Shown piece after piece: positions 1 to 64,000 of a stretch of DNA of 64,000 nucleotides; the stretch's first letter is position 1; every line of letters starts with the position of its first letter. A program made the translations under genes and the position numbers. This DNA is from Squalus acanthias. Lineage: Eukaryota. The DNA is taken from positions 154,568,001-154,632,000 of the forward strand of contig CM059431.1 of the NCBI GenBank assembly GCA_030390025.1, written 5' to 3'. The notes under the pieces were generated by a model, which had not been told where the DNA came from, made no database searches, and saw only the letters and a list, made by a program, of their open reading frames with translations.

Positions 1-199
1 TGTGGAGCATTAGCACGGGCATTGAGCCATTGCATTGAATTACCTGTTTGTGTGCTGTACATTCTATGTAATTCTAAGGAATCATTGTCAGTGACAAAGG
101 TATTTAACATAATGAAATCATGCTAAAGGACTTTAAATCAGCGGCCCAATAACTACGATTGCGAGTGAGATAAAGTGTTATTGTCGAAGTTTTTTTTTT

Positions 200-520
200 T
201 CTTTTTGTGTGCTTGTGTTTATATCTGTAGATATTTGGTGTTGCAGGTTGTTTGTCTGTACATTGTGCTTTTGTACATTATGCACTTGTATATTGCGTGA
301 AATTTGTAGATTTTGCGCTTGTACATTGTGCTTCAGTACATTGTCTGCTAATACATTATGCATTTGTACATTTTGTGTTCGTGCATATTTGATATTAATA
401 TCGAATGTCTCTATATTGTCCATCTGTACATTGTGCAGTTGCATTTTGTGCACCTCTACATTGTACAACTATATATCGTGTGTCTCTAAATTCTGCAGAT
501 ATATATTGTATACAGGTGCA
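200..520. repeat. Degenerate 15-bp minisatellite (~ttgtacattgtgcac); continues at 3350-3515, paralogs at 16560-16830 and 17190-17320
   Basis: 5-aa periodicity (HNVQx / CTLCx) in spurious ORFs on both strands. Confidence 0.75.
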
Positions 521-806
521 TCGTGCTCCTATATATTGGGCTTAAATTTGCTGTCGGAGGCTTCCCGCGGGAGGATGACTCCAACAGGCAAGAAATCTAC
601 GAAATTACCTTTTGCCTCGGCAAACAATAATTTTCAAATTATTGAAAAAAATGTATTTTTCGGTTTTTAAAAACTCTCACGCTTGTAAAAGCAAATAGCG
701 CAACTCTCTACCCGCGGAAGCCTTTTTCTTGGGGATGCGGAGGATCTGTAGAGAAAATTGTTGACAGATCGCAAGTTCGGCTTTAGCGCATGCGCGGCAA
801 ATGTCT

Positions 807-3288
807 AAACATAGAAACATAGAAACATAGAAACATAGAAGATAGGAGCAGGAGTAGGCCATTCGGCCCATCGAGCCTGCTTCGCAATTCGATGAGATCA
901 TGGCTGATCATCCAAATTCAGTAACCTGTACCTGCCTTCTCCCCATATCCCTTGAAACCTTTACCTTTAAGAAATATATCTAACTCATTCTTGAATATAT
1001 TTAATGACTTTGCCTCAACTACCTTCTGTGGTAGAGAATTCCACAGGTTCACCACTCTCTGGGTGAAGACATTCTTCCTCATTTCTGTCCTAAATGGCTT
1101 ACCCCTTATCCTTAGATTATGAGCCCTGGTTCTGGACTCTGCGACCATCGGGAACCTTCTTCCTGCATCTAGTTTGTCCAGACCTGTCAGAATTTTATAT
1201 GTTTCGATGAGATCACCTCTCATTCTTCTATACTCCAGCGTGTATAAGCCCAATCGACCCAATCTCTCCTCATATGTCATTCCTGCCTTCCCAGGTATCA
1301 GCCTTGTGAATCTTCGCTGAACTCCTTCCAAGGCAAGAACATCCTTCCTCAGATAAGGCGACCAAAACTGCACACAGTTCTCAAGGTGTGGTCTCACCAA
1401 GGCCCTGTACAACTGCAGCAGGACATCCCTGTTCCTATACTCAAACCATTTCGCTATGAAGGCCAACATACCATTTGCCTTCTTCACCGCCTGCTGCACC
1501 TGCATGCTTAGCTTCAGCGAGTGGTGCACAAGGACATCCAGGTCTCGTTGCACTACCCCTTCTCCCAATCTATTGCCATTCAGATAATAGTCTGCCTTTC
1601 TGTTTTTGAAATCAAAGTATATAACCTCGCATTTATCCACGTTATATTGCATCTGCCACGCTTCTGCCCACTCACACAACCTGTCCAAATAATCCTGGAG
1701 TTTCTCGGTGTCCTCCTCGCTGCACACACGCCCACCCAGCTTTGTGTCATCTGCAAACTTGGAGATATTATATTTAGTTCCCTTATCTAGATCATTAATG
1801 TATATTGTGAATAGCTGGGGTCCAAGGACCGATCCCTGCGGTACCCCACTATTCACTGACTGCCACTCGGCAAAAGACCCATTATTTCCTACTCTTTGCT
1901 TTCTGTCCGCCAACTGGTTCTCTATCCACGTCAATACCTTGCCCCCAATCCCATGTGCCTTAAATTTACACGCTAATCTCTTATGCTGGACCTTATCTAA
2001 AGCCTTTTGGAAATCCAAATACACCACATATACTCGTTCTCTCTTATCTATTTTCCCAGTTACATCCTCAAAAAATTACACCAGATTAGTCAAGCACGAT
2101 TTACGTTTTGTAAATCCATGTTGACTTTGTCCGATCCTGTCAATGTTTTTCAAATGCCCTGCTTTTGCATCCTTCAAAATGTACTCTAGCATTTTCCCCA
2201 CTACCGATGTCAGGCTTACCGGTCTGTTATTCCCCACTTTCTCTCTACCACCCTTTTTGAATAGTGGGGTAACATTAGCTAACCTCCAATCCATGGGTAC
2301 ACTTCCAGATTGCATCGAATGTTGGAAGATGACCAGCAATGCATCTACTATTTCTAGGGCCACTTCCTTAAGTACCCTTAGATGTAGATTATCAGGCCCT
2401 GGGGATTTATCGACCTTCAATCCCGTCAACTTTCCTAACACCATTTCCCTGCAAATACTGATTTCTTGCAGTCCCTCCCTTTCATCAGACCCTTTGTTAT
2501 CCAACATCTCTGGGAGGTTATTTGTGTCCTCCTTTGTGAAGACAGAACCAAAATATGCATTTAATTGATCTGCCATTTCTTTGTTCCTCATTATAACTTC
2601 CCCCGCTTCTGACTGCAAGGGACCTAACTTGATTTCACTAATCTTTTTCTCTTCACATATCTATAAAAGCTCTTACAGTCAGTGTTTATGTTCCCTGAAA
2701 GCTTACTTTCATATTCTCTTTTCCACTTCTTAATTAATCCCTTTGTCCTCCTTTGTTGAATCCTAAACTGCTCCCAATCCGCAGGGTAACCGCTTCTTCT
2801 GGTCAATTGATATGCCCTCTCCTTGGATCTTATGCTATCCCTAATTTCCCTTGTTAGCAACGGTTGAGTCACCCTTTTTGTTTTATTCTTATGCCACACT
2901 GGGATGAACAAATTCTGTAGTTCATCCATGCAGTCTTTGAATGTTTGCCATTGCCTATCCACCGACAACACTTTGAGTGATATTCCCCAATCAATCCTGG
3001 CCAAGTCGCGTCTCAAACCATCGTAGTTTCCTTTATTTAAATTAAGGATCCTAGTCTCTGATTCAACTACTTCACTCTCACTTATAATGAAGAATTGTAT
3101 CATATTATGATCACTCTGACCCAAGGGGCCACGTATAACAATATTGCTAATTAATCCTTTCTCGTTACATAATACCCAGTCTAAGATTACCTGATCTCTG
3201 GTTGGTTCCTCGACATATTCTTCCAGAAAACCATCCCGTAAACATTCTACGAATTTCACCTCCACAGTATTTTTACTAATTTGGTTAG
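807..3288 (-). mobile_element. CR1 LINE, 5'-truncated (partial EN plus RT), frameshifted
   Basis: ORFs 918-2027 ([25 protein letters not shown]), 2076-2618 (KSPGPD, RPVSLTS) and 2624-~3285 (SDH); (ctatgttt)n tail at ~807-838; absent from the paralogous site near 17110. Confidence 0.95.
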
Positions 3289-3528
3289 TCGAGTCACCTA
3301 CGGTCACGTACACATCTATTACGCACCAAGTGTTCGCAAATCCCGGCCCAATGTGTGCTTGTACATTGATCGTCCGCACTTTGCGCATCCGTCCATTGTG
3401 CACCTGTACATTGTGCACTTGCACACTGTATGCATGTACATTATGCATTTGTACATTTTATGCTTGTGCATTGTGCGGCTATACATTGTGCGCCCACACA
3501 ATATGCACATGTAAAACAACAACAACTT

Positions 3529-4593
3529 GGGAGTTATTTTGGCCGCAGAGTGAAAACAGGCGCTAAATGGATACTTTACTATTGAGAAAGGCCTGTTTGA
3601 AAGTCTGGATTTAGCTCGCTATTTTCGGATTAATTGATGATTTTCCTTATTGGAACGTTACTGCAGGCACTAAAACCGAAATCTGCAGGTTTAGCACTCC
3701 AGTGCTGATTAGATGCAATTTTCCGTGAGCTGTGTACATAGCCTGCACTCATCCACTTCCGCTGGATTGCGATGGCTATGAGTGGAAGGCTTTGTCAATG
3801 ACCAAATGATAGAATGACCAGCTTCTCCGATGTGGCACAGGTGGTTCTGGCGGAGGAAGTAGGGAGAAGAGGAGGGGTTTCCTCTATCTGTAGTGGGAAG
3901 GAGGCCAAGGAGGTAGCTGAAGCGCCACATCTGGGAAGAGATCACACATGAGTTCAAAGCAGGAGGCCTGGACACACGACATGGCTCCAGTGCTGCAAGA
4001 AATTTAATGACTTGACACATGTGGTCAAAGTAAGATCCCATCTCACAAACACACTTCTCAATAACTGCACCATCACAACCTCAACACGCTTCATCCAGCA
4101 TCTATCTCAGCACTGACATTCACACACCAAACACTGTTGCATCCTTCACTGGCACTACTCACACCTCAGAAACATCTCACAGCTCTTCAGCAATGTGAGG
4201 CATCACACACACAAAATTACACCTGCCTTTCAGATCACACTCTTTCTCTGCAAGACCCCATCTTGACCACCTCTTTACCTCTTTTAGCGCCTAAAGTATG
4301 TGGCCAAAATAGCCCCCAGGGCTTTAGCCGCAACGCCGGTTTAACCCGTGTTCAAGCGCAAGACGCCATCAGCGGAAATGTGTTAGGGCAGGCTACATAT
4401 ACAACTCTACGAAAATTGCGTCTATGCAGCACTTGCCAAACCTGTAGGTTAGCGCCTGCAGGCACGTTGACATCATGGCAACCATCAATTAGACTGAAAA
4501 TTGCGAGCTCAGTTAGAACTTTCAAATAGGCATTTCGTATTAGTACAGCCCCCACTTAGCACCTGTTTTTATCCAATGATTAAAATTACCCTC
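3529..4593 (+). mobile_element. Non-autonomous PIF/Harbinger-like DNA transposon remnant with a decayed Myb/SANT-like exon
   Basis: Imperfect TIRs (gggagttatttt...aaaacaggcgctaaatgg / ccacttagcacctgttttt...aaaattaccctc). Internal frameshifted peptide SFSDVAQVVLAEEVGRR...WEEI...TWLQCCKKFNDL followed by GTAAG. Confidence 0.6.
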
Positions 4594-5319
4594 ATTATGT
4601 ATTAGCTATTCAGGCAAACATGCGATAGTCACGACTATGTCAGATTTCTCAGGAACATCTTGCATTTCCAAGCCATTAAATCCAACCTTATATCACCATC
4701 TGGATCATTTATAATTTAATTAACAGGACAAATGCTGCTGTTATCAGCTTACTCGATACCTCAAACAATCTTTGGGCACTGCCCGTTATACACTCGGGTT
4801 TGTCTGGAGCTGTACTGTTCATATTCAAATTGATACTCAGTTCCACTTATCCCTGATCCACTTGCTCATGGACCCCTTATGACAAATTGATCAATGTTAA
4901 ATTCTCCTACTCATCTACAAATTCCTCTACGATCTCGTCCACCTTATAGATTCAGCCTTCTTCACATCTCCTCTGTTACACAACACTCCCCTTGATGTGT
5001 TCCCCAGTGTATTTCTTCTTCTGCTCCGGACTCCAGGCAAAGACTCCCATCACATTGGCTGAAACTTCTTTCCTATGGGCATCCGTCTCTCTACTTCTTA
5101 CTTACTTTAAACGTTCTCCGAATGTTGTAAGGCCTGGGTCCTTCCTGAATATACCAAAAAGAGACAGTGTTAATTGTTAATTCATCATCTGTAAGGCACT
5201 GTCCGTTTCAGTGCTTGGATGGCTTTAAAGAATCTTCGTTCTTAAAGTAATTGCTTCAGAGTATTCTCTGTTTCATAGCGGGCACAGTATTTAATCTGTT
5301 CTCTTTCACACCTTGACAG

Positions 5320-5489
5320 AAGATGCAGTTACGAACACCTTAGTAATGTTGGCAAGCTGCACGGATATCCAGCTGCACAGAGTTATCGTTTTCCACCGTC
5401 AGAGACTAGAACAGTCAATTGAAAAAATCGTGGAGGCTGTTAGTCAGTCGCTTTTAGATGCAGAAGTGTTTACTGAAACAGATCATAAG
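5320..5489 (+). CDS. Exon A1: N-terminal half of a CARD-like death-fold module
   Basis: ttcacaccttgacAG|AAGATGCA...GATCATAAG|GTatac; 170 nt, open: (E)DAVTNTLVMLASCTDIQLHRVIVFHRQRLEQSIEKIVEAVSQSLLDAEVFTETDHK. Five paralogous copies share the same boundaries. Family assignment is from recalled similarity to shark NLR N-termini (QL..L..FYR.RLEQAIEE.V..VS). Confidence 0.8.
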
Positions 5490-6667
5490 GTATACTCAAT
5501 ATATGGTGGAATTGCATAATATTAAATGATTCATACAGTTGACATTTTAGATTGACTGTATTCTGTGCAACCCAACCGCAGAAACAGTAATCTAAGATGT
5601 ACTGGCTTAACTTCAACAGGGATGTGAAATTGCATCCGGTGCAAATGTAAACAATTTTTGAAGTGCTCTTCTGAGATACTTCTCTGGTAAATGAACTGTT
5701 CTGTAATTTTGAACGAGTGCGTAAAATAATAAGGGAACAGCATCTCATGCTACATCCATTAGTTCCTTATGGCAACGTCATTGGCCCAACTCCAGTTAGC
5801 TTTTTATCCCAAATTGACAATCAATGACCATCCCTCACAAGTTCAGAAATGGGACTGTTTCCTGATGATTGCACAATGTTCAGCATTATTCGCAAATCTC
5901 ACATACTGAAGCAATCCATGACCACATGAAGCAAAACCTGATCAACATGCAGATTTAAGCGGATAAGTGGCAAGTAACATTCGCGTTGCACACGTGCCAG
6001 GCAATGACCATCTAAAATATAAATGTCTAGTCGCCTCCGCTTAGCATTTAATGACATTACCATGTGCGAACCTGCCACCATACAAATCCTTGGGTTCACA
6101 GTAAAACCGGCACTGACAATTCACTGCCAAACGTCTTGCAGTTACTTTAATACAAATGGACCCATTCCTACAGGGATTGGGTTTACTCCAGATTCTGAAA
6201 GCGGACAAAGATTGCATCCTATCAATTGAGCAATTATTAGAAATTCCAGGATTGTTGCCAACCAGAACGCCTCTAAATTAATAATTTAATAAGGCCCGAC
6301 TAGCAGCGAAATCATCACGTGCCTCAGTTAAACGCCAGTGGAAAACCTGGAGCTATATAAACATTGCAATCGCTAAACATTTCTATTTTCACGAAAAGAA
6401 ATTAACTAGCGCGGTCGGTACCCGCTCCCAGTTTCTGCCATTTTCCTGGCAGTCCCGCCTCCATACCCGCCTCCCCAGGGCTGGGAAAATTCCCCCCAAA
6501 GGTGTGGCTGTTTAATTGAGTGACAAGTTTAAGTAGCTGCAATTGGACTTGCCCAGTATTGGGGTATAGGTTGGCTCGCTGACATGCTGCACGATTGTGT
6601 ACTAGGTCTTGGGTTCTACATTATGTGTCTCCAATCTTCGTTTGTTTGCAAGGAGAAGGCAATGAGT

Positions 6668-7228
6668 AGGAACATAAGAACAGGAGCAGGCCATTCAGCC
6701 CCTCAAGCCTGTTCCACCATTCAGTCAGATCATGGCTGATTTGTACCGTAACTGCATTTACCTGCCTTGGTACCATATCCCTTAATGCCCTGACCTAATA
6801 AAAATCTATCGATCTCAGTTTTGAAATTTTCAATTGACCCAGCCTCAACCGCTTTATGGGGAGAGAATTCCAGATTTTCACTACCCTTTCTGTGAAGAAG
6901 TGCTTTCGGACATCACCCCTGAACGGCCTAGCTCTAATTTTAAGGTTATGCTCCCTTGTTCTGGGCTCCTCCACCAGAGGAAATAGTTTCTCCCTATCTA
7001 CCTAATCAAATCCTTTAATTATCTTAAACACCGCCATTAGATCAGCCCTTAATCTTCTATAATCAAGAGAATACCATCCTAGTCTATGTAACCTATCCTT
7101 ATAATTTAACCCTTTTAGCCCCGGTACCATTCTGGTGAATCTGCACTGCTCCCCCTCCGAGGCCAATACATCCTTCCTGAGGTGTGGTGCCCAGAACTGA
7201 ACGCAGTGCTCTAGATGCGGTCTAACTT
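6668..7228 (-). mobile_element. CR1 LINE 3' fragment
   Basis: ataagaacaggagcaggccattcagccc 3' end and antisense CVQFWAPHLRKD-like segment. Confidence 0.85.
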
Positions 7229-9399
7229 ACTATGTTGCTGTTTTGGAGGGTGCAGCTATGTGGAATATGCAAAATGACGGATGAGAAAAGACTCTTATCA
7301 GGCCAGCCCTTCGAAACAACAGCAACCTTGTACACCATCCATCCATCCCTTAACCATGCTATCTTCTGGGAGAGGCAAAAAAAACTAGACAATTCAAGAA
7401 ATACTCTGGCAAGTTCCTCTCTCAATCGCACAAGACAGTGGTTAGCCATAAGAACAACAACTTCCATTTATATAGCGCCTTTAACATTGTTTCCAGTATA
7501 CAATCCGATTGGTGTGAGCCAATGCCGTTTGCCCGGATTTCTAGGAAATTCTGCAAAACTTATCCAAGTCATTGTTTCCATTACTCTGGCTCTGTCTGTC
7601 TTTGAAACACGTTACCTGTCACAGTTTTTACATTTAACTCAACACGTCCTTCATTGGCCATCTCGCACAATTTGCATTGTCACACGTATCACCCAGCAGT
7701 CGCGAAATTCATCCAGTCTATGGGATATGCAACCGACTGCCTTAATTGCATGCCAGATCATGTCACGCCCCTTATTGGCCCAATTCTCTGTGACATCACC
7801 GATACCGGGCTCTCCTCAGGTATTATAGTCCTGCAATGAAAAGACTGACATAATAAAACATTTGTTAAAAAAATCTCATGACTTATCTGTGGTGTCCATA
7901 TTCTCCCTTTTCCAAATAACTCCTACAGTTATGTAACATATATCTAAACAAAAAACAAATTGGAAATATAGCTGTTTAATTCAAGGCAAATATTGTAGGG
8001 GATATGATACAAATACATTAACAGCTACGTGGCATATATAAGGGCAGGTTTGGGAGCTAAGATGTCTTGTTACCAAGCATTAATTATTTATTGAATTTAA
8101 AACAACATAGGGAGGAGGTATTATTAAAAGATTCACTGCAGCAAGGAACTCAGGACTGGTATGAGCAATTATTCACAATTTTAATCTTTACGTTTGCGGT
8201 TTAGCATAATAAAGGAACTTTTTAACTATATGAGCTTATTATCATGAAACAGATGGGGGAAGGGATAGAATAGATATATAGAAACATTTTAGAAAATGCA
8301 GCAAAAACAGTAACGGATTGGTCAGTGACTTTAAGTGTCCAAAGTATAGAAGCAACGTAATTGGGGAATGGAGTCCTTTGTGTCTGCAGCGTGTCCAGGA
8401 CATTATACAGATGAATACTGTTTTAGGACAACAAGGAAGGAATCAGTATTGGATCTATTTCTAGAAACGGGGAGGGGCTAGTATTTGAGGTAAGGTTAGT
8501 GGAACATCTAAGAAAGAATTGTAAATGTTGTTTTATTATTAATTGTAAAAGGTAACGTTGCAATAAAAGCAATAAGTAGTTTACAGGAATAAATCTAATT
8601 TCAACGAGACTAAACAACTAGAAAAGATATATTGGGAAATGGCCAGAATAAGCCACAGGGAAGCAATCGGTCGCTTCCAATAACTAGAAGATTCCCACAC
8701 AAGATAAATAAATTACACAAGAATAAAAGAGGTGCAACACAAACTAGAATTGCTTGGACGTGCATAGAAAATCAACTAAACATGAGATTGTAAAACAAAT
8801 GCAGGGTTGTAGGGCTGATATATAAAACAAAACAAGGAAACATATAAAATATAAAACAGAAGCGAAAACGTTCAAAATGTGAGAAATGAATGAATGGCAG
8901 GTGACAGAATTAGAAACAATTATTACACTACATAGACATTAAAAGGGAAATCGTTACACAACGGACGGAGCTCTTCAGATATTAAAAAGACATGGTCCAT
9001 AGACAGAATGAAGGAGTGACTGATAAGCTTATGCTACTGTTTCGATAAATGAAAGTGATAATTGAATGAATTAAAGACTCATTGAAGTAAATAGAAAGAA
9101 AATCGAATGGGGCATAAAGCGGGCCGCCGTTTCACTTCATCCCCTTTCGCGCTACTGGCCAACACTACTTTCACCTATATATTTATGGTTTTCAAGTTGT
9201 GCAATTAGATCTTCTGAAAACAGATTGTAAACTTTCATAATATTACTGTTATTTCAAACACTAATGCTTGGTTTGGTCGAATACTATTGCTGCAAATGTA
9301 ACTTTTCCCTTTTATTCAGCACTTTACCCTTTTCCATCTGTCAGCTGAGAAAATACAGTTTCCCTGGATGACTCAACGCTGCTTCTCTCTATTACTGCA

Positions 9400-9625
9400 A
9401 CTTCTTCCAGCCCTACAACCCTCCCTGATCTCTGCTCTCATCCCATTCTGGCCTTTTGCGTAACCTCGATTTCCTTGCCCCACTATTGGCGACAATGCCC
9501 CCAGCTGCCGCGACCACAAGTTTTGAAATTCCACCACTAATCCTCACCGGCTCCCGACCACTTACTGCTCGTTTAAGACGCTCCTTAAAACTTACTTCTT
9601 TGATCAAACTTCTGGTCACCCGATT
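9400..9625 (+). mobile_element. Old L2 LINE 3' fragment upstream of exon B (paralogs ~22155, ~50610, ~59190, ~63815)
   Basis: cttccagccctacaaccctcc...ttaagacgctccttaaaac..tctttgatcaa, similar to the reverse complement of the L2 at 31635-32440. Confidence 0.6.
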
Positions 9626-9729
9626 GTGAGCTTTTCTGTTCATTTATCTCATAAAGAGAGCGAGAAAGAGAAAAGTCGCTTCTCAGCTGATTATGTACAT
9701 TATTGAATCAATATGATTTCATTTTTTAG

Positions 9730-9928
9730 AGAATCAGAACACTAGTTGCAAGTCACAGCAGCAGCGACGCTTCCCGAAACATTTTCGATACCGTGCTGGA
9801 AAAGGGAGCTCGGGCAGAAAGAACAATCTGGAACATATTTGTTCTACTGCAGAATACAAAACCCGAGCTGAGAGAGACACTTTCAGAGATACAGAACAAA
9901 GGTACAACGGGAGAAAGTTATCTGGAAG
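9730..9928 (+). CDS. Exon B1: C-terminal half of a CARD-like module plus linker
   Basis: attttttAG|AGAATC...CTGGAAG|GTAGGT; 199 nt, open: RIRTLVASHSSSDASRNIFDTVLEKGARAERTIWNIFVLLQNTKPELRETLSEIQNKGTTGESYLE. The S..L.D.VLEKG..A...W..F pattern is typical of CARD helices 4-6. Confidence 0.8.
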
Positions 9929-10559
9929 GTAGGTGGTATCCAAATCTAACATGCAAAAAAGCTTATGTTTACTGTCAGAGTAACAAATTTCATTTTTTAT
10001 GGCAAGGAAATTATTTGAAGTTAAATCTTGTGAGGATGTAATTCTACATGCGCTGGGAAATAAAACAGGCATGATCGCATTTGTCGACCGTTACAACAAA
10101 CTGACTTTCAATTCAAGTTTATTCGGGCGCAGTGTACAATAGTCGATCGATGCGATACCGCCTGTATTATGTCTTCTGGAAAAAAGCAGCGGTATCGCAT
10201 CTGCTGCTCCTTCAGCGCTCGGTCCATGTTGCCTTCTATTGACTTCAATAGAACTGAATATAGGGCGACTTGAAGTTGTTGTGGTTTGTGTTCTGCTCTG
10301 GTCCTATAATGTGTTTAGCTTGTTGAAGCGGAGGTTTCAACTTGCGCATTATTGTTTCGCGTGGGTGTAAGAAAGTCCACTGCATTATAAAATAAAAAAA
10401 TACCATATTTGGGAATGCAGTGGAGCTTTCTTACACCCACGAGAAACACCAATGCGCATATTGAACCTCCTCTTCTATATATATATATGGGTATATATAT
10501 ATGCATTTTTTCAGGCATATATCTATCTATCTCCATATATAAACATATATGTGTGTTTT

Positions 10560-11180
10560 TGTGTATATCGGGCGGATGCTGATACCTTTAAAACCATGCC
10601 CAGCTGACACCATACATACTTGGCCAGGTCCCGATATACTTCAAAAGCAGAGACACAGCAGACAGTTTGCTGATGCACTGTGAAACCACATGCTAACCGG
10701 ATTCTGATAGACAGTGAATCCACGCACATATCATGACGGTTCCTTATAGGCTCTGAATGACTGTGCACATCTGGCTGAATGTTGCTACACTGAATCTTCG
10801 ATACTCATCTGGCAGGATCCCAGTAAAGTATATCCTCATACACACCTGGCAGGGGCCTGATACACTCTAAATCTCGATACACATCTGGCATGATCCAGAT
10901 ACACTGTGAATCCCTATACTTAGGTGGAAGTATCCCGATACATTTTGAAGACCTAGCAGGATCCTGATACATCGTGGAACGCTAGACACAGCTGGAAGGA
11001 TCCCGATACGCGGTGAAACCCCGTACACAGCTGGCAGAGTTACTTAATACTGAAATCCAATACATTTTGGAGGATCCTGATTCGTTGTGATAACTGACAA
11101 ATAGCTGGCAGGATCCTGATATACTTTGAAACGCAAATTACACTTGCCAGAATCCCGATACTCTGTGAATCCGTATAAAC
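10560..11180. repeat. Degenerate 39-bp satellite (cacacctggcaggatcctgatacactgtgaaaccccata)
   Basis: Recurring ctggcaggatcc..gatacactgtgaa motif. Confidence 0.8.
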
Positions 11181-11199
11181 AACTGGCAAGCTGCCAATA

Positions 11200-13113
11200 T
11201 AATAATCATTGCTATGGAGAAGCTGGGGTTAATGTCCTTCAAACAGAGAAGGTAAAGAAGAGATTTGATAGAGGTGGTCGAAATCATTAACGGTTTTGAG
11301 ATAGTAAATAATGATAAACTGTTTGCAGTGGCAGCAAGGTCTGTCACAAGATAACAAAAAGTCAAGGTGATTGGCAAAACAAACACAGCTGAATATGAGG
11401 AAACATTTTTTGATGCAGCGAGTTCTCCTGAAGTATACTGCATTGCCTGACATGATGGTGCAAGCATATTCAATAGTAACTTCCGAAAGGAAACGGGAAA
11501 AATACTTGCAGGGATTTTCATAGGGAAATATGGGAAAAGTTGGGCAGTGGTACTAATTGGGTAGCTCTACCAACGAGCCGGCACAGGCACGGTGTGCTGT
11601 ATAATTCTATGATTCTATGATAAAAACGTGAAATTACAGTGCAGGCTAAGTATAGGATATGTGATATGTGGGACTTTTATGACAGTAAGACTGCCCCGAA
11701 ATGCAAATCTGCAGAAAATGTCTGTTTCTTTAGACACTCCAGCTTAGATTCTTTGAGCTGGAGTGCGAGGTAGCGAGATTCTAACACTTAAAAAAGGGGG
11801 AGGAATTTCTGGACAGTTTTCTTCAGAGTACAGTCAAACATCAAAGGAAAGCACAGGTGCAGGAAAGGGAGAGTGTGACTGCCAGTAGTGTATGGGGAAA
11901 CAAGGGAATATAGAGGAGGAGGTCCAGCAGAAACTGGTCCTGTCCAACAGACACAATTTACTTTATAGCTGAGAGGATCAGAAGGAAAACAACGGGGAGG
12001 ACATCTATAATCTTGACCTTAGCACCGTGGAGCAGAGGACTTTTCCAATCGTGGCGTGTGAGGAGCAGATTCGAAACGTAGTAGTTAAAAGAGATTCAAT
12101 AATTAGGGTGATAGATAGCAACCTATTCATCCAGAGTAGAGAGTCCCGAAGGTTATGTTTTCTACCTGATGACAGAGTAAGGGATATCTCAATGTGACGG
12201 GAAAGTAATTTTAAAAGGGTGAGAGGAGATCTTGTTGACGTGTTCCACGTCCGGATCAAAGATAGAGGGGAGAAAATGGTTAAACTCCTCTGGAAGGAGT
12301 ATCAGAATTTAGGAGCTAAATTAAAAATCAGCACTCAAATGGTTGTAATATCAGGGTTACAAACAGATCACGAAGGTGAAGACGTGGCTAAAGGTGTGGG
12401 AAGAGTGGTTCAATTTATAGGGACACCGTCACCAATAATGCGATAGGAAGAAGTGTGTGTCATTGGGAAACGCTGCATCTGAATCGGGGTGGGACCAAGT
12501 TCCTAGCGGAAAGGATAAATAGGCTGATAAAACGGACTGTAATCTAGTAAATGGAGGGGGAAGTGGGAGACCCAGCCAGGAGCAAAACTAAAAACAATAG
12601 CTTCAAGAATTTTTAAAAAGTGATAAGTGCTGGTTCAAGTCACAAACAGTGCTATAAATACCACAGGTGAAGAGAATATAAAACAGCTAAAGCAGTTACA
12701 GCAGGAGTGATAAATCAGAAATGTGTCAAGTTAAACGGTGTGCGAAAGGAAATATTAGGACAAAGGGACAGGTTAGGATCTCTTGCACAAAAAATAGTTT
12801 TATATACTAAATCACGAATTATAGGAAATAAACTGAATGAATTATAAACTTTAAGGAAATGGCTTGGTAGCCATTACTCAGACATGGCTATAAGCTGGTC
12901 ATGATTAGGGGTCAAATACTCCGGGTCATAAGGTCTTTAAAAAAATCTTGAGAAACGGGAAGAGACGGATGGGTAGTCTTTGTCATTAAATATAATATTA
13001 CAGCATTAGGAAGAGAGAATATAGGTAAGGGAAAGGAATCGACGGAACTATGGTTAGAAATTAAAAACAAAAGAGGATTTAAAACTGTCTACACTCCCCT
13101 TGATACCAGCAAT
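11200..13113 (+). mobile_element. Decayed CR1: 3' fragment (11200-11620) then 5' part of an older CR1 (ORF1 zinc-finger/SGNH remnants, EN start)
   Basis: attctatgattctatga tail at ~11600; Cys-rich ORF1 remnant (tgtgatatgtgggac...atctgcagaaaatgt); DLVDVFHVR-like SGNH remnant; many stops. Confidence 0.65.
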
Positions 13114-14605
13114 CATATTATCATAGAATGATAGGCAGTTACAGCACGGAAGGAGGCCATTTCGGCCCATCGTGTCCGCTCCGGCCAACAAAGAGCTATC
13201 GAGCCTAATCCCACTGCTTAGCTCTTGCCCCGTGGCCCTGCAGGTTAGAGCATCCCAAGTGCACATCCAAGTACTTTTTAAATGCGGTTAGGATTTCTGC
13301 CTCGAACACCCTTTCAGGCAGTGTGTTTCAGATCCCCACAACCAACTGGGTGAACAAATTTCCCTTAAATCCCCTCTAAACATTCCCCCAATTATTTTTA
13401 GTCTGTGCACCCCGGTTTTTGAGCACTCTGCTAAGGGAAATAGGTCCTTTCTATTCACTTTATCTATACACCTCAATATGGTCTCCCATCAGCCTCATCT
13501 GTTCCAAGGAAAACAGACACAGCCTATCCAATCTTTCCTCATAGCTAACATTCTCTACTCCCGGCAAAATCCTTGTAAATCTCCTCTGTACCCTCTCTAG
13601 TGCAACCAAATCTTTCCTGTAATGTGGTGACCAGAACTGCACGCAGTACTCTAGCTGAAACCTAACTAGTGTTTTATACATTTGAAGCATAACCCCCCTG
13701 CTCTTGTATTCTATGCCACGGCTAATAAAGGCAAGCATTCTGTATGCCTTCTTAACCAACTTATCTACTTGCCCTGCAACCTTCAGGGATCTGTGGACAT
13801 GCACTCCAAGGTCCCTTTGTTCCTTTACACTACACAGTGTCCTACCATTTAATGTGTATTCCCTTTCCTTGTTAGCTCTCCCCAAATGCATTTCCTCACA
13901 CATCTCCAGATTGATTTCCATTTGCCACTGTTCTGTCCACCTGATCAATTCATTGCTATCTTCCTGTAGTCCGCAGCTTCCTTCTTCAGTATCAACAACA
14001 AAGCCGATTTTAGTATCATCTGCAAACATCTTAGTCATAGCCCCTATATTCAAGTCAAAATCGTTGATATATACCACAAAAAGCAAGGGACCTAGTACTC
14101 AGTCCTGCGGAACCCCACTGGAAACAGCCTTCCAGTCACAAAAACACCCATCAACCATTACCCTCTGCTTCCTGTGTCCGAGCCAGTTTTGAATCCAAAT
14201 TGACACTTTGCCCTGGATCCCATGGGCTTTTAACTTCGTGACCAGTCTGCCATGTGGAACTATATCAAAAGCTTTGCTAAAGTCCATATACACTACATAA
14301 AACGCACTACCCTCATCTACCCTCCTTGTTACCTCCTCAAAAAATTAAATCACGTTTGTCAGAAACGACCTTCCCTTAACAAATCCGTACTGACTATCCT
14401 TGATTAATCCGTGTCTTTCTAAATGAAGATTTATCGTGTACTTCGTAATTCATTACAATAATGTTCTCACCACCGAGGTTAGGTTGACTGGCCTGTAATT
14501 ACTCGCTGTATCCTTTTCTCCCTTTTTAAACAAAGGTACCACATTAGCAGTTCTCCAGTCCTCCGGCACCACACATGAAGCCAGCGAGGATTGAAAAATG
14601 ATGGG
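13114..14605 (-). mobile_element. CR1 LINE RT fragment
   Basis: ORFs 14099-14293 (YMDFSKAFD, SGVPQ) and 13460-14086 (MFADDTKI, CVQFWSPHYRKD). Confidence 0.93.
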
Positions 14606-14609
14606 CAGT

Positions 14610-15467
14610 TGTTTAATGGTTCACTGCCATTCACGACTGGATGTGGCAGGACTGCAGAGATTTGATCTAATCCGGTGATTGTGGGATCACTTAGCCCTGT
14701 CTAAAGCAAGCTGCGTCCGCTGTTTTTCATGCATGTAGTCCTGTGTTGCCGGTTCCCCAGTTTGGCACCTCATTTTTAGGTACGCCTGGTGCGGCTCCCG
14801 GCATGCTCTTCTGCACTCCTTATTGAACAGGCTTGATGGTAAAGGTAGAGTGAGGGATATGCCAGGCCATGAGGTTACAGATTGTGATGGAATGCAATTC
14901 TGCTGCTGCTGATGGCCTCATGAATGCCAAGTTTTGAGCTGCTCGTTCTGTTCTGAATATACCCCATTTAGCACGGTGGTAGTGCTACACAACACGATAG
15001 ATGATGTCATCAGTGTGAAGGGGGACCTCCTCTGCACAATGACTGTGCTGTGTTCACTGCTACCAATACTCTCATGGATAGATGCATCTGTGACATGTAG
15101 CTTGTTGAGGACGAGTTCAAGTATGTTTTTCGCTCGTGTTGGTTCTCTCACCACCTCTCTGGCAGTTATGTCCTTCAAGACTCGTCCAGCTCAGTCAAGT
15201 TGGTGCTTTCGAGCCACTCTTGGTGATAGACATTGACGTTCCCCACTCAGAGTATATTCTGTGCTCTTGTTACTCTCAGTGCGGTTCAACATGGAAGAGT
15301 ACTGATTCATCAGCTGAGGGACGGCGGCAGGTGGTAATCAGCAGGATGTTTTCTTGCCCTGAATCCATGAGACTTGGTGTCCGGAATCAATGTTGAGGAC
15401 TCCCAGGACCACGCCTTCCCGACTGTGCTGCCTCCCCTGGTGGGTCTGTCCTGCCGGTGGGACAGGA
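14610..15467 (-). mobile_element. LINE (CR1/L2 group) apurinic endonuclease region, decayed
   Basis: Minus-strand peptides VLSHRQDRPTRGG and VVREPTRAKNILELVL...SIGSSEH. Confidence 0.75.
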
Positions 15468-15668
15468 CGGGTAAGGACGACAGATTTCCTTCGCTAAAGG
15501 ACATTAATGAACGAGATGATTTTTTGCGACAATCTGATCGTTCCATGCTCACTGATATTAGCTTTTTATTTAATTAACTGAATTTAATTTCCTCAGCTCG
15601 AACTCAAGTCTAGACATCATAAGTCCAGGTTTCTGTTCACTAGTCCAGTAACGTAACCACTATGCTAC
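15468..15668 (-). mobile_element. tRNA-headed SINE remnant (shark SacSINE1/DeuSINE-like)
   Basis: Minus strand begins gtagcatagtggttacgttactggactagt (A box) with gagttcga (B-box-like), then aatgtccttt..gaaggaaatctg..gtccttacc. Family name is from recall. Confidence 0.55.
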
Positions 15669-15849
15669 TGATTCCGGTATTGAATGTATTATTGAAATCT
15701 TATATTTTTGATAATTGGACGCATTATCAGCAGTAGCACGTGCCATGGCACACAGCACTTCATTATGCGTAACATTCAACATTATAAATCGGTACAATTG
15801 ATCCGGGGAATACCTGAGTACCACAGGTTCCTGCGATCTATCCTGTTTT

Positions 15850-16420
15850 AGAAGGGAAAGGGTAAACATTTCCGGAGAAACACATATCAAAATCATCTTG
15901 ATTAGACCACACTTGAAGTACGGCGCACATTTCTGGTGCTCATATTATAAGAAAAGTGTACAGAGGCAACGGGGTGGTGCAAAAATGATTAAGCATGACA
16001 TCAGAACTGAGAGGTTATACTGGAAACGAAAAGGCTGAGGGGTGACCTTATATAAGTCTTTATAATTATGAAGTGGTTTGATAGGGTAAACATGGCGAGT
16101 ATGTTTCCACTTCTGGGCAAGAAGAAAATTGGGCATAATAAATATAAGATAGTCACCAATAAATACAATATGCAATTCAGGAGAAAATGTCTTTACCCAC
16201 AGGTAGTAAGCACGTGGAACGTGTTCCCAGAAGGATTAGTTGAGGCGAATTGCATAGAGGCATTTTATGTGAAGCTAGATAAGCACATCAGGGAGAAAGG
16301 AATAGGATGATATGCTGATAGATTTAGATGACGAGGGGTAACAGGACGCTCGTGTGGAGCATAAGCAACGGCATGGAGCCATTGCACTGAATGGCCTGTT
16401 TGTGTGTTGTAAATTTTAAT
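15850..16420 (+). mobile_element. CR1 3' fragment
   Basis: ORF 16068-16310 (MFPL..GH.YKI...VV..WN.LP..VEA) is the CR1 ORF2 C-terminus; its end is paralogous to positions 1-70. Confidence 0.8.
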
Positions 16421-16841
16421 ACCTCTGTGGAATCCTTGTCAGTGACAACGGTATTTACCATTATAAAACCCTGTTATAGGACTGTAAATCAGCAGCCCAA
16501 ATACTACGATTGCGAGGGAGACCAAGTGTGATTGTCTATGTTTTCTTTTTTTTGTCTGCCTTTGTTTATATATGTAGCTATTTGGTGGTGCAGGTTGTTT
16601 GTCTGTACATTGGGCGTCTGTACATTATGCACTTGTATATAGTGTGACCTTTGTACATTGCACATTTGAACATTATATGCTAATACATTTTGCACTTGTA
16701 CATTGCGTGCTTGTGCATAGTTGATCTTTATATCGAATGTCTCTATATTATCCACCTGTCCATTGTTCAGCTATATATCGTGTGTCTCTACATTATGCAG
16801 ATATATATTTTGAGTGCATGTGCATCGTGCTCCGATATAAT

Positions 16842-17185
16842 GGGGCTAAATTTGCTGTCGGAGGCTTCCCGCGGGAGGATGACTCCGACAGGCAAGAAAT
16901 CTACAAACTTACCTTCTGCCTCGTGATCCTGTAATTTTCAAATTATTGAAAAAAATGTATTTTTCAATTTTTTAAAAATCTTACGCTGTTAAAATGAAAT
17001 AGCGCAACTCTCTACCCGCGGAATACTTTTCCACGGGGATGCAGAGGATCAGTAGAGAAAATTCTTGACACATAGCAAGTTCCGGGTTTATCGAATGTGC
17101 AGCGCATGCCTAAAACGGGAACTTGAGTGTCCCCTACGGGCAGGTACACATCCCTTACGCACCTAGTGTTCTCAAATTCCGGCCC
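16842..17185. mobile_element. MITE with gggct/gggcc-aaattt TIRs; paralog at ~538-805 plus ~3290-3349 is split by a CR1
   Basis: gggctaaatttg ... caaattccggccc imperfect terminal inverted repeats, flanked by aat on both sides. Confidence 0.6.
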
Positions 17186-17340
17186 AATATGTGTGTGTAC
17201 ATTGAGCGTCCGCACATTGTGCATCCGTCCATTGTGCACCTGTACATGTGCATTATGCATTTGTACATTTTGTGCTAGTGCATTGTGCGGCTGTACATTG
17301 TGTGCCCAAGAATTGTGCACCTATAAAACAGCAACAACCT

Positions 17341-18427
17341 GGGAGTTATTTTGGCCGCAGAGTGAAAACAGGCGCTAAATGGGTACTTTGCTAATAAAAA
17401 ACGCCTTTTTGAAATGTGGATTTAGCTCGCTATTTTCGGAGTAATTCTTGATTCTCATGATTGGAACGTGCCTGCAGGCGCTGAAACCGAAATCTGCAGG
17501 TTTAGCACTCCAGTGCTGATTACATGCAATTTTCCGCCAGCTGTGTGTGTAGCCTGCACTCATCCACTTCCGCTGAAGGTGTGGATTGCGATGGCTGTGA
17601 GTGAAGGCTCTGACAAGGAGCAAAAGATAAGGTGCCCAGCTTCTCCGGCTTGGCATAGGTGGTTCTGGCGGAGGAAGTAGGGAGAAGAGGAGCGGTTTCC
17701 ACTATCTGCAGTGGGAAGGAGACCAATGAGGTAGCTGATGCGCCGCAAGTGGGAAGAGATCACACATGAGTTCACAGCAGGAGGCCTGGACACAGGACAT
17801 GGCTCCAGTGCTGCAAGAAATTTAATGACTTGACCCATGTTGTCAAAGTAAGATCCCATCTCACACACACACTTCTCAAAAACTGCACCATCACAAACTC
17901 AACACGGTTCATCCAGCATCTAAGTCTACACTGACATCCACACACCAAACACTGTTGCATCCTTCACCGGCACTACACACACCTCAGACACAGCTCACAG
18001 CTCTTCAGAAATGTGAGGCATCACACACACAAAATTACACCTGCCAATGCACTCATTCGGAATCACACTCTTTGTCTGCCATACCCCATCTTGGCCACCT
18101 CTTTACCTCTTTAGCGCCTAAAGTATTCTGCCAAAATAGCCCCCAGGTCTTTTGATGCAACGCCGGCTTAGGCCGTGTTGAAGCGCAAGACGCCATCAGC
18201 GGAAATGGGTTAGTGCAGGCTACATATACAGCTCCACGAAAATTGCGTCTATGCAGCACTTGCCAAACCTGTAGGTTTCTGGTTATCGCCTGCAGGCAAG
18301 TTCAAATCATGGCAATCATCAATGAGACTGAAAATTGCGTGCTCAGTTACAACTTTCAAATAGGCATTTCTTATTAGTACAACCCCCACTTAGCACCTGT
18401 TTTTATCCGTTGGTTTAAATTACCCTC
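17341..18427 (+). mobile_element. Harbinger-like remnant with decayed Myb/SANT-like segment (paralog of 3529-4593)
   Basis: Same TIRs; RTWLQCCKKFNDL motif at ~17795-17835. Confidence 0.6.
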
Positions 18428-19158
18428 ATTATGTATTAGCTATTTAGGCAAACATGCAACAGCCACGATCATGTCTTATTTCTCATGCACATCTTGTATT
18501 TCTAAGCCATTAAATCCAAACATATATGACCGTCCAGATCATTTATAATGTAATTTACTGGACAAATGCTGCTGTTATCCAGCTTACTCGATACTTCAAA
18601 CAAGCTTCGGGCACTGCCCGTTATAAACTCGGGTTTGTCTGGAGCTGTGCTGCTTAAATTCAAATTCATCCTCAGTTCCACTTCTCCGTGATCCACTTGC
18701 TCACGGACCGCTTATGACAAATTGATCATATGTTAAATTCTCCTACTCATCTACAAATTCCTCTACGATCCCGTCCACCTTATCTCTGCAGAGTTCTTCA
18801 CATCTCCACTGTTTCACAACTATTCCCTCGATGTGGTCCCCAGTGTATCTCTTCTTCTACTCCGGACTCCAGGCACAGACTCCCATCACATTGGCTGAAA
18901 CTCCGTTCCTATGGGCCTCCGTCTCGCTAATTCATACTTACATTAAACATTCTCCGAATGTTGTAAGGCCTGGGTCCTTCCTTAATATACCAAAAAGAGA
19001 CAGTGTTAATTGTTAATTCATCATCTGTAAGGCACCTCTGGCCGTTTCACTGCTTGGATGGCTTTAAAGAATCTTCGTTGCTATAGCAATTGTTTCAGAG
19101 TATTCACTGTTTCGTAGCGGGCACAGCATTTAATCTGTTCTCATTTACACCTTGACAG

Positions 19159-19328
19159 AAAATGTAGATACTAAAATCTTACTAATGTTGCCGAGCTGCA
19201 CGGATACCCAGCTGCACAGAGTTATCGTTTGCTACCGTCAGAGACTAGAACAGTCAATTGAAAAATACGTGGATGCTGTTAGTCAGTCGCTTTTAGATGC
19301 AAACGTGTTTGCTGAATCAGATCATAAG
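19159..19328 (+). CDS. Exon A2 of CARD-like module
   Basis: ccttgacAG|AAAATGTA...CATAAG|GTatgc; 170 nt, open: (E)NVDTKILLMLPSCTDTQLHRVIVCYRQRLEQSIEKYVDAVSQSLLDANVFAESDHK. Confidence 0.8.
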
Positions 19329-22300
19329 GTATGCTACGTAGATTTTGGAATTGCTTAATATTAAATGATTCATACAGTTGACTGTTTAGATTGACTGTAT
19401 TCGGTGCAACCCAATCATAGAAACAATAATCTAAGATGTACTGGCATAACTTCAATCGGGACGTGAAATTGCATCCGGTGCCAATTTAAACAATATTTAA
19501 AGTGTTCTTCTGAGATATTTCTCTCGTAAATTAACTGTTGTGTAATTTTGAATGAGTGCATAGAATAATAATGGAACAGCATCTCATGGTACATCCATTA
19601 GTTCCTTATGGCAGCGTCATTCGCCCAACCCCAGTTAGCTTTTTATCCCAAATTGACAATCAAAGACCATCGCTCACAAGTTCAGAAATGGGGCTGTTCC
19701 CTGATGATTGCACAATGTTTAGCACTACTCGCAAATCCCAGATAATGAAGCAGTCCATGCCCACTTGAAGCAAGACCTGGACAACATGAAGGTTTGAGCG
19801 GATAAGTGGCAAGTAACATTTGCGTTGCACAAGTGCCAGGCAATGACCATCTCAAACATAAATGTCTAGTCGCTTCCGCTTGGCATTTAATGACATTACC
19901 ATGGGTGAACCTGCCAACATACAAATGCTGGGTGTCACAATAAAACCGGCTTTGACAATTCACTGCCAAATGGTCGTATTTCTGCAGGGATTGAGTTTAC
20001 TCCAGCTTCTGAAAGCGGACACAGATTGCATCATATCAATTGAGCAATTATTCGAAATTCCAGGATTGAATACGCCAAGACGCCTCGAAATGAATAATTC
20101 AGTAAGACTCTACTAGCAGCGAAAGCATCACGTGTCCTCAGCTAAACCCTAGTGGGAAACCTGGAGCTATATAAACCTTGCAATAACAACATATTTCTAA
20201 TCTCACTTGAAGAAATTAACTGACGTTTAGAAGCTATGCTTTTGGAATTTCTCCGCGCTCCATGGCCGAGAGTTTCCGTCCATTCACCATCAAAGCAGCC
20301 CTGTGTCTCCCGTAAACCATCCGATTGTTGTGAGCCATTGCCGCTTGCCCGGATTTCTAGAATGTTCTACAGAACTTATGCAAGTCGTTGTTTCCATTAC
20401 TCTGCCTCTTTCTGCCTTCCAAACAGCTTCCCTGTCACAGTTTTTAAACCTAACTAAACATATCCTTCATTTGCCACCTTACACAATTTGCATTGTCTCA
20501 CGTATCAGCCAGCAGTCACCAAATTTATCCAGTCCATGGGATATCCAACCTCCTGTCTTCAGTGCATGCCCGATCAGGTCACGAACCTTATTGGCCCAAT
20601 GCTCGGTGACATCACCGATACCGGGCCCTCCTCAGGTATCATTCTGTTATGAAAAACTGCCATAATGAACCATGTGTTAAAAGAATCTCAGGAATTATTT
20701 GTGATGTCCATATGCGCCCTTTTCCCAATAACTCCAACAGTTATATAACAAATTATTGGTAATAAATCTGTTTAGCGGAAGCAACAGATTGTCTGGGGAT
20801 ATGATAAAAGTACATTGACAGCTACGTGGCTTATATAAGTGCAGGATTGAGAGCTAAGGTGTCTTGTTGCCAAACATCGATGGTTAATTTAATTTAAAAC
20901 AAAAAATGGGAGGTATTATTAAACGATTCAACGGCAGCACGGAACTCAGGACCGATATGAGGTATGATTACAATAGCAATCTATACGGTTGGAGTTACAG
21001 CATAATAAAGGAACTATTTATCTATGTGAGCTTATTATCATGAACAAATAGGGGGAATAGATAGAAAAGATGTTTAGATACATTTTAGATAATGCAGCAA
21101 TAGCAACAACGGAGTGATCGGTGATTTTTTATATCCAAAGAATAGAAGCAACGTAAGTGGGGATGGGAGGCCATGGTGCCTGCAGCGTGTCCAGGACAAT
21201 ATACAGATGAAAACTGTTTTAGAACAACAAGGAAGGAATCAGTGTTGGATCTATTTCTAGAATGTGGAGGGTTTAGTAGTTGAGGTAAGGGTAGTGGAAC
21301 ATTTAGGAAGAATTATATCGTTAGGTTTATTCTGAATTGTAAAAGGGAACGTGGCAATCAAAGCAATATATATTTTTCTGGAATAACTCCAACTTCAACG
21401 AGACTAAACAAGTAGCAAATATATTTTGGGAATTGATGACAGAAAGCCGCGGGGAATTAATCGGTCGCTTCCAATGAGTAGAAGATTCCCGCAGAAGGTA
21501 TACAAATTACACAAGAATAATAGAGGTGCAGCACAAACTAGAATTGCTTGGACGTGCTTAAAAAATGAACTAAAATGAGATTGTAAAATAAATGTAGGGT
21601 TGTAGAGCTGATTATATACAACAAGACAAGGAAACACAGATAATATAAAACCTACGTGAAAACGTTGAATATTAGAGACAATTATTACACTACACAGGCA
21701 TTAAAAGTGAAATAGTTACACAAAGGACAGAGCTCTTCAGAGATTAAAAAGACATGGTCCATAGAGAACATGAAGGAGTGACTGAAAAGCTTATGCTACT
21801 GTTTCGATAAATGAAAGGGATACTTGGAATGAATGAAAGGCTCATTGAAGTAAATAGAAAGTAAACCGGGCGCGGCATGAAGCGGGCCGCCGTTTTACTT
21901 AAGTTCGCGCTACTGGTCAGCACTAATTTCACCTGCATATTTATGGTTTTCAATGTGTGCAATTAGATTTTCTGAAACTAGATTGTGAACTTTCATAATA
22001 TTACGATATTTCGAACACTAATGCTTGGTTTGGTCGAATACTTTTGCTGCAAATGTAACTTTCCCCTTTTATTCAGCACTTTACCCTTTTCCATCTGTCA
22101 GCTGAGAAAATACAGTTTCCCTGGATGACTCAACGCTGCTTCTCTCTATTTCTGCAAATTCTTCCAGCCCTATAACCCTCCCTGAACTCTGCTCTCATTC
22201 AATTCTAGCCTTTTGCGTAACCTCGATTGTCCTTGTCCCACCATTGGTGACAATGCCCACAGCTGCCTCGGCCCTAATTTCTGAAATTCCTTCGCTAATC

Positions 22301-22488
22301 CTCTCCGGCTCCCGACCACATACTCCTCGTTTAAGACGCTCTTTAAAACTTACCTCTTTGATCAAACTTCTACACTCCCGCTTGTGATCTTTTCTGTTCA
22401 TTCGTCTCATAAAGAGAGCGTGAAAGAGAAATGTCGCTTGTTTGCTCATTATTTACATTACTTGGCTCAATATGATTTCATTTTTTAG

Positions 22489-22687
22489 GGAATCATAACA
22501 CGAGTTGAAAGTCACAACAAGAGCGACGCTTCCCGGCACATCTTCGATACTGTGCTGGAAAAGGGAGCTCGGGCAGAAAGAACAATCTGGAAAATATTTC
22601 TTCAACTGCAAAACACAAAACCACAGCTGAAAGCGACAATTTCAGACATACAGAGCAAAGTTACAGAGCGACAAAGTCATTTGGAAG
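22489..22687 (+). CDS. Exon B2 of CARD-like module
   Basis: ttttttAG|GGAATC...TTGGAAG|GTAGGT; 199 nt, open: GIITRVESHNKSDASRHIFDTVLEKGARAERTIWKIFLQLQNTKPQLKATISDIQSKVTERQSHLE. Confidence 0.8.
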
Positions 22688-23074
22688 GTAGGTGTTATCC
22701 AAATCCTTTGCAAAAAAGATTTTGCTTACACTCAGAGTAACAAAGTTAATTATGTATGGCAATGACCTTATTTTAAGTTAAATTCTGCGAGGATGAAATT
22801 CTACATGCGCTGGGAAATAAAACAGCCACGATCGCATTTGTCGACAGTTACAAAAAACGCCGGACTTTCAGTAAAATTGAAGGTTATTCGGGCGCAGTGT
22901 ACAATAGCCGATCGATGCGATACCGCCTTTGTTATGTCTGCGCGAAAAACCAGCGGTATCGCATCTGCTGTTCGTTATGCGCTCGGTCCATGTTGCCTTC
23001 TATTGACTGCAATAGAACTGAATATACGGCGACTTGAAGTTGATGTGGTTTGTGTTCTGCTCTGGTCCAATAAT

Positions 23075-23816
23075 GGCCCAAAAATTCGTGAGGATGCCTT
23101 CGTGCGAGGGTATGTCTTCCCCGCGATCTCTCACTGCGCGTTGGCTTTTTCAGTTCCAGCTCGCACGAACTTGATGTTCTGGACAGCTGCTGTGCTGGGC
23201 TTGGGTATCCCACAGGCGCAGTTAATTCGTGCAAGCTGTGGGATCACGTGACTCAGTTAGAGCCAATGGCAGCACACCATCTTCCATTCATAACTTTCAC
23301 ATAAGTGCTGTGAAAGCTATGAATACTTTCGCCCCCCCAAAGAACAGCTAAACCTCAATTAAATTTAAAAAAAAACATCACATTAATAAAATAAGTATAG
23401 TTAAATAAATTAAACATTTTAAATAAAAAATTATATTTTTGAAAAAAATTAAAATCTTTAAAAAAGTTAGAAAAATAAACTTACCTGTCTTTAAAGTCTC
23501 TAAAAAAGATATACCTGTTAAAAAAAATTCAAAATAATACTTAATTCACTACTTATATTTTTAAAAGTGGGTCTTACTCCTCCTTTTTTTATGTGTAAAA
23601 TCTTCCATACTTACCTGCGCGATGAAACCACTAAGTGCACTGCATGCGCGCAGCCTGTAGCGCGCACGCGGTTCACCTAGGAACCGCCCCCTTTTCCATT
23701 CACCAAGTGCCGGTTTTCAGCGCATGCGCAGTGCATGCAGAAAACCGGCAATTGGAGACAGAATACGCGAGAGTACAAAGTGCGTACTCTCGCGTATCAA
23801 CACAAATTTTTGGGCC
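23075..23816. mobile_element. MITE (~740 bp), copy 1
   Basis: TIRs ggcccaaaaattcgtg / cacaaatttttgggcc (15 of 16 match); AT-rich core; absent from the paralogous site at ~10308. Confidence 0.85.
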
Positions 23817-23819
23817 ATT

Positions 23820-24535
23820 GGCCCAGAAATTGATCTCGCTCTGTTCCCGCGGGGGTAAGGCTTCCCCGTGGACTCTCACCTTGCTTGTGCTTTTTCAGAT
23901 CCAGCTCGCACGAACTTGATGTTCCAGACATCAGCTGGGCAGTGCTTGCGTATCCCAGCGGCGTAGTGAATTCGTGCGAGCTGTGGGATCACGTGACTCA
24001 GTTAGAGCCAATGGCAGCACACCATCTTCCATTCATAAGTTTCACAACGCGCAGTGACATCTATGAATCTTACACCCCCCCAAAATAACAGCTAAACCTC
24101 AATTAAATTAAAAAAACATCACATTAATAAATTAAATATAGTTAATTAAATTAACCATTTTAAATAAAAAAATAAATTTTTGAAAAAATTTAAAATCTTT
24201 TAAAAAGTTATAAAAATAAACTTACCTGTCTTTAAAGTCTCTAAAAAAGATATACCTGTTAAAAAAAAATCAAAAAAATACTTAATTCACTACTTACCTT
24301 CTTAAAAGTGGGTCTTACTCCTCCTTTTACCATTTCCAAAATCTTCCGTACTTACCTGCGCGTCCAAAGCATGAAGTGCACAGCGTGCGCGCAGACTGTA
24401 GCGCGCACGCGATGCACCGAGGAACCGCCCCCTTTTCAAAATAGCAATTGCCGGTTTTCAGCGCATGCGCAGGGCATGCAGAAAACCGGCAATTGGAGTG
24501 GGAATACGCGAGAGTACGGGATGAATTTTCGACCC
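23820..24535. mobile_element. MITE (~715 bp), copy 2, in tandem with copy 1
   Basis: Starts ggcccagaaattgatc, ends gaattttcgaccc; internally similar to copy 1; the pair is flanked by AAT...AAT. Confidence 0.8.
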
Positions 24536-24707
24536 AATGTGTTTACCTTTTTGAAGCGGAGGTTGGAACTTGCGCATTACTGTTTCTCGTGGGTGTAAGA
24601 AAGCTCCACCGCATTATAAAAATAATAAATTACCTTATTTGGGAATGCAGTGGAGCTTTCTAACACCGATGAGAAACAGTAATGCGCATGTTGAAACTTC
24701 CTCTTCT

Positions 24708-24795
24708 ATACATATATATATATATATATATATATGCATTTATCTTAAGGCATATATCTATCTTTCTGTATATATATATATATATACATATATGT
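24708..24795. repeat. (TA)n microsatellite, interrupted
   Basis: Direct reading; a shorter version lies at ~10476-10550. Confidence 0.9.
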
Positions 24796-24809
24796 GTGGT
24801 TTTGTGTAT

Positions 24810-25745
24810 ATCTGGCAGGATGCTGATTCCTTGAACACTATGCCCAACTGGCAGCATACTGTCATACATACCTAGCCAGGTCCCGATATAATTCAAAACC
24901 CATACACAGCAGGCAACATGCTGATACACTGTGAAAACACATGCTAACAGTATCCGATAAACTGTGAATCCACGTACACATCAGGAGGGATCATGATAGG
25001 CTATGAAAGACTGCACACCTTATTTGGGAATGCAGTGGAGCTTAATGCTGCTACACTAACTCTCCGATATTTATCTGGCAGGATACCAGTAAAGCTTATC
25101 CTCATACACACCTGGCAGTTCTCCAATACACTATGGAACCCTTTATTCCCCTGGCAGGAACCCGATACACGCTAAATCTCAGTAAACATCTGGCATGACC
25201 CTGATGCACTGTGAATCCCTATACAAAAATGGAATTATCCCGATACATTTTGTACACTTGGCAGGATCATGATACATCGGGGAACCCCATATACAGCTGG
25301 AAGGATTCTGGTACACTGTAAAACCCCATACATATCTGGCAGGGTCCCAATGCACTGTGAATCCACATGCATATCTGGCAGGATCCTGATATACTGTGAA
25401 ACCCCATGCAGGATCCTGTTATACTGTGAAACCCCGTACACCGGGCGACATCCTGATACACTGTGAAACCTCATACACACCTGAAGAAACCGAATATGCT
25501 GTGAATCGATGTACAAATCCGTTAGGATCATGATACATATAATCTCCAGGCAAAACTAAAATAGTCCCGGTAAACTGTGAAAGCGCATACACAGCTGGCA
25601 AAGCTCCGGAACACTGAACCCCCATACGCATGTGGGAGGATCCTGATACATTCTGATAACTGACACATAGCTGGCAGGATCCTGATATACTTTGAAATGC
25701 AATACGCAATTGTCAGAATTCGGATACACTGTGAATCCGTATAAA
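24810..25745. repeat. Degenerate 39-bp satellite
   Basis: Same unit as 10560-11180, with more copies. Confidence 0.8.
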
Positions 25746-25774
25746 AAACTGTCAAAACGACAATATAATACTCA

Positions 25775-28700
25775 TTGCAATGGAGAAGCTCGGGTTTATC
25801 TCCTTAGAGCAGAGAAGGTAAATTTGATATAGGGGTTCGAAATCATTATCAGTTTTGAGATAGTAAATAATGATAAACTGTTTGCAGTGGCCGCAATGTC
25901 TGTCACAAGATAACACATATTTAAGGTGATTGGTAAAAGAACCACAGCTAATATGAGGAAATATTTTTTGAAGCAGCGAGCTGCTCTGCAGTGCACTGTA
26001 TTGCCTGACATGATGGTGGAAGCTTATTCAATAGTAACTTCCAAAAGGGAATTGGATAAATACTTGCATGGATTTTTACATGGCTATGGTTTTAAAGTAG
26101 GGCAGTGGAACTAATTGGGTAGCTCAACCAACGAGCCGGCACAGGCACGGTATGCTGTATCATTCTATGATTCTATGATAAAACCGTGAAATGACATTGC
26201 AGGCTAAGTATAGGATATGTGATATGTGGAACTTTCATGACAGTAAGCCTGCCCCGAAATGACAAATCTGCAGAAAATGTCGGTTTCTTTGGACACTCCA
26301 GCTTAGATTCTTTGAGCTGGAGTGCGAGATAGCGAGACTGCGACACTTAAAGAAGGGGGAGGAAGTTCTGGACAGTTTTCTTCAGAGTACAGTCAAACCT
26401 CAGAGGAAAGCAGAGGTGCAGGAAGGGGAGAATGTTACTGTCATTAGCGTAGGGGGTACCTAGGGAATATAGATAAGGAATCCAGCAGACACTGGTCCTG
26501 TCCAAAAAACACAATTTATTTGATATCTTTGAGGATAAGAAGTAAAACTGCGGGGAGGACATTTACAATGCTGACCTTAGCACCGTGGAGTAGGGGGCTG
26601 TTCACATTGTGGCGGGTGGGCTGCAGATTCGAAACGTAGTATTTAAGAGTGATTCAATAATTAGGGTGGTAGTTAGCATGCTATTCATACAGGGTACAGA
26701 ATCCCGAAGGGTGTGTTTTCTACCTGATGACAGAGTAAGCGATATCTCAATGTGACAGGAAAGTAAATTTGAAAGGGTGGGGGGAGATCTTGTTGTTGTT
26801 TTCCATGTCGGGACCAGTGACAGAGGGAAGAAAATGTTTGAGCTCCTGTCGAAGGCGTATCAGAAGTTAAGAGCTAACTTCAAAAGTAGCGCTTCAAGGG
26901 TTGTAATGTCAGGGTTACAAACAGATCAGGCAGTTGAACACCTGGCTAAAGAGTGGCGTTTGAAGAGTGGGTTTCATTTTAGGGGACATCGGCACCAATA
27001 ATGGGTCAGGAAGAAGTGTGTGTCATTGGGATGCGCTGCATCTGAACCGGGCTGGGGCCAAGTTCTTAGAAGTAAGGATAAATAAGCTGATAAAAAGGAC
27101 TGTAAACTAATAAATGGAGGGGGAAGTGGCAGACCCAGCCAGGAGCAAAATTAAAAACGTCAGTTTAAAAAAAAAATTAAAAGGGATAAGTTCTGAAGAA
27201 AGTCACAATCAGTGCTATAAATACTACAGGTGATGTGAATATAAAATAACTAAAGAAATTACAGCAGGAGTGATAAATAACAAACGTGTCAAGTTAAACG
27301 GTGTGAGAAAAGAAATATCAGGACAGGTTCGGGTCTCTTTGACAAAAAAGTGTATTATATACTAATTCACGAATTATAAGAAATACACTGAGTGAATTAG
27401 AAACTTTAAGGAGATGGCATGGTGGCCATTACTGAGACATGCCTGTAAGCTGGTCATGATTAGGGGTCAAATACTCTCGGTCATAAGGCTTTTAAAAAAG
27501 GCTTGAGAAACGAGAAGAGGAGGATGGGTAGTCTGTTTCATTATATATACTATTACAACATTAGGAAAATAGGATATAAATAAGTGAAAGCACTCCGCGG
27601 AAACTATGGTTAGAAATTAAGAATAGGAGAGGATTTAAAACTGTCTACAGGCCTCTTGATACCAGCAATGAAGCGGCAGAATGTATTAATTCAGTGATTA
27701 GAGAGACTTGTCGCAACATGCAGAATTGTGCTAATGTGAGACTTTAATTGCCATGCAGATTGGGAAGAGTAGAGTAACTCAGGTCAGAAAGATAGTGAAT
27801 TTCTGAGTGCATTCAAGTTAATTTTTTGATGCAATGTGCAACATGTGGGCAGACAATATTAGATTTACTAACAATTAAAAAGACAGACTTAGTTATTAAT
27901 CTAACACTAAGGGGACATTTATCTAACAGTGATCATAATATGATATAATTCAATGTGAGGTTTGAAAAGGAAAAACTTAAACCAGTTGCTAAGATTTGAG
28001 ATGTTGGTACGGCCAACTTTAACGGGATGAATTAGAGACTGTCAGGCAGCAAACAGGTTAAAACTATTATCGTGTAAAAATAAAAATAAAGAGTGGATCG
28101 TGTTCAAATACGAATACAGCTTAATACAGGACCAATAGTTGCCCCTAAATGGCAGGAGCTATATTTAGCAAATAAGAGACAAAAAGAGGTGAGAGATAAC
28201 ATACGCTAAAAGAAAGAGGATACAAAAGTGCAAATGTTAGTGTAGTTCTAGGCGACTAGAATAAGCGTAAAGCACAGCAAAGGTAGACACATGAGATAGT
28301 AACAGCTGGAAAAATGGCAAATGAACAGAAACTTGCGGGGGATATCAAGATTTTTTTTTTATAATTACAATAGAAGTGAAAGGGTATTCAGGTTAATGTG
28401 GGCCCTTTAAAAACAGATGCGGGTAATTTTACAAATAACAATAAGGAAATGGCAGACTTCTTGAATAATTACTTTGTATCAAGCTTCCAAGTAGAGGAAG
28501 AGGATAACCTAGCTATATTTCCAGCAAAAAAAAAATTAAAAGGAATCAAGGACTGAAAGTCACTAAATTTAGCGTAAGCAAGAAAAAAAGTACAGGAAAA
28601 TACAATGGCATTAAAGACTAACAAATCCCCATGCAATGATTGCTTGCACCCCAGGGTCTAAAAGGAATTAAGAGAAGAAATTGCAGATCCTCTCTCGATT

Positions 28701-29975
28701 CAGTAATTGCCCTTTTATATTGGAAAAGTGCAAATGTGGCTCCATTATTTAAGAAAGTTGAGAGAGAGACACCAGAAAATTATAGACCTGTTAGTCTAAC
28801 ATCTATTGAGGGACTTTATTGGAATCTATAATTAAGGACAGAGTGATTGTATTTGATTTTTGAACAACATGTGCACGATTCTGTTCAAGTGCTGCTGATG
28901 GTCTCTCAATCTTCGGCATTCTTTTCATTTTTATTTTACGGTCATTAATGAAGAAGCATTGACTGTGAATCACATTATATCTTCTTGCTTATGATATCTC
29001 AAAGTCATGTCAAAGAAACACGTTCCTCAAAATTGTGAACGGTCGCCATTATTGAAGGTGTTTGCGGACATGATGTAGGAATTGAGGAGGCTTATTTTGA
29101 GGGAAATTTGAGCTGATTAGAGAGAGGGCAAAAATGCATTCGGAAAGGGTAGGTTATGTCTAACCAACCTAATTGAATGTTTTGAGGAAACAACTAAAGT
29201 CGTAGATAGGGGGATGCACTTTGGACCAAAAAGGAGATCTAAGCATTTTTGAACTGGGGAAAACGTTGAACAGCGGAGTTCAGAGGGACAAAGGGAACCA
29301 TGTACAAAGATCACTGAAATGTAGCTGTCGGGGTTAAAATTAATCAGAAATCTCATACAATAGAATAAAGGATGAGGACATAAAGGAGGTCATTTTGTTA
29401 CCTTTATTCAAAGCCCTGTTTAGTCCACATCTAGAGTACTGTGTACATTTCTCTGCACCGCACATTAGAAAGGATATATTGACCTTGGAAGGAGTGCAGC
29501 GTAGATTGACCAGAATGTTACCAGGGCGCCAAAGGTTAGATTATGTGCAGAGATTGAATGAAATAGTTTTGGAATCCTTGCAATATAGAAGGACAAGCGT
29601 TGTTTTGATTGAGTTTTTTTGGATTTTGTAAGGAATTGCTGCGATAGAGAGATATCTTTCCGCTGTTGGAGGAGTCTAAGGAAAGGGGACATAACGTTAA
29701 AATCAGATCCAGCGCATTCAGGAATTAATTTAGGAAATAAACCTTCAATCAAAAGATGATCGAAGTGTGGGACTCCTTCCCACATAAAAGCAGTAGCTGC
29801 TAGCTCAAATAATAATGTTATATCTTTGATCCCTTGTCTTTTTGCTAGCCATGGGTATTGAGGGTTATGGGACCAAGGCGGGTGGACAGAGTCAGGATAC
29901 TTACCAGCCATAATCTCATTAAATGTCGGCGCAGGCTCGAAGGGCTGAATGGCCTACTCCTGTTCCTTTGTTCCT
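25775..29975 (+). mobile_element. CR1 3' fragment plus an old, decayed near-full-length CR1 with internal deletions
   Basis: VVVFHVGTSD (SGNH ORF1), WKSANVAPLFKK..PENYRPVSLTS, PHLEYCVHFSAPHIRKD; 3' end gaatggcctactcctgttcct. Confidence 0.8.
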
Positions 29976-30779
29976 AAAGTGACGGAAAATAGAATTTCAA
30001 CATAGAAGGAAACAATTCGACCAATCTTGCCTGTGCCGGTTCTGTGAAATAGCTAGCGAATTAGACCCTCTCCCTACTATTTCTCCATAGACATGCAATG
30101 GAGAAACTGTTAATACTCTACCTTTGTAATGTTTGTGCCTACTTTGACAAAAATAAAACCGGGTTAGCAAACCCGAGGCTGTTGGCTGTTGGGTTGCGGA
30201 GCATTCAGTAGTATAATGGACTTATTGAAAGCGTATCAAGTTACACATTGCAACATAGCATGATATCTGAAAAGCCGTTTTCAACAGCCCATGTGGATTC
30301 TGGTAAAGGGCGGATTCCATCTATAAATATTGGAGGTAACTTTAGCTTTTGGCGGCAGTGTAAAACCGACGTAGTAGGACGCCCAATCGAAAGTTTTGTT
30401 GTTGAGTCGCTATTGCTTGTTTTACAATATCGTGACAAGCTAAATTTACCAAGAGCGTGTCAGCTCAGTTAATCTCCTATTAGAAGGCAACGAGGGTGTA
30501 CTTTCTCAAGACCAATTAGCGTTTGAGAAAGAGACTGCGGGGGATGTCGGAAGGAATATCGACTTGCTATCCGCTCTTGTTACGGACCGGTTGAGGCAGG
30601 ATACGCAAGCCCCCTTGTTGACCATCTCGACCCATTCCTCTCGCATTTAAATGGTTTGTATTTAATTTTGCGGCTGTCCACTTGATCTTGGAGTTAAGGA
30701 GAACTAAATGCGTAAAAATCCGTCCAGCAATGGGTATCGAATCAGGCGCTGAAGTAAACGGTCAGCGCAACATCCCTGA

Positions 30780-31630
30780 TTTAAACATCTGGACAAATCC
30801 AGATACAATGCAAAATCTCATACATGTGTGTAAGGATCCCGATTGATTGGAGCTCCGTACTGAACCGTCAGGAACCTGATGCAATGTGAATCCATGAACA
30901 CACCTGGCAGGATTCTGATTCAATGTTAAACCCCATACACACCTGGCAGGATCCCGATACAATGTTACACCTCATACACACCTGGCAGAATCCTGATTCA
31001 ATGCTAAACCCCATACACACCTGGCAGGATCCCGATACAATGTTACACCTCATACACACCTGGCAGGATCCCGAAACAATTTTGAACCCCATACACACCT
31101 GGCAGCATCCTGACACACTCTCAAACCCTATACACACCTGGCAGGATCCTGATACACTGTGAAACCCCATACACACCTGGCAGCATCCTGATACACAGTG
31201 AAACCCCATACACACCTGGCAAGATCCTGATACAATGAAATCCCATACATACCTGGCAGGATTTCGCTACATTTTGAACCCCCAAACTCACCTGGCAGGA
31301 TCCTGATACACTGTGAAACCCCATACAAACCTGGCTGGATCCTGATACATAGTGATAACTCTTACACAGTTGGCAGGATCCTGATACACTATGATTCTCC
31401 TCACACAACTGGATAATCGTGATACACTGTGAAGCCCTATTCACACCTGGAATGATCCCGATAAATTTTGAAAACACATACAGTCCTGGCAGCATCCCGA
31501 TATATAGTGAAACCGCATGTATATTTCGCAGAATCCCAATAAGCTCTAAAAATGGAAGAATGCAGACACGCTGTGAATCAATGAACACAAATGGGAGAAT
31601 CCTGATACGCTTTGAATCCCCATAAGCTCC
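30780..31630. repeat. 39-bp satellite, most homogeneous block
   Basis: 13-aa periodicity in spurious ORFs (LNPIHTWQDPDTM; GFHSVSGSCQVCM). Confidence 0.92.
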
Positions 31631-31634
31631 TGGC

Positions 31635-32440
31635 AACAACAACTTGTATTTATAAGCATCTTTAACGAAGTAAACCATCCCGAGGCGCTTCCTAGGAGCT
31701 TTATCGAGCATAATTTGACACAGAAGCTCATACGGGATTTATAGGCAGTAAGCTTGATCAAAGATTTAGGTTTTAACGAGCATTTTAAATAAAGAAGGGG
31801 ATGCAGAGAGTTTAGAGATGTTTTGGGAGGAAATTCCAGAGTTTACGGCCTGGACAGCTGAAGGCATGGCCAACAATGGGAAAGCGATAAAAATCGGTGA
31901 TTCTCAAGAGGCCAGAATAAGTGGAGCACAATAATCTCTGGGTTTTGTGGGACTGGAGCAGATTACAGAGATAGGGAAGAGCGAGTTCATGGAGGGATTT
32001 CAGAACAAGGATTAGAATTGTAATATCGACGAATCGTTTAATCGGGAGCCAATGTAGTTCAGCAAACACCGGGGTGATGAAAGGGGCTTGGTGCGAGTCA
32101 GGACATGAGCAGAAGGGTTTGGGATAAACTCAAGTTTACAGAGAGTCGAACTTGGGAGGCCAGCCAGTAGTGCATTAGCGTAGTCAAGTCTAGAGATAAC
32201 AAAGGCATGGATGAGCGTTACAGCTGCAGATGTGCTGAGACAAGGGTGGAGTCGGCATAGATTCCATAGGTGGAAACAGGCGGTCTTAGTTTTGGCGTAG
32301 TTAGGAGGGCAGAAGCTCATCTCGGGGTCAGATATGACACCATGTTTGCGAACCATCTGGATCAGCTTCAGACGGTTGTCAGGGAGAGGAATGGAGTTGG
32401 AGGCTAGGGATCGGTGTTTGTGGCGAGGACCGAAGCCAAT
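31635..32440 (-). mobile_element. L2 LINE 3' fragment inserted in the satellite
   Basis: ORF 32012-32356 TLIHAFVISRLDYANALLAGLP and 31812-32069 LHWLPI are L2 ORF2 C-terminal motifs; (caa)n tail at ~31635. Confidence 0.88.
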
Positions 32441-32489
32441 GGTTTTGATAAGAGCCGTTGCGGTACTGTGGCAGGGGCGGAAAACTCAT

Positions 32490-33780
32490 TAGATCCTGAT
32501 AAACTGTTAATACCTTATACATCTTTTAGGAAGCAGATACACTGTGAGATCCCATACACACCTGGTAGAAATTTCATACACTGTGAATTACAAAGTACAC
32601 CTGACAGCATCCTGATGCACTGAATCACCGTAGAGAATTGGTGGAAACCAGATACACACTGCATTACAATAAACATCTGTTTGGATCCTGAAAAACTATG
32701 AGCCCAATAGATACCTGACATGTTCCCAACACACTGTAAAGCCCCATACCTACTTGGTAGGGTACGATAGAATGTGAAGCTCCATAAACAACTGGCAGAA
32801 TCCTGATACACTGAAAAACCCAATTCATATCTCGAAGGTACATGATATGTTTTAAAACCCTGTACACACCAGGCAGGACCCGGAAATAATGTGAAGTACA
32901 AAACATAACTTGCAGGATCCTGATATACTGTGAAACCCTATACACACCAGGCAGGACCCTGATATACTGTCAAACACAATACATGCCAGGCAGAATCGTG
33001 ATATATTGGGAAACACCATGCCTGACAGGATCCTTATACACTGTTCAGCCCGCAGATACCCTGCAGGATCCTAATATACTTATAAAACCCATACACACCT
33101 AGAAGGATCCTGATACACTATGAAACCCCTGACGAACCTGGCAGGATCTGGTTACACTATGAATCCCCAGGCGCACCTGGCAGGATCCTTATAGAAAGTG
33201 GAAGCAAATATACACCTGGCAGCATTCCTGATATACTGCAAAACCCCTTAAACATATGGCACAATAAGGGTATTAATTAAAAACCCATATATATTTCGCA
33301 GAATCCCGTTACATTCTAAAACCCCAACCCCACCTAACAGCATATATCTACGCTGTGAATCGATGAACATCACTGGCTGTTTCCTGATAAACTGTGAATA
33401 AAAAACATACGCTTGGCAGGATCCTTATACGCCGTTGAGCCGGTAGATACCTGATATGATCCTGACAAAAGTTAAAGCCCCATAAATTCTTGGAAGCATC
33501 TCAAACTTTTTGAAAACTCACATGCACCTGGCATATTTCGTTATACAATGAAACAACATAAGGACCTTGCAGGATCCTGATATACCTTGGAACCCCATAC
33601 TCACGTGGCATATGACGAAATATTGTGAAACAGCATGTATACTTTGCAGGATGCTGATGTACTTTGAAACCCCATACAGACCTGGTAGGATCCACTGTGA
33701 ATCCCCATACACACCTGGCAGGAATCTGATACACTGTGAAACCCTATACACACCTGGCATGATCCTGATAATACTGTGAA
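32490..33780. repeat. Degenerate 39-bp satellite
   Basis: Recurring ggcaggatcctgata.actgtgaaaccc. Confidence 0.82.
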
Positions 33781-33999
33781 ATATAACATAAGATTACAAA
33801 GGATTGCATAGGAAATACGGCATAGAAACAGGCCATTCGGCCCAACCAGTCCATGCCGGCGTTTATGCTCCACACGAGCCTCATCCCGAATTCCCTCATC
33901 TAAATATATCTGGTCATGATGTGGAGATGCCGGCGTTGGACTGGGGTGGACAAAAATGAGAAGTCGCACAACACCAGGTTATAGTCCAACAGATTTATT

Positions 34000-34045
34000 T
34001 AATTTTACAAGCTTTCGAAGCAGTTCGCTCCTTCGTCAGGTAAGT
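34000..34045 (-). ncRNA. Minimal hammerhead ribozyme motif (left Penelope arm)
   Basis: Reverse complement of 37585-37630. Confidence 0.75.
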
Positions 34046-34260
34046 TAGCAATGAGAGAATCTCCCAGAATTCACAATTTAAACCCAGACAAAATCTATTC
34101 ACATTATTCCCTACAACAAAGAGCACAGCCAAGACAATGAGATGTGTCCCAGGGGGTCCAACGTGTCAAACCACCTGCTGGCTGCATATCCTGTCAATTT
34201 GTGTTCTTGTGTTAGTCTTTTAAAAAAAAAACACCTGGGAAGACCGGCCATGATGTCAAG

Positions 34261-36584
34261 TCACGTTCTGTATCGTGACATGAACCCGATATCGCGATTG
34301 AGGCCATCCTCATGAGTGCAGAACTTGGCTATCAGTTTCTGCTCTATGATTTTGCGCTGTCGTGTATCTCGAAGGCCGCCTTGGAGAACGCTTACCCGCA
34401 GATCCGAGGCTGAATGCCCCTGGCTGCTGAAGTGTTCCCCGACTGGGAGGCAACCCTCCTGCCTGGCGATTGTTGCGCGGTGTCCGTTCATACGTTGTCT
34501 CAGTGTCTGCATGGTCTCGCCGATGTACCATGCTCTGGAGCATCCTTTACTGCAACGTATCAGGTAGACAACGTTGGCCGAGTCACATGAGTATGTACCG
34601 TGTACCTGGTGGGTAGTGTCCTCACGTGTAATGATGGTATCTGTGTCCATGATTTGGCATGTCTTGCAGAGGTTGCCGTGGCAGGGTTGTGTGGTGTCTT
34701 GGTTGCCGTTCTCCTGAAAGATGGGTAATCTGCTGCGAACGATGGTACTTTTGAGGATAGGCGGCTGCTTGAAGGCGAGTAGTGGAGGCGTGGGGATGGC
34801 CTTAGCAAGGTGTTCGTCGTCATCGATGACATGTTGAAGGCTGCGAAGAACATGACGTAGTTTTTCTGCTCCGGGGAAGTACTGGACGACGTAGGGTACT
34901 CTGCTGGTTGTGTCCCGTGTTCGTCTTCTGAGGAGGTCTATGCGGTTTTTCGCTGTGGCCCGTCGGAACTGTCGATCGACGAGTCGAGCGTCATATCCCG
35001 TTCTTACGAGGGCGTCTTTCAGTGTCCGTAGGTGTCCATCGCGTTCCTCCTCGTCTGAGCAGATCCTGTGTATTCGCAGGGCTTGTCCATAGGGGATGGC
35101 TTCTTTAAGTGGTTAGGGTGGAAGCTGGAGAAGTGGAGCATCGTGAGGTTGTCCGTGGGCTTGCGGTAGAGTGAAGTGCTGAGGCGTCCGTCTTTGATGG
35201 AGATTCGTGTGTCCAAGAATGAAACCGATTCTGAGGAGTAGTCCATGGTGAGTTTGATGGTGGGATGGAACCTGTTGATGCTATCGTGTAGTCCTTTCAG
35301 TGATCCTTCGCCGTGGGTCCAAAGGAAGAAGATGTCGTCGATGTATCTGGTGTACAGCGTTGGTTGGAGGTCCTGTGCAGCGAATAAGTCTTGCTCGAAC
35401 TTGTGCATGAAGATGTTGGCGTATTGGGGTGCGAATTTGGTCCCCATGGCTGTTCCTTGTGTTTGGGTGAAAAAATGGTTGTCGAAGGTGAAGACATTGT
35501 GGTCAAGGATGAAGCGGATGAGTTGTAGGATGGCGTCCGGAGATTGGCTGTTGTTGGTGTTGAGTACTGAGGCTGTCGCAGCGATGCCGTCATTGTGGGG
35601 GATATTGGTGTAGAGTGCCGATACGTCCATTGTGACGAGGAGTGTTCCTGGTTCAACTGGCCCATGGGTGCTGAGTTTCTGCAAGAAGTCTGTAGTGTCG
35701 CGACAGAAGCTGGGGGTTCCCTGTACGATGGGTTTCAGGATGCCCTCAACGTACCCAGAGAGGTTCTCACACAGGGTTCCGTTGCCTGATACGATAGGAC
35801 GTCCGGGTGTGTTGGCTTTGTGTATCTTTGGGATGCAGTAAAAATCTCCTACGCGGGGAGTACGTGGGATGAGAGCGCGTAGGATGTTTTGAAGGTCTGG
35901 ATCGAAGGTCTTGATCAGTCTATTGAGTTGGCGGGTGTGTTCTTTGGTCGGATCTGCGGGTAGCTCTCTGTAGTGTTCCTGGTTGTCCAGTTGTCGGTAT
36001 GCTTCTTTGCAATAGTCCGTTCTGTTCTGTATGACGATGGCTCCTCCTTTGTCCGCTGGTTTGATGACGATGTTGCGGTTGGTCTTGAGTGCGTGGATGG
36101 CGTTGCGTTGTGCTCGGGTGACATTCTGGACTGTCTTGTGAGTACGGCTGATGAATCTGGCGTTGATGCATTTCCTGACAGCTTGAGCATACATGTCAAG
36201 CTTAGGGTTGCGACCCTCCGGAGGGGTCCAATTTGACTCTTTCTTCCTCGGTTGTAGCACTGCGGTTCCCTCTGTCTGCTGTTCCGGATCATTGATTGTC
36301 CCATTAGGAATGTTGCTGACATCTTGGGATTTGTGGTAGTATTCCCGGATCCTCATTCTCCTGATGTATTCCTCTGTGTCCGCCGCGAGACCGATGGGGT
36401 CCATTTTGGTGGTGGGGCAGAACTTGAGCCCTAGGGCGAGAACTTCGATTTCGTCTGCTTGAAGGGTGTGGTCCGACAGGTTGACGATGGACTTCACTGT
36501 GGTTGCAACCGTGGTACCGGGGGAGGCTTGGTTGTAGCTGGTGGTTACGCCGAGTTTCTCAAGCTTCCTGTTCTTGATGCGCAT
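34261..36584 (-). pseudogene. Penelope RT-EN polyprotein with one apparent frameshift near 35105
   Basis: After FHPNH the conserved frame continues in another frame (KEAIPYGQALRIHRICSDEE...) and runs to the stop at 34261. Confidence 0.85.
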
Positions 36585-36620
36585 GTCGGCAGCGTAGTTC
36601 CGTTGCCTCGTCTGTCTGTA

Positions 36621-37674
36621 TCGTAAGAACGGGATATGACGCTCGACTCGTCGATCGACAGTTCCGACGGGCCACAGCGAAAAACCGCATAGACCTCCTC
36701 AGAAGACGAACACGGGACACAACCAATAGAGTACCCTACGTCGTCCAGTACTCCCCCGGAGCAGAAAAACTACGCCATGTTCTTCGCAGCCTTCAACATG
36801 TCATCGATGCCGACGAACACCTTGCTAAGGCCATCCCCACGCCTCCACTACTCGCCTTCAAGCAGCCACCTAACCTCAAAAGTATCATCGTTCGCAGCAG
36901 ATTACCCATCTTTCAGGAGAACGGCAACCAAGACACCACACAACCCTGCCACGGCAACCTCTGCAAGACATGCCAAATCATGGACACAGATACCATCATT
37001 ACACGTGAGGACACTACCCACCAGGTACACGGTACATACTCATGTGACTCGGCCAACGTTGTCTACCTGATACGTTGCAGTAAAGGATGCTCCAGAGCAT
37101 GGTACATCGGCGAGACCATGCAGACACTGAGACAACGTATGAACGGACACCGCGCAACAATCGCCAGGCAGGAGGGTTGCCTCCCAGTCGGGGAACACTT
37201 CAGCAGCCAGGGGCATTCAGCCTCGGATCTGCGGGTAAGCGTTCTCCAAGGCGGCCTTCGAGATACACGACAGCGCAAAATCATAGAGCAGAAACTGATA
37301 GCCAAGTTCCGCACTCATGAGGATGGCCTCAATCGCGATATCGGGTTCATGTCACGATACAGAACGTGACTTGACATCATGGCCGGTCTTCCCAGGTGTT
37401 TTTTTTTAAAAAGACTAACACAAGAACACAAATTGACAGGATATGCAGCCAGCAGGTGGTTTGACACGTTGGACCCCCTGGGACACATCTCATTGTCTTG
37501 GCTGTGCTCTTTGTTGTAGGGAATAATGTGAATAGATTTTGTCTGGGTTTAAATTGTGAATTCTGGGAGATTCTCTCATTGCTAACTTACCTGACGAAGG
37601 AGCGAACTGCTTCGAAAGCTTGTAAAATTAAATAAATCTGTTGGACTATAACCTGGTGTTGTGCGACTTCTCAT
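36621..37674 (+). repeat. Inverted arm: reverse complement of 33956-35009
   Basis: 1054-bp arms with only a handful of differences; ORFs 36980-37369 and 34261-34650 differ at 1 aa. Confidence 0.95.
37585..37630 (+). ncRNA. Minimal hammerhead ribozyme motif (Penelope pLTR)
   Basis: CTGACGA-aggagc-gaact-gcttc-GAAA-gcttGTA: conserved CUGANGA and GAAA core, stem II, palindromic aagctt at stem III. Confidence 0.75.
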
Positions 37675-39396
37675 AAATATATCAGCATAAACCTCTATTC
37701 CCTTCTTCCTCGTATGCTTGTCTAGACTCCCCTTAAATGCATCTAAACTATTTGCTTCAATCACAGCAGCGAGTTCCACATTCTCACAACTTTTTGTGTA
37801 AATAAGTTTCTTCTAAATTTCCTATTGGATTTCTTGGTGACTATCTTATTTTGGTGGCCTCAAGATATGCTCTTCCCCACGTGGAACATTCTCTCTGTAT
37901 CCACGCTATCAACATTTTTCATAATTTTAAGATCTCTAAGTGTGGTCTAACCAAGGTTCGATATAGGTTCAGTATAACTTCCCTACTTTTCAACTGCATC
38001 CCTCTAGAAATAAACGCTAATGCTTGGTTTGTCTTTTTTATGGCCGTGCTAACCTGTGTCGCAATTTTTAGTGATTTGTGCACTTGTACATTAGATACCT
38101 TTGTTACTCTATCCCACCTAGACTCGCACCCTCCAAGTAATAATTGAACTCCCTATTCTTCCTACAAAAATGTAATACCTCAAATTTATCTGTGTTGAAA
38201 TTCATTTGCCAATTTGCAAGTGTATTAATGTCCTCCTGTAACTTCTTCCAGTCCTCATCAGTATTGACTATGCCCCTCCCTCAATTTGATGTCATCTGCA
38301 AATTTAGAAATTGGATTTTTATTCCTAAGTCTAATTCGTTAATGTAAATTGTGAACAGCAGCGATCCCAGCACTGATCCTTGTGGAAAAACACTACCTAA
38401 CTTCTGCCACTGTGAATAGCTATGCTTCACTCCTATTGTCTGTTTTCTGTCCTGAAGCCAGACAGCAATCCATTATGCTACATGACCCCTGACTCCGCAT
38501 TCTCTGACCTTGTTCATCATTCTCTTTGGACGTAGATTATCGAAGTCCTTCTGCAAATATAGATAAATTACTTCTACTGCATTACCATTGTCTACTCTCT
38601 CTGTTACCTCTTCAAAAATTCAATGACGTTGGTCAAGCAAGACTTTCCCTTTTGAGATCCATGTTAACTATTCGTTGTTACATTTTTGGTTTCTAGATGC
38701 TCTTCTATTTTCTCCTTTAGAATGGATTCCATTATTTTTCTTACCACCGATGATAATCTGACTGGTCTAAAATTCCCTGGATATGTTCTATCCCCCTACT
38801 TAAATATCGGTATTCCATTAGCTATCCTGCCAGTCCTCTGGCACTCTAACTTTTTCCAACCAATTACTAAATATGCATATTAATGCCTCTGCTATCCCTT
38901 CCCTAGATTATTTTAAAATGCGTGGATGCAATCCAACCAGCCCCGGGATTTATACTCTTTGAGTTTGTTTAATATATATATTATATCCCCTTTTCTATTT
39001 CAAATTTACTTGTCTCATTTCTAGCCTCATTGTGTCCCTTATGGCGTTATTCATCCATGGAGTCTCATTATTGTGTAGTTTGTTTTTTCCTTTTAGCGGA
39101 TATATATTTTTACTGCAAACTGTTGAACACCGTTTTAAATGGTACACATTTGTGCTCTACATCATTGTTTGCCAATATTGTTGCACATTTTTGTTTCCCA
39201 AGTTGTATTCTCAGCCCCTCAAAATTAGCTTGTCTCCATTCTATTAACTTCGCTTTCGTCATACATGTGTCCTTCTCAATTATCATCTTAAAGTGTATTA
39301 TTTTATGATCAGTATTTCCTATATGATCACCATACATTTACTTCTGTTATCTGCTCTGGTTCATTCTCCATTATTAGATCCAATATCGAATCCTCC

Positions 39397-42300
39397 GCAG
39401 CTGCAGGGCATTCTGGAGGGGGAGGGTGAACAGCCAGTTGTCGTGGTGCATATAGGTACCAACGATATAGGTAACAAAACAGGATGAGGTACTAAAAGCT
39501 GCATATAGGAAGTTAGGATATAAATTAAAAAAATAGGACCTCAAAGGTAGTAATGTCAGGATTGCTACCAGTGCAACGGACTAGTCAGAGTAGAAATAGA
39601 GGGATATTTCAGCTCAATACATGGCTTGAAGAATAAATGCAAGGGGGAGAGATTCAATGTCCTGCGGCATTGGAACCAGTTCTGGGGGAGGTGGGAACAG
39701 TACAAACTGGACGGTTTGCACCTGGGCAGGACCGGGACTGATGTCCCAGGGGGAGTGTTGTTGGGGAGGGTTTGAACTAAAATGGCAGGGGCTTGGGAAC
39801 CTGTGCAGGGAGTCAGCGGAAAGGGAAGCAGGGATAGACACACGCGACAGGAAGGAGAAGAGCAAAAGTGTAAGTCAGAGAAATCAAGTGTGTAAATCAA
39901 ACATGGCCACAGTAAACAATGACTCTAAATCGTCTAAGAGTGTTAAAAGAACAAGCCTGAAGACACTGTGTATTAATGCGAGGAGCAGTCTTAATAAGGT
40001 GAATGAATTTGCTGTACAAATAGATGTAAACGGAGATGATATAATTGGAATTACGAAGACATGGCTCCAGGGTGACCGAGGCTGGGAATTCAAAATCCAT
40101 GAGTATTCAATATTCCGGAAGGACAAACAGAAAGTAAAAGGAGGTGGGGTAGCATTACTGGCTAAAGAGGAGATTAACACAATAGTAAGGAAGGCTATTA
40201 GCTCTGATGATGTGCAATCTGTATGGGTAGAGCTGAGAAATACGAAGGGGCAAAAAACGTTAGTGGGAGTTGTATACAGACCCCCAAACAGTAATGCTGA
40301 GGTTGTGGATGACATTAAATGGGAAATTAGGGACGCGTGCAATAAGGGCACAGCAGTTATCATGGGTGACTTTAATCTACATATAGATTGGGCTAACCAA
40401 ATTAGTAACAATACTGTGGAGTAGGAATCGCTAGAGTGTATACGGCATGGTTTCCTGGACCAATATGTCGAGGAACCAACTGGAGATCAGGTCATCTTAG
40501 ACTGGTTATTATGTAATGAGGCAGGATTAATTAGCAAACTTTTTGTGCGAGGACCCTTGGGGAAGAGCGATCATAATATGATAGAATTCTTCATTAAGAT
40601 GCAGAGTGACGTAGTTGACTCAGAGACGAGTGTCCTGAATTTAAATAAAGTAATCAACGATGGTATGAGGCGCGAGTTGGCTAGGATGGATTGTGGAACG
40701 TTACTTAAAGGGTTGACGGTGGATAGGCAATGGCAAACATTTAAAGATTGTATGGATGAACTACAAAATTTGTTCATCCCTGATTGGCATAAAAATAAAA
40801 CAAAAAAAAGGTGAATCCACCGTGGCTAACTAGAAAAATTTGGTATAGCTTAAGATCCAAGGAGAGGACATATAAATTGGTCAGAAAAAGCAGCAGACCT
40901 GAGGATTGGGAGCAGTTTAGGATTCAGCAAAGGAGGACAAAGGGAAACATTAAGAGGGGGAAAATAGAGTATGAGAGTAAGCTTGTGTGGAACATAAAAA
41001 CTGACTGCAAAAGCTTCTATAGATATGTGACGATAAAAAGATTGGTGTGGTCAAGCGTAGGTCCTTTGCAGTCAGAATCAGGGGAATTTATAATAGGGAA
41101 CAAGGAAATGGCTGACCAATTAAATACATACTTTGTTTCTGTCTTCACAAAGGAGGACACAAATAACCTCCCAGACATGTCCGGCAACATAGTGTCTAAT
41201 GAGAGGTAGGAACTGAATGAAATCAGTAATTGTGGGGAAATGGTGTTTGGAAAACTGACAGGATTGAAGGCCGATAAATCCCCAGGGCCTGATAATCTAC
41301 ATCCGAGGGTACTTAAGGAAGTGTCCCTAGAAATAGTAGATGCATTGCTGGTCAACTTCCAAAATTCTATAGACGCTGGAACCGTTCCCATGGATTGGTG
41401 GGTAGCTTATGTAACCCCACTATTTAAAAAAAGGTGGTCGAGAGAAAATGGGGAATTATAGACCGGTAAGCCTGACATCGGTAGTGGGGGAAATCCTAGA
41501 GTCCATTGTAAAAGATCTAATATCAGAGTACTTGGAAAACAGTGACATGATCGGACAAAATCAACATGGAATTACAAAAGGGAAATCAAGCTTGACTAAT
41601 CGACGTGGAATTGTTTGAGGATGTAACTCATAGAATAGATAAGGGAGAACCAGTGGATGTGGTATATTTGGCGTTTCAGAAGGCTTTCGATAATGTCCCA
41701 CATAAGAGATTAGCGTGCAAAGTTAAAGCACATGGGATTAGGGGTAAGGTACTGTCTTGGATAGAAAACTAGTTGGCAGACAGGAAGCAAAGAGTTTCAA
41801 TAAACGGGTCTTTTTCCGAGTGGCAGGCAGTGACTAGTGGGGTATCGCAGGGATCGGTGCTTGGACACCAACTATTCACAATATATATTAATGGTCTAGA
41901 CGAGGGAACTAGTTGTAATATCTCCAAATTTGCAGACGACACAAAGCTGGGTGGGCGTGTGTGCTGTGAGGAGGATGCAGATAAACTCCAGTATGATTTG
42001 GACAGGTTTGGTGATTGGGCAGATGCATGGCAGATGCAGTATAATGTGGATAAATGCGAGGTTATCCAGTTTGGTGGCAAAAACAGGAAGGCAGATTATT
42101 ATCTGAATGACAAAATATATGGAAAAGGGTTAGTGCAACGAGACCTGGGTTTCCTTGTGTACCAGTCGCTGAAGGTAAGTATGCAGGTGCAGCAGGCGGT
42201 TAAGAAGGCAAATGGTATGTCGGCCTTCATAGCGAGAGGTTTCGAGTAAAGGGGCAAGGATGTCTTGCTGCAGTTGCACATGGCCTTGGTGAGACCACAA

Positions 42301-42860
42301 CTTGAGTATTGTGTGCAGTTTTGGTCGCCTTATCTGAGGCAGGATGTTCTTGTCATGGAGAGAGTGCAGCGAAGATTCACGAGACTGATACCTGGGATGG
42401 CAGAAATGACGTATGAAGACAGATTGGGTAGATTAGGCTTGTATCCGATAGATTTTAGAAGAATGAGAGGGGATCTCATTGAAACTTATAAAATTCTAAC
42501 AGGTCTAGACAGACTAGATACAGGAAGGATGTTCCCGATGGCGGGGGAGTCCAGAACCAAGGGACACAATCTAAGGATAAGGGTAAGCCATTTAGTACTG
42601 AGATGAGGAGGAATTTCTTCACCCAGAGAGTGGTGAACCTGTGGAATTCTCTACCACAGAAGATAGTTGAGTCCAATTCGTTAAATATATTCAAGAAGAA
42701 GTTAGATATTTTTCTTAAGGCTAAGGGGATCAAGGGATATGGGGAGAAAGCACGGACAGTGTACTGAATTTGGATGATAAGCCATGATCGCATTGAATGG
42801 CGGAACAGGCTCGAGGGGCCGAATGGCCTACTCCTGCTCCTATCTTCTATGTTTCTATAT
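39397..42860 (+). mobile_element. CR1 LINE (partial ORF1 SGNH, EN, RT) with stops and frameshifts; same family as 807-3288
   Basis: VVHIGTNDIG; GVVYRPP, MGDFN, SDH; SQGSVLG, KFADDTKL; tail tatgtttctatattt. Confidence 0.95.
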
Positions 42861-42986
42861 TTCTCCCTTGTTGGGCTTTGTAGATATTTGTTTAGAAAGG
42901 AGTCATGTACACATGGTAGGAACTCGCTTCCCTTACCCACTTTACCAAACTCTTCTGTCAAATTAACATTGAAATGAAAATTAAAA

Positions 42987-43490
42987 TTCAGCCTCAGATC
43001 AGCGGGTTAGCGTTCTCGAAGGCGGCCTTCGAGAAACACGACAACGCAAAATCATCGAGCAGAAACTGATAGCCAAATTCCACACTCATGAGGACGGCCT
43101 CAAAAGGGATATCGGGTTCATGTCACACAACAGAACGTGACTTTACATCGTTGTCTGTCTTTCAAGTTTTTAAAAAACAAACACAAAAAAACAAACACAA
43201 AATACAAACCCCCAAAAGACGGAGAGAGAGAAAGGGATATGGAGTGAGATCGGCTACAGACAGCAGGATTTGACACGTTGGACACCCTGGGACACATCTC
43301 ATTGTCTTGGATGTGCTCTTGGTTTGTCTTTGATGTAAGGAAAGATTGTATCTCTGTAGTATCTGTGTTTATATTGTGAACTTTTGTAGATTCACTCAGT
43401 GTAACTTTACCTGAAGAAGGGGCAGGAGAGCTCCGAAAGCTTGTAATTTTAAATAAATCTGTTGGACTATAACCTTGTGTTGTGCGACTT
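42987..43490 (+). mobile_element. Second Penelope 3'-end fragment (EN C-terminus plus pLTR)
   Basis: RKIIEQKLIAKFHTHEDGL...; ends ctgttggactataaccttgtgttgtgcgactt like the right arm of 33911-37674. Confidence 0.88.
43404..43450 (+). ncRNA. Minimal hammerhead ribozyme motif
   Basis: CTGAAGA-aggggc-aggaga-gctcc-GAAA-gcttGTA. Confidence 0.68.
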
Positions 43491-44189
43491 CCCAATTAAA
43501 ATTGGGGTAGTTGAAATTCCCCATGACTATTATTCTATGATTTTTACTCATTTCCTTAATTTGCCTGCATGCAGTCATCCTCCAGTTCGCTTCCACTATA
43601 AGGTGGTCTGTAGACTACGCCTTTAAGTGTAATTGATCCTTTATTATCTTTTATCTCGATCAATATCGATTCAATTTTTGACTTGCTGATATCTGCTTAA
43701 TTTTGTCTACTGCCATTATGTTATTCCTAATAAGTACAGCTAACCCATCTCCCATTTTTCCCTCTCTATCTTTTCTAAGTTTGTTATATCCTGCAATGTT
43801 TTATTCCCAGTCCTGATTTTTGTGTAGTCATGTTTCAGTAATCCCTACTATTTCTGGTTCCTCGCAACGTATGAATGTCTCCAGCTCCCCTGTTTTCTTA
43901 CGGACACAGTTTGCATTGCTGTAGAGAGCGTTTACCTCATTTTAATATGATTTCCTCTCACTTTAAGCTTAACCATCTTTTTAGATTTCTGTGCTTTTAC
44001 TCTATTTATTTCCTTGCCATGACTGTCCTCCCTTAATTTATGCTTTCCTGTGTTCTCTTTTCCAGTTTTGTATATTTAGGCTGGTTACGTTTCTAGTAGC
44101 TACCTCTCTCCATAACCTGGAATCTCAGATCATCTTCCGGAACAGATGTAAATAAATTTTGTGGACATACATTTCAATATAAATATATA

Positions 44190-44590
44190 TATTTTCATTC
44201 ATTGAAGGGATGTGGGCGTCTCTGGCAAGGCCAGGATTTATTGCCCGTCTCGAGTTTCCCTTCAGAATGTGCTGGTTAGCCGCTTCCCTGAACCGCTGCA
44301 GTCCATGTGGTGAAGGTACACCCACAATCCTGTTGGGGAGGGAGTGACATGAGTTTGACACAGTGACAATGAAGGAACGGCGATTTTCTTCAAGTCAGGA
44401 TGGTGTGTAACTTGGAGTGTCATCTGAAAATGGTGGTATTCCCAGGCGCCTGCTGCTTTTGTCCTTCTAGTTGGTAGATCTTCTGGATTTGGGAGGTGCC
44501 TTCGAAGAAGCCTTGACGAGTAGCCGCAGTGCATCTTGTAGATGGAACACGCTGCAGCCACGGTGTGGCAGTGGAGAAGGGACTGAATGC
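44190..44590 (-). mobile_element. LINE 3' fragment shared by family II units (paralogs ~51445-51825, ~60025-60415)
   Basis: ORFs 44262-44561, 51498-51797 and 60174-60359 share IYKMHC.NS.RLLRQ.L.NP. Confidence 0.7.
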
Positions 44591-45166
44591 TACTAATTGA
44601 TACATGTTTGTATGAGTTTTATACTCGATTCCTTAAACGAACTTTGGCACTGCCCGTTATAAATTTCAGCATGGACAGAAACCACTACTCCTATTCAAAT
44701 TCACCTCAGTTCCACGGTTCCGTGATGCCACATTAACTGACCTACTTTGATTCCTTATCCCATATTGATCATTTGTGAAATGCTCCCCCACTTTATCTCT
44801 GAAGTCGTCTTCAAATCCCCTGTTTTGCAATCATGTCACACCCCTTGCCGTGGTCTCCAGTGTACCAGGACATCTGCTCCGGACTCCAGATATAGAACTC
44901 ATCCCTACCGACTGGTACTCAGTTCCTATGAGCTTCCATCTCTGTCCGTCTTACTTATTTTAAGCATCGACCACATGTTGCATAGCCTGGTTCGTTCTCT
45001 TAACTCCAGCAAAACAGTCTGCGTTAATTCTGAATTCCACTTCTCTAAAGCACAACTCGCCAGTGTCACCGAAAAACAACTGCCATCGCGATAGCAGTTA
45101 GTTCAGAGTATTCTCTGTTTCATAGCGGGCATTTATGTTAATCTATTCTCATTTACACCTTCAAAG

Positions 45167-45336
45167 AAAATGCAGTTACTGAACTATCACTAACGTTGGC
45201 GAGCTACACGGATTTCCAGCTGCGCAGAGTTATCGTTTGCTACCGTCAGAGACTGGAACAGTCAATTGAAGAATTCGTGGAGGCCGTCAGTCAGTCGCTT
45301 GTAGATGCAAACCTGCTCACTGAAACAAATCATAAG
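45167..45336 (+). CDS. Exon A3 of CARD-like module
   Basis: ccttcaaAG|AAAATGCA...CATAAG|GTatgt; 170 nt, open: (E)NAVTELSLTLASYTDFQLRRVIVCYRQRLEQSIEEFVEAVSQSLVDANLLTETNHK. Not in the ORF track. Confidence 0.8.
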
Positions 45337-45892
45337 GTATGTTTCATATATGTTCGAATCGTATTGTGTTAAATGAGTCAAACGATTGACTGTTTAGACA
45401 GACTGTTCTGTGCAACCCAACAATATTAGCGGTACTTTACGCTGCACTTTATTAACTGAAATTTTTGTCCAGTGCCAGTTTAATCAACATTTGAAGTACT
45501 CTTCTGAGATATCTCTCTGTTAAATTAATTTTTCAGGTATTTTCAATGAATGTATTCATAATAAGAGAAGTTTCTCATGGACTAACAGTGATTTTTTAAT
45601 GGCAGCTTTCTTGGCCCAATTATCGCCAGCTTCAATAATCTTCCTTCAAAAGCTCCGAGTTGGGGCTGTTTGCTGATGATTGCACGGTGTTTAGCTCCAT
45701 TCGCAAATCCTCAAAAATGAAGCAGTCCATGCCCACACGCGGCATGACCAAGACAACATCCATGTTTAGGCCGATAAGGGGCAGGTAACATTTATGCCGC
45801 CTAGTACCAGTTACTGGCTACCTACAGATAGAGAAAGTCTTACCAATTGCCGTTGACATTCAATGGCTTTACCATTGGAGTTCTACCACCAT

Positions 45893-48556
45893 ATAAAAAG
45901 AAAAAAAGGTTGCTAAGGCAAAAGTAGGTCCCTTAGAGGATGAGACCGGGAAATTAATGGTGGGAAACATGGAGATGGCAAAAATGCTGAAAAAATATTT
46001 TGTTTCAGTCTTTACGGTAGATGACACAAAGAATATCCCAACACTGTACAAACAGGGGGCTCTAAGTGGGGAGGAGCTTAATACGATTTAAATCACTAAG
46101 GAATTGGTGCCCAGTAAAATAATGGGACTCAAGGCGGCTAAATCCCCTGGACCTGATGGCTTACATCCTACGGTCTTGAGGGATTGCGGATGCTTTGGTA
46201 ATAATTTTCCAAAATTCACTGGAATCAGCAAAGATCCCGGCAGATTGGAAAACTGCTAATGTAACACCCTTATTTAAAAAGGGTAGTAGGCAGAAGGCTG
46301 GATATTATAGACCAGATAGCCTAACATGTGTGGTGGGTAAAAAATTGGAGTCTATTATTAAGGAGACAGTAACAGAACATTTAGATAAACATAATTTAAT
46401 AGGACAAAGTCAGCATGGCTTTATGAAGGGGAAGTCATGTCTGACAAATCTGCATTAATTGTTTGAGAACATAACGTACAGGGTGGATAAAGGGAAACCA
46501 GCGGACGTAATGTATTTAGACTTCCAGAAGGCATTCGACAAGGTGCCACGTAAAAGATTATTGCTCAAGATAAAAATCACTGGGGCCCAGAAATTGATCC
46601 CGCGACGCGAGAGTACGCACTGCGTACTCTCGCGTTTTTCCCACTCCAATTGCCGGTTTTCTGCATGCCCTGCGCATGCGCTGAAAACCGGCAATTGCTC
46701 TTTTGAAAAGGGGCCGCTTCCTCGGTGCATCGCGTGCGCGCTACAGGCTGCGCGCACGCTGTGCACTTCATGCTTTGGACGCGCAGGTAAGTACTGAAGA
46801 TTTTAGAAATGTAAAAAGGAGGAGTAAGACCCACTTTTAAGAAGGTAAGTAGTGAATTAAGTATTTTTTGGAATTTTTTTTAACAGGTATATCTTTTTTA
46901 GAGACTTTAAAGACAGGTAAGTTTGTTTTATAACTATTTAAAAGATTTTAAATTTTTTCAAAAATTCAATTTTTTATTTAAAATGGTTAATTTAATTAAC
47001 TATACTTATTTTATTAATGTGATGGTTTTTTTTTATTTAATTGAGGTTTAGCTGTTATTTTGGGGGGGTGTAAGATTCATAGATTTCACAGCACGTCATT
47101 GAAACTTATGAATGGAAGATGGTGTGCTGCCATTGGCTCTAAATGAGTGACGTGATCCCACAGCTCGCACGAATTCTCTCCGCCGCTGGGATACGCAAGC
47201 ACTGCCCAGCTGATGTCTGGAACATCAAGTTCGTGCGAGCTGGATCTGAAAAAGCACAAGCGAGGTGAGAGACCGCGGGGAAGCCTTATCCCCGCGGGAA
47301 CAGAGCGAGATCAATTTCTGGGCCTGGATTGCGGGTAATATTCTGGCATGGGTGGAGGATTCGTTATCTATCAGGAAGCAGAGAGTTGGGATAAATGTTT
47401 AAATCTCGGACTGGCAACCAGTAGCCAGTGGTGTTCCGCAGGGGTCGGTGCTGGGTCCCCAACTCTTTACAATCTATATTAACGATTTGCTGAGGGGACC
47501 GTGTGTAACATATCAAAGTTTGCAGATGATACAAAGATGGGAGGGAAAGTAGAAAGAGAGGAAGACATAAAAAACCTGCAAGGGGATATGGACAGGCTGG
47601 GTGAGTGGGCGGAGATTTGGCAGATGCAATACAATATTGCAAAATGTGAGGTTATGCACTTTGGCAGGAAAAATCAGAGAGCAAGTTATTATCTTAATGG
47701 CGAGAAACTGGAAAGTACTGCAGTACAAAGGGATATGGGGGTCCACGTGCAAGAAAATCAAAAAGTTAGTATGCAGGTGCAGCAGGTGATCAGGAAGGCC
47801 AACGGAATGTTGGCTTTTATTGCTAGGGGGATAGATTATTAAAACAGGGAGGTATTGCTGCAGTTATATAAGGTATTGGTGAGACCGCACCAGGGATACT
47901 GCATACAGTTTTGGTGTCCATACTTAAGAAAATACATACTTGCTCTCGAGGCAGTACAAAGAAGGTTCACTCGGTTAATCCTGGGGATGAGGGGGTGGAC
48001 ATATAAGGAGAGGTTGAGTAGATTGGGACTCTAGTCATTGGAGTTCAGAAGAATGAGTGGCGATCTTATTGAAACATATAAGATTGTGAAGGGGCTTGAT
48101 CGGGTGGATGCGGTAAGGATGTTCCCAAGAATGGGTGAAACTAGAACTAGGGGTCATAATCTTAGAATAAGGGGCTGCTCCTTCAAAACTGAGATGAGGA
48201 GAATCTTCTTCACCCAGAGGGTAGTAGGTCCGTGGAATTTGCTTCCCCAGGAAGCGGTGGAAGAGACATCATTAAAGAAATTTGAAACAGAAATAGATAG
48301 TTTCCTAGAGGTAAAGGGAATTAGGGGTTACGGTGAGCGGGCAGGACATTGGACATGAGGCTGAGTTCGGATCGGTCAGGGCCCTCTGGGTGGCGGTGCG
48401 GGCCCAGGGGATGAGTGTCCGGGTCCTGCTCCTACTTCTTGTGTTCTGTAGATTGATGTTAGGATCAGATCAGCCATGATCTTATTGAATAGCGGAGCAG
48501 GCTCGATGGGTGAATTGGCCTACTCCTGCTCCTATTACTTATGTTCTTATGTTCTT
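45893..48556 (+). mobile_element. CR1 LINE, 5'-truncated, interrupted by a MITE
   Basis: [34 protein letters not shown]; (ttatgttc)n tail; empty site ctaccaccatgagtgt at ~57114 and ~61761. Confidence 0.93.
46584..47324. mobile_element. MITE copy 3 (reverse orientation to copies 1 and 2) with 16-bp perfect TIRs and TGG TSD
   Basis: tgg|ggcccagaaattgatc ... gatcaatttctgggcc|tgg; the host CR1 sequence resumes after it. Confidence 0.92.
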
Positions 48557-51175
48557 ATGAGTGTCCCGGGATTTCCAGTATAACCAGGTCTGAGAATTCA
48601 CTGCCATACTTATTGCAGTTAACGTAATTCCAGTAGCCAAGCCCCTCGAAATAAGTAATTGAATAAGACACAATGTGCAGCCTAAGCATCACGCATCCTC
48701 ATTACAGCCCCAATGGACAACCTGGAGATAGATCAAAACTGTAATAACCACATACTTCAAATCGCATGTGAATAAGTTAACTGACACATACGAACTTAAC
48801 AGTATGAATTTCCCTACGATCACGGCCGAGATTTTCCGCCCATTCTCCAAAAAAACGGCCGAGATTTCCAATTGGATTGAACCATTGCCGGTGGTGCGGA
48901 TTTAAACAATTTCTGCTGAACATATCCAATTCGTTTCTTCTATTCTACTTCTTGCTAAGTCCCGCCCCTACTTTTGTCCAATGCTCAGGGACGTCCACAA
49001 ACCCGTCCTCTCCCGAGGCCACATCCTCTCACCTCATGAATGCCATAATATCCCATTTCTTAAAAAAAACCTACACTAATCTATAATTTAGTCTGCTCCC
49101 TTTCTCCAATACCTCCTCACTTATGTAACACAAATGTAATGAAACATAGTACTGTGAATAAAGCTTGTGAGTTCAATGAACAGTTTGTCTGAGGGTATGA
49201 TATAATGATTTGATCAACGTGGCTTATATAAGGGCAGGATTGGGAAATGAATTGTGCACTGTTACCAGAAGATCATGGTAACTTAAGTTGTATGCAAATA
49301 GGGAGCAGTCATTAATAACAGATTCATTTGCCGCATTGGAACTTCGGGACTGATATAAGGAATGATTCAAAATATAAATCTGTAAGTTTGGGGTAACACT
49401 ATAATAATGGAACAATTTGTCTATAAGGCGTTCGTTATCTTACACCAAATAGTGGAAAAGGGATAGAAGAAGAGTTATATAGACAAATTGGTGAAAATGC
49501 AGCAATAACAGTACCGGTGATTGGTGACTTTAAATATCCCAAGTACAGAAGTAACATAAGTGGGGAAGGGAGGACAGGGGTTTAAAGCTTTGCCAGGACT
49601 TTATTCAGATATGTACCATTTTAGGAAAACAAGAAAGGATTGAGCATTTGATCCGTTTCTAAATATTGACAGCGGCTACTCAGTGAGGTATGTCAAGTGA
49701 AACATTCACCAATTATATCGTTAGTATTCATATGAATTAGAAAATGTTTCGTTAAAATCAAAAAAAATATATATATTTAAAGCAATATATCTAATTTCAA
49801 CGCGGCTATCATATTAGCTCAGTTACATTGAGGCAGATATGATCAGATAATATCGTGGTGAGGCAATAGAAAAATAGCCAATAGAAGTTTACCATACAAG
49901 ATACACAAATCACACGTGAATGAAAAGGAGTGCAGCACAAACTAGAATTACTTGGGCGCGCATAGAAAATGAAATAAAGAACATGTTTTACAATTGAATG
50001 TAGGAGTGTAGGGCTAGTTATATAAAACAAATGAAGTACGCCTTGGTAATATAGTGAATATATAAAAGATGAATGAGTGCCCGTTGACAGAGTTCAGACA
50101 ATGATCACATTCTGTATAAACTTCAAAGAAAATAGTTACACCAATAACAGAGCTGCTTAGAGTTGAAAGGGGAATGGTTCATATAGATGACGAAGGATTC
50201 ACTGAAAAACTATTAGTACTGTTTCGATGAATGAAAGTGATATTTGGAATGAGTGAAAAACTCATTGAAGTCAATTGAAAAGAAAGTCAGACGCGAGTAA
50301 AACGGGCCGCCGATTCGCTTCAGATTGTTTGACCCAGGTGGCCCACACTTGCCAACACCTTGTGACCCATTATTTATGGTTGTCAACTTGTGCAATCTGT
50401 GTTTCTAAAAACCAAGCTGTGAGCTTTCAAAACGATTATTGTCCTTAACAACGAATAATTATTGATTTTGATGGTATCCTATACCTGTAACCTTAAGTGT
50501 GTGCTTTGATTTGGCACTGGCTCTTGTCAATCAATCAGTTGCTGGTTATAATGAGAGAAAGTCCAGCCGCCGTCGGTGTCTCAAAGCTGCTCCTTTCTAT
50601 CTCAGTAACCTCTTCCAATCCTACAACCTGTCGAGATCCCAGTGCTGTTCCAGTTCTGGCCAATTGTGCATCCCCCATTTTCATCGCTCCACCATTGATG
50701 GGCTTGCCTTCAGCGGTTTAGACCCTAAACATCTATAATTCCCTCCCGGAACTACTATGAATCTCTATCTCTCTCTTCTCCAAGACTCTCTTTAAATCTA
50801 CTCTATGACCAAGCTTTGGTCACCTGTCTTAATATCTTCCTCTGATGCTTGGTGTTACATTTTGTTTGATAACACTGCCTTTGCAACGCTTTGGGACGTT
50901 TTACTACGCTGGTTCTTGTTGTTTCTACATAATTCTCATTTCAGGCACGCCTCCTGTCTGACTAATGGCGTATCTTCCTTGTATTCGCTTATGGCATATG
51001 GGCGTCGCAAGCAAGGACAGCATTTATTGCTCTTCCCTTAATTGTTTTCTGCATTAACTCCCGATTCTGAACGTTTCAACTCTCTGCTAAGGAAAGCTAG
51101 AAATAGAAAAGACGTTTCATATTTGAGTTTGTACATTTCTTCTTAATATATGATTGCAATATACATTCTTGTTAG

Positions 51176-51374
51176 GAAATCAGATCCCTAGCTGAATGTC
51201 ACCGCAGAAGCGATGCATCCCAAATCTTTTTCGATACCGTGCTGGAAAAGGGAGCTCTGGGAGAAAGAAAAATGTGGAACATATTGCTTCAACTGCAGAA
51301 CACCAAACCCAAGCTGAAAAATACATTGTCAGTGATAGAGAATAGAAGTACAGAGGGAGAAAGTGATCTAGAAG
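51176..51374 (+). CDS. Exon B3 of CARD-like module
   Basis: ttcttgttAG|GAAATC...CTAGAAG|GTTAGT; 199 nt, open: EIRSLAECHRRSDASQIFFDTVLEKGALGERKMWNILLQLQNTKPKLKNTLSVIENRSTEGESDLE. Confidence 0.8.
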
Positions 51375-52440
51375 GTTAGTGGCATCCAAATCTAATTTTC
51401 CGTTAGAATAACAAAGTTTTATTTAAGATGAGCACTATTTTTTACTCGTTTAGGTGAAGTGGGCGTCGCTGCCAAGGCCAGCATTTATTACCCATCCCTA
51501 GTTGCCCTTGAGAAGGTGGTTGCTAGCCGCTTTCCTGAAAAGTGGTGAAGGTTCTCGCACAATGCTGTTGCGGAGGCAGTGCCATGAGTTTGACAAAGCG
51601 ACAATGAAGGAACGGCGATATTCTTCCAAGAGAGGATGGTGTGTGACTTGGAAGGGAACTTGAAAGTGGTGGTGCTCCCAGGCGCCTGATAATCTTGACC
51701 TTCCAGTTGCTACAGGTCGCGTGTTTCGGAGGTACTGGCGAAGATGCCTTGACGAGTTGCCGCAATGCATTTTGTACATGGTGCACTCTGCAGCCACTTT
51801 TTGGCAGTGGGGAAGGGACTGGATGCTACTAAATTATACAGGTTGTGTGAGTTTTATACTCGATTCTTTGATCGACCTTTGGCACTGCCCGTTATAAATT
51901 TCAGCTTGGACAGAGCTCCACTACTCCGATGCAAATTCACCTTTTGTTCCACGGATCCGTGATGCCCTCATTACCTGACCTACTTTGATTCCTTAAATCA
52001 CATTGATCATTTGTGAAAGGCTCCTACTCATCCTCAAATCTCTCGCCTACCTTATCTCTAAAGTCGTCTTCACATCCCCACATTTGCACTCCAGTCCCTC
52101 CTCTCCCCTTGCTGTGCTCTCCAGTGTACCATTTCATCAGCTAAGACCTCCAGATATGGAACTCATCCACACCGACTGGAACTCTGCTCCTATGAGCTTC
52201 CATCTCTGTACTTCTTACTTATTTAAACAACCGACCACACTAAGCCAGGCCTGGGTTGCTTCTCTTAACTCCAGCAGAAAAGTCAGCGTTAATTCTGAAT
52301 ACCAGCTCTGTAAGGAAGCACTGGCAGTATTCACTGAATGAAAGACTCTCTAAAGAACTTCTGTCGCGATAGCCGTTAGTTCAGAGTATTCACTGATCCA
52401 TTGCATTTATGTTAATCTGTTCTCATTTACACCTTCACAG

Positions 52441-52610
52441 AAAATGCAGATACTGAAATATTCCCAACTTTGGCGAGCTACACGGATTTCCAGCTGCGCA
52501 GAGTTATCATTTGCTACCGTCAGAGACTAGAGCAGTCAATTGAAGAGGTAGTCGAGGCCGTAAGTCTGTCGCTTGTAGATGCAAACGTGCTTACTGAAAC
52601 AAATCATAAG
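52441..52610 (+). CDS. Exon A4 of CARD-like module
   Basis: accttcacAG|AAAATGCA...CATAAG|GTatgt; 170 nt, open: (E)NADTEIFPTLASYTDFQLRRVIICYRQRLEQSIEEVVEAVSLSLVDANVLTETNHK. Confidence 0.8.
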
Positions 52611-52670
52611 GTATGTTTCATCTATGTTTGAATCGTATAGTGTTAAATGACTCAAACGATTGACTGTTTA

Positions 52671-55600
52671 TAGTCATAAAGTCATAGAGTCACAGAGTTG
52701 TACAGCACAGAATGAGGCCCTTCGGCCCATCGTGTCCGGCGACGGCCATCAAGCCCTGTCTATTCTATTCCCATTTTCCAGCACTTGGTCCATAGCCTTG
52801 TATGCTATGGCGTTTCAAGTGCTCATCTAAATGCTTCTTGAATGTTGTCTGGGTTCCTTCCTCTACCACACTTTCAAGCAGTGAGTTCCAGATTCCAACC
52901 ACCCTCTGGGCGAAAAAGTTTTTCCTCAAATTCCCTCTAAACCTCCTGCCCCTTATCTTGAAACTATGCCTCCTTGTTATTGACCACTCTACTAAGGGGA
53001 AAAGTGCATTTCTATCTACCTAATCTATGCCCCACAAAATTTTGTACACCTTTATCAGGTCCTCCCTCAGCCTGCTTTGCTCTAAGGAAAACAACCACAG
53101 CCTGTCCAGTCTCTCTTCATTGCTGTAGCGCTGCTATCCAGGTAACATCCTGGTGAATCTCCTCTGCACCCTCTCCAATGCAATCACATCCTTCCAATCG
53201 TGTGATGACCAGAACTGCACACTTTACTCCAGCTGTGGCCTAACTGGCGTTTTGTTCAGTTCCATCATAACCTCCCTTCTCTTATATTCTGTGACTGGAT
53301 TAATGAAGGCTAGTATCCCATATGCCTTGTTAACAACCTTATCTACCTATCCTGCGACATTCAGGGATCTATGTACATGCACATGAAGTTCCCTCTCATC
53401 CTCTGTCCTTCCTAAGTTCCTACCATTCATTTTGTATTCCCTTGACTTTTTAGGCCCCACAAAATGCATCACCTCAAACTTTTCAGGGTTAAACTTCATT
53501 TGCCACTGTTCTGCACATCTGACCAACACGTCTATATCGTCCTGTAGCCTGAGGCTTCCCTCCTCGCTATTTACCATCCCACCAATTTTCGTGTCATCTG
53601 CGAACTTACTGATCATACCTCCTACATTCATATGTAAATCATTAATGTACACTACAAACAGCAAAGGACCCAGCACCGATCCCTGCGGTACACCACTGGA
53701 CACACGCTTCCAGTCCCAAAAACAACCTTCGACCATCACCCTCTGCATCCTGCACTAATCCAATATTGGATCCAATGTGCCAAGTTGCCCTATATCTAAT
53801 GGGCTCTTACCTTCTTGATCAGTCTCCCATGCGGGTCTGTGTCAAAAGCCTTACTGAAGTCCATGTAGCCACATCAACTGAACTACCCTCATCCACAACC
53901 CGTAGAAAAATTCAATCAAATTGGTCAGACATGATCTCCCCCTGACAAAGCCATGCTGACTATCCTTGATTAATCCTTGCCTCTCCAAGTCGAGACCAAT
54001 TCTGTTCCTCAGAATGTTTTCCAATAATTTCCCGACCACTGATTTTAGGCTCACTGGCCTATAAATCCCTGGTTTATCCCTACTACCCTTCTTGAATAAT
54101 GGTACTACGTTAGCTGTTCTCCATTCCTCTGGCACCTCCCCTGTGGCCAGAGACGTTCTGAAAATTTGTGTCACAGACCCTGCAATCTCCTCCGTTGCCT
54201 CACACAGCAGCCTGGGATACATCTCGTCTGGCCCTGGGGTTTTATCCAATTTTAAGCCCGCTAATACCGCTAGTACCTCCTCCCTCTTAATACTAATTGT
54301 TCAAGTATATCACTATCCCCCTGTCTGATTTCTATGCCTACATCGTCCTTCTCCATAGTGAACACAGATGCAAAATAGTCATTTAAAACCCCGCTAACCT
54401 CTTCTGGCTCGGCAAACCGATTGCCACTTTGGTCCCTAATGGGCCCTACTCTTTCCCTGGTTATCCTCTTGCCCTTAATATACATATAAAACATCTTGGG
54501 ATTTTCCTTTATTTTGCCCGCCAGTGTTATTTCATGCCCCCTCTTCGCTCTCCTAACTTATTTTTTAAGTACCACCCTGCACTTTCCATACTCTTCTTGG
54601 GCTTCCACTGTTTTTAGTCCATTGTATCTGCCAAAAGCCTTCCTTTTCCCCTACTCCATTCTCGTATATCCCATGATATCCAGGGTTCCCTTTGCTTGTT
54701 GGACCCACCCTTGACCTTTATGGGAACATGCTGCCGTTGTACTCTCTCTATTTCCTTTCTGAAAGACTACCCCTGCTCTGTTGTGGATTTTCCTACAAGT
54801 AGCTGATCCCAGTCTAATTTGGCAAGATCCTGCCTTCTCATTTTAAAATCGACCTTGCCCCAACTTAGAACGTTTATTTCCGGTCCATCTTTATCCTTTT
54901 CCATGACTACCTAAATCTCAGCGAATTATGGTCACTGTCAACAAAATACTCTCCTACTAATACTTCTACCACTTGTCCGGCTACATTCCCTAGAATTATG
55001 TCCAGTACCGACCCCTCTCTTGTAGGACTTTCTACATGCTGGCTCTAAAAGCTCTCCTGGATGTACTTTAATAATTTCGCACCCTCTAAGCCTTTCACAC
55101 TCTGACTAGCCCAGTAAATATTGGGGAAGTTGAAATCCCCTACAATTATTACCCTATTATTTCTGCACTTCACTGAGATTTCCCTACATATCTGTTCCTC
55201 TGTCGCCCCCTGACTGTTTGGGGGCATATGGTACAGTAACAGCAAAGTGCTTGCCCCCTTTTTGTTTTTAAGTTATCCACATATGGCCTCATTAGAGGAA
55301 CCTGCTAAGATATCATTCCTCCTTACAGCGGTAATTGATTAATATTGCGACATCCCCTCCTCTTTTAAACCCACCTCTGTTTCGTCTGAAGATTCTATAC
55401 CCCGGAATATTGAGCTGCCAGTCCTGCCCCTCCCTCAACCATGTCTCTGTGATAGCAACAATATCTTACTCCCATGTGCTCATCAACACCTTCAATTCAT
55501 CTATCTTACCCGCAAGACGCCTTGCATTAAAATAAATGCCATCCAGCCTTGCCATACTCCCTTTTGCCGTTACTTATTTGCTCTGCCTGTTAGGCTGCCT

Positions 55601-56604
55601 TGTTTTTTCCTCTATAGTTGGCTGTGCATCACCCCCTACTATCCTCCCACTCCTTATCCCATCCCCCTGCCAAGTAAGTTTAACCCTCCCCAAAGAGTAT
55701 CGGAAATCTCCCCGCAAGAATGATGGTCCCGTTCCGGTTCAGGTGCAACACGTCCGACTTGTACAGGTCCCATCTTCCCCAGAAGCAGACCAAGTGATCC
55801 AGGAAACTACAGCCCTCCCTCGTGCAACAACTCTTTAGCCACGCATTCATCTACTCTATCCTTCTATTCCTATATTCACTGGCATGTGACACCGGGAGTA
55901 ATCCAGAGATTACTACCTTCGAGGTCCTGCTTTTTAATCTGCTACCTACCTCCCTAAATTCTTTCTGCAGTACCTCATCCCTCTTTTTACCCATGTCGTT
56001 GGTACCAATTTGAACCAGTACCTCTGACTGTTCGCCCTGCCCCTTCAGAATGCCCTTCAGCCGTTCAGTGACATCCTTGACCCTGGCACCAGGGAGGCAA
56101 CATACCATCCTGGAGTCACGTCTGCAGCTACAGAAAGGTCTATCTGTTCCCATTACGATAGAATGCCCCTATCACTATTGCTCTCCCACTCGTTTCCTCC
56201 CACCTGCACAGCTAAGCCACTCGTAGTGCCACGGACGTGGCTCTTGCTGCATTCCCCTGAGAAACGAATATCCCCCATCTGTATCCAAAACTTGAAAATC
56301 TGCGGAGTGTGAGATGGGCCCAGGGGACTTCTGCACGACCTTCCTAGTTCCTTTACTCTGTCTGATGGTCACCGATTCCCTGTCTGTCTGTGCACTCTAT
56401 ACCTGCGGTGTGACCAGCTTGGTAAACGTGCTATCCACGAAGATCTCAGCTTCGCGGATTCTCCACAGCGACTCCAGCCGCAGCTCCAGTTCAGAAACGC
56501 GGATTTCGAGAAGCTGCAGCTGGAGACATTTCATGCACATGTGATCGCCCTACACACCTAAAGTGTCTCTGACTTCTAACTTCGCACAGGAGGAGCACTC
56601 CACG
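52671..56604 (-). mobile_element. Near-full-length CR1 LINE (ORF1 zinc finger/coiled coil/SGNH, EN, RT), degenerate
   Basis: 7-bp TSD ctgttta at 52664-52670 and 56605-56611; ORFs 55851-56153 (VCCLPGA..IGTND..VISGLLP), 55045-55245 (VGDFNFP), 53851-54249, 53347-53748 (KFADDTKI); (ctatgact)-type tail. Confidence 0.95.
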
Positions 56605-59600
56605 CTGTTTAGACAGAGAGTATTCTGTGCAAACCAACGATTTAAGCAGTACATTAGGCTGTACTGGTTTAACTTCAGTAGACAATCTGAAATTAATGTC
56701 CTGTGCCAGTGATTTGAAATACGCATCTGAGATATCTCTGTTTAATTAATTTTTCATGAATTGTCAATGCATGCATTCATAATAAGAGAACAGTACCTCA
56801 TGGACGAAACGTGATTTTTTAATAGCAGCCTTCTGTGCCCAAGTATCGTCAGCTGCTTCATCAATGACCTTCCTTCAAAAGGTCAGATTTGTGGCTATTC
56901 GCTAATGCTTGCACAATGTTTAGTTCCGTTCGCAATTCCTCAGAATATGAAGCAGTCCATGCCCGCACACAGCATGATCCTGACAGCATACAAGTTAGGG
57001 GCGAGAAGTGACAGGTAACATTTATGCCACGTAAGTTTCAGGTGCTGGCTACTTGCAACTAGAGAAAGTCTAATCCATTACATTTGATATTCAATGGCTT
57101 TACCATTGGCGTTCTACCACCATGAGTGTTCCGAGGATCAACACTAAAATCAGCTTAGAGAATTTACTGCCAAACCTCTTGCAGTTAACGTTATAACAGT
57201 AGCCAAGCCCCTCGAAACGAGTAATTGAATAAGACAACACATGCAGCGCAAGCAAAACACATCATCATTACAGTCCAATGGACAACCAGGTGCTATGTCA
57301 AAACTGTTATAATCACATCATTCAAATCTCATGTGAATAAGTTAACTGACACATACGAACTGAACAGTATGACAATTCCTACGATCACAGCCGAGATGCT
57401 CGACCCATTCTCCATCAAACCGGCCGTGCGTTTCGAATTGGATTGAGCCATTGCCGGTGGTGCGGACTGAACAATTTCTGCTGAACATATCCAATTGGTT
57501 TCTTCCATTCTACGTCTTGCTAAGCCCCACCCCTACCTCGGCCCAAAACTCAGGGACGTCAACAGACATGGCCGCTGCCGAGGCCACATCCTCTCACCTC
57601 AGGAATTCCATAATGTCGCATTTCATAAAGTAACCCTAGTCTAATCTATGATGTTTATCTGCTCCCTTTCTCCAATAACTCCTCACTTATGTAACACAAA
57701 TATAAAAAGACATAGTACTGTGAATAAAGCTGGGAAGTTCAAGGTACAGGTTGCCTGAGGTTATGATATAATGATGTGATTGACGTGGCTTTTATAAGTG
57801 CAGGATTGGGAGTTGAATTGTGCTCTGTTACCTGAAGATCATGGTAACTTAAGTTGTATGAAAATAGGGAGCATTAATTAACAACAGATACAGTTGCAGA
57901 ATTGGATCTTCAGGAATGATATAAGGAATGATTCAAAATAGAAATCTATAAGTCTGGGGTAACACCATCATAACATAACTCTTTTTCTACAAGGCGTTCG
58001 TTTAATTACACAAAATAATGGAAATGTGATGGAAGAAGAGTTATATTGACAAATTGGAGATAATGCAGCAATAACAGTAACAGTGATTGGTGACTGTAAA
58101 TATCCAAAGTACCGAAGTAACCTAAGTGGGTAAGGGAGGCCGTGGTGTCTGAGTTTTGTCCAGGACATTATTCAGCTGGCTACAATTTTGGACGACAAGA
58201 AAGGATTGAGCATTTCATCTATTTCTAGAAATGGGCAGGGCTAGTCGGTGAGGTAAAGGTAGTGAAACATCTACCAATGTTATCGTTCATATGTTCATAA
58301 GTTAGTATTCAAATGAATTATAAAATGTTTCATAACAATCAAAGCAAGAAATATGTTAAAGGAATAAATCTAATTTCAACGAGGCTGACATATTAGCTGA
58401 GTTATATTGAGGCGCATATGATCAGATAATATCTTGGGTAGGCAATAGGATGATAGCCAAATAAAGTTTTCCCTTACAAGATACACAAATCACACGGGTA
58501 TGAAGGCAGTGCTGGGCAGACAAGAATTACTTGGGCTTGCAGAGAAAATGAAATAAACAATAGATAAAAATTGAATGTCGGAGTGTGGGGCTAGTTATAT
58601 AAAACAACTGAAGGAAGACTGGGTAATATAGTGAACATTCAATAGATGAATGAGTGGCCGGTGACAGAGTTCGAGACAATGATCATATTCCATAGAAACT
58701 TCAAGGAAAAAAGTAACACTAGAAAAGAGCTGTGTAGAGATGAAATGGGAATGGTTCATTTCGAGGACCGTGGAATCACTGAAAGGCTTTTGTTACTGTT
58801 TCGATGAATTAACGTGATACTTGGAATGAATGAAAAACTCATTGAAGTCAATGGAAAAGAAAGTCAGACGAGAGTAAAACTAGGCTGCCAATTCGCTTCT
58901 GCGCGTTTGGTCCAATTGGCCAACATTGTCCAACACATTGTGACCCCTCCTTTATTGCTGTCAACTTGTGCAATCTGAGTATATAAACAAATAACTGTGA
59001 GCTTTCAAAAATATTAAATTCCTTATCTACCAATAATTATTGGTTTTGATCGTATCCTATAGCTGTAACCGTAGCTTTGTGCTTTGATTTTGCACTTTAC
59101 TCTTTTCCATCAATCAGTTCTTGGTTATAATGAGAGAAAGTCCAATTCCCTGGGTGTGTCAAAGCTGCTCCTCTCTATCGCTGTAACCTCTTCCAATCTT
59201 AAAACCGTTCGAAATTCAGGCTCTGGCCCAATTCTTACCTCTTGTGCATCCCCCATTTTCATCGCTCCAACATTGATGGCGTTGTCTTAAGCGGTTTTGA
59301 CACTAAGATCTGAAATTCCCACCAGAAACCACTATGAATCTCAATCTCTCTCCTCTCTAAGACTCTCTTTAAATCTACTCTGTGACCACGCTTTGGTCAG
59401 CTGTACTAATATCTTCCTCTGATGCTTGGTGTTACATTTTTTTTGCTTACAGTCCCTTTGCAACGCTTTGGGACGTTTTACTACGCTAGTTCTTGTCGTT
59501 TCTACTTAATTCTCATTGCAGCCACGCCTATTGTCTGACTAATGCCGTATCTTCCTTTTATTCGCTTATGGGATCTGGGCGTCGCTGGCAAGGACAGCAT

Positions 59601-59752
59601 TTATTGCTCATCCCTTAATTGTTTACTGCATTAACTCCCGATTCTGAGCGTTTCATCTCTCTCCTAAGGGAAGCTAGAAATAGAAAAGTCGTTTCTTATC
59701 CGAGTTTGTACATTACTTCTCTATATATGTTTGCAATATACATTCTTGTTAG

Positions 59753-59951
59753 GAAATCGGATGCCTAGCTGAATGTCACCGCAGAAACGATGCATCCCAA
59801 ATAATTTTCGATAAAATGCTGGAAAAGGGAGCTCGGGGAGAAAGAAAAATGTGGAATATATTGCTTCAACTGCAGAACACCAAACCCAAGCTGAAAAAAA
59901 CATTGTCAGAGATACAGAATAGATGTACAGAGGGAGAAAGTGATCTCGAAG
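59753..59951 (+). CDS. Exon B4 of CARD-like module
   Basis: ttcttgttAG|GAAATC...CTCGAAG|GTTAGT; 199 nt, open: EIGCLAECHRRNDASQIIFDKMLEKGARGERKMWNILLQLQNTKPKLKKTLSEIQNRCTEGESDLE. Confidence 0.8.
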
Positions 59952-61029
59952 GTTAGTGGTATCCAAATCTAAATTTCCGTTAGAATAACAAAGTTTTATT
60001 TAAGATGAGCACTATTTTGTACTCGTTTATGTGATGTGGACGTCGCTTCCAAGGCTAGCATTTATTACCCATCCCTAGGTGCCCTTGAGAAGATGGTGGT
60101 TCGCCGCTTTTCTGAAACGCTGCAGTCCATGCGGTGAAGGTTCTCCCACAATGCTGTTGGGGAGGCAGTTCCATCAGTTTGACAAAGCGACAATGAAGGA
60201 ACGGCGATATACTTCCAAGAGAGGATGGTGTGTGTCTTGGATGGGAACTTGGAAGTGGTGGTGTTCCCAGGCGCCTGATACTATTGACCTTCTAGTTGGT
60301 AGAGGTTGCGGGTTTCGGAGGTACTGGCGAAGAAGCCTTGAGGAGTTGCTGCAGTGCATCTTATAGATAGTCCACTCTGCAGCAAATGTGTGGCAGTGGG
60401 AAAGGGACTGGATGCTACTAATTTATACAGGCTTGTGTGAGTTTTATACTCGATTCCTTGAACGACCTTTGGCACTGCCCGTTATAAATTTCAGCTTGGA
60501 CAGAGCTCAACTACGCCTATGCAAATTCACCTTTTGTTCCACGGATCCGTGATGCCCTCATTAACTGACCTACTTTGATTCCTTAAACTACATTGATCAT
60601 TTGTGAAAGGCGCCGACTCATCCTCAAATCTCTCGCCTACCTTATCTCTAAAGTCGTCTTCACATCCAATATTTTGCACTCAATTCCCTCCTCTCCCCTT
60701 TCTGTGCTCTCCAGAGTACCAGTTCATCTGCTCCGAACTCCAGACATAGAACTCATCCACATCGACTGGAACTCAGCTCCTGAGAGGTTCCATCTTTGCA
60801 CTTCTTACTTATTTAAACAACGAGCACATGTAGCAAGACCTTGGTCGTTTCTCATAAATCCAGCAGAACAGTCAGCGTTAATTCTGAATACCACCTCTGC
60901 AAGGCACCACTAGCAGTGTTCACTGCTTGAAAGACTATCGAAAGAACTTCTGTCGCGATAGCCGTTAGTTTAGATAATTCACTGTTTCATAGCATTTATG
61001 GAATTCTGTTCTCATTTACACCTTCACAG

Positions 61030-61199
61030 AAAATGCAGTTACTGAAATATTATCAACGTTGGCGAACTACACGGATTTCCAGCTGAACAGATTTATCCTT
61101 TTCTACCGTGAGAGACTAGAACAGTCAATTGAAGAGGTAGTGGAGGCCGTTAGTCAGTCGCTTGCAGATGCAAACGTACTTACTGAAACAAATCATAAG
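61030..61199 (+). CDS. Exon A5 of CARD-like module (partner exon B5 expected just beyond the window end)
   Basis: ccttcacAG|AAAATGCA...CATAAG|GTatgt; 170 nt, open: (E)NAVTEILSTLANYTDFQLNRFILFYRERLEQSIEEVVEAVSQSLADANVLTETNHK. Confidence 0.8.
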
Positions 61200-64000
61200 G
61201 TATGTTTCATCTATGTTAGAATCGTATAGTGTTAAATGAGTCAAACGATTGACTGTTTACACAGAGAGTAATATGTGCAAGCCAACGATATTAGCAGTAC
61301 ATAAAGCTGTACTGGTTCAACTTCAGTAGACAATCTGAAATTGTTGTCCTGTGCAAGTGATTTGAAATACTCTTCTGAGATATTACTGTTAAATAAATTT
61401 TTCATGAATTGTCAATGGATGCATTCTTAATAAGAGAACAGTACCTCATGGACTAACCGTGATTTTTAATGGCAGCCTTATGAGCCCAATTATAGTCAGC
61501 TGCTTCATCAATGACCTTCCTTCAAAAGGTCAGATTTGGGTCTATTCGCTAATGATTGCATAATGTTTAGTCCTTTTCCCAATTCCTCTGAAAATGAAGC
61601 AGTCCATGCCCGTACGCAGCATGACCCGGACAACATCCACGTTTGAGCCGATAATTGAGAGGTAACATTTATGCCACGTAAGTTTCAGGTGCTGGCTACT
61701 TGCAACTAAAGAAAGTCTAACCCATTACCATTGACAGTCAATGGCTTTACCATCGGCGTTCTACCACCATGAGTGTCCCGGTGATCACCACTAAAACCAG
61801 CTTTCAGAATTTACTGCAACACCTCAGGCAGTTAACGTTATTCCAATAGCCAAGCCACTCGAAATGAGTAATTGAATAATGCAAAACTTGCAGCGCAAGC
61901 AACACACATCATCATTACAGTCCAATGGACAACTAGGTGCTAAGTCAAAACTGTTAAAATCACATAATTCAAATCTCATATGAATAAGTTAACTGACACA
62001 TACGAACTTAACAGTATGACATTTCCTACGATCACGGCCGAGATTTTCCGCCCATTCTCCATCAAAACGGCCGTGCGCTTCGAATTGGATTGAGCCATTG
62101 CCGGCGGCGCAGAATGAACAATTTCTACTGAACATATCCAATTGGTTTCTTCCATTCTACTTCTTGCTAAGCCCCACCCATACCTCGGCCCAAAACTCGG
62201 ACGTCAACACACCTAGCCTCTCCCGAGGCCACATCCTCTCACCTCAGGAATGCCATAATGTCGCATTTCATAAAATAGCTGTAGTCTAATCTATGATGTT
62301 TTTCTGCTCCCTTTCTCCAATAACTCCTCACTTATGTAGCACAACGTTGAAGAGACATATTACTGTGATTAAAGCTGGGAGGTTCAAGGTACAGATTGTC
62401 TGAGGGTATGATATAATGATGTGATCGACGTGGCTTATTACAGATCATGATTGGGAGATGAATTGTGCTCTGTCACCTGAAGATCATGGTAATTAAGTTG
62501 TATGCAAATAGGGAACATTCATTAATAACAGATTCAGTTGCAGAATTGGATCTTCAGGAATGATATAAGGAATGATTCAAAATAGAAATCTATATATTTG
62601 CGGTGACACCAGAAAATGGAACTCTTTATCTACAAGGCTTCCGTTGTCTTACAGAAAATTGTGGAAAAGGGATAGCAGAAGAGTTATAGAGACAAATTGG
62701 AGATAATGCAGCAATAGCAGTGGCAGTGATTGGTGACTGTAAATATCCAAAATACAAAAGTAACCTAAGTGAGGAAGGGAGGACGTGGTGTCTGAGGTTT
62801 GTCTAGTACATTTTTCAGCTGTGTACAATTTTGGACGACAAGAAAGGATTCAGCCTTTCATCTATTTCTAGAAATGTGCAGGGGCTAGTCGGTGAGGTCC
62901 GGGGTAGTGAAACATCGATCAATGATATCGTTAGTATTCATATGAATTATAAAATGTATCGTTACAATCAAAATAATAAATATGTTAAAGGATTAAATCT
63001 AATGTCAAGTAGGCTGACATATTAGCTCAGTTATATTGAGGAGGATATGATCAGATATCATCGTGGGTAGGCAATAGGAAGATAGCCAAAATATGTTTCC
63101 CACACAGGATACACAAATCACACGGGAATGAAAGCAGTGATGGGCAGACAAGAATTACTTGGGCTTGCAGATGTAATGAAATAAACAATAGATTTGAAAT
63201 TGAATGTAGGATAATTGAGCTAGTTATATAAAACAAATGAAAGGAGCCTGGGTAATATAGTGAACATTTAATAGATGAATGAGTGGCCGGTGACAGAGTT
63301 CGAGACAATGATCGCATTCTAAGTACACTTCGAGCAAAAAAGTTACACAAATGAAAGAGCAGTGTAGAGATGAAATGGGAATGGTTCATTTAGAGGGCGA
63401 AGGATTCACTGAAAAGCTATTGGTGCTGTTTCGATGAATTATCGTGATTTTGGAATGAATGAAAAACTCATTGAAGACAATGGAAAATAAAGTCAGCCAC
63501 AAGTAAAACTGGGCTGCCAATTTGCTTCAGCGCGTTTGACACAATTGGCCAACAACGGCCAACACCTTGTGACCCATTCTTTATGGTTGACAACTAGTGC
63601 AATCTGAGTTTCCAAAAAAGTAACTGTGAGCTTTCCACAATATTAAGGTCCTTAACTACCAATAATTATTCGTTTTGATCGTATCCTATACCTGTAACCG
63701 TAGCTTTGTGCTTTGATTTTGCACTTTCCTCTTTTCCATAGGTCAGTTGCTGGTTATAATGAGAGAAAGTCCAGTCGACCTGGGTGTCTCAAAGCTGATC
63801 TTTTCTATCTCTGTAACCTCTTCCAATCCTACAACCTGTCGAGATCCAGGCGCTGACCCAATTCTTACCTCTTGTGCATCCCCCATTTTCACCGCTCCAC
63901 CATTGATGGCCTTGGCTTACGCGGATTTGAACCTAAGCTCTGGAATTCACACCCGAAACCACTATGAATCTCTATCTCTCTCTTTTTTAAGACTCTCTTT

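Follow-up and report, generated by a model that had tools for sequence, protein, structure and literature searches.

CARDs and repeated exons in described systems

CARD signalling works by nucleated polymerisation. Known receptors carry one or two CARDs per chain, with which NLRC4, NOD2 and RIG-I signal, and need oligomerisation to reach the nucleation threshold. In the titles and abstracts of the literature matches listed, the term 'tandem CARDs' means two. NOD2, RIG-I and MDA5 resemble the locus described here in placing serial N-terminal CARDs on a nucleotide-dependent sensor, but each has two of them, whereas up to 17 appear to be encoded here. The NACHT exon of this locus is, moreover, of an NLRP3-like/NLRC4_HD2 type, unlike that of NOD2 orthologues.

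Intragenic repetition of a whole domain is familiar from LPA, in which the kringle IV-2 (KIV-2) repeat of about 5.5 kb has two exons per kringle, was repeated by unequal crossing-over and contributes all of its copies to the mRNA. The likeness lies in a symmetric, two-exon, in-frame domain module repeated within one gene. Fold and function are different, however, and the LPA copies are near-identical with proven inclusion, while the modules here are 2-22% divergent and their inclusion is predicted. Among NLRs, the zebrafish NLR-B30.2 genes carry N-terminal exons for a peptide repeat that have been duplicated extensively (Howe et al. 2016, PMC4852459). These genes also place many tandem small N-terminal exons before one large NACHT exon, within a large lineage-specific NLR cluster, but each repeat consists of a short peptide motif encoded by one exon, and the death-fold domain is single (PMC4852459).

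Chondrichthyan 'NLRP3-like' NLRs share with this locus both the module family and the order in which one or more modules lead to a NACHT exon. They are automatic gene models, mostly with one module before NACHT and with two to five in a few, whereas the present locus has 17 in frame. A literature search found no paper describing these models.

Nine exons within the window

The window is the 64-kb stretch of Squalus acanthias DNA that was analysed. The preliminary description placed nine small exons in it, and blastn searches of the window with A4 and B3 as queries return exactly nine matches at those coordinates (76-100% identity), all on the + strand and in the order A-B-A-B-A-B-A-B-A (Table 1). 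All five A exons are 170 nt and all four B exons 199 nt long, free of indels and stops, with phases 1-0 and 0-1, and each of the nine is preceded by AG and followed by GT. The final G of a B exon and the initial AA of the next A exon form GAA, and the nine exons join into a single open frame of 548 residues. Most non-coding frames of these exons contain 1 to 6 stops and the coding frame none; the third frame of B1 is open too. The introns B3-A4 and B4-A5 measure 1066 and 1078 nt, in agreement with the earlier figure of about 1.07 kb. The introns flanking the window exons share 83-91% identity and differ by 0-1.8 indel events per 100 nt, and fragments of LINE reverse transcriptase and endonuclease lie inside the introns. 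The first module is of an older type, A1 and A3 sharing 68% amino acid identity.

Table 1. Features of the array and the exons that follow it. Continued numbering runs on past the window end, position 64001 being contig position 154632001.
Feature	Position	Strand	Remarks
Exon A1, first half of putative CARD module 1 (older M1/M2 type)	5320..5489	+	AG/GT, open frame, 170 nt, phase 1->0
Exon B1, second half of module 1	9730..9928	+	199 nt, phase 0->1
Exon A2	19159..19328	+	AG/GT, open frame
Exon B2	22489..22687	+	AG/GT, open frame
Exon A3, first module of younger M3-M17 type	45167..45336	+	AG/GT, open frame
Exon B3	51176..51374	+	AG/GT, open frame
Exon A4	52441..52610	+	AG/GT, open frame
Exon B4	59753..59951	+	AG/GT, open frame
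Exon A5; gene extends past window	61030..61199	+	AG/GT, open frame
Exon B5	64382 (continued numbering)	+	
Exon A17	136010 (continued numbering)	+	
Exon B17	142490 (continued numbering)	+	
NACHT exon	about 144649-146368 (continued numbering)	+	Pfam NACHT 113.4 bits (cut-off 26.7)
Small exon after NACHT exon	147893-147982 (continued numbering)		
Second small exon after NACHT exon	148259-148450 (continued numbering)		

The units behave as in-frame tandem modules and not as separate genes with their own starts: a conserved Met is absent, the phases are symmetric and introns of about 1 kb link neighbouring modules. On the left, a six-frame HMM scan finds no further module in window positions 1-5319, but 11.15 kb to the left of the window, at contig position 154556848, there is a divergent B-type exon, which probably marks a divergent module 0 ahead of M1. 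Read contigs from three runs of the same species cover only the repeat parts of positions 44900-61400 and are blank either way. The bins of A3, A4 and A5 have a depth of 0 in these runs, with no B-to-A joints seen and the sampled words absent, which is likewise uninformative in either direction.

Fold of the module

The preliminary description took one A plus one B exon to be a CARD-like death fold. This was tested on P0018, a single-module homologue from a ray, and the fold evidence therefore rests on that homologue and not on the spliced peptide of the window. An HMM of the 17 modules matches P0018 at E 2e-24 over HMM positions 4-114, the whole domain, and the AlphaFold (AF2) model of P0018 has a pLDDT of 87.7 and a pTM of 0.75. 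In a VIA-align comparison with this model, CARDs or N-termini that bear a CARD, judged by title or aligned range, occupy 33 of the first 35 rows. Solved CARDs span Z 8-12 (NLRC4 11.9, ARC 11.3, ASC 11.1, NOD1 10.6, and RIG-I and MDA5 9.6-9.8), a range to be read with the caution that Z below about 13 is common among helical bundles. The first non-CARD death fold, the FADD DD, appears at rank 36 with Z 7.4, and other classes score 7.4 or less. The top Foldseek rows for P0018 are also CARDs, with TMt 0.7-0.8 but E>0.2. ESM Atlas leads have a feature score of 0.79, with structure rows for the BIRC3 CARD, AIRE HSR and MDA5 at TM 0.6-0.67. These matches support a CARD fold for the module family, an antiparallel bundle of six helices in which helix 1 is kinked, as had been proposed.

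Sequence profiles recognise the family sparingly. Pfam CARD (PF00619) matches none of six single exons, for which the names CoV_NSP15_M, Herpes_IE68 and Annexin appeared as sub-threshold chance hits and were rejected, and it reaches E<=0.01 in one of 31 family members. In multi-module relatives it scores 30.3 bits (P0005), 23.4 (P0004) and 22.9 (P0003) against a cut-off of 23.9, and the UniRef title of P0001 is 'CARD domain-containing protein'. PDB sequence searches with P0001 and with an alignment profile return nothing significant, the best CARD row being caspase-1 at E 0.47. The AF2 model of the 3.5-module P0001 is poor (pLDDT 60.9, pTM 0.30); Foldseek gives it generic helical matches only, and it was set aside. 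A complex prediction with four copies of P0018 residues 5-122 gives no verdict (score 0.01).

The array beyond the window and its NACHT exon

The array had been expected to run off the right end of the window, and in the 200 kb examined past that end it continues for 12 more modules. In total there are 17 A and 17 B exons, strictly alternating on one strand, and all 34 are open and exact in length (170 or 199 nt). GT donors are present in 34/34 and AG acceptors in 33/34, so that 67 of 68 splice sites are kept; the exception is A13, which has TG in place of AG, and module 13 at least is thus probably skipped. Flanks of the splice sites have majority frequencies of 0.92-0.98 versus 0.58-0.89 deeper in the introns. 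A six-frame HMM scan from the last exon found to the B0-type exon of the next gene detects no extra modules.

The claim that the array lacks a NACHT domain does not survive this extension. A phase-compatible NACHT exon of 1.7 kb lies on the same strand 1.96 kb past B17, its start 80.6 kb beyond the right end of the window, with phase 1 acceptors at 144649/144655 (continued numbering). Its translation contains a GIGKS motif and matches NOD2_WH at 29.8 bits (cut-off 23.1), while NLRC4_HD2, at 30.6, is slightly below its cut-off of 33.1. The two small exons that follow are 59-67% identical to the C-terminus of P0002, and Pfam finds no LRR in them. Since the NACHT exon is in phase after B17, the array would be the N-terminal region of an NLR gene; that the two belong to the same gene is indicated by DNA order and by homologous gene models.

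These models bear out the earlier suggestion that the peptide is the N-terminus of chondrichthyan NLRs, as the module profile matches 'NLRP3-like' proteins, with E of 1e-101 to 1e-163 for the P0002/P0049/P0001 group. P0002 (XP_078087540.1, Mustelus asterias, RefSeq) has three tandem modules that lead directly to a NACHT exon, joined at the corresponding point, and in the S. torazame model P0049 five modules precede NACHT. The NACHT exon here is 48-51% identical to 'NLRP3-like' models, 51% being the value for the closest annotated protein. A search for longer homologous proteins by indexed words, with exon B as query, gave no match.

Two paralogous loci in the genome have arrays of at least 13 and at least 8 B exons, each ending at a NACHT exon, and these NACHT exons are 99% and 94% identical to that of the window gene. 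One is a 99% identical copy of the whole array, 913 kb away at 153.72-153.80 Mb and with at least 13 modules; unless it is an assembly duplicate, it indicates that duplication is active at the locus. Stops occur in 3 of the 148 B-type matches in the genome, and the 99%-identical paralogous array has a TAA in its B12 counterpart.

It had also been proposed that the locus encodes a CARD-only protein without NACHT, a decoy or pre-assembled seed. Such a protein would arise by termination in or right after the array. NACHT and LRR exons are indeed absent between modules, and there are short database models that have 2-3.5 modules but lack NACHT (P0001, P0003, P0004, P0005). In addition, a strong-looking, pyrimidine-rich AG at 144567 (continued numbering) precedes the in-frame acceptors and, if used, would bring a stop nine codons past B17. 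An in-phase NACHT exon is nevertheless present here and at the two paralogous loci, and P0001 (GCB66031.1) turned out to be a fragment of the NACHT-bearing P0049. Nothing supports the decoy, which might at most be a minor isoform, and we consider a CARD-only product highly improbable.

Constraint on the modules

Parsimony on a tree of all 17 modules counts 324 substitutions with an omega of about 0.9. These would be expected to produce 16.4 stops, and none is seen (P about 5e-8; 4.7e-8), which argues that the reading frame is under selection. The 34 exons (6,273 nt) contain no indels, compared with 0-1.8 indel events per 100 nt in intron flanks. Invariant codons number 34 of 122 versus 17.5 under a Poisson expectation. 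Omega amounts to 0.80 for the CARD core, compared with 1.1-1.5 for the linkers; among the window modules, pairwise omega is 0.48-1.31. The overall omega implies that most residues in any single module are barely constrained. Such loose constraint on residues together with a strictly kept frame is to be expected of one long co-translated ORF.

Omega near 0.9 would also fit dead duplicates, whereby splicing uses only the module or modules nearest NACHT, and the others are unspliced pseudo-exons that are still intact only because their duplication is recent. Duplication appears active, given the 99% identical copy, and the exons of M1 and M2 (identity about 85-89%) are not better conserved than their flanking introns (88.5-91%). 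The modules, however, are already 2-22% divergent in nucleotides, and their substitutions predict several indels besides the stops, yet neither is seen. With nearly every splice site kept as well, and invariant core codons in excess of chance, it is extremely improbable that most modules are dead.

Alternatively, the array may be a menu from which each mRNA takes one or a few modules by cassette or mutually exclusive splicing, swapping CARD heads with different partner specificities on one NACHT-LRR body. The modules are phase 1-1, and each B donor matches the frame of the next A as well as that of the NACHT exon, so any subset of modules splices in frame. Omega of about 0.9 and variable surface positions fit diversification, the broken A13 acceptor means that at least one module is probably skipped, and annotated relatives have one to five modules, not 17. 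On the other hand, exon definition by default includes exons that have good sites, and losing one alternative out of 17 to a stop would be cheap, yet no exon carries one. Protein identity of 83-93% among M3-M17 also leaves little diversity for choosing. Such alternative use of modules is therefore rather unlikely, although we give it more weight than the other alternatives.

A predicted poly-CARD NLR gene

The explanation we prefer, with a probability of roughly 60%, is that 17 two-exon CARD modules, of which the nine exons make up the first 4.5, code for the N-terminal region of a single NLR gene that spans about 143 kb between A1 and the last of the exons located. The predicted order is 5' exons, a probable divergent module 0, M1-M17, an exon for NACHT, winged helix and HD2, and short C-terminal exons. 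The array probably grew by intragenic tandem duplication in blocks of one to three modules. Because the modules are symmetric (phase 1-1) and all splice sites but one are canonical, exon-definition splicing should join most or all of them in series. The analysis shows the exon anatomy, the linkage to NACHT in the DNA, a CARD fold in the family and selection that keeps the frame open; we infer that modules are included together in the mRNA and that the product has a signalling role. It would be an NLR with an effector arm of up to 17 chained CARDs, about 2,090 residues. NACHT-driven oligomerisation would gather these chains, and the very high local CARD density could nucleate filaments from the CARDs of an adaptor, kinase or caspase that acts downstream; alternatively, several partners may be bound simultaneously.

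A fuller version is more tentative, and rather doubtful when all of its parts are taken together. It holds that a single NLR polypeptide carries 17-18 serial CARDs (about 2,100 residues before NACHT), that copy number may vary between individuals in a VNTR-like manner, and that this genome has at least three genes of this kind, with perhaps some ten arrays in all.

Significance

To our knowledge, 17 CARD modules are far above the number in any described receptor. If true, a chain of 17-18 CARDs would far exceed in length any death-fold chain of a described protein and would span several filament turns within one molecule, so that an activated receptor would by itself serve as the seed of a filament. 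A receptor with so many CARDs would test how valency sets the nucleation threshold. Automatic annotation probably cuts such genes short in shark NLR clusters, as its models stop at two to five modules. For the oldest jawed vertebrates, the locus would in addition illustrate a new way of diversifying NLRs, in which intragenic expansion of a domain array takes place beside gene duplication.

The exon array

Searching the window by blastn with one exon of each type (A4 and B3) gives nine forward-strand matches in the order A-B-A-B-A-B-A-B-A, gap-free and at 76-100% identity. Each A exon is 170 nt and each B exon 199 nt, all nine are flanked by AG upstream and GT downstream, and the coding frame is free of stops in every one, with 1-6 stops in most other frames. 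The final G of B and the initial AA of A form a GAA (Glu) codon at the junction, and the nine exons make up one 548-residue frame. Both the alternating layout and this read-through had been put forward in the preliminary description and are borne out, as is its proposal that the array runs off the right end. Across the window and 200 kb of downstream sequence (of a 3.7-Gb assembly), tblastn and fixed-length extraction recover 17 exons of each type, with A and B alternating without exception and each A+B pair being one module (M1-M17). All 34 are open and exactly 170 or 199 nt, with GT donors in 34/34 and AG acceptors in 33/34. The sole non-canonical site among 68 is the acceptor of A13, TG instead of AG, 44.1 kb past the window's right end; loss of A13 alone would shift the frame, while loss of A13 and B13 together would keep it.

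The A-to-B introns measure 2.3-7.9 kb. About 12 of the 16 B-to-A introns are near 1.06 kb (1.05-1.08 kb), including B3-A4 (1066 nt) and B4-A5 (1078 nt), and the remainder are 0.56, 0.86, 5.7, 9.2, and 22.5 kb. Self-comparison of the window indicates that duplication covers whole units, introns included: M1 and M2 form one pair at ~85% identity and M3-M5 a second group at 79-87%, with identities between the two of 66-70% in introns and 76-85% in exons. Farther along, a block of three modules has been duplicated, giving M12-13-14 and M15-16-17. The gene probably starts left of the window, because a divergent B-type exon, B0, lies 11.15 kb away on that side and its paralogues precede M1-type modules at two other loci.

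The window's introns contain LINE reverse-transcriptase and endonuclease fragments plus other repeats. LINE insertions sit upstream of A1 and in the 22.5-kb B2-A3 intron, which also holds a young retroelement whose inverted terminal repeats bracket an ORF. Blocks related to a 39-bp tandem repeat are scattered in the M1 and M2 introns.

Coordinates of features (plain numbers are window positions, continued past its right end so that 64001 is contig position 154632001; C7 is contig CM059431.1)
Feature	Position	Strand	Remark
Exon B3 (probe)	51176-51374	+	
Exon A4 (probe)	52441-52610	+	
Retroelement	33956-37674		
Inverted arms	33956-35009; 36621-37674		1,054 bp, 99% identical
ORF between arms	35019-36584	-	521 aa, reverse-transcriptase domain
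LINE fragments	821-3288; 40393-42864		mutually inverted, 85%; RVT_1 and endonuclease matches among the LINE fragments and ORFs
LINE ORF	918-3448	-	
LINE ORF	39657-40424	+	
39-bp tandem repeat	30869-31514		16.6 copies, 78% matches
Related blocks	10.6-11.2, 25.0-25.8, 32.5-33.8 kb		
Out-of-frame acceptor	144567	+	
NACHT acceptors	144649; 144655	+	phase 1
NACHT exon donor	146368	+	
B0	C7:154556848		
First-paralogue block	C7:153719773-153800254		13 B + NACHT exon
First-paralogue NACHT exon	C7:153798539		99% identical
Second-paralogue NACHT exon	C7:155517708		94% identical
Runs of 5-9 B-type exons	C7:155.25-155.30, 158.03-158.09, 158.32-158.37, 158.84-158.90, 159.19-159.23 Mb	both	~7-13 kb spacing

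A NACHT exon downstream

The preliminary description had also proposed a protein with no NACHT domain. This does not hold, because the downstream flank shows an in-phase NACHT exon after the array, and the apparent absence is an artefact of the window edge. A 614-codon open stretch on the same strand begins 1.9 kb past B17 and matches Pfam NACHT (113.4 bits) and NOD2_WH (29.8 bits), with NLRC4_HD2 (30.6) slightly below its cut-off. Only two phase-1 AG acceptors lie ahead of the conserved NACHT part, and either gives Glu at the junction. Two small exons farther 3' match the C-terminus of the Mustelus asterias model P0002 (XP_078087540.1); Pfam finds no LRR in them. Judged from sequence, the window would thus be the front of an NLR gene that measures ~143 kb between A1 and the farthest 3' exon identified. 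The closest annotated protein to its NACHT exon is only 51% identical. Between this gene and the next one with modules, 112 kb past the window's right end, both strands carry NACHT fragments that are 35-50% identical to shark NLRs, the remains of a broken NLR.

The CARD fold

Sequence methods are weak for this family: Pfam CARD matches none of six single exons and one of 31 family members, its cut-off of 23.9 bits is reached only by P0005 (30.3 bits), and PDB sequence searches for the module family were blank. Structural evidence comes from P0018, a 160-residue single-module ray protein that aligns to positions 4-114 of an HMM built from 17 full modules (E 2e-24). Its predicted structure (pLDDT 87.7, pTM 0.75) consists of a bundle of six helices, the first of them kinked, plus an additional N-terminal helix. 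Against 48,161 PDB representatives, CARDs fill 33 of the 35 top rows (by title or aligned range), with Z of 11.9 for NLRC4, 11.3 for ARC, 11.1 for ASC, and 10.6 for NOD1 and a best non-CARD death fold at 7.4, although Z below ~13 is common for helical bundles. In Foldseek these CARDs again come first (TMt 0.7-0.8, rmsd 1-3 Å), but with E>0.2. The CARD reading is given weight because the match list is uniform and coverage is full-domain. As modelled on this homologue, the predicted fold is clearly a CARD, which agrees with the original call; the A/B exon boundary is located in helix 3.

Relatives in other species and in the cluster

A profile built from the window's four B exons has 44 matches among 1.84 billion representative proteins, and all ten of those looked up are chondrichthyan. 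The majority are 'NLRP3-like' NLRs with a single module ahead of NACHT. Counting with the 17-module HMM shows that a few gene models have modules in tandem: five ahead of NACHT in P0049 (S. torazame, 1405 aa), three leading straight into NACHT in P0002, 3.5 in P0001 (GCB66031.1), a fragment of the P0049 gene, and roughly two each in P0003, P0004, P0005, P0045, P0023, P0009, and P0026. Hydrophobic, transmembrane-like segments beside CARD modules in P0002 (~100-125), P0049 (~565-590), and P0003 (C-terminus) could be genuine membrane anchors or the product of wrongly joined exons.

Within the dogfish genome, exon B has 148 matches, mostly in a 6-Mb stretch of the same contig, and a stop codon interrupts only three. 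A first paralogous block of at least 80 kb, ~913 kb upstream, has an array whose spacing mirrors B5-B17, with its NACHT exon just past it. Ten positional pairs are 98.7-99.5% identical to the window's gene, with divergence of 17/3350 in exons vs 252/28593 in introns and 0 vs 20 indels; the counterpart of B12 contains TAA. Either the segment was duplicated very recently, or the assembly contains it twice. In a second paralogue, the NACHT exon follows an 8-B array, and classic single-module genes also lie in the cluster. Other runs of B-type exons may be additional poly-CARD genes; no NACHT stood beside them among the matches listed.

Selection and probable serial inclusion

FastTree/Fitch reconstruction over the 17 modules yields 324 substitutions, of which 87 are synonymous and 237 non-synonymous (omega ~0.91), with 16.4 stop-creating changes expected and none observed (P 4.7e-8); a cruder star-tree simulation gave 0/5000 stop-free runs. 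Flanking introns carry 0-1.8 indel events per 100 nt, and the 34 exons (6,273 nt) none. By region, omega is 0.80 over the CARD core and reaches 1.1-1.5 for the N-helix and linker, pairwise values for the window's modules range from 0.48 to 1.31, and 34/122 codons are invariant vs 17.5 expected. Conservation is thus strict for the frame, whereas the majority of residues drift or diversify, a pattern that we read as the signature of exons probably co-translated upstream of an essential NACHT.

Serial inclusion of the modules in mRNA, which we infer, is favored by good and conserved splice sites, by selection acting on frame only, and by the tandem modules in RefSeq models from other species. Inclusion of all 17 is opposed by the broken A13 acceptor, the B12-counterpart TAA in the first paralogue, and the count of at most five modules in gene models. 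It is also opposed by a competing pyrimidine-rich AG 80.6 kb past the window's right end and 82 nt before the NACHT acceptor that preserves the frame; splicing it to a B exon would be out of frame, with a stop after nine codons, giving a possible CARD-only isoform.

No description of shark or other cartilaginous-fish NLRs with tandem CARDs was found in the literature. The accessible text of the whale-shark genome paper (PMC8455134) reports 43 NLRs and leaves such arrays unmentioned, and in the titles and abstracts listed 'tandem CARDs' denotes the two CARDs of NOD2, RIG-I, MDA5, or DRH-1. The nearest published architecture, going by the accessible part of Howe et al. 2016 (PMC4852459), is that of zebrafish NLRs in which N-terminal peptide-repeat exons have been extensively duplicated. 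Other points of comparison are the KIV-2 array of LPA and the geometry of CARD filaments. The dogfish array of 17 CARD modules is real and under selection, and most likely makes up the effector end of an NLR gene; this kind of gene is already known, and the array would be its new feature.
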